DNA of 48,110 bases. Origin: Candidatus Giovannonibacteria bacterium RIFOXYD1_FULL_48_21 (lineage in GTDB: Bacteria; Patescibacteriota; Minisyncoccia; JACPKW01; UBA11713). Shown piece by piece: positions 1-48,110 of the stretch (positions are counted from its first letter, which is position 1; each line of letters begins with the position of its first letter). The position numbers and the translations under genes are program-made. The stretch is taken from positions 1-48,110 of the forward strand of contig MFIU01000001.1 of assembly GCA_001778985.1 (NCBI GenBank). Direction: 5' to 3'. Below the pieces are notes generated by a model. The model searched no databases. It saw only the letters and a list, made by a program, of their open reading frames with translations, and was not told where the DNA came from.

Positions 1-402
1 CCTGACCACATCAAAGACGTCCCCGATTCCATACTGAATGAAATAATCCAATGCGCTCATTTTGGACATGCGATGTCCAAGTGCAATGAACAATGCACTG
101 AGGCCTACAAAATCATTCCTCAAGAACTCCAATTCCTAAGGAAGATGAATCTTCCCTTACCTCGTCTCTGCCCCAACTGCCGCCATTACCAGAGAATTAA
201 ACAAAGAAACCCCCTTAAACTATGGCACAGGAAATGTCAATGCAACGGCGCCAAATCTTCAAACAATGTTTACACTAACACCGCTGACCATATTCACCAC
301 AAAAAAGATGAGCACTGCCCTAATGAATTTGAGACGACTTACTCGCCAGAGAGGCCGGAGATAGTTTACTGCGAGGCTTGCTATCTAAGGGAGGTGGTGT
401 AA
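1..402 (+). CDS. Cys-rich (zinc-ribbon) conserved hypothetical protein, C-terminal part (5' truncated by window edge)
   Basis: Frame 1 is open from base 1 (PDHIKDVPDSILNEIIQCAH...) to TAA at 402; CxxC motifs (CPNC, CQC, CEAC) and the C-terminal 'FETTYSPERPEIVYCEACY' resemble a family common in CPR genomes. Confidence 0.75.
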   Translation, partial: PDHIKDVPDSILNEIIQCAHFGHAMSKCNEQCTEAYKIIPQELQFLRKMNLPLPRLCPNCRHYQRIKQRNPLKLWHRKCQCNGAKSSNNVYTNTADHIHHKKDEHCPNEFETTYSPERPEIVYCEACYLREVV

Positions 403-411
403 ACGACATGA

Positions 412-2301
412 ATGGATCCGCCTAAAAATTACAAAGAAATAATTATTTTCGCTCCCACCCCCTCTTTTCTGGAAAGCGGGGATTTGGGATTTGCGGAAAA
501 TCTTTCTAAATATAAAAATCTGCGGCTCCACAATAATTTCTGGCGGCGGAATACGATTATTCTGGAAACTGGCGAGAAAAAAAGTCCGTCAGAACTTTCA
601 TGCGAGCTTACGGATTTGGGATACGTAAAATACGTGGGCGAAATCCACAAAGGCGAATTTTTCCAGCAGGGCGGGCTTATCACGATTTTCCCCATCAATA
701 ATCAAACGCCAGTAACCATAGAATTTGAAGGAAATTATGTTACCTCGATTCAGGAGGCTAAAATCGTTCCGCATGAAACCCGCTTGTCGAAAATCTCCGG
801 ACATAAAATCGAGGCCGGAGACTACGTGGTGCACGAGGACCATGGGATAGGAGTTTTCCGTGGTATCGAGAAAAATTATTTGATGATTGAGTATGCCCCG
901 GCGAGAAAAAATGGCGAGCCGGACAAACTTTTTGTCCCGGAAAAACTTTCGAAAAAAATCTCTCCGTATCTTGGATTAAAAAATCCCCAGATAAACCGGC
1001 TGGGAACGCCCTTGTGGCAGGAAACCAAGCGAAAAGCAAAAGAAGATATTTTGAAATTCGCGCGGGAACTTTTAGCGCTTTATAAAACTCGAAGCGAAGT
1101 AAAACGCCCTCCCTACGAGCCTTCATCATTTGAAAAAGAAATCTGGGATAGCTTTGAGTACCAGCTTACCGAGAGTCAGGAAAGAGCCCTGGACGACATT
1201 TTCAAAGATTTCTCAAAAGACGAGCCCATGGAGCGTTTGCTGGTGGGAGACGTGGGCTTCGGCAAAACCGAAATCGCCCTTCGAGCGAGTCTCAGGGTGA
1301 TTCTAAACGGCAAGAGGACTGCTCTTTTATCCCCCACTACCGTGCTTTGCGACCAGCATTATGAAACTTTCAAAAAAAGACTCGAGGATAAAGGAGTAAA
1401 CGTAGAAAGATTAACGCGCTTTGATTCAAAATCCAGAATAAGTGGCGCTGACATAATTATTGGAACCCATCGAATTTTATCCAAAGATATTGAGTTTTCA
1501 AATTTGGGACTTTTGATAATCGATGAGGAGCAGAGATTTGGAGTTCGTCACAAAGAAACCTTGAAAAAAAGATATCCGGGAGTGGACGTTCTGTATCTGT
1601 CGGCGACACCGATTCCGCGAACCCTGGCCTTCTCGCTCTCGAAAATCAGGCCGATGAGTTTAATTTCTGACCCGCCGGAGGGCCGGACCCCGATTATGAC
1701 CTTTGTTCTGCCGCGAGGCGAGAAAATTATCCGAGAAGCTATCACAAAAGAGCTTCGGCGCAAAGGCCAGATTTATTTTCTCTCTCCAAGAATCCTAAAA
1801 ATTCCCTTCATCTTCGAAAAACTCGAGCGGGAGTTCCCAAAAATTAAAAAAGCCGCGCTCCACGGCCGAATGTCAGAGAAAAAACTTGTCCAAACCATGC
1901 ATGATTTTCGCGAAGGCAAAATCCAGGTGCTGATTTCCACTACAATCATAGAAAACGGCCTTGACATCTCCTCGGTCAATACTTTGATTGTCGAAGACGC
2001 GACCCGATTGGGACTTTCGCAAGCGCACCAGCTTCGCGGCCGAATCGGCCGCGGAAAAGTGCAAGCCTTTGCATACTTTTTATATCCTGCTAAAAAATTG
2101 AAACAGAAAGCTGAAGAAAGATTGGAGGCGCTTCTGTCCTTTCAAGAGCTGGGCGCGGGTCTTGAAATCGCCAAGCGCGACCTCGAACTCCGCGGCTCCG
2201 GCAACATCCTCGGCCGCGAGCAGTCCGGCGTCATGAATCGGATTGGGTGGAATCTGTATTTTCAGTATCTGTCGGAATCCTTGGAAGATCTAGAAACATA
2301 G
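412..2301 (+). CDS. mfd: Transcription-repair coupling factor (Mfd), shortened
   Basis: CarD/RID-like 'GDYVVHEDHGIGVF'; Walker A GDVGFGKT; DEEQRFGV; SATPIPRT; QLRGRIGR; TRG motif DLELRGSGNILG. Ends without the C-terminal TRCF domain. Confidence 0.9.
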   Translation: MDPPKNYKEIIIFAPTPSFLESGDLGFAENLSKYKNLRLHNNFWRRNTIILETGEKKSPSELSCELTDLGYVKYVGEIHKGEFFQQGGLITIFPINNQTPVTIEFEGNYVTSIQEAKIVPHETRLSKISGHKIEAGDYVVHEDHGIGVFRGIEKNYLMIEYAPARKNGEPDKLFVPEKLSKKISPYLGLKNPQINRLGTPLWQETKRKAKEDILKFARELLALYKTRSEVKRPPYEPSSFEKEIWDSFEYQLTESQERALDDIFKDFSKDEPMERLLVGDVGFGKTEIALRASLRVILNGKRTALLSPTTVLCDQHYETFKKRLEDKGVNVERLTRFDSKSRISGADIIIGTHRILSKDIEFSNLGLLIIDEEQRFGVRHKETLKKRYPGVDVLYLSATPIPRTLAFSLSKIRPMSLISDPPEGRTPIMTFVLPRGEKIIREAITKELRRKGQIYFLSPRILKIPFIFEKLEREFPKIKKAALHGRMSEKKLVQTMHDFREGKIQVLISTTIIENGLDISSVNTLIVEDATRLGLSQAHQLRGRIGRGKVQAFAYFLYPAKKLKQKAEERLEALLSFQELGAGLEIAKRDLELRGSGNILGREQSGVMNRIGWNLYFQYLSESLEDLET

Positions 2302-2369
2302 AAAATTACAAAACTATTGAACCATTACGGATAGCTTGACAAGGTGAGGATATAGTAGATATTACTAAT

Positions 2370-2567
2370 ATGAAAGTATTAAGCATCGGATTAAAAATAC
2401 TAATAACTTTCCTAATTATTACGGTGACATCAGCGGTCTATCAGTTTGCGGTAGAAAAAATAGGTCATGGCGCAGAATCGGCTTTAATAAATTGGGCCGG
2501 AGGTGCGATTATAATATTAATATGGGTGCCGAAATCGTGGTGGACGAAATGGAGGAAAACGAACTAA
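2370..2567 (+). CDS. Small 2-TM hypothetical protein
   Basis: 65-aa ORF with two hydrophobic segments; AT-rich. Confidence 0.55.
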   Translation: MKVLSIGLKILITFLIITVTSAVYQFAVEKIGHGAESALINWAGGAIIILIWVPKSWWTKWRKTN

Positions 2568-2743
2568 ATTACTGGAAAAAGATCGGCACTATTGTTTTTC
2601 TCGTCGTAGTGAGTCTTATAATAGCCCTGGCTGATGATTCTGCTCATCCCTTTCTTCTAATTTGGTGGGGTTGGATTTGGGGAATTATATTTTTAATCTG
2701 GCTGACTGCAAAAGTTATCCAATATTTTCGTAAAAACAACTAA
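2549..2743 (+). CDS. Small 2-TM hypothetical protein
   Basis: ATG at 2549 (MEENELNYWKK...) overlaps the previous gene; two hydrophobic segments. Confidence 0.55.
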   Translation: MEENELNYWKKIGTIVFLVVVSLIIALADDSAHPFLLIWWGWIWGIIFLIWLTAKVIQYFRKNN

Positions 2744-2812
2744 CTACTTTACACTACTCTGCCACCGTTTAAAATCACCCTCGCTGACGACAAAACCTTT
2801 CTTGTAAATCAA

Positions 2813-2855
2813 AGACTCTCCGGGTGCGAAAACTCGGAGGGTTCTTTTTTATTTT
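2813..2855 (+). terminator. Rho-independent terminator
   Basis: Stem CTCCGGGT/ACTCGGAG with a GCGAAA loop, followed by a T tract. Confidence 0.7.
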
Positions 2856-2911
2856 AGAAATGTGACAATGTTCGGACGATCGCCGCATAAAAAAGTTATC
2901 CCCGCGCCCTC

Positions 2912-2940
2912 TTGACTTTTAAAAACATCATTAATATAAT
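2912..2940 (+). promoter_or_regulatory. sigma70-type promoter driving a small RNA
   Basis: TTGACT (2912-2917), 17 nt, TATAAT (2935-2940); no plus-strand ORF downstream. Confidence 0.75.
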
Positions 2941-2945
2941 TATGG

Positions 2946-3013
2946 TAAGACAAATAAGACCTCGCCGCTGAGATACCGTAAGGCGTCTCACGAAGGTGGC
3001 GGGGCTTTGTCGT
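2946..3013 (+). ncRNA. Structured small RNA convergent on the DUF3800 gene (DUF3800-RNA-motif-like)
   Basis: Nested stems GACAAA/TTTGTC, CCTCGCCGC/GTGGCGGGG and TGAGATACC/GGCGTCTCA closed by a GTAA (GNRA) loop; G-U pairs favour the + strand; consensus promoter directly upstream. Confidence 0.65.
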
Positions 3014-3646
3014 TTATGGGAAAAGAGGCGCTTCCTCTATTATCTTTTGTGAGATTAAGTTGTAATAAGTATCGTCGCCCTTTTCATACTTTCTGAAAAT
3101 TGCCCAAGAAACAAAATCAACCACTTGAAGTGCTTTTTCTTTCACGGGACTTGCAATTTCAATATTTAATAACAACCGACGCTGATTATTTATCTGTCTT
3201 TGCAAATAATCCTTAAAATTTTCGTTTAAGAACTTGTTGGTTTCTCTGCGAGAAGCAATTAATGTAATAGGTCCGTCAGTGGAAATAGGTTTTTTCTTAA
3301 AAAGTCGGTCAAGTAAAATGTTTGTCACATAATTATAAAGTACTGCTTTTTCATCCTGCAGTTTTGTGTATACTTTCTGTTTATTTAAAATAATCGCTAG
3401 TATAAAACATTCTCTTTCACCAAGTAACCTAAGTATTCTAGTCCTTGTGATTGGGGTTTCCCGATAAGAGTGGAGATAACCCACTTTCTTAAATTTTTTA
3501 CGAAGACTTTTGTGTACTTTCTTGGCGATACTCTCAAGCTGACGTTTCGAATTGGTAAAAAGGACTGTCACTATAAAAAATTTTGACGATCCCCTTTTTA
3601 ACTTAAAACCTAAATCTCCAGATTCGTCTAAGAGAATAAAAGTCAT
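3014..3646 (-). CDS. DUF3800 family protein (RNase H-like fold)
   Basis: N-terminal 'FILLDESGDLG' and C-terminal 'LQVVDFVSWAIFRKYE' motifs; AT-rich relative to its neighbours. Confidence 0.85.
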   Translation of the reverse strand: MTFILLDESGDLGFKLKRGSSKFFIVTVLFTNSKRQLESIAKKVHKSLRKKFKKVGYLHSYRETPITRTRILRLLGERECFILAIILNKQKVYTKLQDEKAVLYNYVTNILLDRLFKKKPISTDGPITLIASRRETNKFLNENFKDYLQRQINNQRRLLLNIEIASPVKEKALQVVDFVSWAIFRKYEKGDDTYYNLISQKIIEEAPLFP

Positions 3647-3667
3647 CCTGTTTTTACGGGTTTAATG

Positions 3668-4810
3668 TTACTCTTTACTTTCAGTATTCGGGAGAGTCGC
3701 TGGAATCTCTTTCTTAACCGCCTCGTCGCCAAGATAGGAAAGTGTCATCCTGCGGTCTTTGGGTTCGAAAAGTGTTATCTGAAAAGGATAGGTTTTCCCA
3801 ACCTCCAATTTTTCTTTCATTTTGTCGATAGAACCGAATTCCGAGATATGGGAAAGCCCCGAGACTCCTTCGGCGATCGCGACCAGCGCCCCGTATTTAT
3901 TGAAGCGCAGTACCCTGCCCTCCACGATATCGCTTTTGTGATATTTATCGGCCGCGGCCATCCAGGGGTCGGGCTTCAGAGCTTTAACCGACAAAGAAAC
4001 CCGGCCGCCCTCAATCCCGATTATTTTGGCTTGGAGCCGCTCTCCGACTTTGAAAAGCTCGTGCGGATTTTGGACCAAAGACCAATCGAGCTCCGAAAGA
4101 TGGCAAAGCCCTTCCAGGCCTTCCTCCAGTTTTATGAAAATGCCGAAATCCACCACGCCCGTAATCTCGCCTTCGATAATTTGGCCCGCGGCGTACTTGG
4201 CGGTCAGTTCTTTCAGCTCCGCCGTTTCCGCCCCCTTTTCTGAAAAAATTATTTTATCTTCTCTGGGGTCGAACGCGATGATGGTCACGCTCAATTTCTG
4301 GCCCTCGAGTTTTTTCAGCTCCTGGAAAATTTTTTCTCTGTCCCCGCCTTCCACCCGCGGGTAGTGGGAGGTTTTCAGCTGCGAGGCCGGCAGAAAGCCT
4401 TTGATCTTTTTCCATTCTAAAACCAAACCTCCTTTATTGGCTTCCAGCACTTCCAGCTCCAAAACTTCTTTTTTCTTCATCAGCTCCTCGGCCTCAAACC
4501 AGACCAAATCCCGGCCGGCTTCCCGGAGCGAGAGCTCAACGTAGCCGTCTTCATTCTCCAGTTCCACGATTTTGGCCGGCAGCACCTCGCCCGGCTTCAA
4601 ATTCTTGACGATATCCCGCGCCAAAATATATTCCCGGCCGTAGACCACCCCGCAGCCGTAGGCTCCCAAATCAAAAAAAGCTTTGGCGCCCGAGCGTTCT
4701 AAAAATTTTGCCTGGACCAAATCATCCGCCTTCGGCAGAACGAGCGGCATTTTTTTCCAAAGCCCATCCATCAAATTGTTTTTCTTGAGCCCTAAATCCG
4801 TAACCAGCAT
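3668..4810 (-). CDS. rpsA: 30S ribosomal protein S1 (four S1 domains)
   Basis: Repeated S1 motifs (GFLPASQL, EGLCHLSEL, GLSHISEF). Confidence 0.9.
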   Translation of the reverse strand: MLVTDLGLKKNNLMDGLWKKMPLVLPKADDLVQAKFLERSGAKAFFDLGAYGCGVVYGREYILARDIVKNLKPGEVLPAKIVELENEDGYVELSLREAGRDLVWFEAEELMKKKEVLELEVLEANKGGLVLEWKKIKGFLPASQLKTSHYPRVEGGDREKIFQELKKLEGQKLSVTIIAFDPREDKIIFSEKGAETAELKELTAKYAAGQIIEGEITGVVDFGIFIKLEEGLEGLCHLSELDWSLVQNPHELFKVGERLQAKIIGIEGGRVSLSVKALKPDPWMAAADKYHKSDIVEGRVLRFNKYGALVAIAEGVSGLSHISEFGSIDKMKEKLEVGKTYPFQITLFEPKDRRMTLSYLGDEAVKKEIPATLPNTESKE

Positions 4811-4817
4811 AAAAAGG

Positions 4818-4846
4818 AGTATAGACTCTCTTTAAATTTAAGTCAA
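4818..4846 (-). promoter_or_regulatory. sigma70 promoter of rpsA (likely leaderless mRNA)
   Basis: Minus strand TTGACT, 17 nt, TATACT; the -10 ends 7 nt before the ATG. Confidence 0.65.
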
Positions 4847-4865
4847 AATAGGTTAAAATTTTTCT

Positions 4866-5516
4866 ATGGTAATAACTTACTACGGGGCTTCGTGCTTCAA
4901 AGTGGAATCAGGAAAGCTGGCCGTGGCCTTTGACCCGCCCTCCAAAGAATCGGAGCTGAAGCCGCCCCGTTTTTCAGCCGACGTCGTCCTGGTGAGCCAC
5001 AATCATCCCCGCCACAACGGCTTCCAAGAGCTTTCTGGCGAGCCTTTTTTAATTTCCGGGCCGGGCGAGTACGAAGTTAAAGGACTTTCCGTAAACGGCC
5101 TACCTTCTTTTCACGACAAAGAAAAAGGCGCCAAGCGCGGAACGAACACCATTTATCTCGTGGAGCTTGAAGAGGTCAAACTCTGCCATCTCGGAGATTT
5201 GGGCGCCCCGGAGCTCGACGCCGAAATCCTGGAGAAAATTGGGCAAGTGGACGTTCTCTTTGTTCCTTCCGGCGGCGAAGATGTCCTCGACCCGGCCGAG
5301 GCCGCTAAAGTCGTGAACCTCCTGGAGCCGAAAATCGTAATCCCCATGCACTACCAATTGCCCAAAACGCCTCAGAAGGGCGCTAAGATTGAAGAATTTT
5401 TGCACGAACTCGGCGAAAAAGAAATAAAACCGGAAGAAAAATTTACTTTCAAGAAAAAAGAGCTTCCGGAAGAAGGAACCAAAGTCGTGGTTTTAAAACC
5501 GGCCATAAGTTTATGA
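4866..5516 (+). CDS. MBL-fold metallo-hydrolase (Lactamase_B_3-like)
   Basis: SHNHPRHN, HLGDLG and IPMHY motifs. Confidence 0.85.
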   Translation: MVITYYGASCFKVESGKLAVAFDPPSKESELKPPRFSADVVLVSHNHPRHNGFQELSGEPFLISGPGEYEVKGLSVNGLPSFHDKEKGAKRGTNTIYLVELEEVKLCHLGDLGAPELDAEILEKIGQVDVLFVPSGGEDVLDPAEAAKVVNLLEPKIVIPMHYQLPKTPQKGAKIEEFLHELGEKEIKPEEKFTFKKKELPEEGTKVVVLKPAISL

Positions 5517-5617
5517 ACCCCGTTAGAAAATCTACAAGCCAAATAATTTCTGAAGTAGAACCTTATGCGCTAATGGTCGTATCCTCAATTACCAGCCTAA
5601 AGATTTTCTAACGGGGT
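5517..5617. mobile_element. MITE/REPIN-like element, CCCGTTAGAAA family
   Basis: Perfect 17-bp inverted repeat ACCCCGTTAGAAAATCT (5517-5533) / AGATTTTCTAACGGGGT (5601-5617) around 67 nt; TGAA at both junctions. Confidence 0.8.
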
Positions 5618-5870
5618 GAATTTTTTCGATAAATTGGAGGAAATCAGGCAAAAACCGGTCGAAACCCGGCGGAGAATTTTAGTATTGACCCTTTTTCTAT
5701 CGATGGCGCTCGTAATCGGCCTCTGGTTAAGTCTTCTGAAGTTCGGAGGTACTGCCGCTAAATCCGCCTCAGCCGGCCCCCGGCCCTGGGAGGTCATCAA
5801 AGGAACTTTCCGGGCTTCCACCCAAGAGCTTAAAAAAACTTTACCGGCTGAAACTTATCTAAAAGAATAA
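5616..5870 (+). CDS. Hypothetical single-TM protein
   Basis: 84-aa ORF directly upstream of gyrA; its GTG start lies at the element end. Confidence 0.7.
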   Translation: MNFFDKLEEIRQKPVETRRRILVLTLFLSMALVIGLWLSLLKFGGTAAKSASAGPRPWEVIKGTFRASTQELKKTLPAETYLKE

Positions 5871-5871
5871 T

Positions 5872-8304
5872 ATGCCCGAAGAAAATATCCAAAAACGGGA
5901 CATCGTGCCGGAGATGCGTGAGTCTTACCTTGACTACGCCATGTCCGTGATTGTCGCCCGGGCCCTGCCGGACGTTCGGGACGGCTTGAAGCCCGTGCAC
6001 CGCAGAATTCTCTATTCCATGCACGACCTGGGCCTGGGGCACTCGGCCAAATACCGCAAATCCGCGGCCGTAGTTGGAGATACTTTGGGAAAATATCATC
6101 CTCACGGCGACATTGCCCTCTACGACGCCTTGGCGCGTCTGGCTCAAGATTTTTCCATGCGTTATACCTTGATCGACGGCCAGGGAAATTTCGGCTCGAT
6201 TGACGGCGACGCGGCCGCGGCCCAGCGTTACACCGAGGTCAGAATGACCCAGCTCGCCGAGGAGCTTCTCGCCGACATTGAAAAAGATACGGTTGATTTT
6301 CGCGACAACTACGACGGAACCAGAAGAGAACCATCAGTCCTTCCGGCCAGCCTTCCGAATCTTCTGCTGAACGGAACACTGGGAATCGCGGTGGGCATGG
6401 CCACCAATATTCCGCCGCATAATCTCGGCGAGGTCATTGACGCCGCCGTGGAATTAATCCGCCGTCCCAAAACCTCCGTGGAAGAATTGACGCAGTTTAT
6501 CGCCGGGCCGGATTTTCCGACCGGCGGACTTGTCTTTTCCAAAAAAGATCTCCTCGCGGCCTACGCCACCGGCCGCGGCTCGGTCATAACCCGAGGCGAG
6601 GCAGAGATTGTCGAAAAATCAAAGGGCAATTTTCAAATTCTGATTTCCTCCATCCCCTACCAGGTAAATAAATCCGAACTTATCACTAAGATGGCGGATT
6701 TGGTGCGGGAAAAAAGACTAGAAGGCATTCGCGACCTCCGCGACGAATCCGACAAAGAAGGACTGACCATCGCCATCGACCTGAAGCACGACGCGGTTCC
6801 GGAGAAAATTTTAAACAGTCTCTACAAGTACACCGACCTGGAGCGCGCTTTTCACTTCAATATGATTGCGCTCGTAGACGGCATTCAGCCGCAGGTTTTG
6901 TCTTTGAAAGGCATTTTGGAGCAGTTCGTGGCCTGGAGGAAACTCGTCACCGAACGCCGGGCCAAGTTTGACCTGAAAAAAACCGAGGAGCGAGCCCATA
7001 TTTTAGAAGGGCTTAAAAAAGCGCTCGACCATATCGATGCCGTGATTAAGACCATTAAATCCTCCGAATCAAAGGAAGAGGCGCATAAAAATTTAGTCAA
7101 GAAATTCGAGCTTTCGGACCCGCAGGCCCAAGCGATTTTGGAAATGCGCCTGGCCACTTTGGCGGGCTTGGAGCGCCAAAAGATAGAAGACGAGTTAAAA
7201 GAAAAACAAAAACTGATTAGGGACTTAAAAGCTCTGCTGAAGGACCCGGACAAGATTGCCGAAACGGTCAAAGACGAGCTCTTGGCCCTGAAGAAAAAAT
7301 ACGGCGACGCGAGAAAAACCAAAATAATCGCCTCCCCTGTCAAATCTTTCTCCATGGAAGACTTGATTCCCGAGCGCGAGACCATCGTGGTCCTGACCCA
7401 GGACGGTTACGTGAAACGTGTCAACCCGGAAGAATACAAAAGTCAGAAGCGGGGCGGCAAAGGCATTATCGGGCATGAAACCAAAGAAGAAGACGCGGTC
7501 ACGAACTTTTTGGCCGCGAACACCCATGATGACCTCCTGTTTTTCACCTCCAGGGGAAAAGTTTTTCAGACCAAGATGTACGAAATTCCGGAAGGAAAAA
7601 GAGTTTCCAAAGGCAAGGCGATTCAAAATTTCCTGCCGATCTCCCAGGACGAAAAAATAACTTCGATTTTGGCGGTGCCGAAAGCGAAGAAGGGCCAGAT
7701 TCTGTCATTCGTTATGATTACCAAGAACGGTATAATAAAGAAGGTGGACTCTAAACATTTTCAAGATGTCCGGCGTTCCGGAATAATCGCGATTCGGCTC
7801 CAGAAAAATGACGTCCTCGCCTGGGTGCTTCTCGCCGAGAAAGGAGACCATCTGGTTCTCACCACCAAAAAAGGGCAGGCCATCCGCTTCAAAGAGTCCG
7901 ATGCCAGGCAGATGGGACGGGGAGCTCAGGGGGTTAAAGCCATCAGACTGAAAAAATCAGATGAGCTGGTGGGCGCGGACGTAATCTCCGCCAAAGATAA
8001 CGAGGCTCTCTTATTGGCCGTGACGGAAAACGGCTACGGCAAGAAGACCAAGCTTGGCCAATACCGCGTTCAGAGGCGCGGCGGCTCTGGCATCAAAACC
8101 GCCAAACTGACTTCCAAAACCGGAAATCTGGTTTCGGCCAAAGTCATCTCCCCGGAGCTGGAAGAATTAATCGCCATCTCTAAAAAAGGCCAGGTAATCA
8201 GAACCCCCTTGAAAGAAATTTCCGTTCTCGGCCGGGCGACGCAAGGAGTCAGAATCATGCGCCTTCAAGCCAAAGACCAGCTTGCTTCAATCACATGTTT
8301 ATAG
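5872..8304 (+). CDS. gyrA: DNA gyrase subunit A
   Basis: RALPDVRDGLKPVHRR, GKYHPHGD, catalytic AQRYTE, GyrA-box QKRGGKG and C-terminal pinwheel repeats. Confidence 0.98.
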   Translation: MPEENIQKRDIVPEMRESYLDYAMSVIVARALPDVRDGLKPVHRRILYSMHDLGLGHSAKYRKSAAVVGDTLGKYHPHGDIALYDALARLAQDFSMRYTLIDGQGNFGSIDGDAAAAQRYTEVRMTQLAEELLADIEKDTVDFRDNYDGTRREPSVLPASLPNLLLNGTLGIAVGMATNIPPHNLGEVIDAAVELIRRPKTSVEELTQFIAGPDFPTGGLVFSKKDLLAAYATGRGSVITRGEAEIVEKSKGNFQILISSIPYQVNKSELITKMADLVREKRLEGIRDLRDESDKEGLTIAIDLKHDAVPEKILNSLYKYTDLERAFHFNMIALVDGIQPQVLSLKGILEQFVAWRKLVTERRAKFDLKKTEERAHILEGLKKALDHIDAVIKTIKSSESKEEAHKNLVKKFELSDPQAQAILEMRLATLAGLERQKIEDELKEKQKLIRDLKALLKDPDKIAETVKDELLALKKKYGDARKTKIIASPVKSFSMEDLIPERETIVVLTQDGYVKRVNPEEYKSQKRGGKGIIGHETKEEDAVTNFLAANTHDDLLFFTSRGKVFQTKMYEIPEGKRVSKGKAIQNFLPISQDEKITSILAVPKAKKGQILSFVMITKNGIIKKVDSKHFQDVRRSGIIAIRLQKNDVLAWVLLAEKGDHLVLTTKKGQAIRFKESDARQMGRGAQGVKAIRLKKSDELVGADVISAKDNEALLLAVTENGYGKKTKLGQYRVQRRGGSGIKTAKLTSKTGNLVSAKVISPELEELIAISKKGQVIRTPLKEISVLGRATQGVRIMRLQAKDQLASITCL

Positions 8305-8822
8305 CGCCGGAAGCTGTTGTTAAAAATTTGGATATTCTGCCGGGAATGAAGGTGGCGGATTTCGGAGCTGGAGCCGGCTTTTACACTTTGGTCTTGGCCG
8401 AAAGAGTCGGCGCTTCCGGCAAGGTCTGGGCGCTCGACATCAGAAAAGAGATGCTCGAAGTGATTCGTTCCAAAGCCCGCCAAGCGCGTCTGACCAATAT
8501 CGAAACTCTCTGGTCCGACCTGGAGCAACCCGAAGGCTCGCACCTCAAAGAAAATTCAACGGACTTGGTGCTGATTTCAAACCTTTTATTTCAAGTCCAG
8601 GACAAAAAAGTTCTGGCCGAGGAAACTTCTAGAATTCTGAAACCCGGCGGCCGGGTGGTGCTGGTGGAGTGGGACGAAGAAGAAAAACCCTTGGGCCCCC
8701 CGCTCCGTCAGCGCGTGAACCGCAAAGCCGCCGAAGATATTTTTTTGAAAACGGGATTTCATTTCGAAAAAGAGTTCGACGCCGGAGAGAATCATTATGG
8801 ATTAATTCTGAAAAAACCTTAA
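8295..8822 (+). CDS. Class I SAM-dependent methyltransferase
   Basis: VADFGAGAG motif I; LKPGG motif. Confidence 0.85.
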   Translation: MFIAPEAVVKNLDILPGMKVADFGAGAGFYTLVLAERVGASGKVWALDIRKEMLEVIRSKARQARLTNIETLWSDLEQPEGSHLKENSTDLVLISNLLFQVQDKKVLAEETSRILKPGGRVVLVEWDEEEKPLGPPLRQRVNRKAAEDIFLKTGFHFEKEFDAGENHYGLILKKP

Positions 8823-8825
8823 ACC

Positions 8826-10124
8826 ATGAAATTCAACAAAGTCCAAATCGCACTCATCGTCATCGCTCTCGCCGCCACTCTGGTCGCGGTCTTAATTTTT
8901 GCGGGGCTTATCCCGGGTCTCGGTCCCTCGGGCCAAAAGGAAACCAGACAAGTTTTAATGTGGGGAACTTTTCCATCCAGAATTTTACAGGAAGCCTTCC
9001 AAGAGCTGGAGCGCCCGCCGAAAAACATCGAAGTCAGCTACGAAGAGAAAGACCCGGCCACTTTTGAAGCCGAACTTATAAACGCGCTCGCCCGCCAAGC
9101 CGGGCCAGACCTCGTGATTTTCCCGGCGGAATTCATTCTAAAACATAAGGACAAACTCGCTTCCATTTCCTCGGACCTCATTTCCGAAAGGCTCTTTCGG
9201 GACACGTTTGCCGACGGAACGGAAACTCTGATTCGGCCTGAAGGCATTATCGGCCTGCCGTTTTTAATCGACCCATTGGTGCTCTATTACAACCGCGATC
9301 TCTTCAGAAACGAAGCCGTAAGCTCGCCGCCCAAAACCTGGGACGAGTTCCTTGTAACCTCACAAAAACTGACCAAGCTGGACAGCGTGGGCGTGCTCGC
9401 CCGCTCCGGCGCGGCGCTCGGACTCGAATCCAACGTCAGAAATTTCAAAGAAATTTTGTCGCTCTTAATTCTGCAGACCGGCTCGCCTCTAATCGATTCA
9501 ACCACCCTCAAAGTGGTCTTTCGGCCCCAAAGCCAGCCCTCGGGCCCGGACCCGGTGGAGAGCGCTTTGCGTTTTTATACCGAATTTTCCAATCCCCAAA
9601 AAGCCTCTTATTCCTGGTCGCGCTCCTGGCCGAATTCCCGCGAAGCTTTTTCCCAGGAAATTCTCGCCATGTATTTCGGCTTCGGCTCTGAATCCGCGCT
9701 CCTGCGGCAGTTAAACCCGCATCTTAATTTCGACCTGGCCGGGGTGCCGCAGATTAAAGGCGGGAAACTGAACCTGACCTACGGCCGCCTCTTCTCGCTC
9801 GGCATCGTCAAGCAAAGCCGGGCCTCCGAGGCCTCTTTTGAAGTAATTCAGTTTCTACTCGAACGAGAACGGCTCTTGAACACCAGCCAGCGCCTGGGCC
9901 TGGCCCCTTCGCGCCGGGATCTTCTGTCCCAGCGGCCCGAAAATCCAATCCTGGAAACAATCTTTCGCGAGGCGGTAAAATTCAAAACTTGGCTCGACAT
10001 TGATTACGAAAAAACTTCAGAAATTTTCGCGGCAATGATAAAATCAGTTAATAACAAAGCTAAGACCGAAAACCAAGCTTCGCGCGATGCCAAAGAACAA
10101 TTTGAATCTTTATATAGCGAGTAG
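8826..10124 (+). CDS. Extracellular solute-binding protein (family 1)
   Basis: N-terminal TM anchor; GPDL, LYYNRDLF and PPKTWDEF motifs. Confidence 0.85.
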   Translation: MKFNKVQIALIVIALAATLVAVLIFAGLIPGLGPSGQKETRQVLMWGTFPSRILQEAFQELERPPKNIEVSYEEKDPATFEAELINALARQAGPDLVIFPAEFILKHKDKLASISSDLISERLFRDTFADGTETLIRPEGIIGLPFLIDPLVLYYNRDLFRNEAVSSPPKTWDEFLVTSQKLTKLDSVGVLARSGAALGLESNVRNFKEILSLLILQTGSPLIDSTTLKVVFRPQSQPSGPDPVESALRFYTEFSNPQKASYSWSRSWPNSREAFSQEILAMYFGFGSESALLRQLNPHLNFDLAGVPQIKGGKLNLTYGRLFSLGIVKQSRASEASFEVIQFLLERERLLNTSQRLGLAPSRRDLLSQRPENPILETIFREAVKFKTWLDIDYEKTSEIFAAMIKSVNNKAKTENQASRDAKEQFESLYSE

Positions 10125-10959
10125 TCTTCTACTTTTTTTACTTTTTTCTGTTTTCTTCCCTCTCGCCGCCTCGGCGCACGTTGGAATTCCAAACCAGCTC
10201 GTTCCCTGTGGCCTTGGGGACAGGCCTGACTGCGAAGTCTGCCATCTCTACGCCCTCGCGCATAACCTCATGGACTTTATGCTCTGGGCGCTCGCCGCTC
10301 CGCTTCTGGTGGTTGCTTTGATTGCCGGCGGCGTGGTTTGGCTGACTTCCGCGGGCTCGGAAGAAAAGGTGGCCCTCGGCCGCAGGATTTTGTTCTCGGC
10401 GATAATCGGATTTCTGATTGCTTTCGCGGCCTGGGTGATTGTGAATACTATCCTGAATACTCTGGTTTTTCAAAACCCTTTCTATGGCGGGCCGTGGTCT
10501 GATTACAGCTTCTGTAGGTTTGCTCCTTTCGGAGAAGTCGGAGTTATTCCTCCTCCGCCTCCGACGACAGAATGTCAAGAACTTGAAAGGATGGCGCGAG
10601 AAACACCGGTCAGACCGAGCACTGAATTGAATACTTTAATTAATTGCGCTTTTTCTAAAATACCGGCAAGTCTACTAAGCAGGGGAAATATTGCAACAGT
10701 GGATTCGGTTGCTCTCTGTAATACCACTAAAGGAGATGGCCGCTGCAACACCCGCCCTATAAATGAGGGCGGTGTTTGTCATCACTCCCCAAACTCCTGC
10801 CATTATTACGGCGAAGCAGTTGATTTTAACGCCCCGAGTGATTCTTTAGAAAGTCAACTTAATGCCGAGCTAAGGCGAATAGCAGGTGAATGTAATTTTG
10901 GCTTGGTTTACTTCGAGAATAACCATACCCATGTCAGCACTCGTAGCTGTGGCAGATAG
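10087..10959 (+). CDS. VirB2/TrbC-like pilin fused to a peptidase M15-like zinc domain
   Basis: LVPCG...C..C plus pilin TM hairpin (TSAGSEEKV...AIIG), a poly-Pro linker, then H..S.HY.G.A.D...H.HVS. Confidence 0.65.
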   Translation: MPKNNLNLYIASSLLLFLLFSVFFPLAASAHVGIPNQLVPCGLGDRPDCEVCHLYALAHNLMDFMLWALAAPLLVVALIAGGVVWLTSAGSEEKVALGRRILFSAIIGFLIAFAAWVIVNTILNTLVFQNPFYGGPWSDYSFCRFAPFGEVGVIPPPPPTTECQELERMARETPVRPSTELNTLINCAFSKIPASLLSRGNIATVDSVALCNTTKGDGRCNTRPINEGGVCHHSPNSCHYYGEAVDFNAPSDSLESQLNAELRRIAGECNFGLVYFENNHTHVSTRSCGR

Positions 10960-11035
10960 TGTGGATAAATTACTGGAAACATTGTATTATAATAAAAACA
11001 AGGTCGTGAAGACATTTTATCTATAATTTCGAAGT

Positions 11036-11377
11036 ATGATAAAAATTAAAAAAGCCCTGCCGTATGCCTTGGTTGCGGCCGCGCCGTTTTTTGCCCTGGC
11101 ACAGACAGGACAAGCCGGCATTATCGTGGGACGAATCAGAAATCTTGTCAATCAAATAGTCCCCATTCTCCTGATTATAGGCACAGTCGTCTTTCTGTGG
11201 GGAGTGATTCTCTACCTCACGGCCGGAGCAGATGAGGAAAAGCGGGCCAACGCCAGAAGCTTGATGATTTACGGCCTGGTCGGACTTTTTGTGATGGTGG
11301 CGGTTTGGGGCATCGTGAAAGTATTGGTGAACTTCTTTGGAGTTGGAGGCGCAGGCGTTCCTACTGGTGTAATCTAG
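11036..11377 (+). CDS. VirB2/TrbC-like (CPR) pilin
   Basis: Signal peptide and 'FLWGVILYLTAGADEEKR...YGLVGLFVMVAVWGIV'. Confidence 0.8.
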   Translation: MIKIKKALPYALVAAAPFFALAQTGQAGIIVGRIRNLVNQIVPILLIIGTVVFLWGVILYLTAGADEEKRANARSLMIYGLVGLFVMVAVWGIVKVLVNFFGVGGAGVPTGVI

Positions 11378-11705
11378 TCATCTTACTAGTTAATCTTAAA
11401 CAAGATATGAAAACCCTCAAAAAAATACTTCCTTACGCTGTTGCGCTGACTATACCTATTCTTGTATTGGCTCAAGTCGTCACTCCTCTGCCTTCAGGAA
11501 CTCAAAGTATTGTTACCAACATAAAAAACCTGGTCAACAATGTCATCCCGATTCTCCTGATTATAGGCACAGTCGTCTTTCTGTGGGGAGTGATTCTCTA
11601 CCTCACGGCCGGAGCGGATGAGGAAAAGCGGGCCAACGCCAGAAGCTTGATGATTTACGGCCTGGTCGGACTTTTTGTGATGGTGGCGGTTTGGGGCATC
11701 GTGAA
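11165..11705 (+). repeat. 155-bp near-identical direct repeat (11165-11319 and 11551-11705) in two adjacent pilin genes
   Basis: One mismatch in 155 nt; the flanking N- and C-terminal coding parts are divergent. Confidence 0.9.
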
Positions 11706-11778
11706 CGTATTGGTTGGATTCTTCGGTATTACGGGTACGGGTATTCCTGAACGGCCTGGCGACATTCGGGAAATTTAG
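11407..11778 (+). CDS. VirB2/TrbC-like (CPR) pilin
   Basis: ATG at 11407 (MKTLKKILPY); core identical to the previous pilin. Confidence 0.8.
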   Translation: MKTLKKILPYAVALTIPILVLAQVVTPLPSGTQSIVTNIKNLVNNVIPILLIIGTVVFLWGVILYLTAGADEEKRANARSLMIYGLVGLFVMVAVWGIVNVLVGFFGITGTGIPERPGDIREI

Positions 11779-11784
11779 AGCGGC

Positions 11785-12045
11785 ATGGTGGTCTATGCCA
11801 AGACCATTGAAGAGGTAATCGGGGTTGTCTCGAGCCAGATTCTAAGACCGATTGTTCTGCTTTTATTCGCGCTTGCCGCTGTCCTTTTCTTCTGGGGGGT
11901 TGTGGAGTTTATGTTAAACCGCGACAACGAAGAAGAAAGGGGCAAGGGCAAGCGCCATATGGTTTGGGGGCTGGTCGGACTTTTGATAATGTTCGCGGTA
12001 AACGGAATTCTCTGGCTTTTAGCAAATTTCGTAAGCTCAATATAA
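11785..12045 (+). CDS. VirB2/TrbC-like (CPR) pilin
   Basis: FFWGVVEF...EEERGKGKRHMVWGLVGL. Confidence 0.75.
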   Translation: MVVYAKTIEEVIGVVSSQILRPIVLLLFALAAVLFFWGVVEFMLNRDNEEERGKGKRHMVWGLVGLLIMFAVNGILWLLANFVSSI

Positions 12046-12049
12046 ATTC

Positions 12050-12340
12050 ATGAGTTTGGAATTAATCATCGGCAGAATCACCACTCTTTTAAATTCGGTC
12101 CTGCCGATTTTGTTTTTGCTCGCCACCGTTGTTTTTCTCTGGGGCGTGATTTTATACATCACGGCCGGCGGCGATGAAGAAAAAAGAAAAGAGGGCCGAA
12201 ATTACATTATCTATGGTTTAATTGGTCTTTTCGTGATGGTAGCGGTTTGGGGAATCGTGAACGTTATGATTGGATTTTTCTTCCCGGGCGGTGCGCCCAT
12301 CACTCCTCCCCCCATACCTATAATTCCAGGCACCCCTTGA
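12050..12340 (+). CDS. VirB2/TrbC-like (CPR) pilin
   Basis: FLWGVILYITAGGDEEKRKEGRNYIIYGLIGL; Pro-rich tail. Confidence 0.8.
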   Translation: MSLELIIGRITTLLNSVLPILFLLATVVFLWGVILYITAGGDEEKRKEGRNYIIYGLIGLFVMVAVWGIVNVMIGFFFPGGAPITPPPIPIIPGTP

Positions 12341-12424
12341 AAAATTTTCTGAAATTCTCTCTCGGTTTTATCGCCATTTTAGTTCTGGCTTTGGCGATTT
12401 TTTACGCTCTGCAGTATCTTCAAG

Positions 12425-12465
12425 CTTGAAGTGTTTACACTGAGCGAGCGTAGCGAGCCGAAGTG
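12425..12465. repeat. REP-like element (ACTGAGCG...CGAAGTG family) abutting a tRNA 3' end
   Basis: First 25 nt identical to 38065-38089; related copies at 12859-12883 and 36816-36835. Confidence 0.75.
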
Positions 12466-12507
12466 TGCGGGTAGGCGGAATTGAACCGCCGTCTCGTCCT
12501 TGGCAAG

Positions 12508-12726
12508 TCCCGCAAATTCTTGCGAGCAAAGCGAGTAATTGAATTTGCGAGGATCCCGTGATAATGAACGGAACAATTGATTATGTGTTTGAATTAAACA
12601 GTGCGAGCGGCGGGAGTTGAACCCGCGCCATCTGCTTGGCAAGCAGACGTACTGCCACTATACTACGCTCGCAAGAAAAACGGGATCCTCGAAAAATATA
12701 TTCGCTCCGCTCATTATTTTTCGGGA
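12508..12726. mobile_element. Composite insert: two inverted hairpin repeats (12508-12559, 12680-12726) flanking a tRNA-Gly
   Basis: Each arm reads CGGGATCCTCG-stem-(T/C)TCGCTnnGCTC-stem-CGGGA; the arms are inverted; a third copy lies at 36885-36931. Confidence 0.75.
12602..12672 (-). tRNA. tRNA-Gly(GCC), nested inside the interrupted tRNA-Gly
   Basis: Complete cloverleaf GCGAGCG...TCTGC TT GCC AA GCAGA...GCGGG TTCAACT CCCGC CGCTCGC A. Confidence 0.95.
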
Positions 12727-12768
12727 GACCATTCTGCCACTAAACCATACCCGCCTTTTTTAATTTTT

Positions 12769-12855
12769 TGGTGCCGAGGGGGAGATTTGAACTCCCATGT
12801 CCTTTCGGACGCTAGCTCCTAAAGCTAGTGTGTCTGCCAGTTCCACCACCTCGGC
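12769..12855 (-). tRNA. tRNA-Leu(TAG)
   Basis: CTAGC TT TAG GA GCTAG; long variable arm; encoded CCA. Confidence 0.95.
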
Positions 12856-12883
12856 GAATGTTTACGCTGAGCCAGTCGAAGTG

Positions 12884-12965
12884 TGGGCGAGGTGGGAGTT
12901 GAACCCACACGCCTTGCGGCACACGATCTTAAGTCGTGCGTGTCTGCCAGTTCCACCACTCGCCC
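12884..12965 (-). tRNA. tRNA-Leu(TAA)
   Basis: CACGA CT TAA GA TCGTG; long variable arm. Confidence 0.95.
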
Positions 12966-12977
12966 TCTCGCTTGGGG

Positions 12978-13049
12978 AGGCCTGGGAGGGAATTGAACCC
13001 TCGTATAAGGGATTTGCAGTCCCTTGCCTTACCACTTGGCTACCAGGCC
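12978..13049 (-). tRNA. tRNA-Cys(GCA)
   Basis: AGGGA CT GCA AA TCCCT; U73 discriminator. Confidence 0.95.
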
Positions 13050-13068
13050 GTTTCGGCAAAGCTACCAT

Positions 13069-13401
13069 TTATTTCGTTTTCTTCAAGAGGTCTTCGATTT
13101 TCAACCACTTCTTCTCGGATTCATCGAGCCGGAATTCCATCTCCGGCAAAAATTTGGTTTTGACTTTATCGGCCAAATGCAGTTTCAGCTCCGGCTTCAA
13201 ATTCTCTAAAGATTTTAGCACATTTTTCTCCTCTTGGTCAGGCCAAACCGAATAATATATCAGAAGGCGATCCAGCTTTTTGGAAAGCTCTGCCTTGGTT
13301 ACCACCGCGATGCCTTTTTCCGGCCTCAACTCTCTTTGCAGATAGGACGCGATTGTTTTTTGGTAGAGGGCGGCCAGTCTTTCCTGACGCCGGGAGTTCA
13401 T
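13069..13401 (-). CDS. rbfA: Ribosome-binding factor A
   Basis: RRQERLA...PEMEFRLDES; follows infB. Confidence 0.85.
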   Translation of the reverse strand: MNSRRQERLAALYQKTIASYLQRELRPEKGIAVVTKAELSKKLDRLLIYYSVWPDQEEKNVLKSLENLKPELKLHLADKVKTKFLPEMEFRLDESEKKWLKIEDLLKKTK

Positions 13402-14858
13402 GCCTCTTCGAAAATCTCGAACTTGTCTCCGGGCGCCACTTCCAGAGAAATCTCCACCAGCGCCCCGAACTCCTGCCCTTCTAAAATTTCCCTTACTTTA
13501 ATCCTGCCGCTCTGGAGCTCCAGAATTTTTCCCTCGCCCAGCGGGAAATCCCGGCGCAGGAGCCTGAAGCGTTTTTGCTGAAAAATTCCGCCGGTTTCAA
13601 CCTTTCCGCCCACTATCTTTTTGGAGCCGTCGTCCCTAAAAATTTTAACAATCTTGGCAGTGCCCAAAATTTTTCTGCTCGGCTCGCGCGCGCTGATTTT
13701 AGCTATTTCATTTTTAAGCCAGTCCCCGAGTTCGTAAATCAGCTCGAAACACTGGACCCGAACCCCGAAACGCTCGGCAGCGAGTCTCGCCCCTTTCCCA
13801 ACTTTAACCCTGAACCCGAGCACCACGGAAAGAGGATTGGCTGAAGCCAGCTGGATGTCGTCCTCGGTGATGTTTCCGACCTGGGAGCGCAAAATCGCCA
13901 GGGTTAGACCAGTCGCGGCGAGCTTTGACAGCTCTTCTTCCAAAGCCTCCAAAGAACCCGCGGCATCCGCTTTAAGAACGAGCGGCATGGTTTTTTCTCC
14001 TTCTGCGGTCTGCGGCCGCGGGCTCTGAATTGCACTAGCGACTCCCCTAGATAAAGCTTCTTCTAATTTTTCTTTAACCTCAAAGACCTGAAACGTCGCG
14101 CCGATTCTAACCGCTTGGTTGAAACCTAAAACCCGAACCGGACTCGAGGCCAAAACTTTCTCTATCGAATGTCCGTTAAAATCTTCCATAATTTTTGTTT
14201 TGACCGAAGCTTCGCCGGCCAAAATCCAATCCCCGCGCTCGAGCGTTCCTTCCAGAAGAAGCAAAGTGGCGGCCTGGCCGCGCTTGGAATCCAGATGAGA
14301 TTCTATCACCACTCCCGAAGCCGGTTTCGTAAAATCGCACTCCAAGTTCCCCAACTCGGCCAAAAGCAAAATCAGCTCCAAGAGTTCCGGGACGCCCTCT
14401 CCGGTCTTGGCGGAAACTTTGGCGAGCGGCACCTTTCCGCCCCATTCCTCCAAAATCACCTCCTTGTCGCCAAGTCCTTTTTTGACCCGCTCCAAGTCCA
14501 GCCCCGCTTTGTCGATTTTATTTAAAACTACGATGAAAGGGAGCGCGGCTTCCTGAATCACGGCGAGCGCTTCCTCGGTCTGGGGTTTAACGCCGTCGTC
14601 AGCCGCCACCACCAAGAGAGCGATGTCAGCCACCCGGGCGCCCCGCGAGCGCATCTTGGAGAAGGCTTCGTGGCCCGGGGTATCAATAAAAGTTATGGCT
14701 TTCGGCTGTTTTATCTCGTAAGCGCCGATGTGCTGGGTAATGCCGCCAGCCTCTTTTTCAGCCACGCTGGTTTCGCGGATTTTGTCCAAAAGCGTAGTTT
14801 TGCCGTGGTCAATATGGCCCAAAACCACAACAATAGGAGCTCTTTTGTCTTTTGCCAT
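13398..14858 (-). CDS. infB: Translation initiation factor IF-2 (no N-terminal domain)
   Basis: [30 protein letters not shown]. Confidence 0.95.
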
Positions 14859-14864
14859 GAAAAT

Positions 14865-15314
14865 TTATTTCTTTAATGCCTCTTCAATGGCCAGAAGCTC
14901 TTCTTTGGCAAGCTGGTACTTAGAGGAGGCGTTCTCCAAAGGCTTGGCGTAAATCCTGGAATTCTCTCGGCCGTAAAGGGAGGAGACGACGATTCCGTTT
15001 TTTTTCTCGTCCATCAGCGCTATGGAAAAACTCTGGTCCCCGCCAGCGTCCTGAAAAGGATTAAACCTGACAACGCCCACGTACTGCACCGAGCGCCTCA
15101 AGCGCCGCTCCACCGTTTCCAGATATTTCTCGATTTCTTCCCGGGAATTATGCAACTCCTGCAGCTCTTTGGCCACGGCCCGGAGAATGTCTTCCAAATC
15201 TCCGGCTTTCTTTCCGCCAAAGACCCGCCGGAGCCGAATTTCCAGATAGATAAGCCAGCCGCTGACGGCGAGGGCCAGCGCCCCGATAATATAAATTAAA
15301 ATTTGCTGATTCAT
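14865..15314 (-). CDS. DUF4446 family protein
   Basis: N-terminal TM, coiled coil, '[21 protein letters not shown]...YAKP'. Confidence 0.8.
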
Positions 15315-15339
15315 AAAGTAAAAATTTAATCAGACGCAG

Positions 15340-15426
15340 CGGAGGCGGGAGGATTCGAACCTCCGATGCCGTTTCCGGCATACCGCTTTTCGAGAGCGGC
15401 GCTTTCAACCACTCAGCCACGCCTCC
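15340..15426 (-). tRNA. tRNA-Ser(CGA)
   Basis: CCGCT CT CGA AA AGCGG; long variable arm; G73. Confidence 0.95.
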
Positions 15427-15472
15427 CTCATAAAGACAAAAGTATCTCCAATTTAGCAAAATTTTGTCAAAT

Positions 15473-15504
15473 AGAAAAGGGCGGTTTGCGGCCGCGCCTT
15501 TTCT
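15473..15504. terminator. Bidirectional rho-independent terminator
   Basis: AGAAAAGGGCGG...CCGCGCCTTTTCT. Confidence 0.6.
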
Positions 15505-15512
15505 TGAACTCC

Positions 15513-15617
15513 TCAAATGCCCTCTTTCGGGATTGTCTTCTTTAGTTCCTTACCATACCTGACAAACAAGTACACCCCGAAGAAGGCACAAGCGAGGAGG
15601 AAAAAAATATATCCCAT
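15513..15617 (-). CDS. 34-aa single-TM small protein (not in the ORF track)
   Basis: MGYIFFLLACAFFGVYLFVRYGKELKKTIPKEGI*; GGAGGT SD; TTGCTT-17-TATAGT promoter upstream; terminator downstream. Confidence 0.6.
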   Translation of the reverse strand: MGYIFFLLACAFFGVYLFVRYGKELKKTIPKEGI

Positions 15618-15678
15618 AGCACCTCCCCAAGAACTATTGTTATTACTATACACCGAAATAGAGAAAAAAGCAACCTAG

Positions 15679-15749
15679 TGGACCCACCGAGGATTGAACT
15701 CGGACCTCATCCATGCCATGGATGCGTAATACCATTTTACTATGGGCCC
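15679..15749 (-). tRNA. tRNA-Ala(GGC)
   Basis: CATCC AT GGC AT GGATG; G3-U70 pair. Confidence 0.93.
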
Positions 15750-15750
15750 G

Positions 15751-15822
15751 CGCCCCCAGACCGAATCGAACGGTCATCTATTCCTTAGGACGGAATTATT
15801 CTGTCCGTTGAACTATGGGGGC
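15751..15822 (-). tRNA. tRNA-Arg(CCT)
   Basis: ATTCC GT CCT AA GGAAT. Confidence 0.93.
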
Positions 15823-15841
15823 GTATGGTAGAATTATACAT

Positions 15842-16909
15842 ATGACTGAACATGAAAAAAAGATTACCGAGGCGGTCGAAAAAGTTCTGCCTGCGGTGGT
15901 TTCCATTACCATCACCAAAGAGGTGAAAGACATCACCAAAGACCTGCCGCTCGATTTTTTCCGCCTGCCTCATTATCAGGAATTTTTGGAGCATGAGATT
16001 GAACACGCGCCCAAAGACGACAAAGGCCGAATCAAGGTCGGCGGCGGCTCCGGCTTTTTCGTATCCAGGGATGGCTTAATCCTCACGAACCGACACGTGG
16101 TGATAGACAAGCACGCCGCTTACAGCATTCTCGCGCCCGGAGATAAAAATTACGAGGCCGCGGTTCTGGCGCGGGACCCCATCAACGACGTGGCTATTTT
16201 GAAAATAAAAGGGAAAGTAAGCGAAGTTCCCTTCATCAATACCGGCGCCACCAAGAACCTAAAGCTCGGCCAGAGCGTGATCGCGGTCGGAAACGCCTTG
16301 GGCGAGTTTCAAAATACCGTTTCCACCGGCGTCATCTCCGGACTTTCGCGTTTCATCTCGGCGGCGGCCGACGTCATGGGGCATCAGGAAAGGCTCCGCG
16401 GCTTGATTCAGACCGATGCCGCCATCAACCCGGGGAATTCCGGCGGGCCCTTGGTCAACCTAGATGGCGAGGCGGTCGGAATAAACGTGGCTGTGGTTTT
16501 CGGCGCACAGAACATCGGTTTCGCGATTCCGATTGAGCGCGCCAAAAAGGATTTGGAAGAAATTCAAAAATTCGGCAGAATCCGCCGTCCCTTCTTGGGA
16601 GTGCGTTATCTTCTGCTCAATAAATTTCTAAAAGAGCGCTTCGGATTGCCGATTGACCACGGGGCGCTCGTCATAAATGAAGGAATCCCGGGAGATTTAG
16701 CGGTGGTTCCCCAATCTCCAGCGGATAAAGCCGGATTGAAGGAGTTTGACGTCATTACCCACTGCGACGGCAAGGAAATTTCGGACAAAGAAACTCTGGA
16801 AGAACTTCTCTCCCAGCGCGAGATCGGCGACGCCGTGGAACTTAAAGTCTTCCGACAGGGGAAAGAACTGCCGATTAAACTAAAGCTGGAGGAACACCAA
16901 AAAGTCTAG
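15842..16909 (+). CDS. htrA: HtrA/DegP-family serine protease with PDZ domain
   Basis: TNRHV, DVAILK, QTDAAINPGNSGGP, C-terminal PDZ; start moved to ATG 15842 because 15815 overlaps a tRNA. Confidence 0.9.
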   Translation: MTEHEKKITEAVEKVLPAVVSITITKEVKDITKDLPLDFFRLPHYQEFLEHEIEHAPKDDKGRIKVGGGSGFFVSRDGLILTNRHVVIDKHAAYSILAPGDKNYEAAVLARDPINDVAILKIKGKVSEVPFINTGATKNLKLGQSVIAVGNALGEFQNTVSTGVISGLSRFISAAADVMGHQERLRGLIQTDAAINPGNSGGPLVNLDGEAVGINVAVVFGAQNIGFAIPIERAKKDLEEIQKFGRIRRPFLGVRYLLLNKFLKERFGLPIDHGALVINEGIPGDLAVVPQSPADKAGLKEFDVITHCDGKEISDKETLEELLSQREIGDAVELKVFRQGKELPIKLKLEEHQKV

Positions 16910-16913
16910 GCCT

Positions 16914-17150
16914 TTATTTTATCTCCAAAAGCTCCTTTAGCTTCACTTCGTCAAAACCAATCACTATCTGGCCGTCGATATCAATGACCGGAACGCCCAG
17001 CTGTTCGGTTTTATGAACCATCTCCTCCCTGGCTTGGGCGTCCTGGGCGACGTTATACTCGGTATATTTTATATTATTCTTTTCAAAAAGCGCCTTGGCC
17101 ATCCGGCAGTAAACGCAGGTCGGAGTAGTGTAAATTTTAACTTCTTTCAT
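16914..17150 (-). CDS. Glutaredoxin (NrdH/YruB-like)
   Basis: YTTPTCVYC, GVPVI, GFD. Confidence 0.9.
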   Translation of the reverse strand: MKEVKIYTTPTCVYCRMAKALFEKNNIKYTEYNVAQDAQAREEMVHKTEQLGVPVIDIDGQIVIGFDEVKLKELLEIK

Positions 17151-17163
17151 AGAATTTAGAATA

Positions 17164-17865
17164 TCAGTAGCCGCTAAATTCTTCAAAACGGAGCTCGTCG
17201 CGGGAAATTTTTAATTCTTCCAGAATTTTTGTCATGGCTTGGACCATTTCCGGCGGCCCCACCACGTAAAAAATGGTATCCCCGAAATCCCCCACGTTTT
17301 TTTTGACGTCGTCGGCGTCCACATAGCCCGCCTCGTCCGTCATTTTGGCGAAAAGCTTAAAATTTGGATTCTCGCCCGCCCACTTTTTCAAATCGTCCAG
17401 AAAGGCGGTTGATTTAGGATTTCGGTTAGAGTAAATCAAGACGATTTTATGCGGGAGTTTTTCTTCCGCGGCGTATTTAATAATGCTCCGAACTGGGGTG
17501 ATGCCGATGCCGCCCGTGATGAAGGCCGCTTTCTTCTCCGGATTTTCGTGAAGGACAAAATTCCCGCGAGGCCCTTTTACTTTGACTTTGGTCCCAAGGT
17601 GAATTTCGGCCAAACTGCGCTTGAAAGCCGAAGGCCTCATTCTGGTCGCCACCATCAAGATTCCTTTGTCATTCGGACTCGAGGCGATTGAGAAATGGCG
17701 CTCGTTCCCCTTCTCATCGGTATAGGGCGGGTTTTCCAGTTCTATTTCAATATACTGTCCGGCCCGAAAAGTAAAATCCGGCGCCGCCGAAGTATCGAAA
17801 ACAAAAGCTGTCGTTCCTTCGGCGACTTCAAAACGCTCTTTCAATGGAAAATTATATTCGGGCAT
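17164..17865 (-). CDS. FAD/NAD(P)-binding oxidoreductase (ferredoxin reductase family)
   Basis: GQY, RHFSIASSP, GGIGITP, YSNR, VGPP, E.F motifs. Confidence 0.9.
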   Translation of the reverse strand: MPEYNFPLKERFEVAEGTTAFVFDTSAAPDFTFRAGQYIEIELENPPYTDEKGNERHFSIASSPNDKGILMVATRMRPSAFKRSLAEIHLGTKVKVKGPRGNFVLHENPEKKAAFITGGIGITPVRSIIKYAAEEKLPHKIVLIYSNRNPKSTAFLDDLKKWAGENPNFKLFAKMTDEAGYVDADDVKKNVGDFGDTIFYVVGPPEMVQAMTKILEELKISRDELRFEEFSGY

Positions 17866-17902
17866 AGAAGTCTTTTAATTATAAAAAATATTCTAAAAAT
17901 AT

Positions 17903-17949
17903 AAAAGCGGCCTGTTTGATGTTTTTCAAAGTTGCTAGGCCGCTTTTTT
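17903..17949. terminator. Bidirectional terminator-like hairpin
   Basis: AAAAGCGGCCT...AGGCCGCTTTT. Confidence 0.55.
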
Positions 17950-18135
17950 AACGAGATGAAGAGGAGCTGAATAGAGCATTTTGCCGTTCCCAGTTCCCGG
18001 AACCAGTAAGTCCTTCCATGTCTGGCGATCGAGACAATACCAGTACCAATATTTGAGTCCGCCCTCATCTCCGTTACTCGTTTGAAGTGTGAGGAAACAC
18101 CCTAGTACCGCCGCATCGGGGCAACAAATGGGCAT
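17935..18135 (-). CDS. Hypothetical 66-aa protein
   Basis: Strong SD (AGGAGGTG) before the ATG; terminator at the 3' end. Confidence 0.5.
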   Translation of the reverse strand: MPICCPDAAVLGCFLTLQTSNGDEGGLKYWYWYCLDRQTWKDLLVPGTGNGKMLYSAPLHLVKKAA

Positions 18136-18445
18136 GCCCTTTCACCTCCTTTCTCTGAAGAGCCCTCAATTTCATAATAAACCTTCCCACAGAAAAGCGG
18201 AGTGGAAAACAAATGTTTTTATTCAAAACCAAAATAGCGCACTTGCTGTCTCATTTTTTGAAATTTTAAAGCTAAATGAGACAAATGAGACACTCCTTAA
18301 GGGTATAGGCCCGTGTCTTATTTTGAGATACAGCTCTCCTCTGTATTCTTAAGATAGAGTGTGGGCAGGAACGTTTCCGGGTTGGGACAGGAAGCTTACC
18401 ACCACGGTAAGGACATGGAAAATCTATTATGTCTTAGTAACATTT

Positions 18446-19150
18446 TTACCGAATGCCGGTATCAATGTCGATATTTACTTCAATGCTCTTGTTCGCTTCG
18501 ACGGTTATTGTTTTAGGAAGAGCATAATTGCATCCAAGAAAATCACAATCAGTAATTGTAAGCTTGTAGGAGCCAGTGGGGACAAGGCTTTGGAATCCGC
18601 CATCGGAACTTATTTTAATATAAATTGGTTTCCCCAATTGACCGCCTTTTTCTGGCTCAAGGATAATTTGTCGCGAAGAATAAGGATTTGGCACCGACTC
18701 GGGACATGGTTCAACGGGGCAGAGAGGACCAATGGCCACTTTGCCCGTAACCGTGCCTCTGGCCGCCTCACTTTCCCTTATCATTCTTTCGTAATCTTCT
18801 TGAACATGGCGCAATATTGCCTTTGCTTTTTTGGAACAGCCGGTAAATCCCGTTTCTGGTTCAAAAGGAAGTTCAATTTTGGCGTTATCCTGCAACTTCT
18901 CGTCCCAGTAATAAATCGTGTAGATTCTTTTTTTGGGGTCGAGGGAGCTGTTATCGCTTATCGGAAACTCTGTTCTTGCGCAATTTTCATATAATTGGTC
19001 TCGTGCTTGCATATCTCGTCTCATTTGCCGTTCTGCAGGACTAAATAAATCGATAATGTCTCCACGAAAAAACCAAAACAGAGAAAAACCAATAATCAAA
19101 ACAGCAACAATCCCAAAGACAATTATATTTACAAATCCTTTTGGGTTCAT
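18446..19150 (-). CDS. Membrane-anchored protein with a prepilin-like N-terminus and a C-terminal beta-sandwich (GPLCPVE...DTGIR)
   Basis: Likely start MNPKGFVNII at 19150; the longer ORF-track extension overlaps a pseudogene. Confidence 0.7.
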   Translation of the reverse strand: MNPKGFVNIIVFGIVAVLIIGFSLFWFFRGDIIDLFSPAERQMRRDMQARDQLYENCARTEFPISDNSSLDPKKRIYTIYYWDEKLQDNAKIELPFEPETGFTGCSKKAKAILRHVQEDYERMIRESEAARGTVTGKVAIGPLCPVEPCPESVPNPYSSRQIILEPEKGGQLGKPIYIKISSDGGFQSLVPTGSYKLTITDCDFLGCNYALPKTITVEANKSIEVNIDIDTGIR

Positions 19151-19154
19151 ATGA

Positions 19155-19337
19155 TTAAAATTTTCTTTTCTCAAAATTAAAATGCAGTTCGGCGTGAGCC
19201 GTGATCTCGATATTGCAACTTTTATGCTCCCTGCACCACGCCTCGCACTTCTCCGCCCATTCTTTATCCTTGTAGTGAAAGCCACACTCTTCGCATTAGT
19301 ATAGCTCTTTATTTTCTTTTTTGATCACTTTGACCAT
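19155..19337 (-). pseudogene. Small Cys/His zinc-binding protein with an internal TAA
   Basis: MVKVIKKENKELY*CEECGFHYKDKEWAEKCEAWCREHKSCNIEITAHAE...; the stop at 19296-19298 is one change from CAA. Confidence 0.7.
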
Positions 19338-19340
19338 AAA

Positions 19341-19460
19341 TTACTTAAAGGATTTAGCCAAAGCTGAGTTAAAAAGCTCTTTAAGTTTTGATTTTTGGGC
19401 GAGGAGTTGGGTTTTATAGTCCTGAACCGCGGAAAGTTTGGCAACGATTTGTTTTTGGGT
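19341..19460 (-). pseudogene. C-terminal remnant of a type I RM specificity subunit (HsdS)
   Basis: TQKQIVAKLSAVQDYKTQLLAQKSKLKELFNSALAKSFK* resembles the conserved HsdS C-terminal helix; no start codon. Confidence 0.6.
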
Positions 19461-19462
19461 TC

Positions 19463-19801
19463 TCAACCCAATCTTTCCTTCGTAAGATTTATCAATTCCT
19501 GTTCTGATTTGTAAATGCCGTGTCGAGAAAATACTAGAATCTTGTAATTTTCCTCGTCTATCATTTGAAAAACAACCCGGTATCCCTTTGACTTGCCTAT
19601 ATTTTCTCGTAATGGCACAACTCTTCCTTTATAAATCTTGTGTTCGCTAAATCCGGGAAAGCGATCAATGCCGGGCGTTTCTTGTACGCCTTTCAAACTA
19701 AAAAAGCGCTCCCACGCTTCTAATGATTCAAGCGGCGCCGATGAGCGCCGCAAGTTTCTTAAATCTTTTTCAACGTCTTCATGTCTGACAACATTCATCA
19801 C
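19463..19801 (-). CDS. RelE/HigB-like toxin
   Basis: 112 aa, 'KDLRNL' and 'GKSKGYRVV' motifs; directly downstream of a Panacea antitoxin. Confidence 0.65.
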   Translation of the reverse strand: MMNVVRHEDVEKDLRNLRRSSAPLESLEAWERFFSLKGVQETPGIDRFPGFSEHKIYKGRVVPLRENIGKSKGYRVVFQMIDEENYKILVFSRHGIYKSEQELINLTKERLG

Positions 19802-19803
19802 AT

Positions 19804-20310
19804 TTATATCTTTGCCATCTCGCCGTATTTATTGCGATAATAAGCAAGGTTGTAATCAATCGCCTCGTTCGGTTTAGTCGCAATCCAAGGCGCCTCGCCG
19901 TGGCTGGCGTTCTTCATTTCCGTACCGGTAAATTTTTCCCACTTGTCGGCTACGTCTTCCAACGCCAGTAGTTCCTCTTTTGAAAAGACATTCACGTCGA
20001 AATCTTTCAATGCCTCGATGTGTAATTGATCAGTTAACCCATCGGCGATTTTACGCTTGGTAATTTTGATTTCTTTGCCGTTCATTTCTTTTAGAATTTT
20101 TTCTCCCATTCGCGGCACCGGCCCATACTCAAAACGCAGATATTCGTCTCCGGTCACCGAGCGGCCGTACTTCTCAAAAAAATCAAAGTCAAGAAAATAT
20201 AAAAGCTTCATTAACTTCAGCTTGCCGAGCGTGCCGTTCTGAATCTTTTTTCCAAAGAAAAGCACGGCGTTTTTATACTTCTTTTCGTTGATTTTAGGGG
20301 TTTTGACCAT
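19804..20310 (-). CDS. Panacea-domain (DUF4065/SocA-like) antitoxin
   Basis: KLMKLLYFLD, YGPVP and SH.E.PW motifs. Confidence 0.85.
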   Translation of the reverse strand: MVKTPKINEKKYKNAVLFFGKKIQNGTLGKLKLMKLLYFLDFDFFEKYGRSVTGDEYLRFEYGPVPRMGEKILKEMNGKEIKITKRKIADGLTDQLHIEALKDFDVNVFSKEELLALEDVADKWEKFTGTEMKNASHGEAPWIATKPNEAIDYNLAYYRNKYGEMAKI

Positions 20311-20387
20311 GGTACTTATACTATATCAGCCAAAGCGCGCAGTGTCCACAACGCCAAGGGGCTGTATCTACTATCTATTTCGAAAAT

Positions 20388-21044
20388 TTAAATACTGCCC
20401 CAAGAGCAAAATTCGCAGGTGCTATGGGCCTTTGGCTGGGGAGATCGAATTGTTTTAACCGCGGCTTGAAAAATCTTTTCCGCCCTGGCCGGTTCTACTT
20501 CCACTTTCCGAGGTTCCACGTTGAACAGAAACTTGCCTCCGCCTAGCACTTCTTTCGGGGAATAGAAAACAAGATAAGCAAAGCTCCGGTGTGGATAGCC
20601 GTTTTTCTCCAGCAAAAGAGTATAGATGTTTAACTGATTCTGGTAGTAGGAGTGGGAGTCGCTTTTAGCGTTCCAGCCCCTGGTTTTATAATCCACGGGG
20701 ATAAAATATTCGCCGTCCACTAGGCAGTCGTCCAGGGCGCCCATAAGCTCTGCGTCCAGGTCCTTATCATACCAACGGATTCCTCTCCTATTATTGCGCC
20801 ATTCGCCCAAAAGCGCCTCGTCATCCAGAAGTCTGCCTATCACCTTGCCCTCAATCTCCGGCGGCAGTGATTTCCTCGCCCGAAAGACATCAAAGTATTT
20901 TTTCAAAACACTGTCCATTCCTCCAGGCAAGGAGGGAAAAACCGTCTTTGGCCGATGTATCCCCTTAACCTGTCCCGACCAAAAACACTTCGGGCATTCC
21001 AGGAATAGATTGAGGGTGTTTGGCGAGAGAATTATTTTATCCAT
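20388..21044 (-). CDS. PD-(D/E)XK nuclease (Cas4/AddB-like, Cys-containing)
   Basis: LSPN...CPKCF, G.LDD, VDYKT, QL..Y and C-terminal CEFC. Confidence 0.8.
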   Translation of the reverse strand: MDKIILSPNTLNLFLECPKCFWSGQVKGIHRPKTVFPSLPGGMDSVLKKYFDVFRARKSLPPEIEGKVIGRLLDDEALLGEWRNNRRGIRWYDKDLDAELMGALDDCLVDGEYFIPVDYKTRGWNAKSDSHSYYQNQLNIYTLLLEKNGYPHRSFAYLVFYSPKEVLGGGKFLFNVEPRKVEVEPARAEKIFQAAVKTIRSPQPKAHSTCEFCSWGSI

Positions 21045-21110
21045 GTATTTCTTTTTGCCGTGCCCCATACTCAGCTTCGCTGTAGTACTGGGGCCGCTCT
21101 TTTTCTTCGT

Positions 21111-21302
21111 CTATAAATTTTTTAATACTTTTTCAACAATCTTAATTTCCTCTTTAGACTGAGTCTGTCGAAGTCCGGGGTGCCTGCCCGTCCGTAGTTT
21201 TAACGAAGGCGGGAAGGCGTAGAGTTTACCTGTGGTGAGTGAAGTCGAACTATAGGCGAGCTGATCAATTTGTTTTTCGTAGTCGCGGACTTTTGCTTGT
21301 TT
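21111..21302 (-). pseudogene. C-terminal remnant of a type IIG/TaqI-like RM enzyme carrying three REP insertions
   Basis: KQAKVRDYEKQIDQLAY[ins]KLYA[ins]P[ins]KEEIKIVE, matching the ID.LVY.LY.L...EI..VE tail that also ends the MTase at 25920-29492. Confidence 0.7.
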
Positions 21303-21320
21303 GATAAAACGTTTTATTTA

Positions 21321-24300
21321 TCACTTCAAGCTTTCGCTTAAAATAATTTCAGCATAAAGTTTTCTGACCGGCCGCTGACTTACTTTTGGCCTCCCTTTCA
21401 ATAATTTCTCAACCTGCTCTACCATTTCTTTCGGAAGAAGGCCGTGTTTCTGCCGGATAACTCCTCGTAAATCCCGCGACGTTTTTACATCCAGCTGAAC
21501 TTCCCTTACCAATCCCTGCGCCTCGCTCATCCACCTTTTAGTTTTTTCAACCAAGCCGCGCTTCGCTTTTTCTATTCGATCTATCGCTTGCCGTTTTACC
21601 AATTCCAAATACATGTATCTTTCGCGTTCAATACGATTGGCTCTATCTTGGAAGTTTTGTTTAATTGACTCTATTGAGGCATAGTGTTTGTCATCAAATT
21701 GTTGGTCAGCGGTATTTTTATCGCACTCCAATAAACCCAAAACCTCCCAATCGTTCTCGCTTATGGTTTTTCCCTTTTCGTCGCCAAGATAAAGTTTATA
21801 AATATCATTTGCCCTGCAATATACCGCGACACCCGTCTTATCAGCCGATTTCCCGCAATGAACCATTGTTGGCAACCTTAACGCGGCGGCGTATTCCTCG
21901 GGATAAAGGGATTTCAGTTTCAGCCAATTCGACCGTTGTTTTGCCGAGAACGATTCTGTTTCTTGCTCCTCTAATGCGCGCCTGTCCTCCGAATACATCT
22001 GGTAAAACTTTTTATCCACCAATAACTCATCTTGAGAAATGACTTTTTCATCGCCCCCAAACCGCGTTTGAATTTCTTGTATCCTTCTTTTAATTCTTGC
22101 TTCAATGCCTATGCGCGCTTCCGCCTGCAATTGCGGGAAAAAGTTATACACCCAAATAAACTCATTTTGACTTCCAATTCTGTCAATGCGGCCGACTCGC
22201 TGGATAATTCGCACGGGGTTCCAGTGAAGCTCATAATTAATGACAACTTGCCCATCCTGTAAGTTGATACCCTCTCCAAGCATTTCCGTGCTTACCAAAA
22301 TATCTATTTCATTTTCGTTCGTTACTTCTATGCCGCGTTTTTTCAAATACTTCCTGTTGGAGTCGGTCTTAGACGAAAAAAGAGCCGCGCGTCTCAACAC
22401 ATCGCCGGTGTCACCGGAAACGTATTCTACCCGAGAAAAATGCTTTTTTAATTCTTCGCCTATATACTGGGCCGTTGATGCGTACTGTGTAAATATCAAA
22501 ACTTTCTTCCCGTCGCACTTTTCCTTGCCCCGTTCATCCCAATTCCGCTGACTATATTCGCCTTTAATTTTTTTGATAAGCGTTTGCAGTTTGTCATCAT
22601 CTTCAACGGAAATATTTTTAATCATCTCATGCATTTCTTTCAAAATAACCGCGTCTTTCTCAATGCCTTCTTTAAGTGCGGAAACTCTAAAACGCTCCGC
22701 TTCATAAGCTGTTTCTGGAATTTCAATTTCTTCAATATCTAAATCTTCTTTTAATTGCTGATACGCCTTGTCAGCCGCCTCTCCGGCTAATACCTTGCCC
22801 TCTTCAAGACCCCTCAAAAAAAGTTCGTGCGAGCGAACCATAACTCTCAACGACTCCCGCAATGCTTCCACGCTGCTCTCCAAAAGTTTAAAAAGAATCA
22901 TCCGCATAATGCCCCGCAAGTTGCGCCCGGCGATTTTCAAGCGCTGTTTCTCATCCTCGGTAAATTCTTCTTCTTTTATAAAATTACCGATGTCGTAGCG
23001 AGCAAACACTAAATTATCAATTTTTGCTTCAAGAGAGTTAAAAACCCCGCCCGGATATACATCGTCAATGTTGTAATCAATACGATAAGGCCCGAGGCGC
23101 TTGGGAAAGTGAGGCAAATTCTCCATGCCATACTCATCAATAATGTTTTTTCTGGTGCGGCGGATAAGAATCTGCTGGAAAAGGGTTTCCGACATATCAG
23201 GAACATCTTCTTTTCCCTCGCTGTTTAATTTCTGCCTCTCCTCATCCGCCTTTTTGAAAAACTCTTTCAGCTCCGGAGGATCAATCCGAATAACATCCGT
23301 CATTTCTTGCGGGTGGAAAAGTTTTATCTGATGATACATATCCAGCAATTTCAAATTCTGCGGCGTGGCGCCGACCAGAACTACCTTTTTACCTTCGCAA
23401 ATAATCTGTAAATCCTTGTATGATGCGGTTTCGGGATTGCGAAAGTGGTGCGCCTCGTCTATCAAAACAATCGGCCTTTGCATCAATTTGTCATCATTTA
23501 AGATATCTGAAAGTTTGCCGCGCGAAATAACCTTTGCGTTTACGTTGTAATCGTCCAAGACCTGTTCCCATTGCTCAATAATTTTTGGCGAGCAGATAAC
23601 AACTGATTTCTCGCCTTCTTCCTGTAAATGCGCCAGAAGCGCCGCGCCCATATAGGTTTTGCCCACGCCCGGCACATCGGCCAAAAACACCCCTTTGTAT
23701 TTTCCTAATTTACGGTACGCGTCTATTACCGCGTCTTTTTGGAACGGGAAAAGCGCCGGAACATCCTCGTTGAATTCAATCTTTTCTTTTTCGTGGTCTT
23801 CCTCCAAAGAAAAAATGTCGTGTAAAATCCGCAAGTAAATCCGAAACGGCGTTACTTCGTCATTCAAAGCCCACGACTCACGCACCGCGGTTTCGGCCAA
23901 AACCGTAAAATCGCAGTCCTCGGACAATTTCCATTTTTCTTCAAACCATTTATTCAATTTTTTCACTTGCGCCGCGTCGGTCAGCCGCACATTTACTTCG
24001 GTATTCAAAGAAAAACCGGAAATGGAAATGTTGCTTGAGCCGGTGAAAGCGGCAGGGACGTCCTTCTTATCAACTAAATACACTTTGGCGTGAAGCAGTT
24101 CTTTGGTATAAATGCGAAGTTTAATTTTCCTTTCCGCAAGCTTCTCGGCAAGCCAGATTAAAAACTCTTTATTTTCTTTATTTGGCTGGAGCCGCCCGGC
24201 GCGGGATAAAAGCGCCCTAGCTTCATTTTCAAGAATTTCCTTTTTCTCTTCCGGCGTCTGGAATTCCTGCGCTTCAAGTTTGTCCTGCACCGCTTCATCA

Positions 24301-24521
24301 AATTTTTCCGCCGTGAGCATCATTTCCGCGGTCTGCCAATTGGTTGTTGGGCTAATCAATAATTCCAAACTTTCCAACGCGTCAATCGCATCTTTTAGTT
24401 CCTTGAGCCCGGAAATGAAAAACCAACCAACGGCGAATCGGGCGCTTTTGGCGCCTTTCAATTCTTTTTTCAGTTCGTCCGAAAACTTCTGCTCCGGGGT
24501 TGTAATGATATTTTGAGGCAT
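21321..24521 (-). CDS. PLD-nuclease/SNF2-like SF2 helicase fusion (RM-associated)
   Basis: LHAKVY...GSSN (HKD-type), LADVPGVGKT, DEAHHFRN, ATP.N, GEGINLQ, WNPVRIIQRVGRIDRIG. Confidence 0.9.
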   Translation of the reverse strand: MPQNIITTPEQKFSDELKKELKGAKSARFAVGWFFISGLKELKDAIDALESLELLISPTTNWQTAEMMLTAEKFDEAVQDKLEAQEFQTPEEKKEILENEARALLSRAGRLQPNKENKEFLIWLAEKLAERKIKLRIYTKELLHAKVYLVDKKDVPAAFTGSSNISISGFSLNTEVNVRLTDAAQVKKLNKWFEEKWKLSEDCDFTVLAETAVRESWALNDEVTPFRIYLRILHDIFSLEEDHEKEKIEFNEDVPALFPFQKDAVIDAYRKLGKYKGVFLADVPGVGKTYMGAALLAHLQEEGEKSVVICSPKIIEQWEQVLDDYNVNAKVISRGKLSDILNDDKLMQRPIVLIDEAHHFRNPETASYKDLQIICEGKKVVLVGATPQNLKLLDMYHQIKLFHPQEMTDVIRIDPPELKEFFKKADEERQKLNSEGKEDVPDMSETLFQQILIRRTRKNIIDEYGMENLPHFPKRLGPYRIDYNIDDVYPGGVFNSLEAKIDNLVFARYDIGNFIKEEEFTEDEKQRLKIAGRNLRGIMRMILFKLLESSVEALRESLRVMVRSHELFLRGLEEGKVLAGEAADKAYQQLKEDLDIEEIEIPETAYEAERFRVSALKEGIEKDAVILKEMHEMIKNISVEDDDKLQTLIKKIKGEYSQRNWDERGKEKCDGKKVLIFTQYASTAQYIGEELKKHFSRVEYVSGDTGDVLRRAALFSSKTDSNRKYLKKRGIEVTNENEIDILVSTEMLGEGINLQDGQVVINYELHWNPVRIIQRVGRIDRIGSQNEFIWVYNFFPQLQAEARIGIEARIKRRIQEIQTRFGGDEKVISQDELLVDKKFYQMYSEDRRALEEQETESFSAKQRSNWLKLKSLYPEEYAAALRLPTMVHCGKSADKTGVAVYCRANDIYKLYLGDEKGKTISENDWEVLGLLECDKNTADQQFDDKHYASIESIKQNFQDRANRIERERYMYLELVKRQAIDRIEKAKRGLVEKTKRWMSEAQGLVREVQLDVKTSRDLRGVIRQKHGLLPKEMVEQVEKLLKGRPKVSQRPVRKLYAEIILSESLK

Positions 24522-24524
24522 AAA

Positions 24525-25286
24525 TTAAATTGGCGCCAACTGACGACTAAATTCACGCTCCAACATAGCCGCAAAGTCCCGGATAATGGCTTGCTGGCCT
24601 ATTGGTAAAAGCGCCCCAAGTTCGTTTTGAAAATTAATTTTTTTTGCTTCCGTGATAATGCCCGCTTGTTCTTTCGCAAGTCGCTCTTTTTGACCGAGCA
24701 TAAGCATATTTTTTCTCATTATAAAATACAAATCATAAAAATCGCGCGGCTTTTTCCGTTCCAGCAAAGCGCTGAATATTTTTTCTTCAACCAGATCCTC
24801 TTGTGGTAGATGCAAAATTGTATAAGCCGGGACGAAATCGTTAACAATGCTGTCTGTCTCGCCCAAAACCGTTCTCCCGTTTCTTGTAGAAACATTTATT
24901 TCAACACTGACCGGTTGATAATCACCGCCGCGAAAAGTTGCCGCTCCGAAATAACCGCCCGCCGTTTCATCTGACTTGTCGTCAATCTCAATATGGATAT
25001 CCGCCTTACTAGTTTCAGACAAAACTTCAACAAAAATATCTTCAATAAATTTTTTTGCTAATCTCTGTTCAACTCCAAAAAGAGAGAAATCTAAATCCTC
25101 GGAAAAACGGGGGCTGCCATACACAACGCGCAGAGCCGTGCCGCCCTTGAACAACAATTTTTCGGCGCCTGGCAATTGATAAAACGCGCTTAAAAAAATA
25201 TGCTGAAAATATTCCCGCACGATATTGGGAAATTCACTGGTCTGGTAGCGGTGCGCAAGCGCATTGATTGTCTCTTTGGAAATCAT
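24525..25286 (-). CDS. abiEii: AbiEii-family nucleotidyltransferase toxin (type IV TA)
   Basis: FKGGTALR, RFSEDLDF, EK, RDFYDL. Confidence 0.9.
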   Translation of the reverse strand: MISKETINALAHRYQTSEFPNIVREYFQHIFLSAFYQLPGAEKLLFKGGTALRVVYGSPRFSEDLDFSLFGVEQRLAKKFIEDIFVEVLSETSKADIHIEIDDKSDETAGGYFGAATFRGGDYQPVSVEINVSTRNGRTVLGETDSIVNDFVPAYTILHLPQEDLVEEKIFSALLERKKPRDFYDLYFIMRKNMLMLGQKERLAKEQAGIITEAKKINFQNELGALLPIGQQAIIRDFAAMLEREFSRQLAPI

Positions 25287-25888
25287 TTGAGCGTTGTTTT
25301 AATAATACTAATAAGTTTTGGGTTGCCGAAAAGTTCTGCATACTGAATGACCTTTGCGCGGTTGAATTTTTCTTTGCGAAAGCGGGAGATTGGTTTTTGT
25401 TTTGAAAGAAGCCGCAAGTAGTTTGCGTCCACAAAGGCTTTCTCGGCGTCAGCGATATAAAAACTTACGCCTTGCGACTTTTGAACACCATAACCGGTAT
25501 AAGCCGCCTTTTTGATCTTCCGGTATGAAAAAACTTTGCCCAATGTTTTAATTTCAAATCGGCGCGTGGCTTTTGTGGTAACCGAAGTAATCTCATATAC
25601 AATTTCTGGAATGATGCCGTGATACGCCAAGGCAAATTCGAGTGAGATATAAGAAGGACTATAAAGCTTGTTGGCAATATAGATATCGGGCGGCAAAGCG
25701 TCCGGTAAAGCGTAAAGCCCGCGCTTCAGTCTAATTATAAATACTTGCTTAGCGTAACGGTGAAGTAATTTCGTAGCGGTAGCTTTAGAAAGCCCAAATA
25801 GCGCCCGAACTTCGGTCGCGGTAAAAAGAAGCAGCTTTTTCTCCTTTATTTTAGTGGCAAATTTTGTCTGATTCACTAATTTGACCAT
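25283..25888 (-). CDS. abiEi: AbiEi-family antitoxin (wHTH)
   Basis: RLKRGLY, SYISLEFALAYHGII, EKAFVD. Confidence 0.85.
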   Translation of the reverse strand: MVKLVNQTKFATKIKEKKLLLFTATEVRALFGLSKATATKLLHRYAKQVFIIRLKRGLYALPDALPPDIYIANKLYSPSYISLEFALAYHGIIPEIVYEITSVTTKATRRFEIKTLGKVFSYRKIKKAAYTGYGVQKSQGVSFYIADAEKAFVDANYLRLLSKQKPISRFRKEKFNRAKVIQYAELFGNPKLISIIKTTLK

Positions 25889-25919
25889 ATTGTCAATTTA
25901 CCAAAACGCTCGTAAAAAG

Positions 25920-28900
25920 TCAAGCAATATCGCAAAACCTTGCCAATTTCGGATACCGGCGGGCGTACCAGGTTTCCACCTCGCGGATGTCGTCTTTGTT
26001 CAGGCCGTACATTTCATACACCAATTTATCAATCTCTTTCTGCTCGCCCGACATATAATCGTAGCGCGGATTTTGTTTTTGTTTGGAGATGATTTGCGCG
26101 ACTAATTCTTGAATTCTTGAATTTTTAGAAATACAAAAAGAGATTTCTTTAATTGGATCCTCGGAAACATTTACCGAGTGGTTAATTCCAATTTTAAAAA
26201 GATATTTAACCAACTTTGAACAAATCTCTCCAAGTGTTTGCTCTGTATCAAATCCAGTGAAAATACCCGAACCTGCGACATTATATGGGCCGGGATTATT
26301 TATTCTAAAAGTTGGAGCATACATTCCTGTATGCGACAAGGTTATACCCTCCAAAAAATAAGTTTCTGGATTTCTAATTACTGCGCCGCTTTCTCTGTCA
26401 TGTAATTTGTTAACTGCTTCATAACCCCAATCAATAAAGTATTCTAAGGGCTGCCAATAATTTGGCAGAAATCCGCTTTCCGCATCACTTTCTCCGCCCT
26501 TATCATGCGGCGCGATGTATCTGCCGCTAAACCATAAATCCGGGTCAAACGGCTTTTCTGTTTTTGATTTGTGTAGGCCTTTTTCAATTACCTTCAGGCG
26601 CAATTTTTCGTCTCCGGAAATTTTTTTCAAGTCATCTTCGGTAAGCAAAAATTCCGTATAATCGCCGATACTGCGGTAACTGCCCCGCGCTTCGGGATTT
26701 TGAAAAAGATACGCTTGATTATCACCAGTTTGCAATCCAACTTTTACATCAGCGATATCGCCAAACCGCGCTACTTCAACAATTTTGCCGTTAAACTCAA
26801 TCTGTCTAACCTTCACTTTTTTCTTTTCAATTTCCCCAACCTCTTTTTCCGCTGTTTTTGCGCTTGTGTCATTCATTAAGGCGAACAATTTCGGACTGCC
26901 GACAAAAAATGGAATGTTGGAATTTGTTTCAATTAAACCCTGCTTGTAGCGGTAAACCGCTTTTTTGGGGGTTGAAACTTCTTGCTTGCCCGCCGAAGCT
27001 TTAGCGAAGGCAGGCGGTTCATCCAAAGAATAAAGATATTCGTCCAACTCGTTAGTGTTTTTCTCGGCGCGGGTAAAATCGCAGGCGACAAGCTCATTTT
27101 CTTCGCGCTTTTTTGCATTTTCAAAAATTATTCTTTCGCCTTGTTTGCCGCTCGCCCGGCCGCGCTCGGATTTCTCCGCGATCAAAATGCTTGTATTGAC
27201 CGTCGCCCCGAAAAGCCACGGCGGCATCATAATAAGATGGAAAACTTTTGCATTGTCCAGCATAAAACGGCGCAAGGGTTTGTGGGTTTTAATGGTCTGC
27301 CAAGTGTCGGAGGTGATAAAACTCAAAATCCCGCCAACTTTAAGCAAATCTTGAAATACCATTGCCATAAAAACCCCGTAGGAATCCTTTGAGCCGAGGC
27401 CGTAGCGTTCCTTTCCCTTTTCCATTGATTCGTTTTTTACGCCGTAAGGTGGGTTGCCAAGCACAATGTCAAAACCGCCGCGGTCGTGGTCGGCAAAATA
27501 TTCCACTAAATCAATAAGCCACACGAACGAGAGTTTATCGTGATGGGCATCATATTTCTTGACCACAAGCTGTCCTTTAATCTGTTTAATAAGCGACGCC
27601 CTTCCAACGGCTTCCATATTTTGCATGCTTTTCTTAACATTAATACTGGGTCCGAAACCTAATTCTGCCTGCGATACTTCTTGCGGTGCCTCGCGTTCTA
27701 AAATATCTATCGTCAATTCTAGGCGTTCCTTAGCTATATTTTGTCGCAATTTTTCTTTTTTACTTTCATTATCTGCGTAAAAATAATCTCCTTTGAGTAA
27801 ACGAATTCTTTCACGCTTTTGTTCTATCGCTGCGTCCGCACGGTATCCTCGCAAATCACGGAATGCCATAACTTGCTCGCCGACCAGATGGTCAATAATA
27901 CTATCGCCCCGAAACACTTTGTAAGTAAGATTTGGCAGGGTTGGAATTGGTTTGCCAACTTCTCTTTCATAATCAACCGCGAGCGAGAGCCAAAGCCGGA
28001 GTTCGCATAAATGCACCGCTTGACGCAAAATATCTACTCCGATCAGGTTTTTTTTGATGATTTCCTCTTTGAGCGTGTAGTTAAAATTTGTCCGAGTTGC
28101 TCCCGCTTCCCCGACTTTTAAGGACAGGAGTCGGCGTATGCCGACTAGAATCTGAAGCGACCCCAAGAGAAACGCGCCGGAACCAACGGCTGGGTCGCAA
28201 ATGGAAATCTCTTTTACTACATCTAAAAGCGCGCGACATTCTGTCTTTGATAGAGACAGTTTTTCGGCTTGCTTCTCGTCTGGAAAATCATCAACCGCAA
28301 GGTCAATAAGTTCTCTCGCATTGGCTATGTCAATACCGGCCTGCGCCGCAAGCCGCCGCGCAATTGCCTCGCGGCACATATAAAACACGGCGACGCGCGG
28401 GGTATAGTAGCTCCCGGTGGCGCGACGAAGTTCTTTTTCAAGTTCCGCCTCGCCTTTTTCCATCACTTTCTCCATACGCAAAACCAGCTCTTCAAAAATC
28501 CGTCCCAGCATTTCCGGATCAACAGCCACCTCGACAGAACTTGGCGAAGATTCTTCTATGGTGAAATTGAAACGATTGAAAAGATTCTCAAAAAGGCCCT
28601 GAAAAAAAGAATTTGGAATAGAAACCAGAAAAAGATACTTCGGCTCGGCTCCGAAAAGACCGCCGTTCAAAAACGGAATCTCGCCGAGTTCTTCGTATTT
28701 TTTACCGCGGGCAGGATTTGAAAGAAGGTCAAATAACGGATTTACGGCCTCCAGCCAATATGAGTTTTTGTCCTCAAAATACGGCTGAAATTTGTCATAC
28801 AGATAGTCCTTGTTGTTATCAAGCCAGCCCTTCTGTTCAATGAATTTAAGAAAGATGAGGCGGTTAAGAATGATTTGCGCGACGTCCAAAATTTTCTTTT

Positions 28901-29492
28901 TATCATAACTGTATTCTTTGTGACGCGCTTTTTTAATAATCTCCGCGAGTTCCAAAAACTTTTCGGCAAAAGTGCGGAAAAAATCCATTGTAACCGCTTC
29001 AACATCAAAAGCGGACTTCATTTTGTCAATCAGTGTTTGTGTTGTGTCAGAGGAGCCGACCCTTAAAAGCGCGAGGCGGTCCTGGGTTGTCCGGAGACGC
29101 TTTCGGTTAATTGGCGTTATGGAAAAACGCCGTAGTTCCAATCGGCTGCCGCTTGAACGCGCATTCACGAAATGCCAAAACTCTCCGTCTTCCGCGCAGA
29201 ACACAAATAATTTCGCGTCTCTCTCGTGTTTGGGAACTGCGTTGATGAAGTCTCTTTCTATCGCGCGCAGGGAAGCGTCTTTTTTCCAAATAGCATCGTT
29301 TGAATCAAGCTTGATTCTCGCTAAAATGACTTCAAATCCATCATGGCCTGCGACAATCTTTTTCTCTAATAACTTTTCTTCTGTTTCCGCCGGTAATGTT
29401 AATTCCAAACCGCCAGTTGCCGCCCGATAGCCAAGCTCTTCAATAACAATTTGCTTTAAATCTCTTTCTGTTTTTAATTCAGATAAATTCAT
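25920..29492 (-). CDS. Eco57I/type IIG-like N6-adenine DNA methyltransferase with TRD
   Basis: FLNGGLF, LG.IFE, GSYYTP, DPAVGSGAF (motif I), GNPPY (motif IV). Confidence 0.9.
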   Translation of the reverse strand: MNLSELKTERDLKQIVIEELGYRAATGGLELTLPAETEEKLLEKKIVAGHDGFEVILARIKLDSNDAIWKKDASLRAIERDFINAVPKHERDAKLFVFCAEDGEFWHFVNARSSGSRLELRRFSITPINRKRLRTTQDRLALLRVGSSDTTQTLIDKMKSAFDVEAVTMDFFRTFAEKFLELAEIIKKARHKEYSYDKKKILDVAQIILNRLIFLKFIEQKGWLDNNKDYLYDKFQPYFEDKNSYWLEAVNPLFDLLSNPARGKKYEELGEIPFLNGGLFGAEPKYLFLVSIPNSFFQGLFENLFNRFNFTIEESSPSSVEVAVDPEMLGRIFEELVLRMEKVMEKGEAELEKELRRATGSYYTPRVAVFYMCREAIARRLAAQAGIDIANARELIDLAVDDFPDEKQAEKLSLSKTECRALLDVVKEISICDPAVGSGAFLLGSLQILVGIRRLLSLKVGEAGATRTNFNYTLKEEIIKKNLIGVDILRQAVHLCELRLWLSLAVDYEREVGKPIPTLPNLTYKVFRGDSIIDHLVGEQVMAFRDLRGYRADAAIEQKRERIRLLKGDYFYADNESKKEKLRQNIAKERLELTIDILEREAPQEVSQAELGFGPSINVKKSMQNMEAVGRASLIKQIKGQLVVKKYDAHHDKLSFVWLIDLVEYFADHDRGGFDIVLGNPPYGVKNESMEKGKERYGLGSKDSYGVFMAMVFQDLLKVGGILSFITSDTWQTIKTHKPLRRFMLDNAKVFHLIMMPPWLFGATVNTSILIAEKSERGRASGKQGERIIFENAKKREENELVACDFTRAEKNTNELDEYLYSLDEPPAFAKASAGKQEVSTPKKAVYRYKQGLIETNSNIPFFVGSPKLFALMNDTSAKTAEKEVGEIEKKKVKVRQIEFNGKIVEVARFGDIADVKVGLQTGDNQAYLFQNPEARGSYRSIGDYTEFLLTEDDLKKISGDEKLRLKVIEKGLHKSKTEKPFDPDLWFSGRYIAPHDKGGESDAESGFLPNYWQPLEYFIDWGYEAVNKLHDRESGAVIRNPETYFLEGITLSHTGMYAPTFRINNPGPYNVAGSGIFTGFDTEQTLGEICSKLVKYLFKIGINHSVNVSEDPIKEISFCISKNSRIQELVAQIISKQKQNPRYDYMSGEQKEIDKLVYEMYGLNKDDIREVETWYARRYPKLARFCDIA

Positions 29493-29639
29493 AATGCTTG
29501 TGCCTCTTTAGCGTTTGCCATAATTATTTTAGTAAATCAGAAATACGCACATCAAAGATCCGCGTGTCTTTAATAAGCACTCTAAACCTATCCAGCAGGG
29601 TCTGGTTCTTTTCGTTTGTAATAAAAGTTAAGTCTGAGC

Positions 29640-29834
29640 TCATTTTTTATGTATTATTTTTAATATATCGTCTTTTTTATAGCGTCTATCTTTTCTGGTA
29701 CCAAATCGAATCGCCCTAAGTATTCCTTTATTATCCCAGTTTCTTAAGGTGTTCGGATGGCAATTAAGAAGGCGGCAAGCCTGCTTCAAAGTGAGGATGT
29801 CCGGTAACTTGTCTTGCTTGAAAGCTCGCGTCAT
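29640..29834 (-). CDS. MerR/excisionase-like HTH DNA-binding protein
   Basis: LTLKQACRLLNCHPNTLRNWD...RRY. Confidence 0.8.
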   Translation of the reverse strand: MTRAFKQDKLPDILTLKQACRLLNCHPNTLRNWDNKGILRAIRFGTRKDRRYKKDDILKIIHKK

Positions 29835-29910
29835 AAATTACCATAAGTTTACATCTACAGAAACGCCAAGTAAAGCAAAAACAGAAGCTCTCGCCTCTGT
29901 TTGTGCACGA

Positions 29911-29986
29911 TGGGGTGCCTATCGGGATTTGAACCCGAACCGAGAGTTCCACAAACTCTAGTGCTGACCATTACACTATAGGCACC
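29911..29986 (-). tRNA. tRNA-His(GTG)
   Basis: G-1, AGAGT TT GTG GA ACTCT, C73 and encoded CCA. Confidence 0.95.
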
Positions 29987-30035
29987 ATATAAAAAATAAG
30001 AGTCAAAGCTCGAAAATCAAAACTTTGATTTGGCT

Positions 30036-30287
30036 TTATTCTTCTACCTTCGAGACCGAGGCCCCTTCTTTGGTTTTCTGCGAAATCTTGATGGCGACTT
30101 CCTGCCCCGCTTGAGCGGACATCACCGGCGCGTGCTCCACCTGCATGGACTCCACGATGTCGGTAAATTCGCTCTCGCCCTTCTTGATTTTAATCGCGTC
30201 CCCGGTCGCGAGCGAACCCGAAAGCCGCACCACCGCCACCCCGAGCTTGTCGTAATAATGGATGACTTTGCCGATTTCTTTCTCCAT
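30036..30287 (-). CDS. Small translation-factor-like beta-barrel protein
   Basis: IGKVIHYYDKLGVA...SMQ.EH..V..A..G motif (EF-Tu domain 2 / U32-C-like). Confidence 0.75.
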   Translation of the reverse strand: MEKEIGKVIHYYDKLGVAVVRLSGSLATGDAIKIKKGESEFTDIVESMQVEHAPVMSAQAGQEVAIKISQKTKEGASVSKVEE

Positions 30288-30324
30288 ACTTTTATCCTAC
30301 ATCAGCCTAAAAAGAGGTCAAATG

Positions 30325-30409
30325 TGCGCGGGAGAGGACTTGCACCTCCACGTCCTTGCGGACACCAGCCCCTCAAGCTGGCCTGTCTTCTAAGTTTCAG
30401 CACCCGCGC
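30325..30409 (-). tRNA. tRNA-Leu(GAG), atypical D and T loops
   Basis: CCAGC TT GAG GG GCTGG; long variable arm; T-loop TGCAAGT; D-loop AG instead of GG. Confidence 0.85.
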
Positions 30410-30413
30410 GTGT

Positions 30414-30818
30414 TTATTGCGGAGCCGCGACAGTCGTCTGACGCGTCTTTCGTCTGATTTCGCGGGCCGCCTTCTCCCTGATGTAGTATAGTTTCGCCCT
30501 CCGGACGTGGCCGCGTTTCAAAATTTCAATTTTTTCAATCGCTGGAGAGTACAGAGGGAAAATCCGCTCCACGCCGATTCCTTCGGAAATTTTTCGAACG
30601 GTAAAAGTCGCGCCCGGCTCCGTGCCGTGTTTTCGCGCGAGTACCAGTCCCTCAAAAGCCTGCGAGCGCAGCTTGTCCGCCTCGGCTCCGCCTTTGCGAG
30701 ACGGGTCGCCTTCTTTAATTTTCTGCCAAACCCGAACCGCGTCCCCTGCCCGAAAATCCAGCTTCTTCCTCGCCTCAATATCCACCGGAGAAAATTTGGT
30801 GTCCAAAACCGAAGTCAT
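30414..30818 (-). CDS. rplS: 50S ribosomal protein L19 (with 10-aa insertion)
   Basis: [38 protein letters not shown]; start ATG 30818. Confidence 0.95.
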
Positions 30819-31474
30819 AACCTTTCTTTTGTAACATTTTCCAAAACATTTTTCAAGTCGCGAGGAAGTTCGGCTTCTAAACGAATCCGAGTCCCAGAGG
30901 GCAGTGTTAATTCCAGCGAAAAAGCGTGCAAAAACTGCCGCGCGAGGCCGGCGGGACAAAGAAACGTTTTTCTCCCGGAATAAAGCTTGTCACAAGCCAC
31001 GGGATGACCGATGGCGGCGAAATGCGAACGAATCTGGTGGGTGCGCCCGGTTTTAGGAAAGGCCTCAACGAGCGTAAACCCGTCCAGACGTTTCAGAACC
31101 ACGTATTCCGTGGCGGCTTCTCTTATTGTCCCCCTTCGCTCTCCGATGGCCACTCGCTTCAATGGCGTTTTTTTAGAGCGGCCGATGGCAAGTTCTATTT
31201 TCCCCTCTCGCTCTTTTATATTCCCTACCACCAAAGCCAAATATGATTTTTTAATCTCGCGGTTTTTGAAAAGTCCGCGCAGATACTCCTGCGCTTTTTC
31301 GTTTTTCGCAAACAAAATAATTCCGGAAGTGTCTTTGTCGAGCCTATGCACCACAAAAAGTTCCGGTCTATCTTCCAACGCCCAGTCAAAATTAACTCCC
31401 GCGGGCTTCGCGAGCGCAAGAATATCCGCGTCTTCGTAGATTATTTTTAAATCATTCAAGATACGCGTTATCAA
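30815..31474 (-). CDS. RluA-family pseudouridine synthase
   Basis: [24 protein letters not shown]. Confidence 0.92.
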
Positions 31475-31721
31475 CCCAGCACCAAATCCAAGTTAAAGGC
31501 GTGCCGGCGGGGAGAGGAACAATAATTGGATGGCCTGTTTTCTCGTAATGCTCGCGGTTATGGGCTTGGTGCGACTCGCAGCAAAAAACTCCTCCGCAGG
31601 AAGTGCAAAGTCGGAGATTCTCCCGCTCGCCGCAGACTCCGCAGGCTTTTTTCTCGGTCTGGGTTATTTTTATCTCCGAAAGATGCGGGCAATTTTCTTT
31701 TTTTATTTTTTGCGATGACAT
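31452..31721 (-). CDS. UBP-type zinc finger protein
   Basis: CPH...CGVC...LRLCTSCG...CC...H...H....HP. Confidence 0.8.
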   Translation of the reverse strand: MSSQKIKKENCPHLSEIKITQTEKKACGVCGERENLRLCTSCGGVFCCESHQAHNREHYEKTGHPIIVPLPAGTPLTWIWCWVDNAYLE

Positions 31722-31734
31722 TGAATTTAAGATG

Positions 31735-31806
31735 TGCGCGGTAGAAGGATCGAACTTCTGGCCTCGTCGATGTCAACGACGCGCTCTACCACTGAGCTAA
31801 CCGCGC
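31735..31806 (-). tRNA. tRNA-Val(GAC)
   Basis: CGTCG TT GAC AT CGACG. Confidence 0.95.
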
Positions 31807-31826
31807 AGAAAATTAAAAAAGTTTAC

Positions 31827-32035
31827 TCACGAGAGAACAATAGGGGTCTTCCCACGCTGGATCCCAAGCAAAGAATGGAATGGTATGTTATCAATTTTGG
31901 TGGCCATTATGAAATCATTCTCCGAAAGGCCGCTGATGGCGTGGGCGGTCAAGTCAATCCGTACCTTATTATAGGATATCAGAATGTCGGGGTGGTGGCC
32001 TTCTTCCTCGGCAAGCACAGCGATATTGAATAAAA
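31827..32035 (-). pseudogene. Pterin-4a-carbinolamine dehydratase fragment (N-terminus missing)
   Basis: LAEEEGHHPD...H..SGLSENDF.MA.KID; no room for the N-terminal half before tRNA-Glu. Confidence 0.7.
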
Positions 32036-32065
32036 AGAAAATATCCTATATTATAATGTAATTCT

Positions 32066-32140
32066 GGCCCTATCGTCTAGCCTGGTCTAGGACACAAGCT
32101 TTTCAAGCTTGGTACCCGGGTTCAAATCCCGGTGGGGCCG
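32066..32140 (+). tRNA. tRNA-Glu(TTC)
   Basis: CAAGC TT TTC AA GCTTG. Confidence 0.95.
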
Positions 32141-32143
32141 CAG

Positions 32144-33141
32144 ATGAAAATCCTAGCCATTGAAACTTCCTGCGATGAAACCGCGATTGCCGTGCTCGAA
32201 GCCCGCGAAACTAAAAGCGGAGTCGATTTCAAAATTCTCTCAAATCAAATCGCTTCGCAGATAAAAATCCACGCGCCTTATGGCGGAGTGGTGCCAAATT
32301 TAGCCAAGCGGGAACATAGAAAAAAACTGCCTATTTTATTGAAGCGCATCCGATTCAAACCTGACGCAATTGCGGTTACTTGCGGCCCGGGGCTCGAACC
32401 CGCCTTATGGGAAGGAATCGAGTTCGCTAAAGCGCTTTCAAAAAAATGGCGGGTGCCGCTCGTTCCGGTAAATCATCTGGAAGGACACATATATTCCGCA
32501 TCTATGCGGAATGACAAATTTCTAATTTCTAATATCCAAATCTTTCCGCTTCTGACTCTCATTGTCTCCGGAGGGCACACGGAACTCGTGCTTTCCAAAA
32601 AGCATCTGGATTATAAAATCTTGGGCGAGACCTTGGATGATGCAGCCGGGGAAGCTTTTGATAAAGTCGCGAGGATGCTTGGGCTTGGATATCCGGAGGT
32701 CCGGAAATTTCGAAACTCGCGAAAAAAGGAAACCCTGACGCCATAAATTTCCCGCGGCCAATGCTCCATTCCAAAGATTTAAATTTTTCTTTTTCGGGAC
32801 TCAAAACCGCTGTTTTATACTTTCTGCGTGATAATCAAAAAATTTCAAAAGCCGACGTAGGTGCCTCTTTCGAGCAAGCCGTGGTGGACGTTTTGGTAAA
32901 AAAAACTCTGGAGGCAGTTAAAATTTACAAACCGAAAACCGTGGCTTTGGGCGGCGGTGTCGCGGCCAATTCCCGACTTCGTCAAGAATTTTCTAAAAGA
33001 TTAAACGTTCTGCTGCCTGAAAAAAAATTCACCGGCGACAACGCCGCCATGATTGCGGTCGCCGGGTATTATCGCTGGAAAGCCAGAAAATTCGTCAAAA
33101 ATCATGAAAATCTACGCGCCGTCGGCAATTTAAAGCTATAA
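32144..33141 (+). CDS. tsaD: tRNA t6A37 transferase TsaD, with a 1-nt frameshift near 32694
   Basis: [33 protein letters not shown]; then [20 protein letters not shown] in another frame; GYPGGP is missing one base. Confidence 0.9.
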
Positions 33142-33147
33142 TTAGAT

Positions 33148-35286
33148 ATGCCTTCTGATTTCGACAAACCATACGATCCGAAAGCGGTGGAGCCGGAGAT
33201 TTATGAGAAATGGGAGAAATCCGGTTTTTTTAACCCGGACAAACTTCCAAAGAAATGGACTAAAACCTTCACTATTATTATGCCGCCGCCGAACGCGAAC
33301 GGCGCTTTGCATATCGGACACGCGGTTTTCGTAACTTTAGAGGATATCATGACGCGCTTCGAACGGATGCGCGGCAAAAAAACCTTGTGGCTCCCTGGCG
33401 CGGACCATGCCGGTTTCGAAACTCAAGTGGTTTTTGACAAAAAACTTGAAAAAGAAGGCAGGAGCCGCTTCAAAATCCCGCGCGAAGAGCTCTACAAGGA
33501 AATGCTTTCTTTCACGCTTGAAAACAAAAAAATAATGGAAACACAGTTGCGAAAGCTGGGGGCGTCCTGCGACTGGTCTCGCGAAAAATTCACGCTTGAC
33601 CCTGAAATCATCACAACCGTCTATGACACTTTCAAAAAACTTTACGGCGACGGCTTGGTGTATCGCGAAAATAAAATCGTAAATTGGTGCACCAAACATC
33701 AAACCACCCTCTCGGACTTGGAGGTGAAATACGTGGAGCGAAAAGACCCGCTTTACTACATTCGATACGGGCCGGTAACGCTCGCCACGGTGCGGCTGGA
33801 AACGAAATTCGGCGATACGGCCGTGGCCGTTAATCCCAAAGACAAACGCTATAAAAATTTGGTCGGAAAAGAGATTGAAATTAAAACCCTTTTGGGACCG
33901 GCCAAAATAAAGGTGATCGCGGACGGAGCGGTGGACCAGAAATTCGGCACGGGCGCGGTCAAAGTGACGCCAGCGCATGACCCGAACGACTTTGAAATTT
34001 GGAAACGGCACAAAGACGAAATTCCCGGGCCCCGCGTAGTGATTGATCAATACGGCCGGATGGACCTGCGAGAGTTCTGGGACCGGCCCAATTCCAAAAA
34101 ATATCACGGGCTTAAAGTCATGGAAGCGAGAAAAATAATGGAAGAAGACATGCAAAAAGAAGGGCTGATGGTAAAAATTGACCCGGATTACGCCCACGCG
34201 GTCGCCACCTGCTACAAATGCGGGACAATTCTGGAGCCGAGAATTTTGCCGCAGTGGTTTGTCCGCATGACCGCGAAACCATCGCTTCGCGATTTGGCGG
34301 TTAGGGCTGTTAAAAAAGGGGAGGTCAAATTCATTCCAGCGAGAACGGAAAAAATTTTCATGCACTGGATGAAAAACCTCCGCGACTGGAACATCTCGCG
34401 CCAAATCGTCTGGGGCATTCGCATCCCCGCTTGGTATTGTGGATGCGCTGAAATAATAGTTTCCCCAGACCCCCCAGCCAAATGCCCCAAGTGCGGCTCA
34501 AAAAATCTTGTCCAAGACCCGGATGTTTTTGACACTTGGTTCTCTTCCGGCCAGTGGCCGTTCGCCACGCTCGGCTACCCCAACGGCAAAGATTTCAAAA
34601 CTTTCTATCCCACGGATGTGATGGAAACCGGGCACGACATCCTCTTTTTTTGGGTGGCAAGGATGATTATGCTCGGGCTTTATCGTACCGGCAAAATTCC
34701 TTTCCGAACGGTTTATCTCCACGGCCTCGTTCGCGACAAGGACCGCCAGAAAATGTCCAAATCCAAAGACAACGTTATCGACCCTTTGGGCGTGGCCGAG
34801 CTTTACGGGACGGACGCCCTGCGCCTCGCGCTCGTCATCGGGAACACGGCGGGAAACGACATTATCATCTCCGAAGAAAAAATCCGCGGGTACAGAAACT
34901 TCGCGAATAAAATCTGGAACGCCACTCGCTTTGTTTTACAAGAAATCAAGAAATCTCCGCCAAAGGCGGAAAAAAGTGATAAAATAAAACTAGGAAAGCT
35001 AAAACGCCTCGTGAAAGAAACCACTCGCGACCTTGAAAGCCATCGTTTTCACCACGCGGCCGAGCATTTGTATCATTTTTTCTGGCATTACTACGCGGAC
35101 AAGGTCATTGAGGAGATGAAGAAAAAACCGAATCCGCTCCTGCTTTTGGAATTTCATCGAACTCTGATAAAGCTCCTGCATCCTTTCCTGCCGCACATCA
35201 CCGAAAAAATCTGGGAGGAACTTCCTGGACCCGCTGGCGGAAAAAATAAAAAACTTCTGATGATAGAATCATGGCCCAAGCCTTAA
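33148..35286 (+). CDS. valS: Valine--tRNA ligase (short, lacks the C-terminal coiled coil)
   Basis: PPPNANGALHIGH, WNISRQ, DTWFSS, KMSKS. Confidence 0.95.
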   Translation: MPSDFDKPYDPKAVEPEIYEKWEKSGFFNPDKLPKKWTKTFTIIMPPPNANGALHIGHAVFVTLEDIMTRFERMRGKKTLWLPGADHAGFETQVVFDKKLEKEGRSRFKIPREELYKEMLSFTLENKKIMETQLRKLGASCDWSREKFTLDPEIITTVYDTFKKLYGDGLVYRENKIVNWCTKHQTTLSDLEVKYVERKDPLYYIRYGPVTLATVRLETKFGDTAVAVNPKDKRYKNLVGKEIEIKTLLGPAKIKVIADGAVDQKFGTGAVKVTPAHDPNDFEIWKRHKDEIPGPRVVIDQYGRMDLREFWDRPNSKKYHGLKVMEARKIMEEDMQKEGLMVKIDPDYAHAVATCYKCGTILEPRILPQWFVRMTAKPSLRDLAVRAVKKGEVKFIPARTEKIFMHWMKNLRDWNISRQIVWGIRIPAWYCGCAEIIVSPDPPAKCPKCGSKNLVQDPDVFDTWFSSGQWPFATLGYPNGKDFKTFYPTDVMETGHDILFFWVARMIMLGLYRTGKIPFRTVYLHGLVRDKDRQKMSKSKDNVIDPLGVAELYGTDALRLALVIGNTAGNDIIISEEKIRGYRNFANKIWNATRFVLQEIKKSPPKAEKSDKIKLGKLKRLVKETTRDLESHRFHHAAEHLYHFFWHYYADKVIEEMKKKPNPLLLLEFHRTLIKLLHPFLPHITEKIWEELPGPAGGKNKKLLMIESWPKP

Positions 35287-35990
35287 CCTTTCAGGACATA
35301 ATGCTCGTTTTTTTGACCGGTTTCCTGCCGCCCTTGTTGTGGCTTTGGTTCTGGCTGAAAGAAGACCCGCATCCGGAGCCTCGGCGCGTGCTTTTAACGA
35401 GCTTCGTTCTCGGCATGACCGCAGTTCCGGTGGTGCTCTTGGGAGAATATCTTTGGTATCGCGCCGCGATTCTCCTGGGGGTGGCCGAGCTCGGAGCCAT
35501 AACCAGCCTCGCTCTTTTGTTCCCTTGGGCTTTTCTGGAAGAGGGGGCAAAGTTTTTAGTGGCCTGGCAGGCGGATTTGAAGCGCTCGGTCTACGACGAG
35601 CCAGTGGACGCCATAATTTATCTGATAACCGTGGCTTTGGGCTTCGCGGCCATGGAAAACGTTCTTTTTCTTCTGAAATCCGCGGGCGGAAGCTTATTTC
35701 TGCTCTTGACCACGGCCGACCTCCGCTTCATCGGGGCCACGGTTCTGCACACGGTCAGCGCCGGGGTGATGGGAGTTTCCATAGCCTTTTCTTTTTTCCA
35801 CAAAGAACACCAAATGCGAAACGTCTGGGGCGGAATCATGCTGGCCACCATCTTGCACACCGCTTTCAACGCCTTTATAATAAGGGCAGAGAGTTCAGGG
35901 GCCTTATTTAAAACCTTCTTCGCCCTCTGGACCCTCGCCTTAATACTTATCTTCTTTTTTGAAAGAATAAAAAAGCTAAGAAGCCAATAA
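35271..35990 (+). CDS. prsW: PrsW-family intramembrane glutamic protease
   Basis: PEP, EEGAK, GFAAMEN, LH...HTAFN. Confidence 0.85.
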   Translation: MAQALTFQDIMLVFLTGFLPPLLWLWFWLKEDPHPEPRRVLLTSFVLGMTAVPVVLLGEYLWYRAAILLGVAELGAITSLALLFPWAFLEEGAKFLVAWQADLKRSVYDEPVDAIIYLITVALGFAAMENVLFLLKSAGGSLFLLLTTADLRFIGATVLHTVSAGVMGVSIAFSFFHKEHQMRNVWGGIMLATILHTAFNAFIIRAESSGALFKTFFALWTLALILIFFFERIKKLRSQ

Positions 35991-36004
35991 ACTAAATCTA
36001 TATT

Positions 36005-36463
36005 ATGCCAAAAGACACTCGTTCTTTTTTTGAAAAATTAACCGGCTCGGTGAAACTTAATCGAGAGCCGGAAGAAAATAACGAAACGACTCTGGCGAAA
36101 GCTTCCAAAAACACCTGGCTCGAAGCTGGCGAAGAAGGAGAGCTCACGGTGGATGTCTTTCAAACTCCGGACGAGATTATAATTCAGTCCACGGTCGCCG
36201 GAGTAAAGCCGGACGAACTTGACCTCTCTATCACTCAAGACATGGTGACTTTAAAGGGCCGGCGGCAGAAAAGCCATGAGATTTCCGAAAAAGACTATTT
36301 CTACAAAGAATTATACTGGGGTGCGTTTTCGCGAAGCATTCTCCTGCCGCAGGAAGTGGACGCGGACGCGGCTCAAGCAACTATGAAAAACGGACTTCTC
36401 ACTATCCGTCTTCCCAAGCTCGACAAAACCAAGACCCAGCGGCTCAAAGTGAAACTGGAATAG
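36005..36463 (+). CDS. Hsp20/alpha-crystallin small heat-shock protein
   Basis: VDVFQT, WGAFSRSI.LP, NGLL.I.LPK. Confidence 0.9.
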   Translation: MPKDTRSFFEKLTGSVKLNREPEENNETTLAKASKNTWLEAGEEGELTVDVFQTPDEIIIQSTVAGVKPDELDLSITQDMVTLKGRRQKSHEISEKDYFYKELYWGAFSRSILLPQEVDADAAQATMKNGLLTIRLPKLDKTKTQRLKVKLE

Positions 36464-36477
36464 AGGCGAATAAAAAA

Positions 36478-36506
36478 ACAAAACCTCGGCCAACGGTCGG
36501 GGCTTT
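36478..36506. terminator. Bidirectional terminator
   Basis: AAACCTCGGCC AAC GGTCGGGGCTTT between convergent genes. Confidence 0.6.
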
Positions 36507-36508
36507 GC

Positions 36509-36658
36509 TTATTTTCTCAAAAATCTTCGCTTCACGTGTTCAAACATATCCCCACCATTCAGCAACAACAATATAACAATGATTGCAAACCCGATGAGAA
36601 GTTTGGCTGAAAGATCGAGATTGTCGAGCGAAGATAAATCGAGCTGCGGAAAATTCAT
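36509..36658 (-). CDS. 49-aa single-TM small protein (not in the ORF track)
   Basis: MNFPQLDLSSLDNLDLSAKLLIGFAIIVILLLLNGGDMFEHVKRRFLRK*; GGGAGG SD. Confidence 0.55.
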   Translation of the reverse strand: MNFPQLDLSSLDNLDLSAKLLIGFAIIVILLLLNGGDMFEHVKRRFLRK

Positions 36659-36787
36659 CTCTTCGCCTCCCTTCGTACAACAAATCTACGTAGAGCCTAG
36701 CAATGTAAAATTAAAGTTGCAAGATGTGGATAAATTTGTGCAGTATTCTTGAATTAGTCCGAACGCATTTCGGGAAAGAAATCCCCC

Positions 36788-36931
36788 CGCGAAAATTCGG
36801 AAAGGCGGCGGCTTGTACTGAGCGAAGTCGAAGTGAGCCGCACCGCTGACAATTTTCCCGCCACATATTTAAAATTTTAGAAAGCGGGATCCTCGATTTT
36901 GCAAATTCGCTTCGCTCATGCAAAATCGGGA
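36788..36931. repeat. Cluster of nested palindromic REP-like elements
   Basis: ACTGAGCGAAGTCGAAGTG inside GCGGCT/AGCCGC and GAAAATT/AATTTTC stems; CGGGATCCTCG-family hairpin at 36885-36931. Confidence 0.7.
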
Positions 36932-36947
36932 CAAGTTTTTCTTTGGC

Positions 36948-37739
36948 TTATTGTATTATCTTTGACCTTTTTCTTCCAGTAAATATTCCAATTAATACTC
37001 CGACGAATGGAGGAAAAACAAATATCACAAAGAATATAATCCAGTATGGGATTACCACCCCCAACGAGTAAGCTAAGCGCACTCTAAGTTCATCAGCAAC
37101 GGCCCCGATGGTTCTAATATCAAAAATCTTTTTGTACTCATCTTGTAATCTTGGCGCAGGGGGTATTTCGCCGCGCTTTAAGAATTCCGCCTGTCGGTAA
37201 TCAGATAACACCGCTGACTCTGCGCATATAGCATCAACGAACTCTGATTGGGTAAATATTTTTACAGACGTCTCTGGATCCTTGCAATATCCTTTAACAT
37301 CGTTTTCACATTGTGCCTCCGAGCCATACGAAAGATTTAATCCGATCGTGTAACTTTCGCACGCAGAGCTAGTTCTCGATCCTAATAAATAAGGATCCGT
37401 CTTTAGTTCTGTGATGCTCTTAGTAGCACATTTGTCTTTGAGGATTTTAACTCTGTTGTAATAAAACTCTTCCTGAGATTTTTGGTATTTACTAAAATCC
37501 GTGAATCTATTCAGACTATTTCTGCTCATGGTTTCAATAGCGCAATCATAAGGGGACCCGCTATTATCTTTGCACTTTTTACACTCAAGAAATGTTTTAT
37601 ATAATGGAACATTTTGATCATACTGAGCCAAGGCGTAATCGTGTTGTCGTGGCGCATAGGAAAATAAGAAATAGGCGGCGTAAATGCCGATAGAAAATAG
37701 TATGCCGAAGAAGAAACTAATTGTTATATTCTTCTTCAT
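36948..37739 (-). CDS. Hypothetical membrane protein with a Cys-rich extracellular region
   Basis: 263-aa AT-rich ORF with N- and C-terminal TM segments. Confidence 0.7.
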   Translation of the reverse strand: MKKNITISFFFGILFSIGIYAAYFLFSYAPRQHDYALAQYDQNVPLYKTFLECKKCKDNSGSPYDCAIETMSRNSLNRFTDFSKYQKSQEEFYYNRVKILKDKCATKSITELKTDPYLLGSRTSSACESYTIGLNLSYGSEAQCENDVKGYCKDPETSVKIFTQSEFVDAICAESAVLSDYRQAEFLKRGEIPPAPRLQDEYKKIFDIRTIGAVADELRVRLAYSLGVVIPYWIIFFVIFVFPPFVGVLIGIFTGRKRSKIIQ

Positions 37740-37769
37740 ATGAAAAAATTTTCTTTTTCTAAAATATGG

Positions 37770-38024
37770 TTAAACCCATTCGCCTTTTATCAGTTTTTCT
37801 TTTTTGACTCGACTCCAGTGTTTAATTTGCGCTTCGCGTTTTCTGGCTTCGGATTTATTATACAGTGGCAGGGATTTATAAACAAGCGAGAATGGTCCTT
37901 GCTGTCTAGCCATCTGCGAACCCTTGCCTAAATTGTGTTTAATTATTCTTTGATCGGGGTCTGGTGTGATTCCAGTATAGTAATAACCACTTCCAGCTTT
38001 AGCGATATAAACATACCAATTCAT
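37770..38024 (-). CDS. GIY-YIG nuclease (UPF0213/YhbQ-like)
   Basis: WYVYI...YYTGIT...R...HN.G...ARKREAQIK.WSR.KK; likely start ATG 38024. Confidence 0.88.
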   Translation of the reverse strand: MNWYVYIAKAGSGYYYTGITPDPDQRIIKHNLGKGSQMARQQGPFSLVYKSLPLYNKSEARKREAQIKHWSRVKKEKLIKGEWV

Positions 38025-38039
38025 TTCTATATTGTAGCT

Positions 38040-38129
38040 CTTCGACAAACTCAGAGTACTTCGACTTGAAGTGTTTACACTGAGCGAGCCTTCGACTGGC
38101 TCAGGCCAAGACGAAGGTGAGTCGAAGTG
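38040..38129. repeat. Stacked REP-like elements between the GIY-YIG gene and tRNA-Phe
   Basis: CTTCGACAAACTCAG, CTTCGACTGGCTCAG, ACTGAGCGAG...GTCGAAGTG; 25 nt identical to 12425-12449. Confidence 0.75.
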
Positions 38130-38201
38130 TGCCGCGGGTCAGAATCGAACTGACGACTCCTCGCTCTTCAGGCGAGAGCTCTGCCACTGAGCTACCGCGG
38201 C
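38130..38201 (-). tRNA. tRNA-Phe(GAA)
   Basis: CTCGC CT GAA GA GCGAG. Confidence 0.95.
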
Positions 38202-38268
38202 GCTAGAAAAAGTATAAGAAAAATTCTGTGGGCGCGCAAGGACTTGAACCTTGGACCTTCTCGGCTTG

Positions 38269-38376
38269 GCCCGTTAGAAATTTTTTGTGCGCGGTGAGAG
38301 ATTTGAACTCCCGACCCTCGCTGTGTAAAAGCGATGCTCTACCACTGAGCTAACCGCGCATATATTTCTAACGGGC
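38269..38376. mobile_element. CCCGTTAGAAA-family element carrying a tRNA-Val
   Basis: Perfect 13-bp inverted repeat GCCCGTTAGAAAT (38269-38281) / ATTTCTAACGGGC (38364-38376). Confidence 0.85.
38288..38359 (-). tRNA. tRNA-Val(TAC), nested inside the interrupted tRNA-Val
   Basis: Complete cloverleaf; TCGCT TT TAC AC AGCGA. Confidence 0.95.
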
Positions 38377-38428
38377 TGAATAAACGAGACGCTCTGCCGA
38401 CTGAGCTACGCGCCCATTTTTATTTTTG

Positions 38429-38500
38429 TCCCCTCGGGGGGAATTGAACCTCCATCTGCTCCTTAGAAGGGAGCCATTCTGTCCATTGAACTACGAGGGG
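38429..38500 (-). tRNA. tRNA-Arg(TCT)
   Basis: GCTCC CT TCT AA GGAGC; one A-C mismatch in the T stem. Confidence 0.9.
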
Positions 38501-38523
38501 CAGGCGAAACTATTCTAGCCGAT

Positions 38524-38799
38524 TTAGGAAGGGTCTTCAACCGGAACGTTCTCTTTGTAATTTTCAAAGTTGAGCCGCTTTTCCTTGAGCCGCTCCAAAA
38601 CTTTATCCAAGAGCTGGGTCTGGAGCGTCGTACCCTCTTGGGCGCCGAAAGAAGCTTCCGGCTTTCTAAGAAAAAATTTCCAGAAAATCCAGGCGTCAAA
38701 GAGCAGGACGATAAACAGAAATAAAATCAAAAACCACAAAAGACCGTTCCAATGGAATTTAATGCGGGGAATTTTGAATTTTAGGAAATTAAAATTCAT
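38524..38799 (-). CDS. Hypothetical single-TM protein of the pilus operon
   Basis: Overlaps the pilO-like gene; N-terminal TM. Confidence 0.7.
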   Translation of the reverse strand: MNFNFLKFKIPRIKFHWNGLLWFLILFLFIVLLFDAWIFWKFFLRKPEASFGAQEGTTLQTQLLDKVLERLKEKRLNFENYKENVPVEDPS

Positions 38800-39316
38800 A
38801 GCTCAAGAGTTTTAAGGTATAAAGCCCGCTCCAGGACGGAGCTTTTCCCTCGGCCGCTGTCTTCTGCAGAGTAATCTGCTCCCAGGCGGTCTCGTAAGGA
38901 AGATTTTCAGCCAAGAGGAGATATTGGAAGAGGGAGTTAAAATCGCCCGCGGCGGAAAGGCGGAAGGAAGGCCCGAGTTCTTTGGGGCCGGGGGCTAGGG
39001 CGGCGGACTGGACCTCCAGCTCAACTCCGCTCGTTCGCCCCGCTTCCTCCAAATCTTCGATGAAGCGCACAATTTCTTTTTCATTGAGAAACAAATCTTC
39101 GATGACCGCCCTCTCGCTCCGGCGCTCGTCCAATATTTTCTCAAAAGCCTTAAGATTTTTTAATTTCACATCCGCGCTCAAAATCCGGCCTTGAATCTCG
39201 CCCAGCTCTTTGGTCAAAAGCCCGAGCCGCCAGACCATAAATCCTCCCAGGGCCGCCAAGGCGCCAAAAAGCAATAGAGCCAACGCTAAAAGAATTTTAG
39301 AATTTATTCTGGTCAT
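38789..39316 (-). CDS. pilO: PilO-like pilus assembly protein
   Basis: TM plus coiled coil; 'G.F..L..YL...ENLP'; operon position. Confidence 0.65.
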   Translation of the reverse strand: MTRINSKILLALALLLFGALAALGGFMVWRLGLLTKELGEIQGRILSADVKLKNLKAFEKILDERRSERAVIEDLFLNEKEIVRFIEDLEEAGRTSGVELEVQSAALAPGPKELGPSFRLSAAGDFNSLFQYLLLAENLPYETAWEQITLQKTAAEGKAPSWSGLYTLKLLSYEF

Positions 39317-39843
39317 GGCGCGGCGAGCTCCAGCTCTAAAGAAAATTTCAAGTCGACGCTTTTCAGCAGATTTGAAACCGGAGAGCTGATTTTCCGGAAG
39401 AGGGAGGCGGCTTCAAGAGCCTGGATGAAAGTCTGAAGGTCTTCCCGCTTTTGGGCCTGGCCTCCCAAAAATATTTTCCCGCGGCTGAAAGAAAGGGAAT
39501 CAATCCTGATTCCGGCCGGAGCAAGTCCCAGGGCGCGGCGCAAAAGCTCGGAGACCGGCAGGCCCCGCTTCGCCCCTTGGTCCAAGAGAAGAAGCTTGGA
39601 ATTTAGCTTGCCTATCTCCTGTTCCACCTCGGCGAGGCGTTGGAGCGGCTCGGCCTGGCTCGCCGAATCAAGCTCGCGCAAGAAACTTCTTTTCTCGAGC
39701 GCCAGAGACAGATAAATCGGGCCCATCAAAATAAGTCCCAAAAACACAATGACCGAAGCGCCGAAAAGCGCTACCACCAGAAAACGCCGCCTTTTTTCCA
39801 GTTCCAACTCTTTCTTATCCTCGTAAGGCAGGAGGTTAATCAT
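39313..39843 (-). CDS. pilN: PilN-like pilus assembly protein
   Basis: N-terminal INLLP motif; TM. Confidence 0.85.
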   Translation of the reverse strand: MINLLPYEDKKELELEKRRRFLVVALFGASVIVFLGLILMGPIYLSLALEKRSFLRELDSASQAEPLQRLAEVEQEIGKLNSKLLLLDQGAKRGLPVSELLRRALGLAPAGIRIDSLSFSRGKIFLGGQAQKREDLQTFIQALEAASLFRKISSPVSNLLKSVDLKFSLELELAAP

Positions 39844-40934
39844 GTCGGTAAATTAACCGACCGCAGCGCCAGCCCCAGCGCCGTGGCGTAAGAAAGCGAC
39901 TCGTTGTAAGTAATCTCCGGAACATAATCTTCAAACGAAGCGATGTTCACCCAGGGGTTGGCTAAAACAACCGGCAATTTCAAATCATAAGCAAGATACT
40001 CGCCGAGCCCGATGAGATTAGACTCGCCGCCGCAAAGATAAAGTTTCGCCACCTCGGGCTTAGAGCTGTGGGCGTGGACGGCGTGGCCCTGCCAAAATAA
40101 AAGATGTCTTGAAATCTCGTCGCGGATGGCGGAAACAACCGGCAAAAGCGCGTTGAACACTTCCTGATTCTCTTTGGTCCGGACCAGACCCCGTTCTTTT
40201 TTCATCCGTTCGGCCGCGAAAAGTTCGATTTTAAAAGTCTGGACGAGGGCTTTATCCAGGTCCGCTCCGGCCAAACTCACAGTGGAAGTAAAACGGATGA
40301 TTCCTTGAGAAACAATGGCGAAGCTGGTCCGGGTTCGTCCGAAATCCACCACCATCACCACTCCTTCTTCGTCGGGCGGAAGAACCGAGCGCACCAGAGC
40401 CTGGGTTTCCATCTCAAACACCGCCGGCTTTAAACCCGCGGCCTTAACCGCGTCCCTATAACCCTCAACCAAATTTCTGGGGAAAGCCACGATGATTACG
40501 TCCAGATGGTCCTGCTTTTCCTCGGCCGGCAGAAGCTCATAGTCGAAAACAGCTTCGCTCGGCGAGAGCGGCACATGCTCTTCCAACTGCAGTTCCAAAG
40601 CCTCTCGGATATTCGCCTGCGACATTAACGGCAGAGTGACGAGGCCCAGGAAAGCTTTCTCCTCCGGCAAAGCCAGAATTATCTCGCGGCCGCTAAATTC
40701 CGAAAGACCGGATTTGAGAAAATCTATCAAAGCGTCTCTGTTTTTTATCTCGCCGGATTGAATCAAGCCCTCCGGCAGGACTTTCTGGCCGAATTTTCCC
40801 AAAACCGGGCGTCCTTTCCGGAAAGACAGCTCGACGAATTTCAAAGAACGGTCGGAAATATCCAAACCCAGAACCAAAGGCTCCAGATATTTGGACGGAG
40901 GGAAAATTTTTGAAAGATTTGGTAAGCGCATCAT
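39840..40934 (-). CDS. pilM: Type IV pilus assembly protein PilM
   Basis: LGLDISDRSLK, VDFG..RT, LCGG, A.GLALR. Confidence 0.92.
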   Translation of the reverse strand: MMRLPNLSKIFPPSKYLEPLVLGLDISDRSLKFVELSFRKGRPVLGKFGQKVLPEGLIQSGEIKNRDALIDFLKSGLSEFSGREIILALPEEKAFLGLVTLPLMSQANIREALELQLEEHVPLSPSEAVFDYELLPAEEKQDHLDVIIVAFPRNLVEGYRDAVKAAGLKPAVFEMETQALVRSVLPPDEEGVVMVVDFGRTRTSFAIVSQGIIRFTSTVSLAGADLDKALVQTFKIELFAAERMKKERGLVRTKENQEVFNALLPVVSAIRDEISRHLLFWQGHAVHAHSSKPEVAKLYLCGGESNLIGLGEYLAYDLKLPVVLANPWVNIASFEDYVPEITYNESLSYATALGLALRSVNLPT

Positions 40935-40958
40935 CCTTCTTCTAGAGTAGTGGAATTT

Positions 40959-42377
40959 TTAAGGCACTTCTAGCCAGGTTAAAATATCAAAACTTCCGGA
41001 GGGACCGGCGAAATTGACCGAGGCGAGGCCGGTCTCATAGGTTACGGTGGCGCTGTTTTTGATGTGAAGTTGATAAGCGCTCGCTTCTTTCAGAGCGGTG
41101 GAATCTTCAGTCCTCAACAATCCGTGGGGCGCGTAGTAAATTGAAGCATCCGCGCTGTTTTTGGGCTGGATGGCAATTTCACTGCCTCCAGTCTGGGCAG
41201 AGTTGTTCTGGGAGATGAGCGCGATATAGCTTCCGGGGCTTCCCGACCCCAGCACCTTGGCGGAATTCTGCACCAAAATCTTGCTGGAGGTGAGGCGATT
41301 GGAAGGGTTGTCGGCAATAACCACTTCGGAGAAACTGCCGTAGCTCGGATCCAGCAGCAGCTGGGCCGTGTTTTCTATGCTGAAATTGCCGCGAACCCAG
41401 AGTGTTCCCTTGAGGATTACCACCGCGTCGTTCTTAATGAGAAAATCGCAGTTTATTTTTTGGGAATCAAGAACGGTGGTCCCGTCATCCAAAATATAAG
41501 GACAGGGGCTGGTATGCACTCCGTCAGCCTCGGCCGCGGCTTCCCATTGGGCGATTTGGCTGTCCGATATCGGGAAGTTTAATTTCGGGAGGTCAGCCGG
41601 CGGCTGGGTACCTGGAAAAATTTCGCCGCCCACCGTACTGCCGCTAAGCGAGGTCAAATAGTAGGCGTCGCCTCCGATCGTACTGACGCTGATTGTATCG
41701 GCGTAGGCATTTTTAGAAACAGAGGTATCCGAAATAGACGTGGTGGAGCTCGCGTTTCCTCCGATGCTTACGTCTTCAATCTTGTGGGCTCGGGCCTCGC
41801 CGCCGATTGAAAAAGTATTATCACCTTCGATTTCAGAAATTGAGGCCGCGAAAGCATCCAGGGTTATCTTGGCCGTATTCTTACCCTCAATATCGCCGTT
41901 AGAGTAGAGGTTACCGATAATCATCGAAGAGTTTTCCAAAAGAACGCCTCCGTCTCCGACCTGAACGGCATAGCCGAAGCTGGCTCCGGTCCCCTGTTTC
42001 ACTGAAGTTTTCACAATGCGATGGATGTCCTTGATATCAGCCGCGCTTTGAATATCTTTGCCGCCAACGATACTGTTCACGGTAATGGTGGTATTGGCGC
42101 CGTAGAGCGAGAGGGTATACGACGCCGGAAGATTTTTGCCGCGCTTCAGACGAAAAACCGCGTCTTCAATCCCGGACTCGGAAAGAAAATAAGAACGCTT
42201 GGATTTGAAATCCAGCTCGGAAATTCTGGCGCTCGAAAAGGCCAAGGCGGCGGCCAGGGTGATTAAAGTCAGCATCGCGAACAAAATCAGAAGCACGGCC
42301 ACCATAAAAGCCTGCCCCGCCGTTGGCGGGGTAAACCCGCTCCTTTTAATATTTGGCGCGAAGTACGGCAGAGGCAT
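40959..42377 (-). CDS. PilX-like minor pilin with a large C-terminal beta-rich domain
   Basis: GQA plus hydrophobic helix; 'SYFLSESGIEDAVFRL'. Confidence 0.75.
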   Translation of the reverse strand: MPLPYFAPNIKRSGFTPPTAGQAFMVAVLLILFAMLTLITLAAALAFSSARISELDFKSKRSYFLSESGIEDAVFRLKRGKNLPASYTLSLYGANTTITVNSIVGGKDIQSAADIKDIHRIVKTSVKQGTGASFGYAVQVGDGGVLLENSSMIIGNLYSNGDIEGKNTAKITLDAFAASISEIEGDNTFSIGGEARAHKIEDVSIGGNASSTTSISDTSVSKNAYADTISVSTIGGDAYYLTSLSGSTVGGEIFPGTQPPADLPKLNFPISDSQIAQWEAAAEADGVHTSPCPYILDDGTTVLDSQKINCDFLIKNDAVVILKGTLWVRGNFSIENTAQLLLDPSYGSFSEVVIADNPSNRLTSSKILVQNSAKVLGSGSPGSYIALISQNNSAQTGGSEIAIQPKNSADASIYYAPHGLLRTEDSTALKEASAYQLHIKNSATVTYETGLASVNFAGPSGSFDILTWLEVP

Positions 42378-42831
42378 AAAAAGTTTTATCTTGAAAAGTA
42401 ATTTCGACGGTAACGAGGTCGGAGTTCGCGCCAGGCAGGTGCCAGAAAATCAGGCTCGAAATGGGAGCCTCCGGTCCGGTCAGAAATTCAGCCGGTCCGG
42501 AGTCATCCTGCTTCTGGAGCCTAGAGGAAGCGAGAAAGAAAGTGCGGCTGACTTGGACTTGGCTTCCAGGAGATTGGACCGTGCGCAGAACAAGAGTTCC
42601 GGGATTTGAACCGAAAACGCTCGCCGCGACCAGCACCTCCGAACCTTGCCTAATTTCCCTGACCAGAGTTTCAAGCGCCAACTCCGCCGCTTGGGCCGTG
42701 AGGCGGTCGCTACGCAGCTCTTTGGCGCCCGAAGCCAGGGTTAAAACTACCTGAATCACGCCCGCGCTTAACAAGGCGAGAAGCCCGATATAAATTAAAA
42801 TTTCAAGCAAAGTGAATCCTTGTTTTCGCAT
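42346..42831 (-). CDS. Prepilin-type N-terminal cleavage/methylation protein
   Basis: KQGFTLLE. Confidence 0.88.
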   Translation of the reverse strand: MRKQGFTLLEILIYIGLLALLSAGVIQVVLTLASGAKELRSDRLTAQAAELALETLVREIRQGSEVLVAASVFGSNPGTLVLRTVQSPGSQVQVSRTFFLASSRLQKQDDSGPAEFLTGPEAPISSLIFWHLPGANSDLVTVEITFQDKTFYASAVLRAKY

Positions 42832-43359
42832 CTAATTGTCGAAAAGGTCCGTCAAATAACCCTCCAGAGTTAAAAGCTCTTCCCGACCTTTGAAATTCCA
42901 GGAAACTTTCATTGTTATTTTTTTGGTGTCAGGGTCGTCGTTCGCGGGGTTGTAGATGGTTTCAATGTTGGCCGTCCCGTCCCGTGAAACATTTTCAATC
43001 CGAAAACTCCGGGTGAAAAGACCGGAGATGGGCGCGGGAGCCAAACCAACCACGCTCCATTGGAAGAGGGCGGGGTCAAAACTCAAATAGTAATCAGTGT
43101 TCGGAGAAAGAAGAGCGATATTCTGATTCCAGCCGGAGTCGCGCAGATGCCGTAAAACTTCCAGCCCCTCTTCCAGCAAAAAAGCGACTTGAAGCTTCTG
43201 ATTCGAAAATTCCACCGTGCTTTGGGCCAGCAGAAACACCGCCACCAGCGCCAAAAGCGAGCCGGCCACGAGGGACACGGCCAAAACAATCTCCAAAAGT
43301 CCGAAACCCTGCCTGGCCGGCAGGCAGGCCCTTTTTTTATTCGGCAAGTCCTGAAGCAT
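42832..43359 (-). CDS. Prepilin-type (PilV-like) protein
   Basis: QGFGLLE. Confidence 0.85.
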   Translation of the reverse strand: MLQDLPNKKRACLPARQGFGLLEIVLAVSLVAGSLLALVAVFLLAQSTVEFSNQKLQVAFLLEEGLEVLRHLRDSGWNQNIALLSPNTDYYLSFDPALFQWSVVGLAPAPISGLFTRSFRIENVSRDGTANIETIYNPANDDPDTKKITMKVSWNFKGREELLTLEGYLTDLFDN

Positions 43360-43780
43360 AGATGGTTATGGTGGTGCTAGCGAGAGCGTCCGAGGTCAAT
43401 TCAATGCGGATGGTGCCGATGCTGGCGGCGCGGCCAGTTAATCTTTCAAAAATTACCTCCGAAGCCCCTCCAAGTGAAATCAAACCTATTTTTGCGCCGG
43501 CTGGCAAAAGAATTTCAAGATTAGAGGGGTCAGAGGCGGAATAACTTGAACCTTTGAAGCGAACCAAGCGCGTTTCTTCAAAATGAACCCCCCAGGAAGA
43601 TTTTCCTTCCGCCCCCAGGGTCTGGATGCGGGCCAGGCTAAGCTCAGAGAGGACTTTGGCGCGGGCTTCTTTCAATAAAGAGTTTTGGCGAAAGCTGGAG
43701 AAGGCCGCCACGGCCAGGGCGGTAATCACCAAAATGATGCCGAGGGCGAATAAAATTTCGAGGAGCGTAAAACCTCTCAT
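43337..43780 (-). CDS. Prepilin-type (FimT/GspH-like) protein
   Basis: RGFTLLE. Confidence 0.88.
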   Translation of the reverse strand: MRGFTLLEILFALGIILVITALAVAAFSSFRQNSLLKEARAKVLSELSLARIQTLGAEGKSSWGVHFEETRLVRFKGSSYSASDPSNLEILLPAGAKIGLISLGGASEVIFERLTGRAASIGTIRIELTSDALASTTITIYASGLAE

Positions 43781-43781
43781 A

Positions 43782-44990
43782 TCAAAGCGTTCCCACTACG
43801 CTGTAAAGAGGTTGAATCATGGAAAAAGCGAAAAGCCCCACCACCACTCCGATGATAATCATCAAAGCCGGCTCGATAATCGTGGAGAGGTCTTTGGTCG
43901 CCTGGGCGACTTCGTTTTCGTAAAAAACCGCGAGTCTGAAAAGCATCTCGGAAAGCTTGCCGGTCTCCTCGCCCACCGCCATCATCTCGCCGACCAAAGA
44001 GGGATAAAGCTCCGAGTTCTGGATGAAAATTTTGGAAATCGGCTCGCCTTTCTCAATGCTTTTTTGGGCCGAGAGCACCACCTCCCGATAATAATGATTC
44101 TGCAAAACGCCGTTGGTTACCGCGAGGGCTTCCAAAATTTCCACACCGGCCCCAACCAGCGAGCCCAACGTCCGGCAGGTGCGGGCGGAATTTGTTTTTT
44201 TGACGAGTCCGGCGATGACCGGAATCTTCAAAAGGGCAAAATCAATGAATCTATGCCCCCGCTCGCTTCTCGAAGCAAAGTATAAGGCGGCAAAAAAAAT
44301 AAGAAGAAGAATAGCGCCCAGAATTAAATTATCCAAGAAAAAGTTGCTGACGTTTATGATGAGACGGGTCGAAGCAGGAAGTTTAATGTTTAATTCCTTA
44401 AAAGTCTGAACCAAAGTCGGCACCACGTAGACCAGCATTAAGATTCCGATGCCGAACATCGCGACGAGAATCACGGCCGGATAAATCAAGGCTCCCCGGA
44501 TTTTTCTTTTGAGGTCGTATTCGCGCTTCAGCTGATGGGCTATCAATTTCAATGATTCATCGAGCTTGCCGGTTTTTTCACCCGCGGCCACCATGGCCTG
44601 AAACAAAGGAGGAAAAATGTTCGGAAAACTTTTCAAGGCCTCGGAAAAATTCGAGCCTTTTTTGATGGCGGCCGCCAGAGCAAGAAGAGTTTCTTGGAAC
44701 TTGTGATTGTGGGATTCCCGGGCTAAAACTTCAAAACTCCTCGCCAAGGCGAGCCCGGCGGCAATCATCACCGAGAGATTTCTCGCGAAAATCATCTTCT
44801 CGGCGGTTGAGACGCGCCTTAAAAAAGAAGGCAGGCGAAGCGTTAAACCGGCCTGGGCCTCTTCGGCGCTTATCAAGACATACCCTTCCTCGCGAAGGGA
44901 TTTCGCGAGTTCAAATTTATCTTTGGCCTCCCTCGAGCCTTTCAACTCCTCTCCGGCCAAACTCTTGGCCGCGTAGCTGTAAACCGCCAT
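43782..44990 (-). CDS. pilC: Type IV pilus platform protein PilC/GspF
   Basis: AGEKTGKL, ALIYP, VGEETG, IEP. Confidence 0.93.
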   Translation of the reverse strand: MAVYSYAAKSLAGEELKGSREAKDKFELAKSLREEGYVLISAEEAQAGLTLRLPSFLRRVSTAEKMIFARNLSVMIAAGLALARSFEVLARESHNHKFQETLLALAAAIKKGSNFSEALKSFPNIFPPLFQAMVAAGEKTGKLDESLKLIAHQLKREYDLKRKIRGALIYPAVILVAMFGIGILMLVYVVPTLVQTFKELNIKLPASTRLIINVSNFFLDNLILGAILLLIFFAALYFASRSERGHRFIDFALLKIPVIAGLVKKTNSARTCRTLGSLVGAGVEILEALAVTNGVLQNHYYREVVLSAQKSIEKGEPISKIFIQNSELYPSLVGEMMAVGEETGKLSEMLFRLAVFYENEVAQATKDLSTIIEPALMIIIGVVVGLFAFSMIQPLYSVVGTL

Positions 44991-45033
44991 AATTTAAGTT
45001 TAGCAAAATTCCGCCAAACTCCTTTTGGAAAAC

Positions 45034-45056
45034 AAAAAACCCCTAAAAGGGTTTTT
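45034..45056. terminator. Terminator-like hairpin
   Basis: AAAAACCC CTAAAA GGGTTTTT. Confidence 0.5.
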
Positions 45057-45103
45057 ATTATTGCAACTTGATTTTATGTTTATAACGCACTATCATAACC
45101 CAT

Positions 45104-45358
45104 ATGAACTCCTACACCTACCGAATAATCATTGAGCCGGATGAGAACAACACTTTTCACGCCTATGTTCCGGCGCTTCCTGGTTGCCATACATGGGGAG
45201 AAAGTTTTGAGGAAGCGCGCGAGAATATCCGCGACGCAATTGATACTTATATAAGAAGTCTTACCAAAGACGGCGAAAGAATTCCTTTGGATCGCGGAGT
45301 TGAAATAGTGGAAACCATATCCGCTTCACGACCAAGAAAATCTTTTTCCCGTGTCTAA
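45104..45358 (+). CDS. hicB: HicB-family antitoxin
   Basis: VPALPGCHTWGESFEEA..NI.DAI..Y; TTGATT-17-TATCAT promoter. Confidence 0.88.
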   Translation: MNSYTYRIIIEPDENNTFHAYVPALPGCHTWGESFEEARENIRDAIDTYIRSLTKDGERIPLDRGVEIVETISASRPRKSFSRV

Positions 45359-45511
45359 ACTCCCTCTGTGTCTCGCCATCCAGGCAAAAACAGCCGCGAG
45401 ATGATTATCTATTTCTGCAAACCCCTTTGTAACCGATTGGGCAATTTTCTCAATATCCTTCTTAGTAGCCAGAACTTCTTTCAGTTTTTTAATGTCGTTG
45501 TCCGTAAGCAT
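45326..45511 (-). CDS. Small hypothetical coiled-coil protein, probably 3'-truncated
   Basis: MLTDNDIKKLKEVLATKKDIE...; the tail runs antisense into hicB/hicA. Confidence 0.45.
   Translation of the reverse strand: MLTDNDIKKLKEVLATKKDIEKIAQSVTKGFAEIDNHLAAVFAWMARHRGSLDTGKRFSWS
45351..45404 (+). pseudogene. Truncated HicA-like toxin start
   Basis: GTG-SKLPLC overlaps the hicB end as a coupled hicA would, but stops after 17 codons. Confidence 0.4.
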
Positions 45512-45526
45512 ATTCCAATAATAAGA

Positions 45527-47284
45527 TTATTCTCTCGTTACCCTTAAGACTTCTTCTATCGTGGTAATCCCCTGCACGGCTTTCGCGATGCCGTCTTCGA
45601 GCATAGTCATCATACCTTCTTCTTTGGCGCGCTTTTCAATGTCGTCCGAAGTGGCGTTCGCCATAATCAGCTGTTTGACTGATTCGGTCATCGCTAAAAC
45701 TTCATGAATCCCGATTCGCTCCTGATAGCCGTCCGGGCATTCGGAAGTTGGTTCGGGTTTGTAAAAATTAATCGAAGACCAGTCTTCGTCGGCTTTGATA
45801 AGCTTGTATTCTTTTAAAAATTTTAAAATCCGCTCCAAATCCACTTCTCGCGAAAGCTCCTTCAGCTCATTCTTGGAAAGTTTGAATGGTTTTCGTGATT
45901 TACAAAGCCGCCGGACCAGCCTTTGCCCCACAATCGCTGTCACGGTGGAAGCGATTAGAAAAGGCTCAACTTTCATATCCAAAAGTCTGGGCAAAGCTCC
46001 GGCCGCGGAGTTGGTATGAAGCGTGGAGAGAACCAGATGCCCGGTCAAGGCGGCGTTTATCGCTAAAGACGCGGTTTCGTTATCCCGAATCTCGCCGACC
46101 ATTATGATGTCCGGGTCCTGCCTGACGAGCGAACGGAGTCCGGTCGCGAAACTGAAACCAATTTCCGGTTTCACCTGGGTCTGGTTGACCCTGGGCATGC
46201 GGTATTCAATCGGGTCTTCAATCGTGGAAATGTTGACCTCCGGAACGTTCAAAATATCAAGGACGGTGTAGAGGGTCGTGGTTTTGCCGGAGCCGGTCGG
46301 GCCGGTGGCCAGCACCATGCCCACCGGTTTTTTAATCGCCCGGTGCAATCTTTCCAGACTCTCTCCGAAAAACCCCAAAGTTTCCAGGGTGAAACTTTTG
46401 GAATTTTCCACGAGAAGCCGGAGCGCGGCCTTCTCCCCCTCGCCCACCGGCAGGATGGAAACCCGGAACGAAATTTTCTCCTCCGGGGTTTCGATTTTAA
46501 ATCTGCCGTCCTGGGGCAATCTGTGCTCATCCAGTTTCAAATTGGAAAGCACTTTTATTCTGGCGATTATTCCCGGAGCGACCTGCTTGGGAAGGAGCAT
46601 GGCCTCGCGCAGAATGCCATCCACGCGATATCTCACCACCACCTCTTTTTCCTGGGGCTCGATGTGGATGTCCGAAGCTCGCTCCACGATGGCGTGGCGC
46701 AAAAGGGTGTCTACGATTCTTACGATCGGGAGGTCTTCGGCGACTTTCTTCAAATCTTCGGTCCCTACTTCCCCCTTGCCTTCCTCCACCGGAGTCGTCA
46801 CCAAAACATCCCGGGCTTCTTTTTTTATGATATCTCCAAACTCCGCTTCCAAAGAGCGCCGGTACTGCGAGAGCACATGCTTAATGGAGGATTTGGTGGT
46901 GAGGCGCGGCAGAATTTTCAGATTGGAAGTCTTTTTTATAAAATCAATTGTTTCCAGGTTCTCCGGATCCAGCATGGCCACCTCCAAATTATTTCCTGAT
47001 TTTTTGTAGGCCACGATATTGTGCGTGCGGGCAATCGGCTCGGGAATCATCCGCAAGGCTTCGTCTGAAATTTTTTCGTGCTCCAAATCCACGAAAGGAA
47101 TGCCCAAAATATAAGCCGCGAGCCGGGCGAAATCGTCCTCGGTAATTTTTCCCTCCTTTATCAGGACCTCGGCGAGGTCCTCGCCGCTTTTCTCCGCTTT
47201 TTTCTCGGCAGCTTCAAGAGACTTAGCGTCCAGAAGTTCCGCGTCCAGCAAAAAAGCCTTAAGCCTTTGTGGTTCAATTTTCAC
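45527..47284 (-). CDS. pilB: Type IV pilus/T2SS assembly ATPase PilB/GspE
   Basis: ASDIHIEP, PQDGR, GPTGSGKTTT, EDPIE, RQDPD, GHLV.STLH. Confidence 0.95.
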   Translation of the reverse strand: MKIEPQRLKAFLLDAELLDAKSLEAAEKKAEKSGEDLAEVLIKEGKITEDDFARLAAYILGIPFVDLEHEKISDEALRMIPEPIARTHNIVAYKKSGNNLEVAMLDPENLETIDFIKKTSNLKILPRLTTKSSIKHVLSQYRRSLEAEFGDIIKKEARDVLVTTPVEEGKGEVGTEDLKKVAEDLPIVRIVDTLLRHAIVERASDIHIEPQEKEVVVRYRVDGILREAMLLPKQVAPGIIARIKVLSNLKLDEHRLPQDGRFKIETPEEKISFRVSILPVGEGEKAALRLLVENSKSFTLETLGFFGESLERLHRAIKKPVGMVLATGPTGSGKTTTLYTVLDILNVPEVNISTIEDPIEYRMPRVNQTQVKPEIGFSFATGLRSLVRQDPDIIMVGEIRDNETASLAINAALTGHLVLSTLHTNSAAGALPRLLDMKVEPFLIASTVTAIVGQRLVRRLCKSRKPFKLSKNELKELSREVDLERILKFLKEYKLIKADEDWSSINFYKPEPTSECPDGYQERIGIHEVLAMTESVKQLIMANATSDDIEKRAKEEGMMTMLEDGIAKAVQGITTIEEVLRVTRE

Positions 47285-47411
47285 CCCGTTAGAAATAGTC
47301 CCGTTAGAAATCCAAAATGAGACCGTTTACTGCTGGTAATAAAAACTTTATTTGATGTTGATAGCATTCCAAAAAATTTAATTTCTAACGGGACGCGATT
47401 TCTAACGGGGT
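47283..47411. mobile_element. Two nested CCCGTTAGAAA-family elements
   Basis: Outer 14-bp IR 47283-47296/47398-47411; inner 14-bp IR 47298-47311/47381-47394 around 69 nt. Confidence 0.85.
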
Positions 47412-47786
47412 TCATTCCCCTTCAAGGATCCCCTTAACTTTTTTCACTATCTCCGGCAGAGAATAGTTGGCTTTTACGAGATAAGCCTTCACCCCGAAAG
47501 AGGAAGCTCGTTCAATATCCTGGGGGGTTTCCAGATTGGTAAGGATGATGACCGGGATGGTTTTAAGCTCGGGATTTTCCCGCATATCTTCCATAATCTT
47601 AAACCCGTGTTTTTTCGGCAAAACCAAATCCAAGATAATCAAATCCGGATGCTTTTCCTGAATTTGCCGAAACCCGGTTTCGCCGTCGTTCGAAACCGTG
47701 ACTTCCAATCCGGCCTGCCGCAGCGCCTCAGCCAGCTGGTTCGCCAAAGCGGTATCGTCTTCGACTACTAATATTTTTTTAGGCAT
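47412..47786 (-). CDS. Single-domain response regulator (receiver)
   Basis: ILVVEDD, PDLIILD..LP, LTN, YLVK. Confidence 0.92.
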   Translation of the reverse strand: MPKKILVVEDDTALANQLAEALRQAGLEVTVSNDGETGFRQIQEKHPDLIILDLVLPKKHGFKIMEDMRENPELKTIPVIILTNLETPQDIERASSFGVKAYLVKANYSLPEIVKKVKGILEGE

Positions 47787-47789
47787 ATT

Positions 47790-48110
47790 TTAAGTTTTAG
47801 CTTTAGGCAAAGTAAAAAAGAAAGTGGAGCCGTGGCCCTCCAGGGTTCGAAATCCGACCGTGCCGCCCGAAGCCTCGATGATGTACTTTGAAAGATACAG
47901 CCCCACGCCCAAACCCTCGGTCTGGTAGCGGAGAATGTTGGAGGCCCGGAAAAATTTTGAAAAAATCTGCCGCGCCTCCTGGGCCGAAATGCCCGCGCCC
48001 TGGTCCGTGATCGACCATTTCACTCCCCAGCCCACATCCTCCAGTGTCACCGTCAGCTCGCCCGAAGCGGTCGAGTAACGAATCGCGTTGTCAATGAAAC
48101 GGGAGATGAC
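47790..48110 (-). CDS. Sensor histidine kinase, C-terminal HATPase part (5' truncated by window edge)
   Basis: DNAIRYS, DQGAGI, F.KFFR, G.G.GL, GSTF. Confidence 0.9.
   Translation of the reverse strand, partial: VISRFIDNAIRYSTASGELTVTLEDVGWGVKWSITDQGAGISAQEARQIFSKFFRASNILRYQTEGLGVGLYLSKYIIEASGGTVGFRTLEGHGSTFFFTLPKAKT

Follow-up and report, generated by a model that had tools for sequence, protein, structure and literature searches.

Small mobile hairpin elements are known from bacteria. MITEs and REP/REPIN sequences are noncoding, hairpin-forming, and present in multiple copies, often as inverted doublets, and they are mobilised in trans (by RAYT in the case of REP). The HUH elements IS200/IS605 and IS91 have hairpins at their ends and insert 3' of a short specific motif without duplicating the target; IS91 targets CTTG or GTTC, and IS200/IS605 elements have distinct left and right ends on the same strand. 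Among elements that enter genes, tRNA-targeting integrative elements (phages and ICEs) reconstitute the 3' terminus of the tRNA gene that they enter, and the Rickettsia palindromic elements (RPEs) are palindromic repeats inserted in coding and RNA genes.

Transfer RNA genes may also be interrupted by introns or otherwise be broken. Group I introns occur in the anticodon loops of bacterial tRNAs (bioRxiv 10.1101/2020.01.27.920355). Disrupted tRNAs of archaea include those with bulge-helix-bulge (BHB) introns, split and tri-split tRNAs, and the mobile tRNA introns of Thermoproteales (PMC10714607, citing Fujishima et al. 2009, 2010). Archaeal split tRNAs, group I introns in bacterial tRNAs, and the rRNA-gene introns of the bacteria considered here constitute the nearest literature. 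Full-text literature searches found no published tRNA nested in a tRNA, nor a tRNA-carrying hairpin element, in bacteria.

Here, we describe a tRNA-Gly(GCC) gene that is interrupted by an insert containing a second, complete tRNA-Gly(GCC) gene. Our best explanation, to which we assign a probability of roughly 0.8, is that the resident Gly(GCC) gene was cut by a 219-bp non-autonomous, MITE/REP-like element carrying a replacement tRNA-Gly(GCC) of another lineage. The element consists of two inverted hairpin modules of ~47 to 52 nt around the cargo and inserts bluntly 3' of a short T-rich motif.

Being 219 nt long and noncoding, with inverted ends of 47 to 52 nt and several copies per genome or lineage, the insert shares these properties with MITEs. 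Like MITEs and REP/REPIN sequences, it is a small, multicopy, palindromic inverted doublet without an internal transposase, in a genome that has Y1_Tnp/RAYT-like ORFs. Unlike them, it carries a tRNA between its hairpin units and sits in a cognate tRNA gene, and its modules flank no RAYT gene; unlike a MITE, it also lacks a target-site duplication. With IS200/IS605 and IS91 it has in common the unduplicated target, the end hairpins, and insertion 3' of CTTC, CTTG, TTTG, or GTC. However, whereas IS200/IS605 elements have left and right ends that differ and lie on the same strand, here each end is an inverted copy of the other, and no linked transposase was found beside the modules. As in the RPEs, short palindromic repeats are tolerated inside genes of a reduced genome, RNA genes included, but RPEs neither carry a gene nor substitute for their target.

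The resemblance to systems that act on tRNA genes is likewise partial. Tying the insert to tRNA-targeting integrative elements are the choice of target and a carried sequence that compensates the damage; it differs in its size (219 bp), in having no integrase, and in that a separate, complete cargo tRNA probably replaces the whole gene, whose two pieces remain on either side. Bacterial group I introns are also inserts of this order (~200 nt) that lie at or close to the anticodon loop, with intron-less alleles in relatives, but here there is no group I core, the break is in the stem, a whole tRNA lies inside, and the outer genes decay. Finally, a non-canonically broken tRNA-Gly, complementary flanks at the break, and mobile-element behaviour recall the disrupted tRNAs of archaea. 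With a bacterial host, no EndA, no BHB motif, and a complete tRNA in the insert, this resemblance is one of appearance only.

Structure of the interrupted tRNA-Gly locus

The window (the whole stretch of DNA that was analysed, 48,110 nucleotides) spans the initial 48 kb of contig C1, one of five contigs in a 714-kb genome that is rated 100% complete. The genome encodes a tmRNA and a bacterial type A RNase P RNA (C4:116409-116820), which mark the host as a small-genome bacterium. According to their labels, the sequencing runs containing the stretch come from groundwater and soil metagenomes. The locus has the following parts.

12769..12855, minus strand: tRNA-Leu(TAG), 14 nt upstream of the outer tRNA-Gly(GCC) and part of a Cys-Leu-Leu tRNA cluster (ARAGORN)
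12727..12754, minus strand: 5' part of the outer (resident) tRNA-Gly(GCC), 28 nt, with the acceptor strand GCGGGTA, the D arm, and GTC of the anticodon stem
12508..12726, minus strand: insert, a hairpin-ended element of 219 nt with ends TCCCG...CGGGA and no target-site duplication
12680..12726, minus strand: end module A, with TCC-CG, a 9-bp stem, a 16-nt loop (GCGGAGC mini-stem), the returning stem and GAGGA, and the tail TCCCGT
12602..12672, minus strand: inner (cargo) tRNA-Gly(GCC) according to the Rfam tRNA model (12601-12672 in ARAGORN)
12560..12601, minus strand: spacer of 42 nt from the cargo tRNA to module B
12508..12559, plus strand: end module B, an inverted copy of the module; the plus strand reads TCCCG...GGATCCCGT
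12466..12507, minus strand: 3' part of the outer tRNA-Gly(GCC), 42 nt, with C31, the anticodon loop TTGCCAA, GGACG, the variable loop, the T arm, TACCCGC, and the discriminator A

The preliminary description of this DNA had recognised a complete tRNA-Gly(GCC) within an interrupted one, and the sequence, ARAGORN, and Rfam agree on this arrangement. Its proposal that the two outer halves are true partners holds as well: their acceptor strands are complementary, and the halves rejoined in silico, a check suggested at the time, are scored by ARAGORN as a single tRNA-Gly(gcc). The insert termini TCCCG and CGGGA are complementary and lie directly beside the break, and an exact 12-nt pair, CGAGGATCCCGT/ACGGGATCCTCG, brackets the inner tRNA, both as had been reported. 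This pair is part of a 23-nt inverted repeat (I1); hairpins I9 and I10 from the inverted-repeat search have 9/9 stem pairs each. Neither inspection nor exact removal of the insert revealed a target-site duplication at its junctions. Absent from the preliminary description was the nature of the hairpin repeats flanking the inner tRNA: they form the termini of an element that belongs to a mobile repeat family.

The resident and cargo genes

Deletion of exactly the 219 inserted nucleotides gives a tRNA-Gly(gcc) of 71 nt in ARAGORN, with G.G replacing the 27-43 pair atop the anticodon stem in the ARAGORN scoring. The intact orthologue in the related genome G004 has 72 nt and a C-G pair at that place, so that the outer anticodon stem is one base short; the break at a non-canonical position and the shortened stem had both been noted before. 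The rest of the rejoined gene is clean, with the other stems perfect, the conserved bases present (read by eye), and only this single base lost, which suggests a recent insertion. Rejoining 1,600 combinations of cuts in silico led ARAGORN to call a tRNA for 494 of them, a test too lenient to place the break, and the exact-end deletion was used instead.

Uninterrupted alleles are present in sister genomes, where the preliminary description had suggested that they be sought. Among 60 relatives searched, matches to the two outer parts lie side by side with 4 nt between them in G004, G009, G005, G015, G054, G058, G029, and G023, and ARAGORN calls an intact Gly(gcc) at these sites. The 5' match covers query positions 27-51 in the intact genes of relatives, and the 3' match covers query positions 274-341 in G004 (82%), downstream flank included. 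The rejoined gene is 88.9% identical to that of G004, 83.8% to that of G015, and 83.6% to that of G024. The gene order Leu(TAG)-Gly(GCC) is common to the window and G015, in which the Gly gene is intact. On sequence comparison, the identity to orthologues, the common downstream flank, and the Leu(TAG) neighbour in G015 identify the outer gene as the resident, syntenic Gly(GCC) gene. It is best read as a young relic.

The inner gene was said to be no duplicate of the outer one, and indeed the two are only 72% identical, with differences in all stems. It scores 72.7 bits against the Rfam tRNA model (RF00005, gathering score 29), the top tRNA score in the window, and is the sole Gly(GCC) tRNA that ARAGORN found in the 714-kb genome. 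Its closest matches are the free Gly(CCC) genes of G006/G057 (84.7%) and G009 (in the range of 83 to 85%), followed by the cargo Gly(TCC) genes of G014 (82.4%) and G007 (82%). The inner gene and the G014 cargo have the acceptor stem GCGAGCG/CGCTCGC and the anticodon stem TCTGC/GCAGA in common, and their loops differ at positions 32 and 34. By these identities, the inner gene is foreign to the lineage of the outer gene.

The hairpin modules belong to a repeat family

Each end of the insert, read in the outward direction, is a copy of a single module of ~47 nt (47 to 52 nt), in which TCC-CG is followed by a 9-bp stem enclosing a 16-nt loop, and the returning strand of the stem by GAGGA and the tail TCCCGT. 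The loop contains a mini-stem of two pairs with a three-base loop, which reads GCGGAGC here and GCGAAGC in most copies. Across 8 copies from five genomes, 94.8% of stem cells pair and 9 of 12 pairs have changes on both sides; 0 of 500 shuffles was as good, and slid controls were 28 to 68% paired. As every hairpin is internally perfect, even though the stem sequence varies between modules A and B of the same element, it is the hairpin itself that is conserved and not merely the complementarity of one end to the other. With a covariance model, module A scores 73.8 bits (E = 3.9e-16) and module B 53.5 bits (E = 6.4e-11), both being among the 8 training sequences.

The genome has three strong module copies, namely, the two insert ends and one at 36884-36931. 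The latter belongs to a family member that carries no cargo.

36856..36931, minus strand: cargo-less family member of 76 nt with one hairpin module, its tail TCCCGC paired with the end GCGGGA, at the site CTTG^AAAT (59.9 bits)

RNase P RNA was considered as the host gene of this member and rejected, since the RNase P RNA lies at C4:116409-116820 and Rfam gave nothing convincing at 36350-37000. In a sample of 151 genomes from the class, 58 have at least one module at E<=0.01, with a maximum of 38 copies in G067, and 43 reach E<=1e-4 (manual count of the table). In a phylum-wide sample, 4 of 151 genomes have the module at E<=1e-4, including the one studied here. An Rfam search gave no family for the module. 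Members without cargo are scattered in intergenic DNA. By manual count, 30 of 64 modules lie near tRNAs, a share that is biased upwards as the loci examined were the best-scoring matches of a model trained on tRNA-associated copies.

A scan of the genome contigs for the two 9-nt arms 100 to 130 nt apart returned, among the matches listed, mostly chance pairs, and three of those loci (L112, L140, and L163) are other palindromes without a tRNA. In metagenome contigs, none of 60 loci with the 18-nt right junction had a tRNA or module upstream, and exact matching of this junction found no further copy of the GCC insertion there.

Filled and empty sites

A sister element in G007 has 210 nt and the same ends (TCCCG...CGGGA), carries a tRNA-Gly(TCC), and lies inside a tRNA-Gly(TCC) gene at CTTC^CAA. 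Genome G008, of the same genus, has the empty site: query positions 1-192 (93% identical) abut positions 403-499, and the tRNA is uninterrupted. The block absent from G008 is exactly 210 nt, with a blunt joint and no duplicated target bases. This pair is direct evidence for gain or loss of the element at the DNA level.

The usual insertion point is directly 3' of TTC or TTG, mostly in tRNA loops, at 35/36 in TCC and TGC loops and at 34/35 in CCC and GCT loops. Further insertions of the family are found in a T loop and in a D loop, the latter following TTG; a D-arm insertion at L046 follows CAG, not TTC or TTG. The insertion described here is atypical in that it lies between positions 30 and 31, after GTC and four bases upstream of the loop's own TTG.

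Recurrence in cognate tRNA genes

We examined 16 cargo-bearing elements from the loci fetched for the best module matches, and all 16 are situated in remnants of a tRNA gene. Both junctions are recognisable in 13 of them (the element described here, G007, G014, G085, G082, G067:C8, G141:C17, G110:C28, G086:751k, G141:C39, G141:C3, G122, and G067:C6). The cargo has the anticodon of the broken gene in 13/13 (5 Gly-TCC, 3 Gly-CCC, 1 Gly-GCC, 2 Ala-TGC, and 2 Ser-GCT), the anticodons of broken genes, including decayed ones, having been read by eye from the flanks. The three other elements, together with G140, have a single flank each, which is compatible with the cargo. One cargo lineage, with the acceptor strand GCGAGCG, occurs with TCC, CCC, and GCC anticodons, each in the matching gene.

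Most of the outer genes have decayed. Exact deletion restores a tRNA callable by ARAGORN in only 4 of the 16 cases (the present one, G007, G014, and G086), with one additional flawed call (G141:C17). The outer 3' part has been lost in G054, G122, and G086:588k, the outer stems are noncomplementary in G141:C3, G141:C17, G082, and G085, and second insertions of the same family are present in the outer D arm or T loop in G067:C8, G110:C28, and G067:C6. As the hairpin repeats are the ends of a mobile element and most sister outer genes have decayed, the word "split" in the preliminary description is to be taken as meaning a gene disrupted by insertion, and not a tRNA that works in split or spliced form.

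Survivorship offers the simplest explanation of the anticodon match: where the target is a single-copy tRNA gene, selection would retain only those insertions whose cargo is, or through one or two base changes becomes, an equivalent tRNA. Survivorship does not fully account for the finding that 0 of the 16 cargo-bearing copies lie outside cognate tRNA genes, which weighs against free transposition. Such confinement may reflect either targeting or spread by homologous recombination through the tRNA flanks. As for targeting, we tentatively suggest that selfish hairpin elements might home into the anticodon region of tRNA genes, the anticodon of the cargo tracking that of the destroyed gene, and persist by addiction to an essential tRNA. 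Such a homing element would possibly select its target by the sequence or structure of the cargo tRNA.

Spread by recombination would mean that the nested cassette arose rarely and passes from one related genome to another by way of the conserved tRNA halves and flanks, in the manner of intron homing but with no endonuclease, only the cargo-less modules being truly mobile. The contrast between cargo-bearing elements, confined to the cognate gene in 16/16 cases, and scattered cargo-less ones is in keeping with this. At the Ser(GCT) loci of G086 and G141, which belong to the same genus, the inner and outer 3' portions are exchanged, indicating that inner and outer copies recombine; in G007, the cargo has the body of the resident TCC tRNA of G014/G141 joined to a cargo-type acceptor stem. 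However, the insertion described here, at 30/31 of a GCC gene, is unlike every other case, and its cargo is nearest to TCC and CCC cargos, so that a new insertion and an anticodon change, not simple allele replacement, would be needed. Moreover, the ends of cargo-bearing copies are exact and of the same kind as those of cargo-less copies. On balance, we regard recombination as the main mode of spread as rather unlikely.

Proposed fate of the two genes

Under our preferred explanation, a mobile element with a replacement cargo, the cargo tRNA would be cotranscribed with the Cys-Leu-Leu tRNA cluster, RNase P and RNase Z would free it from the transcript, and the outer halves would be discarded. 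The two modules, which pair around the cargo in the very stable predicted fold of the transcript, may serve as a processing stem. The outer gene would be dead and the target left to decay, with the cargo now supplying the cell's GCC glycine tRNA. As the only such tRNA, the cargo would fix the element, which could then disappear only by precise excision. One or two base changes could presumably adapt the cargo anticodon within the glycine family. The near-intact state of the outer gene weighs against this explanation, as the gene could still function after removal of the insert from the RNA.

That second possibility would make the insert an intron: the modules would align the outer halves, RNase P and RNase Z (or RNase III) would cut, and an RtcB-like ligase would join the halves, yielding two tRNA-Gly(GCC) molecules. 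The pairing of the insert ends beside the break fits such a scheme, as does the predicted fold of the 289-nt transcript (-112.8 kcal/mol), which is far better than those of shuffled sequences (z -6.4, 0/200 shuffles as good). The outer genes of the present locus, G007, and G014 are also clean after exact removal. An RtcB ligase is encoded (543 bits), but the same search found RtcB in bacterial control genomes as well, so its presence is no argument for splicing.

Several observations speak against removal at the RNA level. By inspection, there is no bulge-helix-bulge (3-4-3); the junctions abut the 5-bp TCCCG/CGGGA helix, and the 3' side leaves a single strand of 8 to 9 nt. EndA (PF01974) had 0 matches in the 100%-complete genome, and the control matched in 4 archaea. 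No group I core was found at 12466-12754 (E<=10) or there in the whole-genome search (E<=1), although the latter, with Rfam RF00028, did detect a group I intron in a different tRNA gene (C4:37769-38398, core C4:38118-38350, 83.5 bits). The position of the insert varies (30/31, 34/35, 35/36, D loop, and T loop), and the same modules are also found outside any tRNA. Rejoining gives a defective anticodon stem at the present locus, and 12 of the 16 outer genes yield no tRNA, several being without their 3' part or with second insertions. Furthermore, a spliced outer tRNA would impose no match on the anticodon of the cargo. We therefore consider an intron of this kind very improbable.

Integrity of the assembly

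Both junctions are crossed with 0 differences by contigs of four runs from four studies, none of which is flagged as a possible source of this DNA. The spans are as follows.

Run X10: 12300-12686 and 12693-12797, 0 differences
Run X12: 12478-12682 and 12691-12797, 0 differences
Run X15: 12535-12779, 0 differences
Run X17: 12352-12578 and 12608-12767, 0 differences

In two of the four runs, 12507 is linked to 12730 or 12737 in some further contigs, with 4 or 11 other letters in between; these are uninterrupted Gly(GCC) genes from other organisms in the same samples. A chimeric contig fusing the tRNA-Gly genes of two strains, which the metagenome-type assembly, the repetitive nature of tRNA genes, and the many contigs from other organisms on tRNA parts might have suggested, can be dismissed given these zero-difference contigs across every junction and the identical architecture in independent genomes.

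Candidate enzyme

Hairpin ends, a blunt joint, and motif-adjacent insertion are reminiscent of HUH single-strand transposases. The 714-kb genome has four Y1_Tnp ORFs of 215 to 229 aa, which in NCBIfam come closest to the REP-associated tyrosine transposase, with scores under the cutoff. In the class sample, Y1_Tnp is present in 44 of 58 module-bearing genomes versus 50 of 93 others (odds ratio 2.7, Fisher P = 0.009), a ratio that overstates the link as related genomes are not independent; the remaining 14 module-bearing genomes lack Y1_Tnp. No module lies beside any of the four Y1 genes of the present genome, which are bracketed by different palindromes of their own. A search for Y2_Tnp (IS91 type) gave no match in 5 genomes, and the control genomes gave no match either. 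Accordingly, an autonomous partner with the same ends was found neither beside the four Y1_Tnp genes nor as Y2_Tnp in the 5 genomes with their silent control. A hairpin-recognising, single-strand Y1 transposase (IS200/REP associated) may be regarded as the leading, if weakly supported, candidate.

Implications for tRNA gene turnover

As tRNA finders report only the inner gene at such a locus and miss the relic, tRNAs that appear to be "missing" or "odd" in genomes of this kind may be similar cases. With its 219 bp, exact ends, and both filled and empty alleles, the system is compact enough to be used in finding the enzyme that moves hairpin repeats in uncultured bacteria. If our explanation is correct, a tiny mobile element turns over tRNA genes in reduced genomes, breaking and substituting a gene in one event. 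Holding an essential tRNA would then be a persistence strategy not described before for a non-autonomous element, and the same process would provide a route for horizontal tRNA replacement and anticodon switching.

A second element of the window and its host stretch

The second hairpin-ended element of the window carries no tRNA. Its insertion site, CTTG^AAAT, falls within non-coding sequence that is conserved in other genomes.

36931-36856, minus strand: cargo-less element
36640-36945, minus strand: conserved stretch hosting this element
L045:1200-1640 and L050:1400-1840: the conserved stretch in two further loci

The element is preceded by GCCAAAGAAAAACTTG and followed by a flank that runs from AAATTGTCAGCGGTGCG... 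through ...TTCGGAC.AATTCAAG. Both flanks are kept in G046 and G150, genomes from two other families, each of which has an element at the equivalent position. The host of the element may be a structured RNA gene of unknown kind. No convincing match to Rfam was found in the stretch, and RNase P RNA was rejected as its identity.

tRNA genes in the window and elsewhere in the genome

A similar trailer motif, CACTTCG..CT..GCTCAG.GTAAACA, occurs in the window at 12432-12462 and 12853-12875 (repeats D2, D7 and D8). It lies 3' of the outer tRNA-Gly, of tRNA-Leu(TAA) and of the intact Gly(GCC) gene of a relative (G004), and is possibly a common tRNA 3' processing or spacer signal. ARAGORN also called a tRNA-Leu(gag) on the minus strand (30324-30409), where the Rfam tRNA model gave no match even at an E value of ≤10 and the D-arm region has an unusual appearance.

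Outside the window, a tRNA gene on contig C4 (37769-38398) contains a 555-nt group I intron. The intron matched RF00028 with 83.5 bits (C4:38118-38350), and an HNH-endonuclease-like reading frame seemingly lies inside the intron, as judged by eye. ARAGORN called this gene Thr(tgt); by our reading, the loop CTGT|TAA would instead make it Asn(GTT), the sole amino-acid tRNA that ARAGORN otherwise misses in the genome.

Candidate transposases and modules at tRNA 3' ends

Outside the window, contigs C2 and C1 of the 714-kb genome carry four open reading frames (ORFs) of the IS200/RAYT-like Y1_Tnp transposase family.

L071:885-1574, L072:757-1422, L073:754-1443 and L074:827-1474: Y1_Tnp ORFs

Two of the four are flanked on each side by a short gene-specific palindrome (for example, TGTTGAACATT/AATGTTCAACA at either end of the L071 ORF), and these bracketed ORFs look like separate small hairpin-transposase units.

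One sub-family of the hairpin module combines TCCACAAAAA...GTAGGATGCCGC with a GC hairpin. It lies immediately 3' of a tRNA discriminator base and is followed by CCA, as if it had been inserted between the discriminator and an encoded CCA.

L069:474-520 and L035:231-277: sub-family copies after tRNA-Ala(GGC)
L040:1501-1547: copy after tRNA-Ala(CGC)
L068:434-480: copy with no ARAGORN call for the preceding tRNA

Nested tRNA-Ser(GCT) genes and possible acquisition of target sequence

Two same-genus genomes contain a tRNA-Ser(GCT) within a tRNA-Ser(GCT).

L022:1150-1650 (G086) and L024:1400-1900 (G141): nested tRNA-Ser(GCT) pairs

Each of these elements has a single hairpin module, and the acceptor stem of the cargo tRNA is lengthened by a 7-bp stem. 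Between G086 and G141, the inner and outer genes have traded their variable and T-arm portions, a sign that the nested copies undergo recombination or gene conversion with each other.

In G033, a cargo-less element lies within a 5' fragment of tRNA-Met (L046:1460-1560), with an intact tRNA-Met approximately 70 nt downstream. Inside this element, the 11 nt with which the 3' part of the window's interrupted Gly(GCC) gene begins recur unchanged (TGCCAAGGACG), which suggests that the element can acquire flanking target sequence as it moves.

Follow-up and report, generated by a model that had tools for sequence, protein, structure and literature searches.

Inverted-repeat mini-cassettes as probable agents of cognate tRNA gene replacement in Patescibacteria

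Short cassettes bounded by inverted repeats, each carrying a complete foreign tRNA gene, lie inside resident tRNA genes for the same amino acid in Candidatus Giovannonibacteria bacterium RIFOXYD1_FULL_48_21 and in many other Patescibacteria. We think it likely that these mini-cassettes move horizontally, supplant the cognate tRNA gene and make themselves hard to lose, with site choice probably assisted by homology. Genes for tRNA are usually treated as vertically inherited core genes. Here a minimal selfish element would become indispensable to its host without a protein, a toxin or splicing, providing a testable case of cargo-matched insertion together with a candidate mobiliser. The window analysed is a stretch of 48,110 nucleotides from a genome of 714 kb (G000) with 45 tRNA calls (ARAGORN).

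Two resident tRNA genes split by tRNA-bearing cassettes

A sequence-only reading of the window had proposed that two tRNA genes are each split by an inverted-repeat insert delivering an intact tRNA of the same specificity. Both loci bear this out, with inserts that encode no protein. The Gly-GCC locus carries a cassette of repeat family B:

12727..12754, minus strand: outer (resident) tRNA-Gly(GCC) shell, 5′ half, from comparison with the intact Gly-GCC genes of relatives
12726-12508, minus strand: Gly insert, 219 nt
12680..12726, minus strand: family-B inverted repeat, left arm; hairpin REP-like unit ending TCCCGT
12602..12672, minus strand: inner intact tRNA-Gly(GCC), 72.7 bits
12508..12559, minus strand: family-B inverted repeat, right arm
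12466..12507, minus strand: outer tRNA-Gly(GCC) shell, 3′ half, with intact GCC anticodon loop, T-arm and acceptor strand

The Val-TAC locus carries a cassette of family A:

38381..38415, minus strand: outer (resident) tRNA-Val(TAC) shell, 5′ half, running as far as A35, with TA as its last bases
38380-38265, minus strand: Val insert, 116 nt
38364..38380, minus strand: family-A cassette left end, 4-nt flank TTCA plus 13-nt inverted repeat
38288..38359, minus strand: inner intact tRNA-Val(TAC), 71.8 bits
38265..38281, minus strand: family-A cassette right end, 13-nt inverted repeat plus 4-nt flank CAAG
38229..38264, minus strand: outer tRNA-Val shell, 3′ half, with host bases C36-A37 missing at the junction
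37770..38048, minus strand: small GIY-YIG nuclease gene (PF01541, E 8.9e-13), directly downstream of the Arg-Val-Phe tRNA cluster; an associated gene and at most a possible part of the cassette

The inverted repeats span 23 nt at 83% identity in the Gly cassette (12537-12559 / 12680-12702) and 13 nt at 100% in the Val cassette (38269-38281 / 38364-38376). The two repeat families had been called unrelated; their sequences do differ, but both have the termini CCCG...CGGG. The break had likewise been placed in the anticodon arm. This holds at both loci, the Gly insertion point being in the stem, not the loop (between positions 30 and 31, with C27 missing from the 5′ half relative to the relatives' intact genes), but nests in other genomes are also broken in the D-loop or the T-arm. 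The two whole units fold with z = -6.2 and -6.6, and none of 200 shuffles was as good; among Rfam models, those for tRNA alone exceed threshold in the window.

The inner genes are complete and divergent from their shells, with 49 of 73 and 47 of 72 positions in common. The outer Val halves equal the intact Val-TAC gene of a genome of the same family (G003) except for the two lost bases, which identifies the shell as the resident gene and the inner tRNA as foreign. The inner Val gene agrees with genes of other families at 64-66 of 72 positions and with same-family genes at 50-54. The Val junction, with its loss of C36-A37, recurs in five other genomes.

A dispersed family of short elements

The matching of the two loci had been judged unlikely to be chance, a judgement strengthened by four further nests in G000 (Pro-CGG, Thr-TGT, Thr-CGT and Glu-CTC, giving six with Gly-GCC and Val-TAC) and by isotype concordance elsewhere far above shuffles. 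G000 has one gene per anticodon, and both inner genes of the window are the sole ARAGORN call for theirs.

Family A is dispersed well beyond tRNA genes. G000 contains 33 family-A pairs shorter than 250 nt; 29 lack a tRNA, and the four that hold one all lie within cognate shells. Two in the window illustrate the former:

5518..5616, no strand assigned: family-A element without tRNA cargo, of the same family as the Val cassette
47284..47410, no strand assigned: family-A element enclosing a second family-A element (47299-47393), nesting without a tRNA

The family-A end motif occurs in 56 of 121 genomes of the class (control, 1), and the outermost base pair is complementary in 78 of 79 distinct pairs, the remaining one being a wobble. 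As in MITEs, the elements are short and non-coding, with terminal inverted repeats and many dispersed copies. Their 4-nt flanks, duplicated in 26 of the 79 pairs and otherwise mixed, match no single known chemistry among those testable. Within tRNA genes, family-A sites are loop 4-mers resembling the element's own flanks, cassettes keep closely to a length of about 105 nt, and junctions repeat per anticodon; 0-7 host bases are lost at tRNA insertion sites. Insertions of family B, which also bounds the Gly-TCC nests of G007 and G014, and of family C are often precise.

Cargo and target match across Patescibacteria

Scans that were blind to the shell recovered well over a hundred further nests across Patescibacteria and two in Bacteroidota; as the sequence-only reading had anticipated, many further genomes are positive and the pairing of inner and outer isotypes is non-random. 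The pattern of a tRNA followed by a family-A right end gave 63 matches in 48 of 400 genomes of the class and none in the control. Amino acids agreed in 43 of 55 cases from the family-A scan (shuffle mean 8.2, maximum 24 in 100,000), and in 34 of 37 with a shell score of at least 50. A family-independent scan of GTDB genomes returned 120 stretches, 59 of them nests, with a match in 54 of 59 (shuffle mean 23.4, maximum 39), and all 13 two-ended family-C cassettes from a phylum scan matched (shuffle mean 3.2, maximum 10). In a metagenome set the match was 20 of 24, a Val-dominated sample in which the shuffle reached the observed value. These counts come from search patterns that enriched for tRNA-bearing copies and from related genomes and shared cassettes that are not independent, two of the concordance sets overlapping in at least two loci.

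Flanking sequence tells the same story. Same-amino-acid flanks scoring at least 44 surround 62 of 68 tRNA-bearing family-A pairs, and opposite-strand flanks reach that score in 2 of 68; around empty pairs, flanks score at least 44 for any tRNA in 4 of 53. No clearly free tRNA cassette was found among the 68, whereas dozens of non-tRNA copies persist.

Transfer, serial nesting and decay

Cassettes are common to different families. The Thr-TGT cassette of G000 recurs in G100, from another family, with 2 differences in 105 nt (98% identity), whereas the surrounding shells are 71% alike and identity extends no more than about 6 nt from the cassette flanks. Serial replacement is visible by eye as three-layer nests at L065, L070, L082, L129, L140, L154 and G003.

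Shells decay, with no detectable T-arm in 20 of 42. The outer shell had been suggested to stay under selection as a scaffold, an idea that finds no support: in other shells, anticodon bases, T-arms or the pairing of the acceptor are gone; the Val shell is still paired because it is recent, being identical to the intact G003 gene. The prediction that the inner gene is the only copy of its anticodon held in G000 and in 8 of 10 tests in other genomes, so the host is often unable to lose the cassette. A second Val-TAC gene in 2 of 10 tested genomes shows that this lock-in is not universal.

A candidate mobilising enzyme

Between family-A ends, the sole type of open reading frame found is a GIY-YIG nuclease. 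It is the one gene of a version of the element of about 275 nt, and its 85-aa protein consists of the nuclease domain alone. Family-A ends lie on both sides of this gene at 18 of 30 homologue loci, with differing neighbour genes. The sequence-only reading had suggested looking for HUH/RAYT-like transposases or nucleases, and it is the nuclease that occurs bounded; a Y1 (HUH) transposase was bounded by family A at 0 of 35 loci, the four Y1 genes of G000 carry other palindromes, and Y1 showed no enrichment with family-A load (20/75 against 7/45). No autonomous partner with a known transposase was found between family-A ends in G000 and the fetched loci.

We tentatively put forward the small nuclease found alone between family-A ends as a candidate mobilising enzyme. 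It may be just another cargo: at least four family-A ends are still present in 15 of 103 genomes without that GIY-YIG clade, one of them G100 with five pattern matches. Our literature search found no report of a bacterial inverted-repeat element whose only gene encodes a GIY-YIG nuclease. More doubtful is the broader proposal of a new element class, comprising a GIY-YIG-only transposon of about 275 nt and non-autonomous derivatives of about 105 nt whose tRNA cargo would pair with the homologous chromosomal gene, guide insertion there and replace it.

Proposed mechanism and alternatives

We suggest that the cassette is a non-autonomous unit of about 100-220 nt, with short terminal inverted repeats around captured cargo that is sometimes a complete tRNA gene. 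Arriving horizontally, it would enter a host gene for the same amino acid (mostly with the same anticodon), in the same orientation and at a loop, most commonly the anticodon loop but also the D-loop or T-arm, with 0-7 bases of the host gene lost. The insertion would kill the resident gene, and the cargo would be transcribed from the host promoter within the old transcript and released by normal tRNA processing, allowing the host to survive. A single-copy host could then no longer lose the cassette, the shell would decay, and the inner gene would be open to renewed hits that build three-layer nests. Very probably the inner gene is expressed from the host promoter; a weakly supported putative sigma-70-like site precedes the Arg-Val-Phe tRNA cluster on its upstream side, and none lies within the Val cassette. 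Among the sequencing runs searched, no RNA run shared more than 0.07 of the words, and neither circles nor empty-site polymorphism were seen. We lean slightly towards a role for cargo-target pairing in choosing the site, besides selection for complementation; homology guidance had been among the hypotheses of the sequence-only reading. The earlier proposal, in which repeats capture DNA and insertions survive only if the cargo complements the target, fits the co-orientation and sole-copy status, but alone it leaves unexplained both the absence of free cassettes (0 clear among 68) and the second Val-TAC gene in two genomes. If the cargo-guided reading is true, it would imply protein-free addiction and tRNA genes that turn over steadily by horizontal transfer across the phylum.

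It is rather improbable that a short local motif alone guides insertion, the cognate match then being pure selection because insertion into a single-copy tRNA gene would otherwise be lethal, with free tRNA cassettes quickly lost. Such an account requires no new chemistry, draws support from the single gene per anticodon in G000 and from the flank-like loop 4-mers, and derives co-orientation from the need for a host promoter. However, one cognate loop stands against a number of neutral sites greater by orders of magnitude, at which copies lacking a tRNA do persist. Even so, none of the 68 tRNA cassettes is clearly free; moreover, the same gene is hit repeatedly, and nests also occur in genomes with a second copy of the anticodon. 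Homing, whereby a rarely formed nested allele spreads by recombination with incoming DNA after a GIY-YIG nuclease cuts the intact resident gene, is unlikely, despite a precedent in phage T4 SegB, which spreads its tRNA region in this way (PMC2330249). Under homing, the stereotyped junctions would be co-inherited with the near-identical cassettes seen in different families, G000 encodes ten small GIY-YIG genes, seven of which adjoin tRNA genes, and a ComEC-family match is present, with two internal stops. Against this, the roughly 6 nt of shared flank are too short for ordinary homologous recombination, and the one informative pair (G000/G100) shows no co-conversion of flanks by homologous repair. 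Further, the Val shell of G000 is its family's own gene, one junction occurs with differing repeat variants and differing cargo, and related Ala-CGC cassettes are seen in both flank orientations.

The sequence-only reading had set the nests apart from introns and integrase islands, rightly on present evidence. Splicing of the insert to yield a working outer tRNA, with the inner tRNA as passenger, is very unlikely, even though the insert forms a closed stem within the anticodon arm, G000 encodes RtcB, and many insertions of families B and C are precise. No group I or II intron model matched (E up to 1 in the window, up to 0.1 at the other G000 nests), and the tRNA splicing endonuclease PF01974 has 0 matches in G000, against 4 of 14 control genomes with a match. 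Family-A junctions lack bases of the anticodon, and cutting the insert out would therefore not give back the outer tRNA; in addition, shells decay and the inner gene is usually the sole intact copy. Integrative islands target tRNA genes and some carry them, and G312 holds a large tRNA array, but remnants of islands or prophages reduced to their ends and a tRNA gene are scarcely credible here. No tRNA end is present as a direct repeat; the cassettes are instead bounded by inverted repeats whose family also occupies dozens of sites outside tRNA genes, and the tight cassette length also speaks against remnants. The sole tyrosine recombinase in G000 (PF00589, C1:77816-78289) lies far from the nests, and viral matches included no nest (0 of 16, and none among the matches listed from a second set of 36). 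Every genome is a metagenome assembly and tRNA genes break assembly graphs, yet the chance of an artefact built from tRNA repeats is negligible: the inner genes diverge from the outer ones and are no repeats of them, and fixed junctions recur in dozens of genomes. An artefact is ruled out at the Val locus, which Logan contigs cover in 4 of 4 public runs from four studies with 0 mismatches, the junction-bridging pieces spanning 38228-38316 and 38333-38483 (X12), 38130-38316 (X14), 38276-38900 (X15) and 38266-38474 (X16).

Relation to known systems

Our literature search found no description of these tRNA-replacing cassettes. Integrative elements and prophages insert in tRNA genes, often in the anticodon loop, and rebuild a hybrid gene by integrase crossover. 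A 5′-fragment case of such integration is described in Sugahara 2012 (PMC3293823). The cassettes resemble these elements in targeting tRNA genes and leaving a working tRNA gene plus fragments. However, integrative elements are kilobases long with a duplicated end, whereas the cassettes have inverted-repeat ends, encode no protein and leave dead host halves around a complete foreign gene. With tRNA introns they have in common anticodon-loop insertion, often between positions 35 and 36, and retained decoding capacity, but they show no ribozyme core or splicing signature, and rescue comes from a second complete gene. Mobile insertion cassettes of the MIC231 type, passenger-carrying IS derivatives, reportedly place non-autonomous ends around a passenger gene; those passengers are protein genes with a target unrelated to the cargo, whereas here cargo matches target.

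MITEs, REPINs and the TIR families with RAYT/TIRYT tyrosine transposases are, in the consulted sections of Di Nocera 2013 (PMC3733652), likewise short, dispersed, non-coding elements bounded by inverted repeats and found in dimers and inside genes. The TIR motif GGGGWSAS given there differs by a single base from GGGGTGAA, the end of family A. The same sections mention neither GIY-YIG nor tRNA cargo. Unlike these elements, the cassettes carry variable captured cargo including whole tRNA genes and enter a cognate essential RNA gene, and in place of the Y1 of REPINs and TIRtrons a GIY-YIG gene lies between family-A ends. SegB, a free-standing GIY-YIG homing endonuclease of phage T4/T6 tRNA clusters (PMC2330249 and PMC13096335), offers a parallel in that such genes adjoin tRNA genes and SegB spreads or amplifies tRNA genes; it does so by cutting DNA, after which homologous repair transfers whole regions from phage to phage, in contrast to an 85-aa nuclease lying between inverted repeats and to units of about 100 nt with about 6 nt of shared flank.

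Standard callers report the inner gene only, which confounds both tRNA phylogenies and analyses of integration sites in these bacteria. The pattern of a single repeat family already points to foreign tRNA swaps in 48 of 400 genomes of a Patescibacteria class, at least one in nine. In G000, 6 of 45 tRNA genes have been replaced, and some loci have been replaced twice.

Two nested tRNA genes in the window

At two loci an intact tRNA gene lies between the two halves of another tRNA gene, an arrangement that we call a nest and whose outer halves we call the shell. Both inner genes are called by ARAGORN and Rfam:

12672-12602, minus strand: inner tRNA-Gly(GCC), intact
38359-38288, minus strand: inner tRNA-Val(TAC), intact

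The inserts, here termed cassettes, span 219 nt at the Gly locus and 116 nt at the Val locus, and both have inverted repeats at their bounds. On inspection of the sequence, the acceptor and T stems of both outer genes still pair around the inner gene, and the Gly and Val units are far more stable than their shuffles (z of -6.2 and -6.6, respectively). The intron mode of ARAGORN, run on the whole genome, did not recover the shells. Misassembly was rejected at the Val locus, the one checked against reads, since contigs from four runs covered it with 0 mismatches and bridged both junctions; each run came from a different study, and no run was flagged as a possible source. Two T4SS-pilin-family genes (11036-11377 and 12050-12340) stand upstream of the Gly nest, and REP-like hairpins with a common tail follow the Gly shell (12426-12465) and tRNA-Phe (38040-38128).

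Six nests and the identity of the resident gene

The genome (714 kb, rated 100% complete) has 45 tRNA calls, with a single gene per anticodon save Met. Its size, the small genomes of its class and the presence of this cassette type under CPR titles point to Patescibacteria (CPR). No tRNA-Asn was called, and Met-CAT just twice; tRNA-Ile(TAT) is present, and Arg-GCG is found instead of Arg-ACG. The absent tRNA-Asn gene may be interrupted or unassembled.

Scanning for orphan T-arms with a pairing 5′ half upstream revealed three further nests, Pro-CGG (contig C1), Thr-TGT (C3) and Thr-CGT (C4): six of nine orphan T-arms have a 5′ partner, five being nests and one unrelated. A flank scan of all 45 tRNA genes added a Glu-CTC nest (C2), in which the cargo is a GIY-YIG gene plus a tRNA and the resident gene is broken in its D-arm. 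Inner and outer genes specify the same amino acid in 6/6 nests, and the same anticodon as read from leftover loop bases.

Among 41 distinct Val-TAC genes compared, the intact gene of G003, a genome of the same family, is identical to the outer Val halves throughout, the only difference being two anticodon-loop bases that are missing from the nest. The inner Val gene is closer to genes of other families, agreeing with them at 64-66 of 72 positions, than to same-family genes, with which it agrees at 50-54. Similarly, the Gly-GCC shell has 60-61 of 72 positions in common with same-family genes, and the inner gene 43-50 of 71. Because of these likenesses, the shell is, as judged by sequence comparison, the resident gene, and the inner gene is of outside origin.

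Repeat families bounding the cassettes

The Val, Pro and both Thr inserts share one repeat family (family A), with ends CCCGTTAGA and TCTAACGGG. The genome holds 33 family-A pairs of less than 250 nt; 29 carry other cargo and four carry a tRNA, all four in cognate shells. Across 79 distinct pairs from all the sequence sampled, the terminal bases are complementary in 78 and form a wobble in the other, and lengths peak at 100-110 nt. First and last bases of the 4-nt flanks are complementary in 145/158 cases, and flanks are duplicated in 26 of the 79 pairs. A 2-nt staggered-cut model of these flanks was discarded, as by eye it did not fit the Val junction.

A second family, B, provides the ends of the Gly insert. 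It likewise encloses Gly-TCC nests in G007 and G014, a Cys nest in G050 and, in G003, the outer of the three layers of an Arg-TCT nest. Other lineages have a third family, C (CCTGCCCGCC-type), along with several variants. All three families finish in CC(C/T)G-type termini. In the window, one family-A element holds a second (47284-47410). Elsewhere, the position of a family-A element often coincides precisely with a start codon (C1:118351-118455, for example, and loci L331-L348). This creates a short reading frame upstream, with a stop that overlaps the regenerated start of the host gene; such insertions may be nearly neutral.

Cognate pairing across genomes

A pattern blind to the shell, namely a T-loop followed by the family-A right end, gave 63 matches in 48/400 genomes of the class (control 0). 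All 63 sites were retrieved; four lacked a tRNA call and four belonged to the genome under study, leaving 55. Each flank was classified by its nearest neighbour among 507 intact tRNAs, with the gene of the locus itself left out. Inner and outer amino acids matched in 43/55 (shuffle mean 8.2, maximum 24 in 100,000) and anticodons in 34/55 (shuffle mean 4.9). With flank scores of at least 50, the match rose to 34/37; the reverse-strand control reached a maximum of 49.

A pattern that does not depend on the repeat family (two D-arms followed by a T-arm, spaced as in a nest) recovered at least 120 stretches from GTDB genomes. Among the 120 matches listed, 59 have an intact tRNA at the second D-arm, of which 54 agree in amino acid (shuffle mean 23.4, maximum 39), and 61 are non-nests, mostly tandem 5′-fragment repeats. 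By title, 41 of the 59 listed nests are CPR and eight carry no label. A further eight are titled Gammaproteobacteria or Bdellovibrionales, yet their genomes measure 0.6-1.3 Mb; two are Bacteroidota, with genomes of 3.5 and 4.3 Mb and ordinary-looking neighbours.

Phylum-wide, family C gave 52 matches in 37/401 genomes (control 1). The 30 loci retrieved held 31 matches, seven without and 24 with a tRNA; 17 of the 24 agreed, as did 13/13 of those with both ends (shuffle mean 3.2, maximum 10). A metagenome scan (at least 120 stretches, 122 matches) comprised 58 matches without an intact tRNA, 38 without the right repeat, for the most part chance hits ahead of ordinary tRNA genes, two duplicates and 24 complete cassettes. 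Of these listed cassettes 20 agree, which is uninformative, as the set is mostly Val and shuffling also reached 20.

The sequence-only reading had proposed that cassettes replace tRNAs of the same specificity, and its expectation of concordance beyond chance was borne out: agreement lies far above shuffling, although kin and shared cassettes are not independent, the family-A and GTDB sets overlap in at least two loci and the shuffle figures are not p-values. Three families and many isotypes agree in this respect. The collection of viral sequences yielded 36 stretches with the family-A pattern, with no cassette among the matches listed, and 16 with the three-part pattern, with 0 nests.

Several other arrangements were encountered. 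About half of the listed GTDB stretches (L156, L159-L161, L169, L171, L173, L179 and others) have a tRNA 5′ fragment, together with a small hairpin, repeated in tandem before an intact tRNA; these arrays occur mainly in Bacteroidota and DPANN archaea. Nests L225, L232 and L269 carry a tandem duplication of their 5′ part, made up of the shell half and the left repeat; unequal crossover between shell and inner gene would be expected to give this arrangement. Phage contigs (L275, L278, L283, L286-L288, L290) contain runs of short tRNA-like units without a normal anticodon arm.

Mobility, repeated insertion and shell decay

Cassettes are shared between families, strike repeatedly and leave decaying shells. 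The Thr-TGT cassette differs at 2/105 positions between our genome and G100, a member of another family; the shells are 71% alike, and the shared sequence stops about 6 nt or less from the cassette flanks. For Pro-CGG and Ala-CGC, different families likewise hold cassettes that are 87-91% alike, in shells with a likeness of 47-72%, and both flank orientations occur. Junctions repeat per anticodon, all six tabulated family-A Val-TAC cases being identical in their left junction and in the two host bases lost. Three-layer nests can be seen at L065, L070, L082, L129, L140 and L154 and in G003.

Shells range from perfect to scraps. Among 42, a crude detector finds the T-arm in 22, the D-arm in 29 and a pairing acceptor in at least 13, the last a lower bound, as the detector under-counts intact acceptors and missed our Pro shell. 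As a general rule, the suggested selection on the outer shell was not upheld. The idea that the inner gene is the sole copy of its anticodon held in our genome and in eight of ten other tests, where it is the only tRNA-like match (5/5 Ala-CGC genomes, 3/5 Val-TAC genomes), and failed in G100 and G312, which have a second Val-TAC gene. That of G312 is one of at least seven tRNA genes packed closely together, with repeated spacers, in an array (L510, C1:440750-441550) that is probably on an integrated element.

Mechanism and alternatives

In the nests a resident gene is split, and a foreign cognate gene lies between element ends in the same orientation. One consensus promoter site was found, upstream of the Arg-Val-Phe cluster. 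The cassette thus seems to have no promoter of its own, in which case the inner tRNA would be made from the host transcript through ordinary end processing, and the host would then depend on the cassette. Splicing of the shell as around an intron is unlikely: no intron model matches in the nests, the genome has no splicing endonuclease and anticodon bases are lost. RtcB is present, but it is common.

Selection for complementation must act. If nothing else did, tRNA cassettes should be numerous at neutral sites and repeat hits scarce, which is contrary to what is seen. Of 121 distinct family-A pairs of up to 150 nt in all retrieved non-viral sequence, 68 bear a tRNA, a share enriched by the way the searches were made. 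Flanks score at least 44 against tRNAs of the same amino acid in 62/68, compared with 2/68 on the opposite strand and, against any tRNA, 4/53 empty pairs. The six weak cases retain short cognate remnants by eye, and no clearly free tRNA cassette was seen among the 68. Because selection alone mispredicts both neutral-site copies and repeat hits, we lean slightly towards an added homology step. Two loci (L513, L488) carry Val-CAC cargo in shells resembling Val-TAC or Val-GAC. Here the amino acid is the same but the anticodon possibly differs, an outcome not predicted by complementation alone.

Relation to known systems

In how they work, the cassettes resemble a cross between a passenger-carrying MITE and a tRNA-restoring island, but they do not fit the definitions of REPtrons or TIRtrons, integrase islands, introns or SegB-type homing. 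Integrase-island remnants were rejected as an explanation. The phenomenon is real and recurrent, and apparently undescribed. We found no account of tRNA-in-tRNA nesting in full-text literature as represented by listings and abstract openings, subscription papers and supplements lying largely outside, so that absence is unproven. The word 'nested' is absent from the passages searched of PMC4390854. The literature consulted also includes PMC3733652, PMC2330249, PMC13096335, PMC3293823 and 10.1101/2020.01.27.920355. Family-A-like ends may be among the supplementary TIR lists of PMC3733652.

Candidate partner enzymes

The search for co-occurring enzymes, for which HUH/RAYT-like transposases or nucleases had been suggested, favoured a nuclease and not a transposase. 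Four RAYT-sized Y1 transposase genes (C2:104091, C2:98478, C1:231411 and C2:154242; L291-L294) each lie between their own palindromic repeats, TIRtron-like and none of family A, as is similar for most Y1 loci of the class. Y1/RAYT as the family-A mobiliser is unsupported: 0/35 Y1 loci of other genomes have family-A bounds, and Y1 genomes show no excess of family-A ends (at least four in 20/75 versus 7/45). Two family-C motifs flanking the Y1 gene of L378 are not its terminal repeats.

In two 275-nt family-A elements of the genome the sole content is a GIY-YIG gene of 84-90 aa, with its stop codon inside the element end. Among the best 30 homologous loci from 121 class genomes, ours included, 18 have family-A ends on both sides amid unrelated neighbouring genes, and several others are bounded by co-varying variant repeats. 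Genomes with this GIY-YIG clade have at least four family-A ends in 12/17 cases, compared with 15/103 without it, though kin are not independent and the nuclease element itself contributes one end. From these associations, the GIY-YIG element is the best candidate for an autonomous partner; its gene could instead be cargo, not mobiliser. In the protein atlas, the protein matched generic GIY-YIG clusters only.

Of ten small GIY-YIG genes in the genome, seven adjoin tRNA genes, and four of the seven are preceded by a 5′ remnant of the neighbouring tRNA. Each of these four loci combines the remnant with small hairpin repeats and the nuclease gene, followed by the intact tRNA of the same kind:

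C3:4132-4510 (L323): Trp
C1:201677-202130: Leu-CAA
C3:6450-6918: Tyr
C1:217822-218300: Ser-TGA

The Trp remnant is what is left of a cognate but divergent gene, with its break at the anticodon. We regard these loci as a related replacement route that carries the nuclease along. Separately, a ComEC-family match at C1:162941-163690 has two stop codons inside and is possibly a broken competence gene.

Follow-up and report, generated by a model that had tools for sequence, protein, structure and literature searches.

A complete tRNA-Val(TAC) gene inside a split tRNA-Val(TAC) gene of a Candidatus Giovannonibacteria bacterium, a well-preserved and very probable case of recurrent tRNA gene replacement by repeat-bounded cassettes

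The window analysed here, by which we mean the whole stretch of 48,110 nucleotides at positions 1 to 48,110 of contig MFIU01000001.1, belongs to the genome of Candidatus Giovannonibacteria bacterium RIFOXYD1_FULL_48_21 (assembly GCA_001778985.1; G000 below). Its minus strand carries a cluster of tRNA genes in the order Arg-Val-Phe, the middle position of which is taken by a nested unit (38415-38229): a complete tRNA-Val(TAC) gene that lies, between two inverted-repeat arms, in the anticodon loop of a second, split tRNA gene (Table 1). The first-pass annotation had given the order on this strand as 5' half, inverted repeat, full tRNA-Val(TAC), inverted repeat and 3' half, with four perfectly paired outer stems and an interior of 82 nt between the arms. 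Direct reading bore out this order, the outer stems are fully complementary over 7, 4, 5 and 5 bp, and re-reading gave the same length for the interior. On the minus strand the outer 5' half reads GGGCGCG TA GCTC AGTCGGC AGAGC G TCTCG TTTA and the outer 3' half reads C CGAGA AGGTC CAAGG TTCAAGT CCTTG CGCGCCC A. The two are separated by an insert of 116 nt, which is composed of TTCA, a 13-bp arm, tRNA-Val(TAC), the second arm and CAAG.

Taken as a single RNA of 187 nt, the nested unit has a predicted fold that combines the outer gene's acceptor, anticodon and T stems with the 13-bp helix of the inverted repeat and the inner tRNA, at a minimum free energy of -77.9 kcal/mol (z = -6.09; 0/200 shuffles were as stable). 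ARAGORN and Rfam both called the inner gene at this locus and left the outer gene uncalled. The outer gene stayed uncalled in the intron mode of ARAGORN as well; the two extra calls that this mode produced elsewhere, at C1:262030 (with a 380-nt 'intron') and at C5:2326 (51-nt), were judged spurious, as both are poor cloverleaves within coding sequence. The inner gene has the orientation of the Arg-Val-Phe cluster. The sole promoter-like site on the minus strand before the cluster lies upstream of tRNA-Arg, and none was found between the outer 5' half and the inner gene, although promoter-like sites constitute weak evidence here, considering that the region holds 3 of them versus a mean of 1.4 in shuffles.

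Table 1. Features of the nested tRNA-Val locus, other members of the repeat family in the window, and the nests of the genome. Positions without a prefix are those of the window.
Feature	Position	Strand	Remarks
Promoter-like site TTGAAG-17-TAGAAT	38512..38540	-	upstream of tRNA-Arg; 9/12 matches
tRNA-Arg(TCT)	38428..38500	-	first gene of cluster; ARAGORN; Rfam 63.1 bits
Outer tRNA-Val(TAC) relic, 5' half	38381..38415	-	35 nt, positions 1-35, last bases T32 T33 T34 A35
Junction tetranucleotide TTCA	38377..38380	-	brought by insert; not in intact gene
Inverted-repeat arm GCCCGTTAGAAAT	38364..38376	-	13 nt
Spacer ATAT	38360-38363	-	4 nt, between arm GCCCGTTAGAAAT and inner tRNA
Inner complete tRNA-Val(TAC)	38287..38359	-	ARAGORN; Rfam tRNA 71.8 bits
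Spacer	38282-38286	-	5 nt, between inner tRNA and arm ATTTCTAACGGGC
Inverted-repeat arm ATTTCTAACGGGC	38269..38281	-	complementary to arm GCCCGTTAGAAAT
Junction tetranucleotide CAAG	38265..38268	-	brought by insert
Outer tRNA-Val(TAC) relic, 3' half	38229..38264	-	36 nt, positions 38-73
tRNA-Phe(GAA)	38129..38201	-	last gene of cluster; ARAGORN, Rfam
84-aa GIY-YIG ORF (MNWYVYIAK...GEWV)	37770..38024	-	PF01541 at 37800-38021, 48.2 bits
Non-tRNA family member	5518..5616		16-bp arms; direct TGAA at 5514-5517 and 5617-5620; between two genes
Two family members, one within the other	47284..47410		inner 47300-47392; outer flanked by direct TTCA at 47280-47283 and 47411-47414
Nest Val(tac)	38229-38415	-	split tRNA from joined flanks
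Nest Pro(cgg)	C1:72193-72294		joined flanks form split tRNA
Nest Thr(tgt)	C3:20954-21054		joined flanks form split tRNA
Nest Thr(cgt)	C4:106333-106437		joined flanks form split tRNA

The first-pass annotation had asked for reads spanning the junctions of this unusual arrangement, and the junctions are indeed backed by independent contigs (Logan contigs, not raw reads) of 4 metagenome runs from three studies (X10, X11, X14 and X16), none of which was flagged as a possible source. A single 354-nt contig of run X11 spans 38130-38483 with 0 differences and 0 gaps, and contig pieces of X10, X14 and X16 cross each junction, again with 0 differences. A joint that skips 38265-38380, as would be expected of an empty site, was found in none of the contigs of the four runs, which is no proof that empty sites are absent, as rare variants are lost from contigs. 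The locus is present in many groundwater and soil metagenome runs, and RNA-containing runs have at most 0.06 of its words.

The uninterrupted gene was sought by a locus search of 41 related genomes, followed by ARAGORN on the returned loci, and an empty site for the insertion was found in a relative of the same family but another genus (G003). The intact tRNA-Val(TAC) gene of this relative (L011 c[1420-1495]) has the loop TTTACAC and consists of the outer 5' half, CA and the outer 3' half; it agrees with the two halves at 71/71 positions (35/35 and 36/36). Thus, the outer gene was a Val(TAC) gene with the loop TTTACAC, in which the insert replaced C36 and A37. The Val(TAC) identity that had been put forward in the first-pass annotation is thereby the one read in the orthologue, and the claim made there that simple excision cannot restore TTTACAC also stands: upon removal of the insert the loop would read TTTA+C, and cuts between TTTA and C never regenerate the lost C36 and A37. 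The outer gene is therefore a dead relic, beyond repair by any excision. The accompanying proposal, that the inner gene probably replaces the outer one, found support in the inner gene being the sole Val(TAC), in the decay of equivalent outer genes, and in the fact that no splicing endonuclease was found (see below).

Both allele types occur un-nested in relatives. An outer-type Val(TAC) gene follows immediately after Arg(TCT) in G008, an inner-type gene takes the same position in G004 and G006, and an inner-type gene lies near Phe in G005. The outer halves are 100% identical to the gene of G003, whereas for the flanking tRNA-Arg and tRNA-Phe genes the identity between these two genomes drops to 77% and 86%, which points to a recent insertion into this particular outer gene. 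A very recent event agrees with the identity of the halves, as would a constraint acting on them.

Among the 45 tRNA genes of the genome, Val(TAC) is represented by the inner gene alone, and the genome has no other source of tRNA-Val(UAC). The inner gene shares 92% and 90% identity with the Val(TAC) genes of G023 and G014, which belong to two other families, 78-81% with the inner-type genes of the same family and 73% with the outer gene. Judged from these identities, the cargo tRNA probably came from outside the lineage, which would imply that Val genes move between lineages. The only isotype that is missing from the genome is tRNA-Asn; it was sought behind the repeat elements and not found there, and it may be unassembled, as the genome is in 5 contigs.

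The arms themselves are part of a much larger family. The 11-mer CCCGTTAGAAA, with at most 1 mismatch, occurs 8 times in the window versus 1.39 expected (0/100 shuffles reach 8), at 5519/5605, 38270/38365, 47285, 47300/47382 and 47399. It is hence found at both of the sites, near 5.5 kb and 47.3 kb, where the first-pass annotation had recognised the same inverted repeat. In the genome as a whole the arm 11-mer is present 59 times, versus 0 for the reversed control; it was also recovered from 25/41 related genomes, in numbers that reach 70. Covarying 4-bp direct repeats accompany about 35 arm pairs of the genome; in these non-tRNA members the repeat is most commonly TGAA, but also TCAA, TTTA, TCTA, CAAG and CTCG, and the interiors are variable, with lengths from 5 to about 275 nt. 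The covarying direct repeats are the marks of insertion with target duplication. The cassette thus belongs to a multi-copy, MITE-like family, the non-tRNA members of which make 4-bp target duplications. In the rRNA region of C2, one element lies in the spacer between the 16S gene and tRNA-Ile, and none lies within the 16S gene. The genome also has four Y1-transposase-like ORFs, none of which adjoins a listed arm copy.

A search for similar arrangements revealed that the Val nest has counterparts both within the genome and across the class. When gene and arms were removed in silico, the flanks of 4/45 tRNA genes formed a split tRNA (Table 1). All four nests have the same arms as borders and a relic of the matching amino-acid type around them; in the Thr(tgt) nest the outer acceptor stem has 3 mismatches. 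Approached from the side of the repeats, a cloverleaf across the joined flanks was obtained at 7/128 candidate arm pairs, 6 of which are at the four cassette loci and 1 of which is within the tRNA-Val(cac) gene itself. At the level of the class, the cassette pattern (arm, T-loop motif, arm) yielded 48 matches in 34/400 genomes, with 0 for the reversed control, and a tRNA was located between the arms in 25/30 fetched loci. These 25 and the other three loci of G000 make up the 28 cassettes examined. Their cargo is Pro (7), Ala(cgc) (6), Thr (6), Val (4), Arg(tct) (2), Gly (1), Ser (1) and Leu (1).

In a comparison of the flanks of these cassettes with a panel of tRNAs from this genome that covers 19 amino-acid classes, the cognate class came out best in 18/28 cassettes and second-best in 6 more, and tRNA-cargo cassettes outside tRNA genes were not encountered among the cassettes examined. 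The outer cloverleaf is still callable in 14/28, the remainder being visibly decayed, and further decayed Val nests are present in G026, G036, G033, G025 and G005. In the two Arg(tct) nests the insertion is in the T loop and not in the anticodon loop, and at one locus (L022) an inner Val(CAC) gene resides in an outer gene reading TTTA, a non-identical isoacceptor pair. Two other loci (L048 and L033) have an older arm directly against the 5' end of the outer gene, which indicates that this gene had been cargo in its turn. Between G000 and G100, genomes of different families, the Thr(tgt) cassettes are 98% identical versus 75% and 68% for their outer halves, a contrast that is suggestive only, because the cargo is under selection and the relics decay, both of which add to it. 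Altogether, the reading of the Val(TAC) nest as a well-preserved, recent case of a recurrent replacement of tRNA genes by cassettes that carry the same tRNA is well supported.

The ends of the tRNA cassettes differ from those of the other family members. Cassettes with a tRNA show no target duplication and 0-4 bases of the loop are lost; more specifically, the insert of the Val(TAC) nest has TTCA at one end and CAAG at the other, without a direct repeat, and the target has lost 2 bases. One end of the tRNA cassettes carries TTCA/TGAA (variants CGAA, TAAA and TGAG), and the other end carries CNNG in most nests (CAAG/CTTG, CAGG, CGAG, CCGG, CACG, CCCG and CGCG). The TTCA of the left junction recurs in Val and Ala nests of other genomes, and the relics of Val(TAC), Val(GAC) and Val(CAC) in G000, G026, G005, G033, G036 and G025 are all of the form TTNA followed by TTCA at the junction. 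Considering the lack of a target duplication, the tRNA cassettes may insert by a reaction other than that of the non-tRNA members. The nest junctions were parsed by eye where the automatic stem finder chose wrong stems. A 4-bp or 2-bp target duplication, microhomology and a borrowed T-loop TTCAAG were all tried as a description of the junctions, and no rule fitted all nests.

A GIY-YIG protein is the product encoded by the two longest members of the family, at C2:210490-210762 and C2:123973-124247. The copy that is intact and arm-bounded (ORF at C2:210485-210769) specifies 94 aa (frame MNPVRD...FLSLTG*; PF01541), and the arms constitute the first and last codons of the frame. This protein has 5539 homologues at E <= 1e-5. 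The FLSLTG end was present in 17/17 fetched homologues and a MNPV/A/K start in 13/17, the remaining 4/17 being annotated from an internal Met; moreover, 6/6 genome loci with at least 63% identity (in G000, G006, G016, G035, G010 and G017) are arm-bounded. The arm-bounded GIY-YIG ORFs place the tRNA cassettes as small, cargo-bearing members of a family that codes only for a GIY-YIG nuclease, and from this association it may be that the GIY-YIG nuclease moves the elements. There is no clear relation between the copy number of the arm and the presence of close GIY-YIG homologues: in G018, 70 arm copies go together with a best GIY-YIG match of 39% identity, and in G006, with 0 copies, there is a match of 78%. 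The 84-aa GIY-YIG ORF in the window lies about 105 nt downstream of tRNA-Phe and has no repeat arms as borders. Of the small GIY-YIG genes of G000, 6/10 terminate at a tRNA gene (Glu, Ser, Tyr, Trp, Leu and Ala), either within its 5' end or 0-10 nt ahead of it. The one that adjoins tRNA-Glu is then followed by a decayed second tRNA-Glu(ctc), visible as an extra Rfam match at C2:59887-59941.

How the nest arose can be read in different ways. An assembly chimera that joins two Val tRNA genes is a general risk of metagenome bins, and apart from that risk nothing speaks for it; in four other runs (three studies) the contigs run through all junctions with 0 differences, the 13-bp arms are shorter than the assembly word length, and three further nests in the same genome and many in other genomes repeat the arrangement, so that we regard a chimera as practically negligible. 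A more biological reading is that a local duplication of the resident gene made the inner copy and that the repeat arose around it, which would agree with inner and outer gene being of the same isoacceptor and in the same orientation. It is nevertheless very unlikely, as the inner gene is closer to a gene of another family (92%) than to the outer gene (73%), the arms belong to a pre-existing genome-wide and class-wide family, and both allele types are found un-nested in relatives. The position of the insert in the anticodon loop, its closure by a 13-bp helix, the pristine outer halves and the presence of an encoded RtcB RNA ligase could also suggest an element that acts at the level of RNA, i.e. 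a 116-nt intron or a split tRNA from which the outer tRNA is still made. Without C36 and A37, however, no cut-and-join yields a Val loop. In addition, no bulge-helix-bulge (two 3-nt bulges 4 bp apart) could be drawn by eye at the outer junctions, where an 8-nt/5-nt internal loop adjoins the 13-bp helix instead; the tRNA-intron endonuclease (PF01974) has 0 matches in the genome, which is scored 100% complete, with the control positive in 4 archaeal genomes; and the only Rfam family in the window is tRNA, without any intron or ribozyme family. Furthermore, equivalent outer genes are decayed in 14/28 cassettes and the two Arg(tct) nests have their insertion in the T loop. The RNA-level reading is thus largely refuted and we consider it scarcely tenable.

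In our view the nest very probably results from an insertion at the level of DNA, by which a 116-bp cargo-carrying mobile cassette entered the resident tRNA-Val(UAC) gene and replaced it. The cassette would have inserted into the anticodon loop after A35 with removal of C36 and A37. From the layout of the cluster, the inner gene would be co-transcribed from the cluster's promoter and its tRNA released by RNase P and RNase Z, the ordinary end-processing enzymes. Because each of these tRNAs is single-copy and essential, a nest would survive only when cargo and target are cognate and co-oriented, and afterwards the cargo could not be lost. On one account of the process, the cassettes would insert into exposed loops, only the cognate and co-oriented events would survive, and streamlined genomes would lose the neutral copies. 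Chance insertion with selection has to explain the absence of cassettes from non-tRNA sites by such loss of neutral copies. A second account, which would refine the explanation and which we put forward tentatively, as possible though rather unlikely, is a homing-type targeted replacement or drive. A nuclease, for which one of the small GIY-YIG proteins would be the foremost candidate, would cut the loops of resident tRNA genes, and the break would be repaired by copying in a cassette whose tRNA is a resistant, foreign allele of the resident one. Cargo and target would in that case be paired by the mechanism itself, the cassette would spread because the host comes to depend on it, repeated rounds would leave nested relics, and the host could never lose the cassette. 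Several of the above observations would agree with this: the same junction type in different outer genes (TTNA followed by TTCA in the Val relics), the 98% identical Thr(tgt) cassettes of G000 and G100 with the same junction in outer halves of 75% and 68%, the serial nesting at L048 and L033 where older arm relics abut the outer genes, the location of every examined tRNA-cargo cassette in a tRNA gene, the 6/10 small GIY-YIG genes of G000 that end at tRNA 5' ends, and the decayed second tRNA-Glu(ctc) after one of these. A precedent may be seen in SegB of phage T4 (PMC2330249). Against a drive, the tRNA cassettes contain no nuclease gene, the nearest GIY-YIG gene (37770-38024) is not arm-bounded, and the excess identity of the cassettes is also expected from cargo selection and relic decay. 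Moreover, L022 has a mismatch of isoacceptors (an inner Val(CAC) in an outer gene reading TTTA), and the anticodon stems of inner and outer genes are not consistently different.

Insertion of a cargo-carrying cassette shares features with several known systems. MITEs and the palindromic elements of small bacterial genomes, such as the Correia elements of Neisseria and the Rickettsia palindromic elements, are similar in build: the family described here is likewise short, inverted-repeat-bounded and multi-copy, makes short target duplications, has no transposase of its own, has variable interiors, and is tolerated in or beside genes. However, the cassette differs from MITEs in that its cargo is a complete and, judged from its sequence, functional tRNA gene, located inside a cognate tRNA gene of which it takes over the function. 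Furthermore, the copies with tRNA cargo lack a target duplication, and the only protein-coding members carry the 94-aa GIY-YIG nuclease and not a known transposase. Phages and genomic islands enter tRNA genes by means of an integrase, sometimes at the anticodon loop, and the tRNA is restored. The cassette resembles these islands in that an element enters a tRNA gene and brings sequence that preserves the function of the tRNA. What such islands exchange, by way of a shared core, is the 3' part alone, and a direct repeat stays behind, whereas the cassette supplies a whole independent gene, both old halves stay, and there is no direct repeat. No integrase is found by the site; the sole PF00589 match in the genome, a tyrosine recombinase at C1:77816-78289, is far away. 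Group I introns occur in the anticodon loops of bacterial tRNA genes and thus share the location of the insertion. The 116 nt of the insert are nonetheless too short for a ribozyme, there is no Rfam match, the loop is unrestorable, and the interior is a tRNA.

In the archaeal intron-containing, split and permuted tRNA genes (reviewed in PMC3978253), tRNA halves are also apart and brought together by a helix, whereas the locus studied here has no bulge-helix-bulge, no splicing endonuclease, an unrestorable loop and decaying outer genes. T4 SegB (PMC2330249) is a free-standing homing endonuclease of the GIY-YIG type that is encoded in a cluster of tRNA genes; as in our case, a GIY-YIG nuclease is tied to tRNA genes, there to their preferential inheritance and here by genomic association. 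SegB differs in that it is a phage system of gene conversion between co-infecting phages, for which neither inverted repeats nor nesting are known. Eukaryotes have DNA transposons, the Dada elements, with tRNA or snRNA genes as their specific targets; according to the abstract of PMC8869645 they rely on a multicopy target, whereas the target of the cassette is single-copy and the element brings the replacement. Finally, the rRNA genes of CPR bacteria carry many insertions, some of which encode GIY-YIG proteins and many of which are short and match no intron class. These concern the same kind of organism and structural RNA genes, but rRNA rather than tRNA, and in the main text of the article 'trna' has 0 occurrences (PMC11270868). 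In the open-access full-text literature we found no description of a tRNA gene nested in a bacterial tRNA gene, nor of MITEs with tRNA cargo or of repeat-bounded GIY-YIG elements. The replacement of tRNA genes by repeat-bounded cassettes with the same tRNA is apparently undescribed.

Replacement by a cassette would amount to a one-step exchange of an essential single-copy tRNA gene for a foreign allele, without a period of redundancy, and the Val nest would catch an intermediate of this exchange in which both halves of the old gene are still intact. Such exchange would explain mosaic histories of the tRNA genes in these minimal genomes. It also ties a very large and uncharacterised family of GIY-YIG proteins of about 94 aa to a defined unit of mobile DNA, the ends and targets of which can be tested. 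In case the targeting is enzymatic, the cassette would represent a natural selfish element that secures its own fixation by taking the place of an essential RNA gene, and if the drive account holds, tRNA genes would be horizontally mobile, self-fixing units in CPR bacteria. For annotation it is a warning, as relics and arms sit in tRNA clusters in which the pipelines see the inner gene only.

Many copies of the non-tRNA members are located exactly at a start codon, in the form ATGAA[element]TGAA, where the base that precedes the second TGAA remakes ATG or GTG.

The repeat-bounded genes for a 94-aa GIY-YIG protein are placed exactly on the start codons of host genes, both at two loci of contig C2 of the genome under study and at loci L069-L073. 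The host ATG serves as the first codon of the element's frame (ATGAAYCCCGTTAGAGAT, which reads MNPVRD), the TGA stop of this frame shares bases with an ATG or GTG that is remade for the host gene, and a duplicated TGAA flanks the element on either side. In this arrangement the element resembles a selfish unit, borrowing the translation start of its host and returning it through coupling. The 105-nt non-tRNA members of the repeat family retain an open frame of 38 codons (MNPVRNS...KFLTG*), which terminates in an ATGA/GTGA overlap with the downstream gene. They may have arisen from the nuclease gene by deletion, or else may be small translated leaders.

Another arrangement involves the tRNA genes themselves. 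Six of the ten small GIY-YIG genes of the genome run up to a tRNA gene (Glu, Ser, Tyr, Trp, Leu and Ala), their 3' ends lying 0-10 nt short of its 5' end or within it, and the same order was found for Gln in genome G030 and for Lys in genome G019 (loci L076, L077). Possibly, such genes constitute a second kind of nuclease-tRNA module. The functional tRNA-Glu(ctc), which itself comes after a GIY-YIG gene, is followed after 55 nt by a second, decayed tRNA-Glu(ctc) (28.6 bits, model positions 9-63). The latter is the replaced gene, located beside its successor and not around it. In the window, the spacer between tRNA-Phe and the 84-aa GIY-YIG ORF contains several GTCGAAG-like repeats, and a similar motif precedes the GIY-YIG gene at C1:72063.

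Features discussed, within the window or on contigs C1-C4 of the genome
Feature	Position	Remark
Repeat-bounded 94-aa GIY-YIG genes	C2:210485-210769; C2:123971-124247	outside window
105-nt non-tRNA members	C1:118351, 146988, 166264; C2:89221, 179681, 212365	among others
GIY-YIG genes ending at tRNA genes	C2:59525; C1:217956; C3:6578; C3:4233; C1:201807; C1:71839	outside window
Decayed tRNA-Glu(ctc)	C2:59887-59941	
84-aa GIY-YIG ORF	window 37770-38024 (-)	~105 nt downstream of tRNA-Phe
Repeat element at tRNA-Val(cac)	C4:16998-17100	GGGCGCG on either side
Single arm at tRNA-Ala(tgc)	C2:88776	
Element nested in another	window 47284-47410	direct TTCA flanks outer element
98-nt members	C1:151486, 151987, 152973	
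Y1-transposase-like ORFs (PF01797)	C2:104091; C2:98478; C1:231411; C2:154242	216-234 aa

Repeat elements also adjoin tRNA genes directly: an element lies flush against tRNA-Val(cac) on its 5' side, as does a single arm against tRNA-Ala(tgc). Both may represent steps towards the capture of cargo, or relics of it. Elsewhere, one element is nested in another, and three identical 98-nt members occur within 1.6 kb, a pattern suggestive of copying in the very recent past or of an array of local repeats.

Of the 45 tRNAs found in the whole genome, whose assembly comprises 5 contigs, none was identified as tRNA-Asn. They do include tRNA-Ile(TAT), and no more than two CAT genes. The 714-kb genome furthermore encodes four Y1-transposase-like ORFs.
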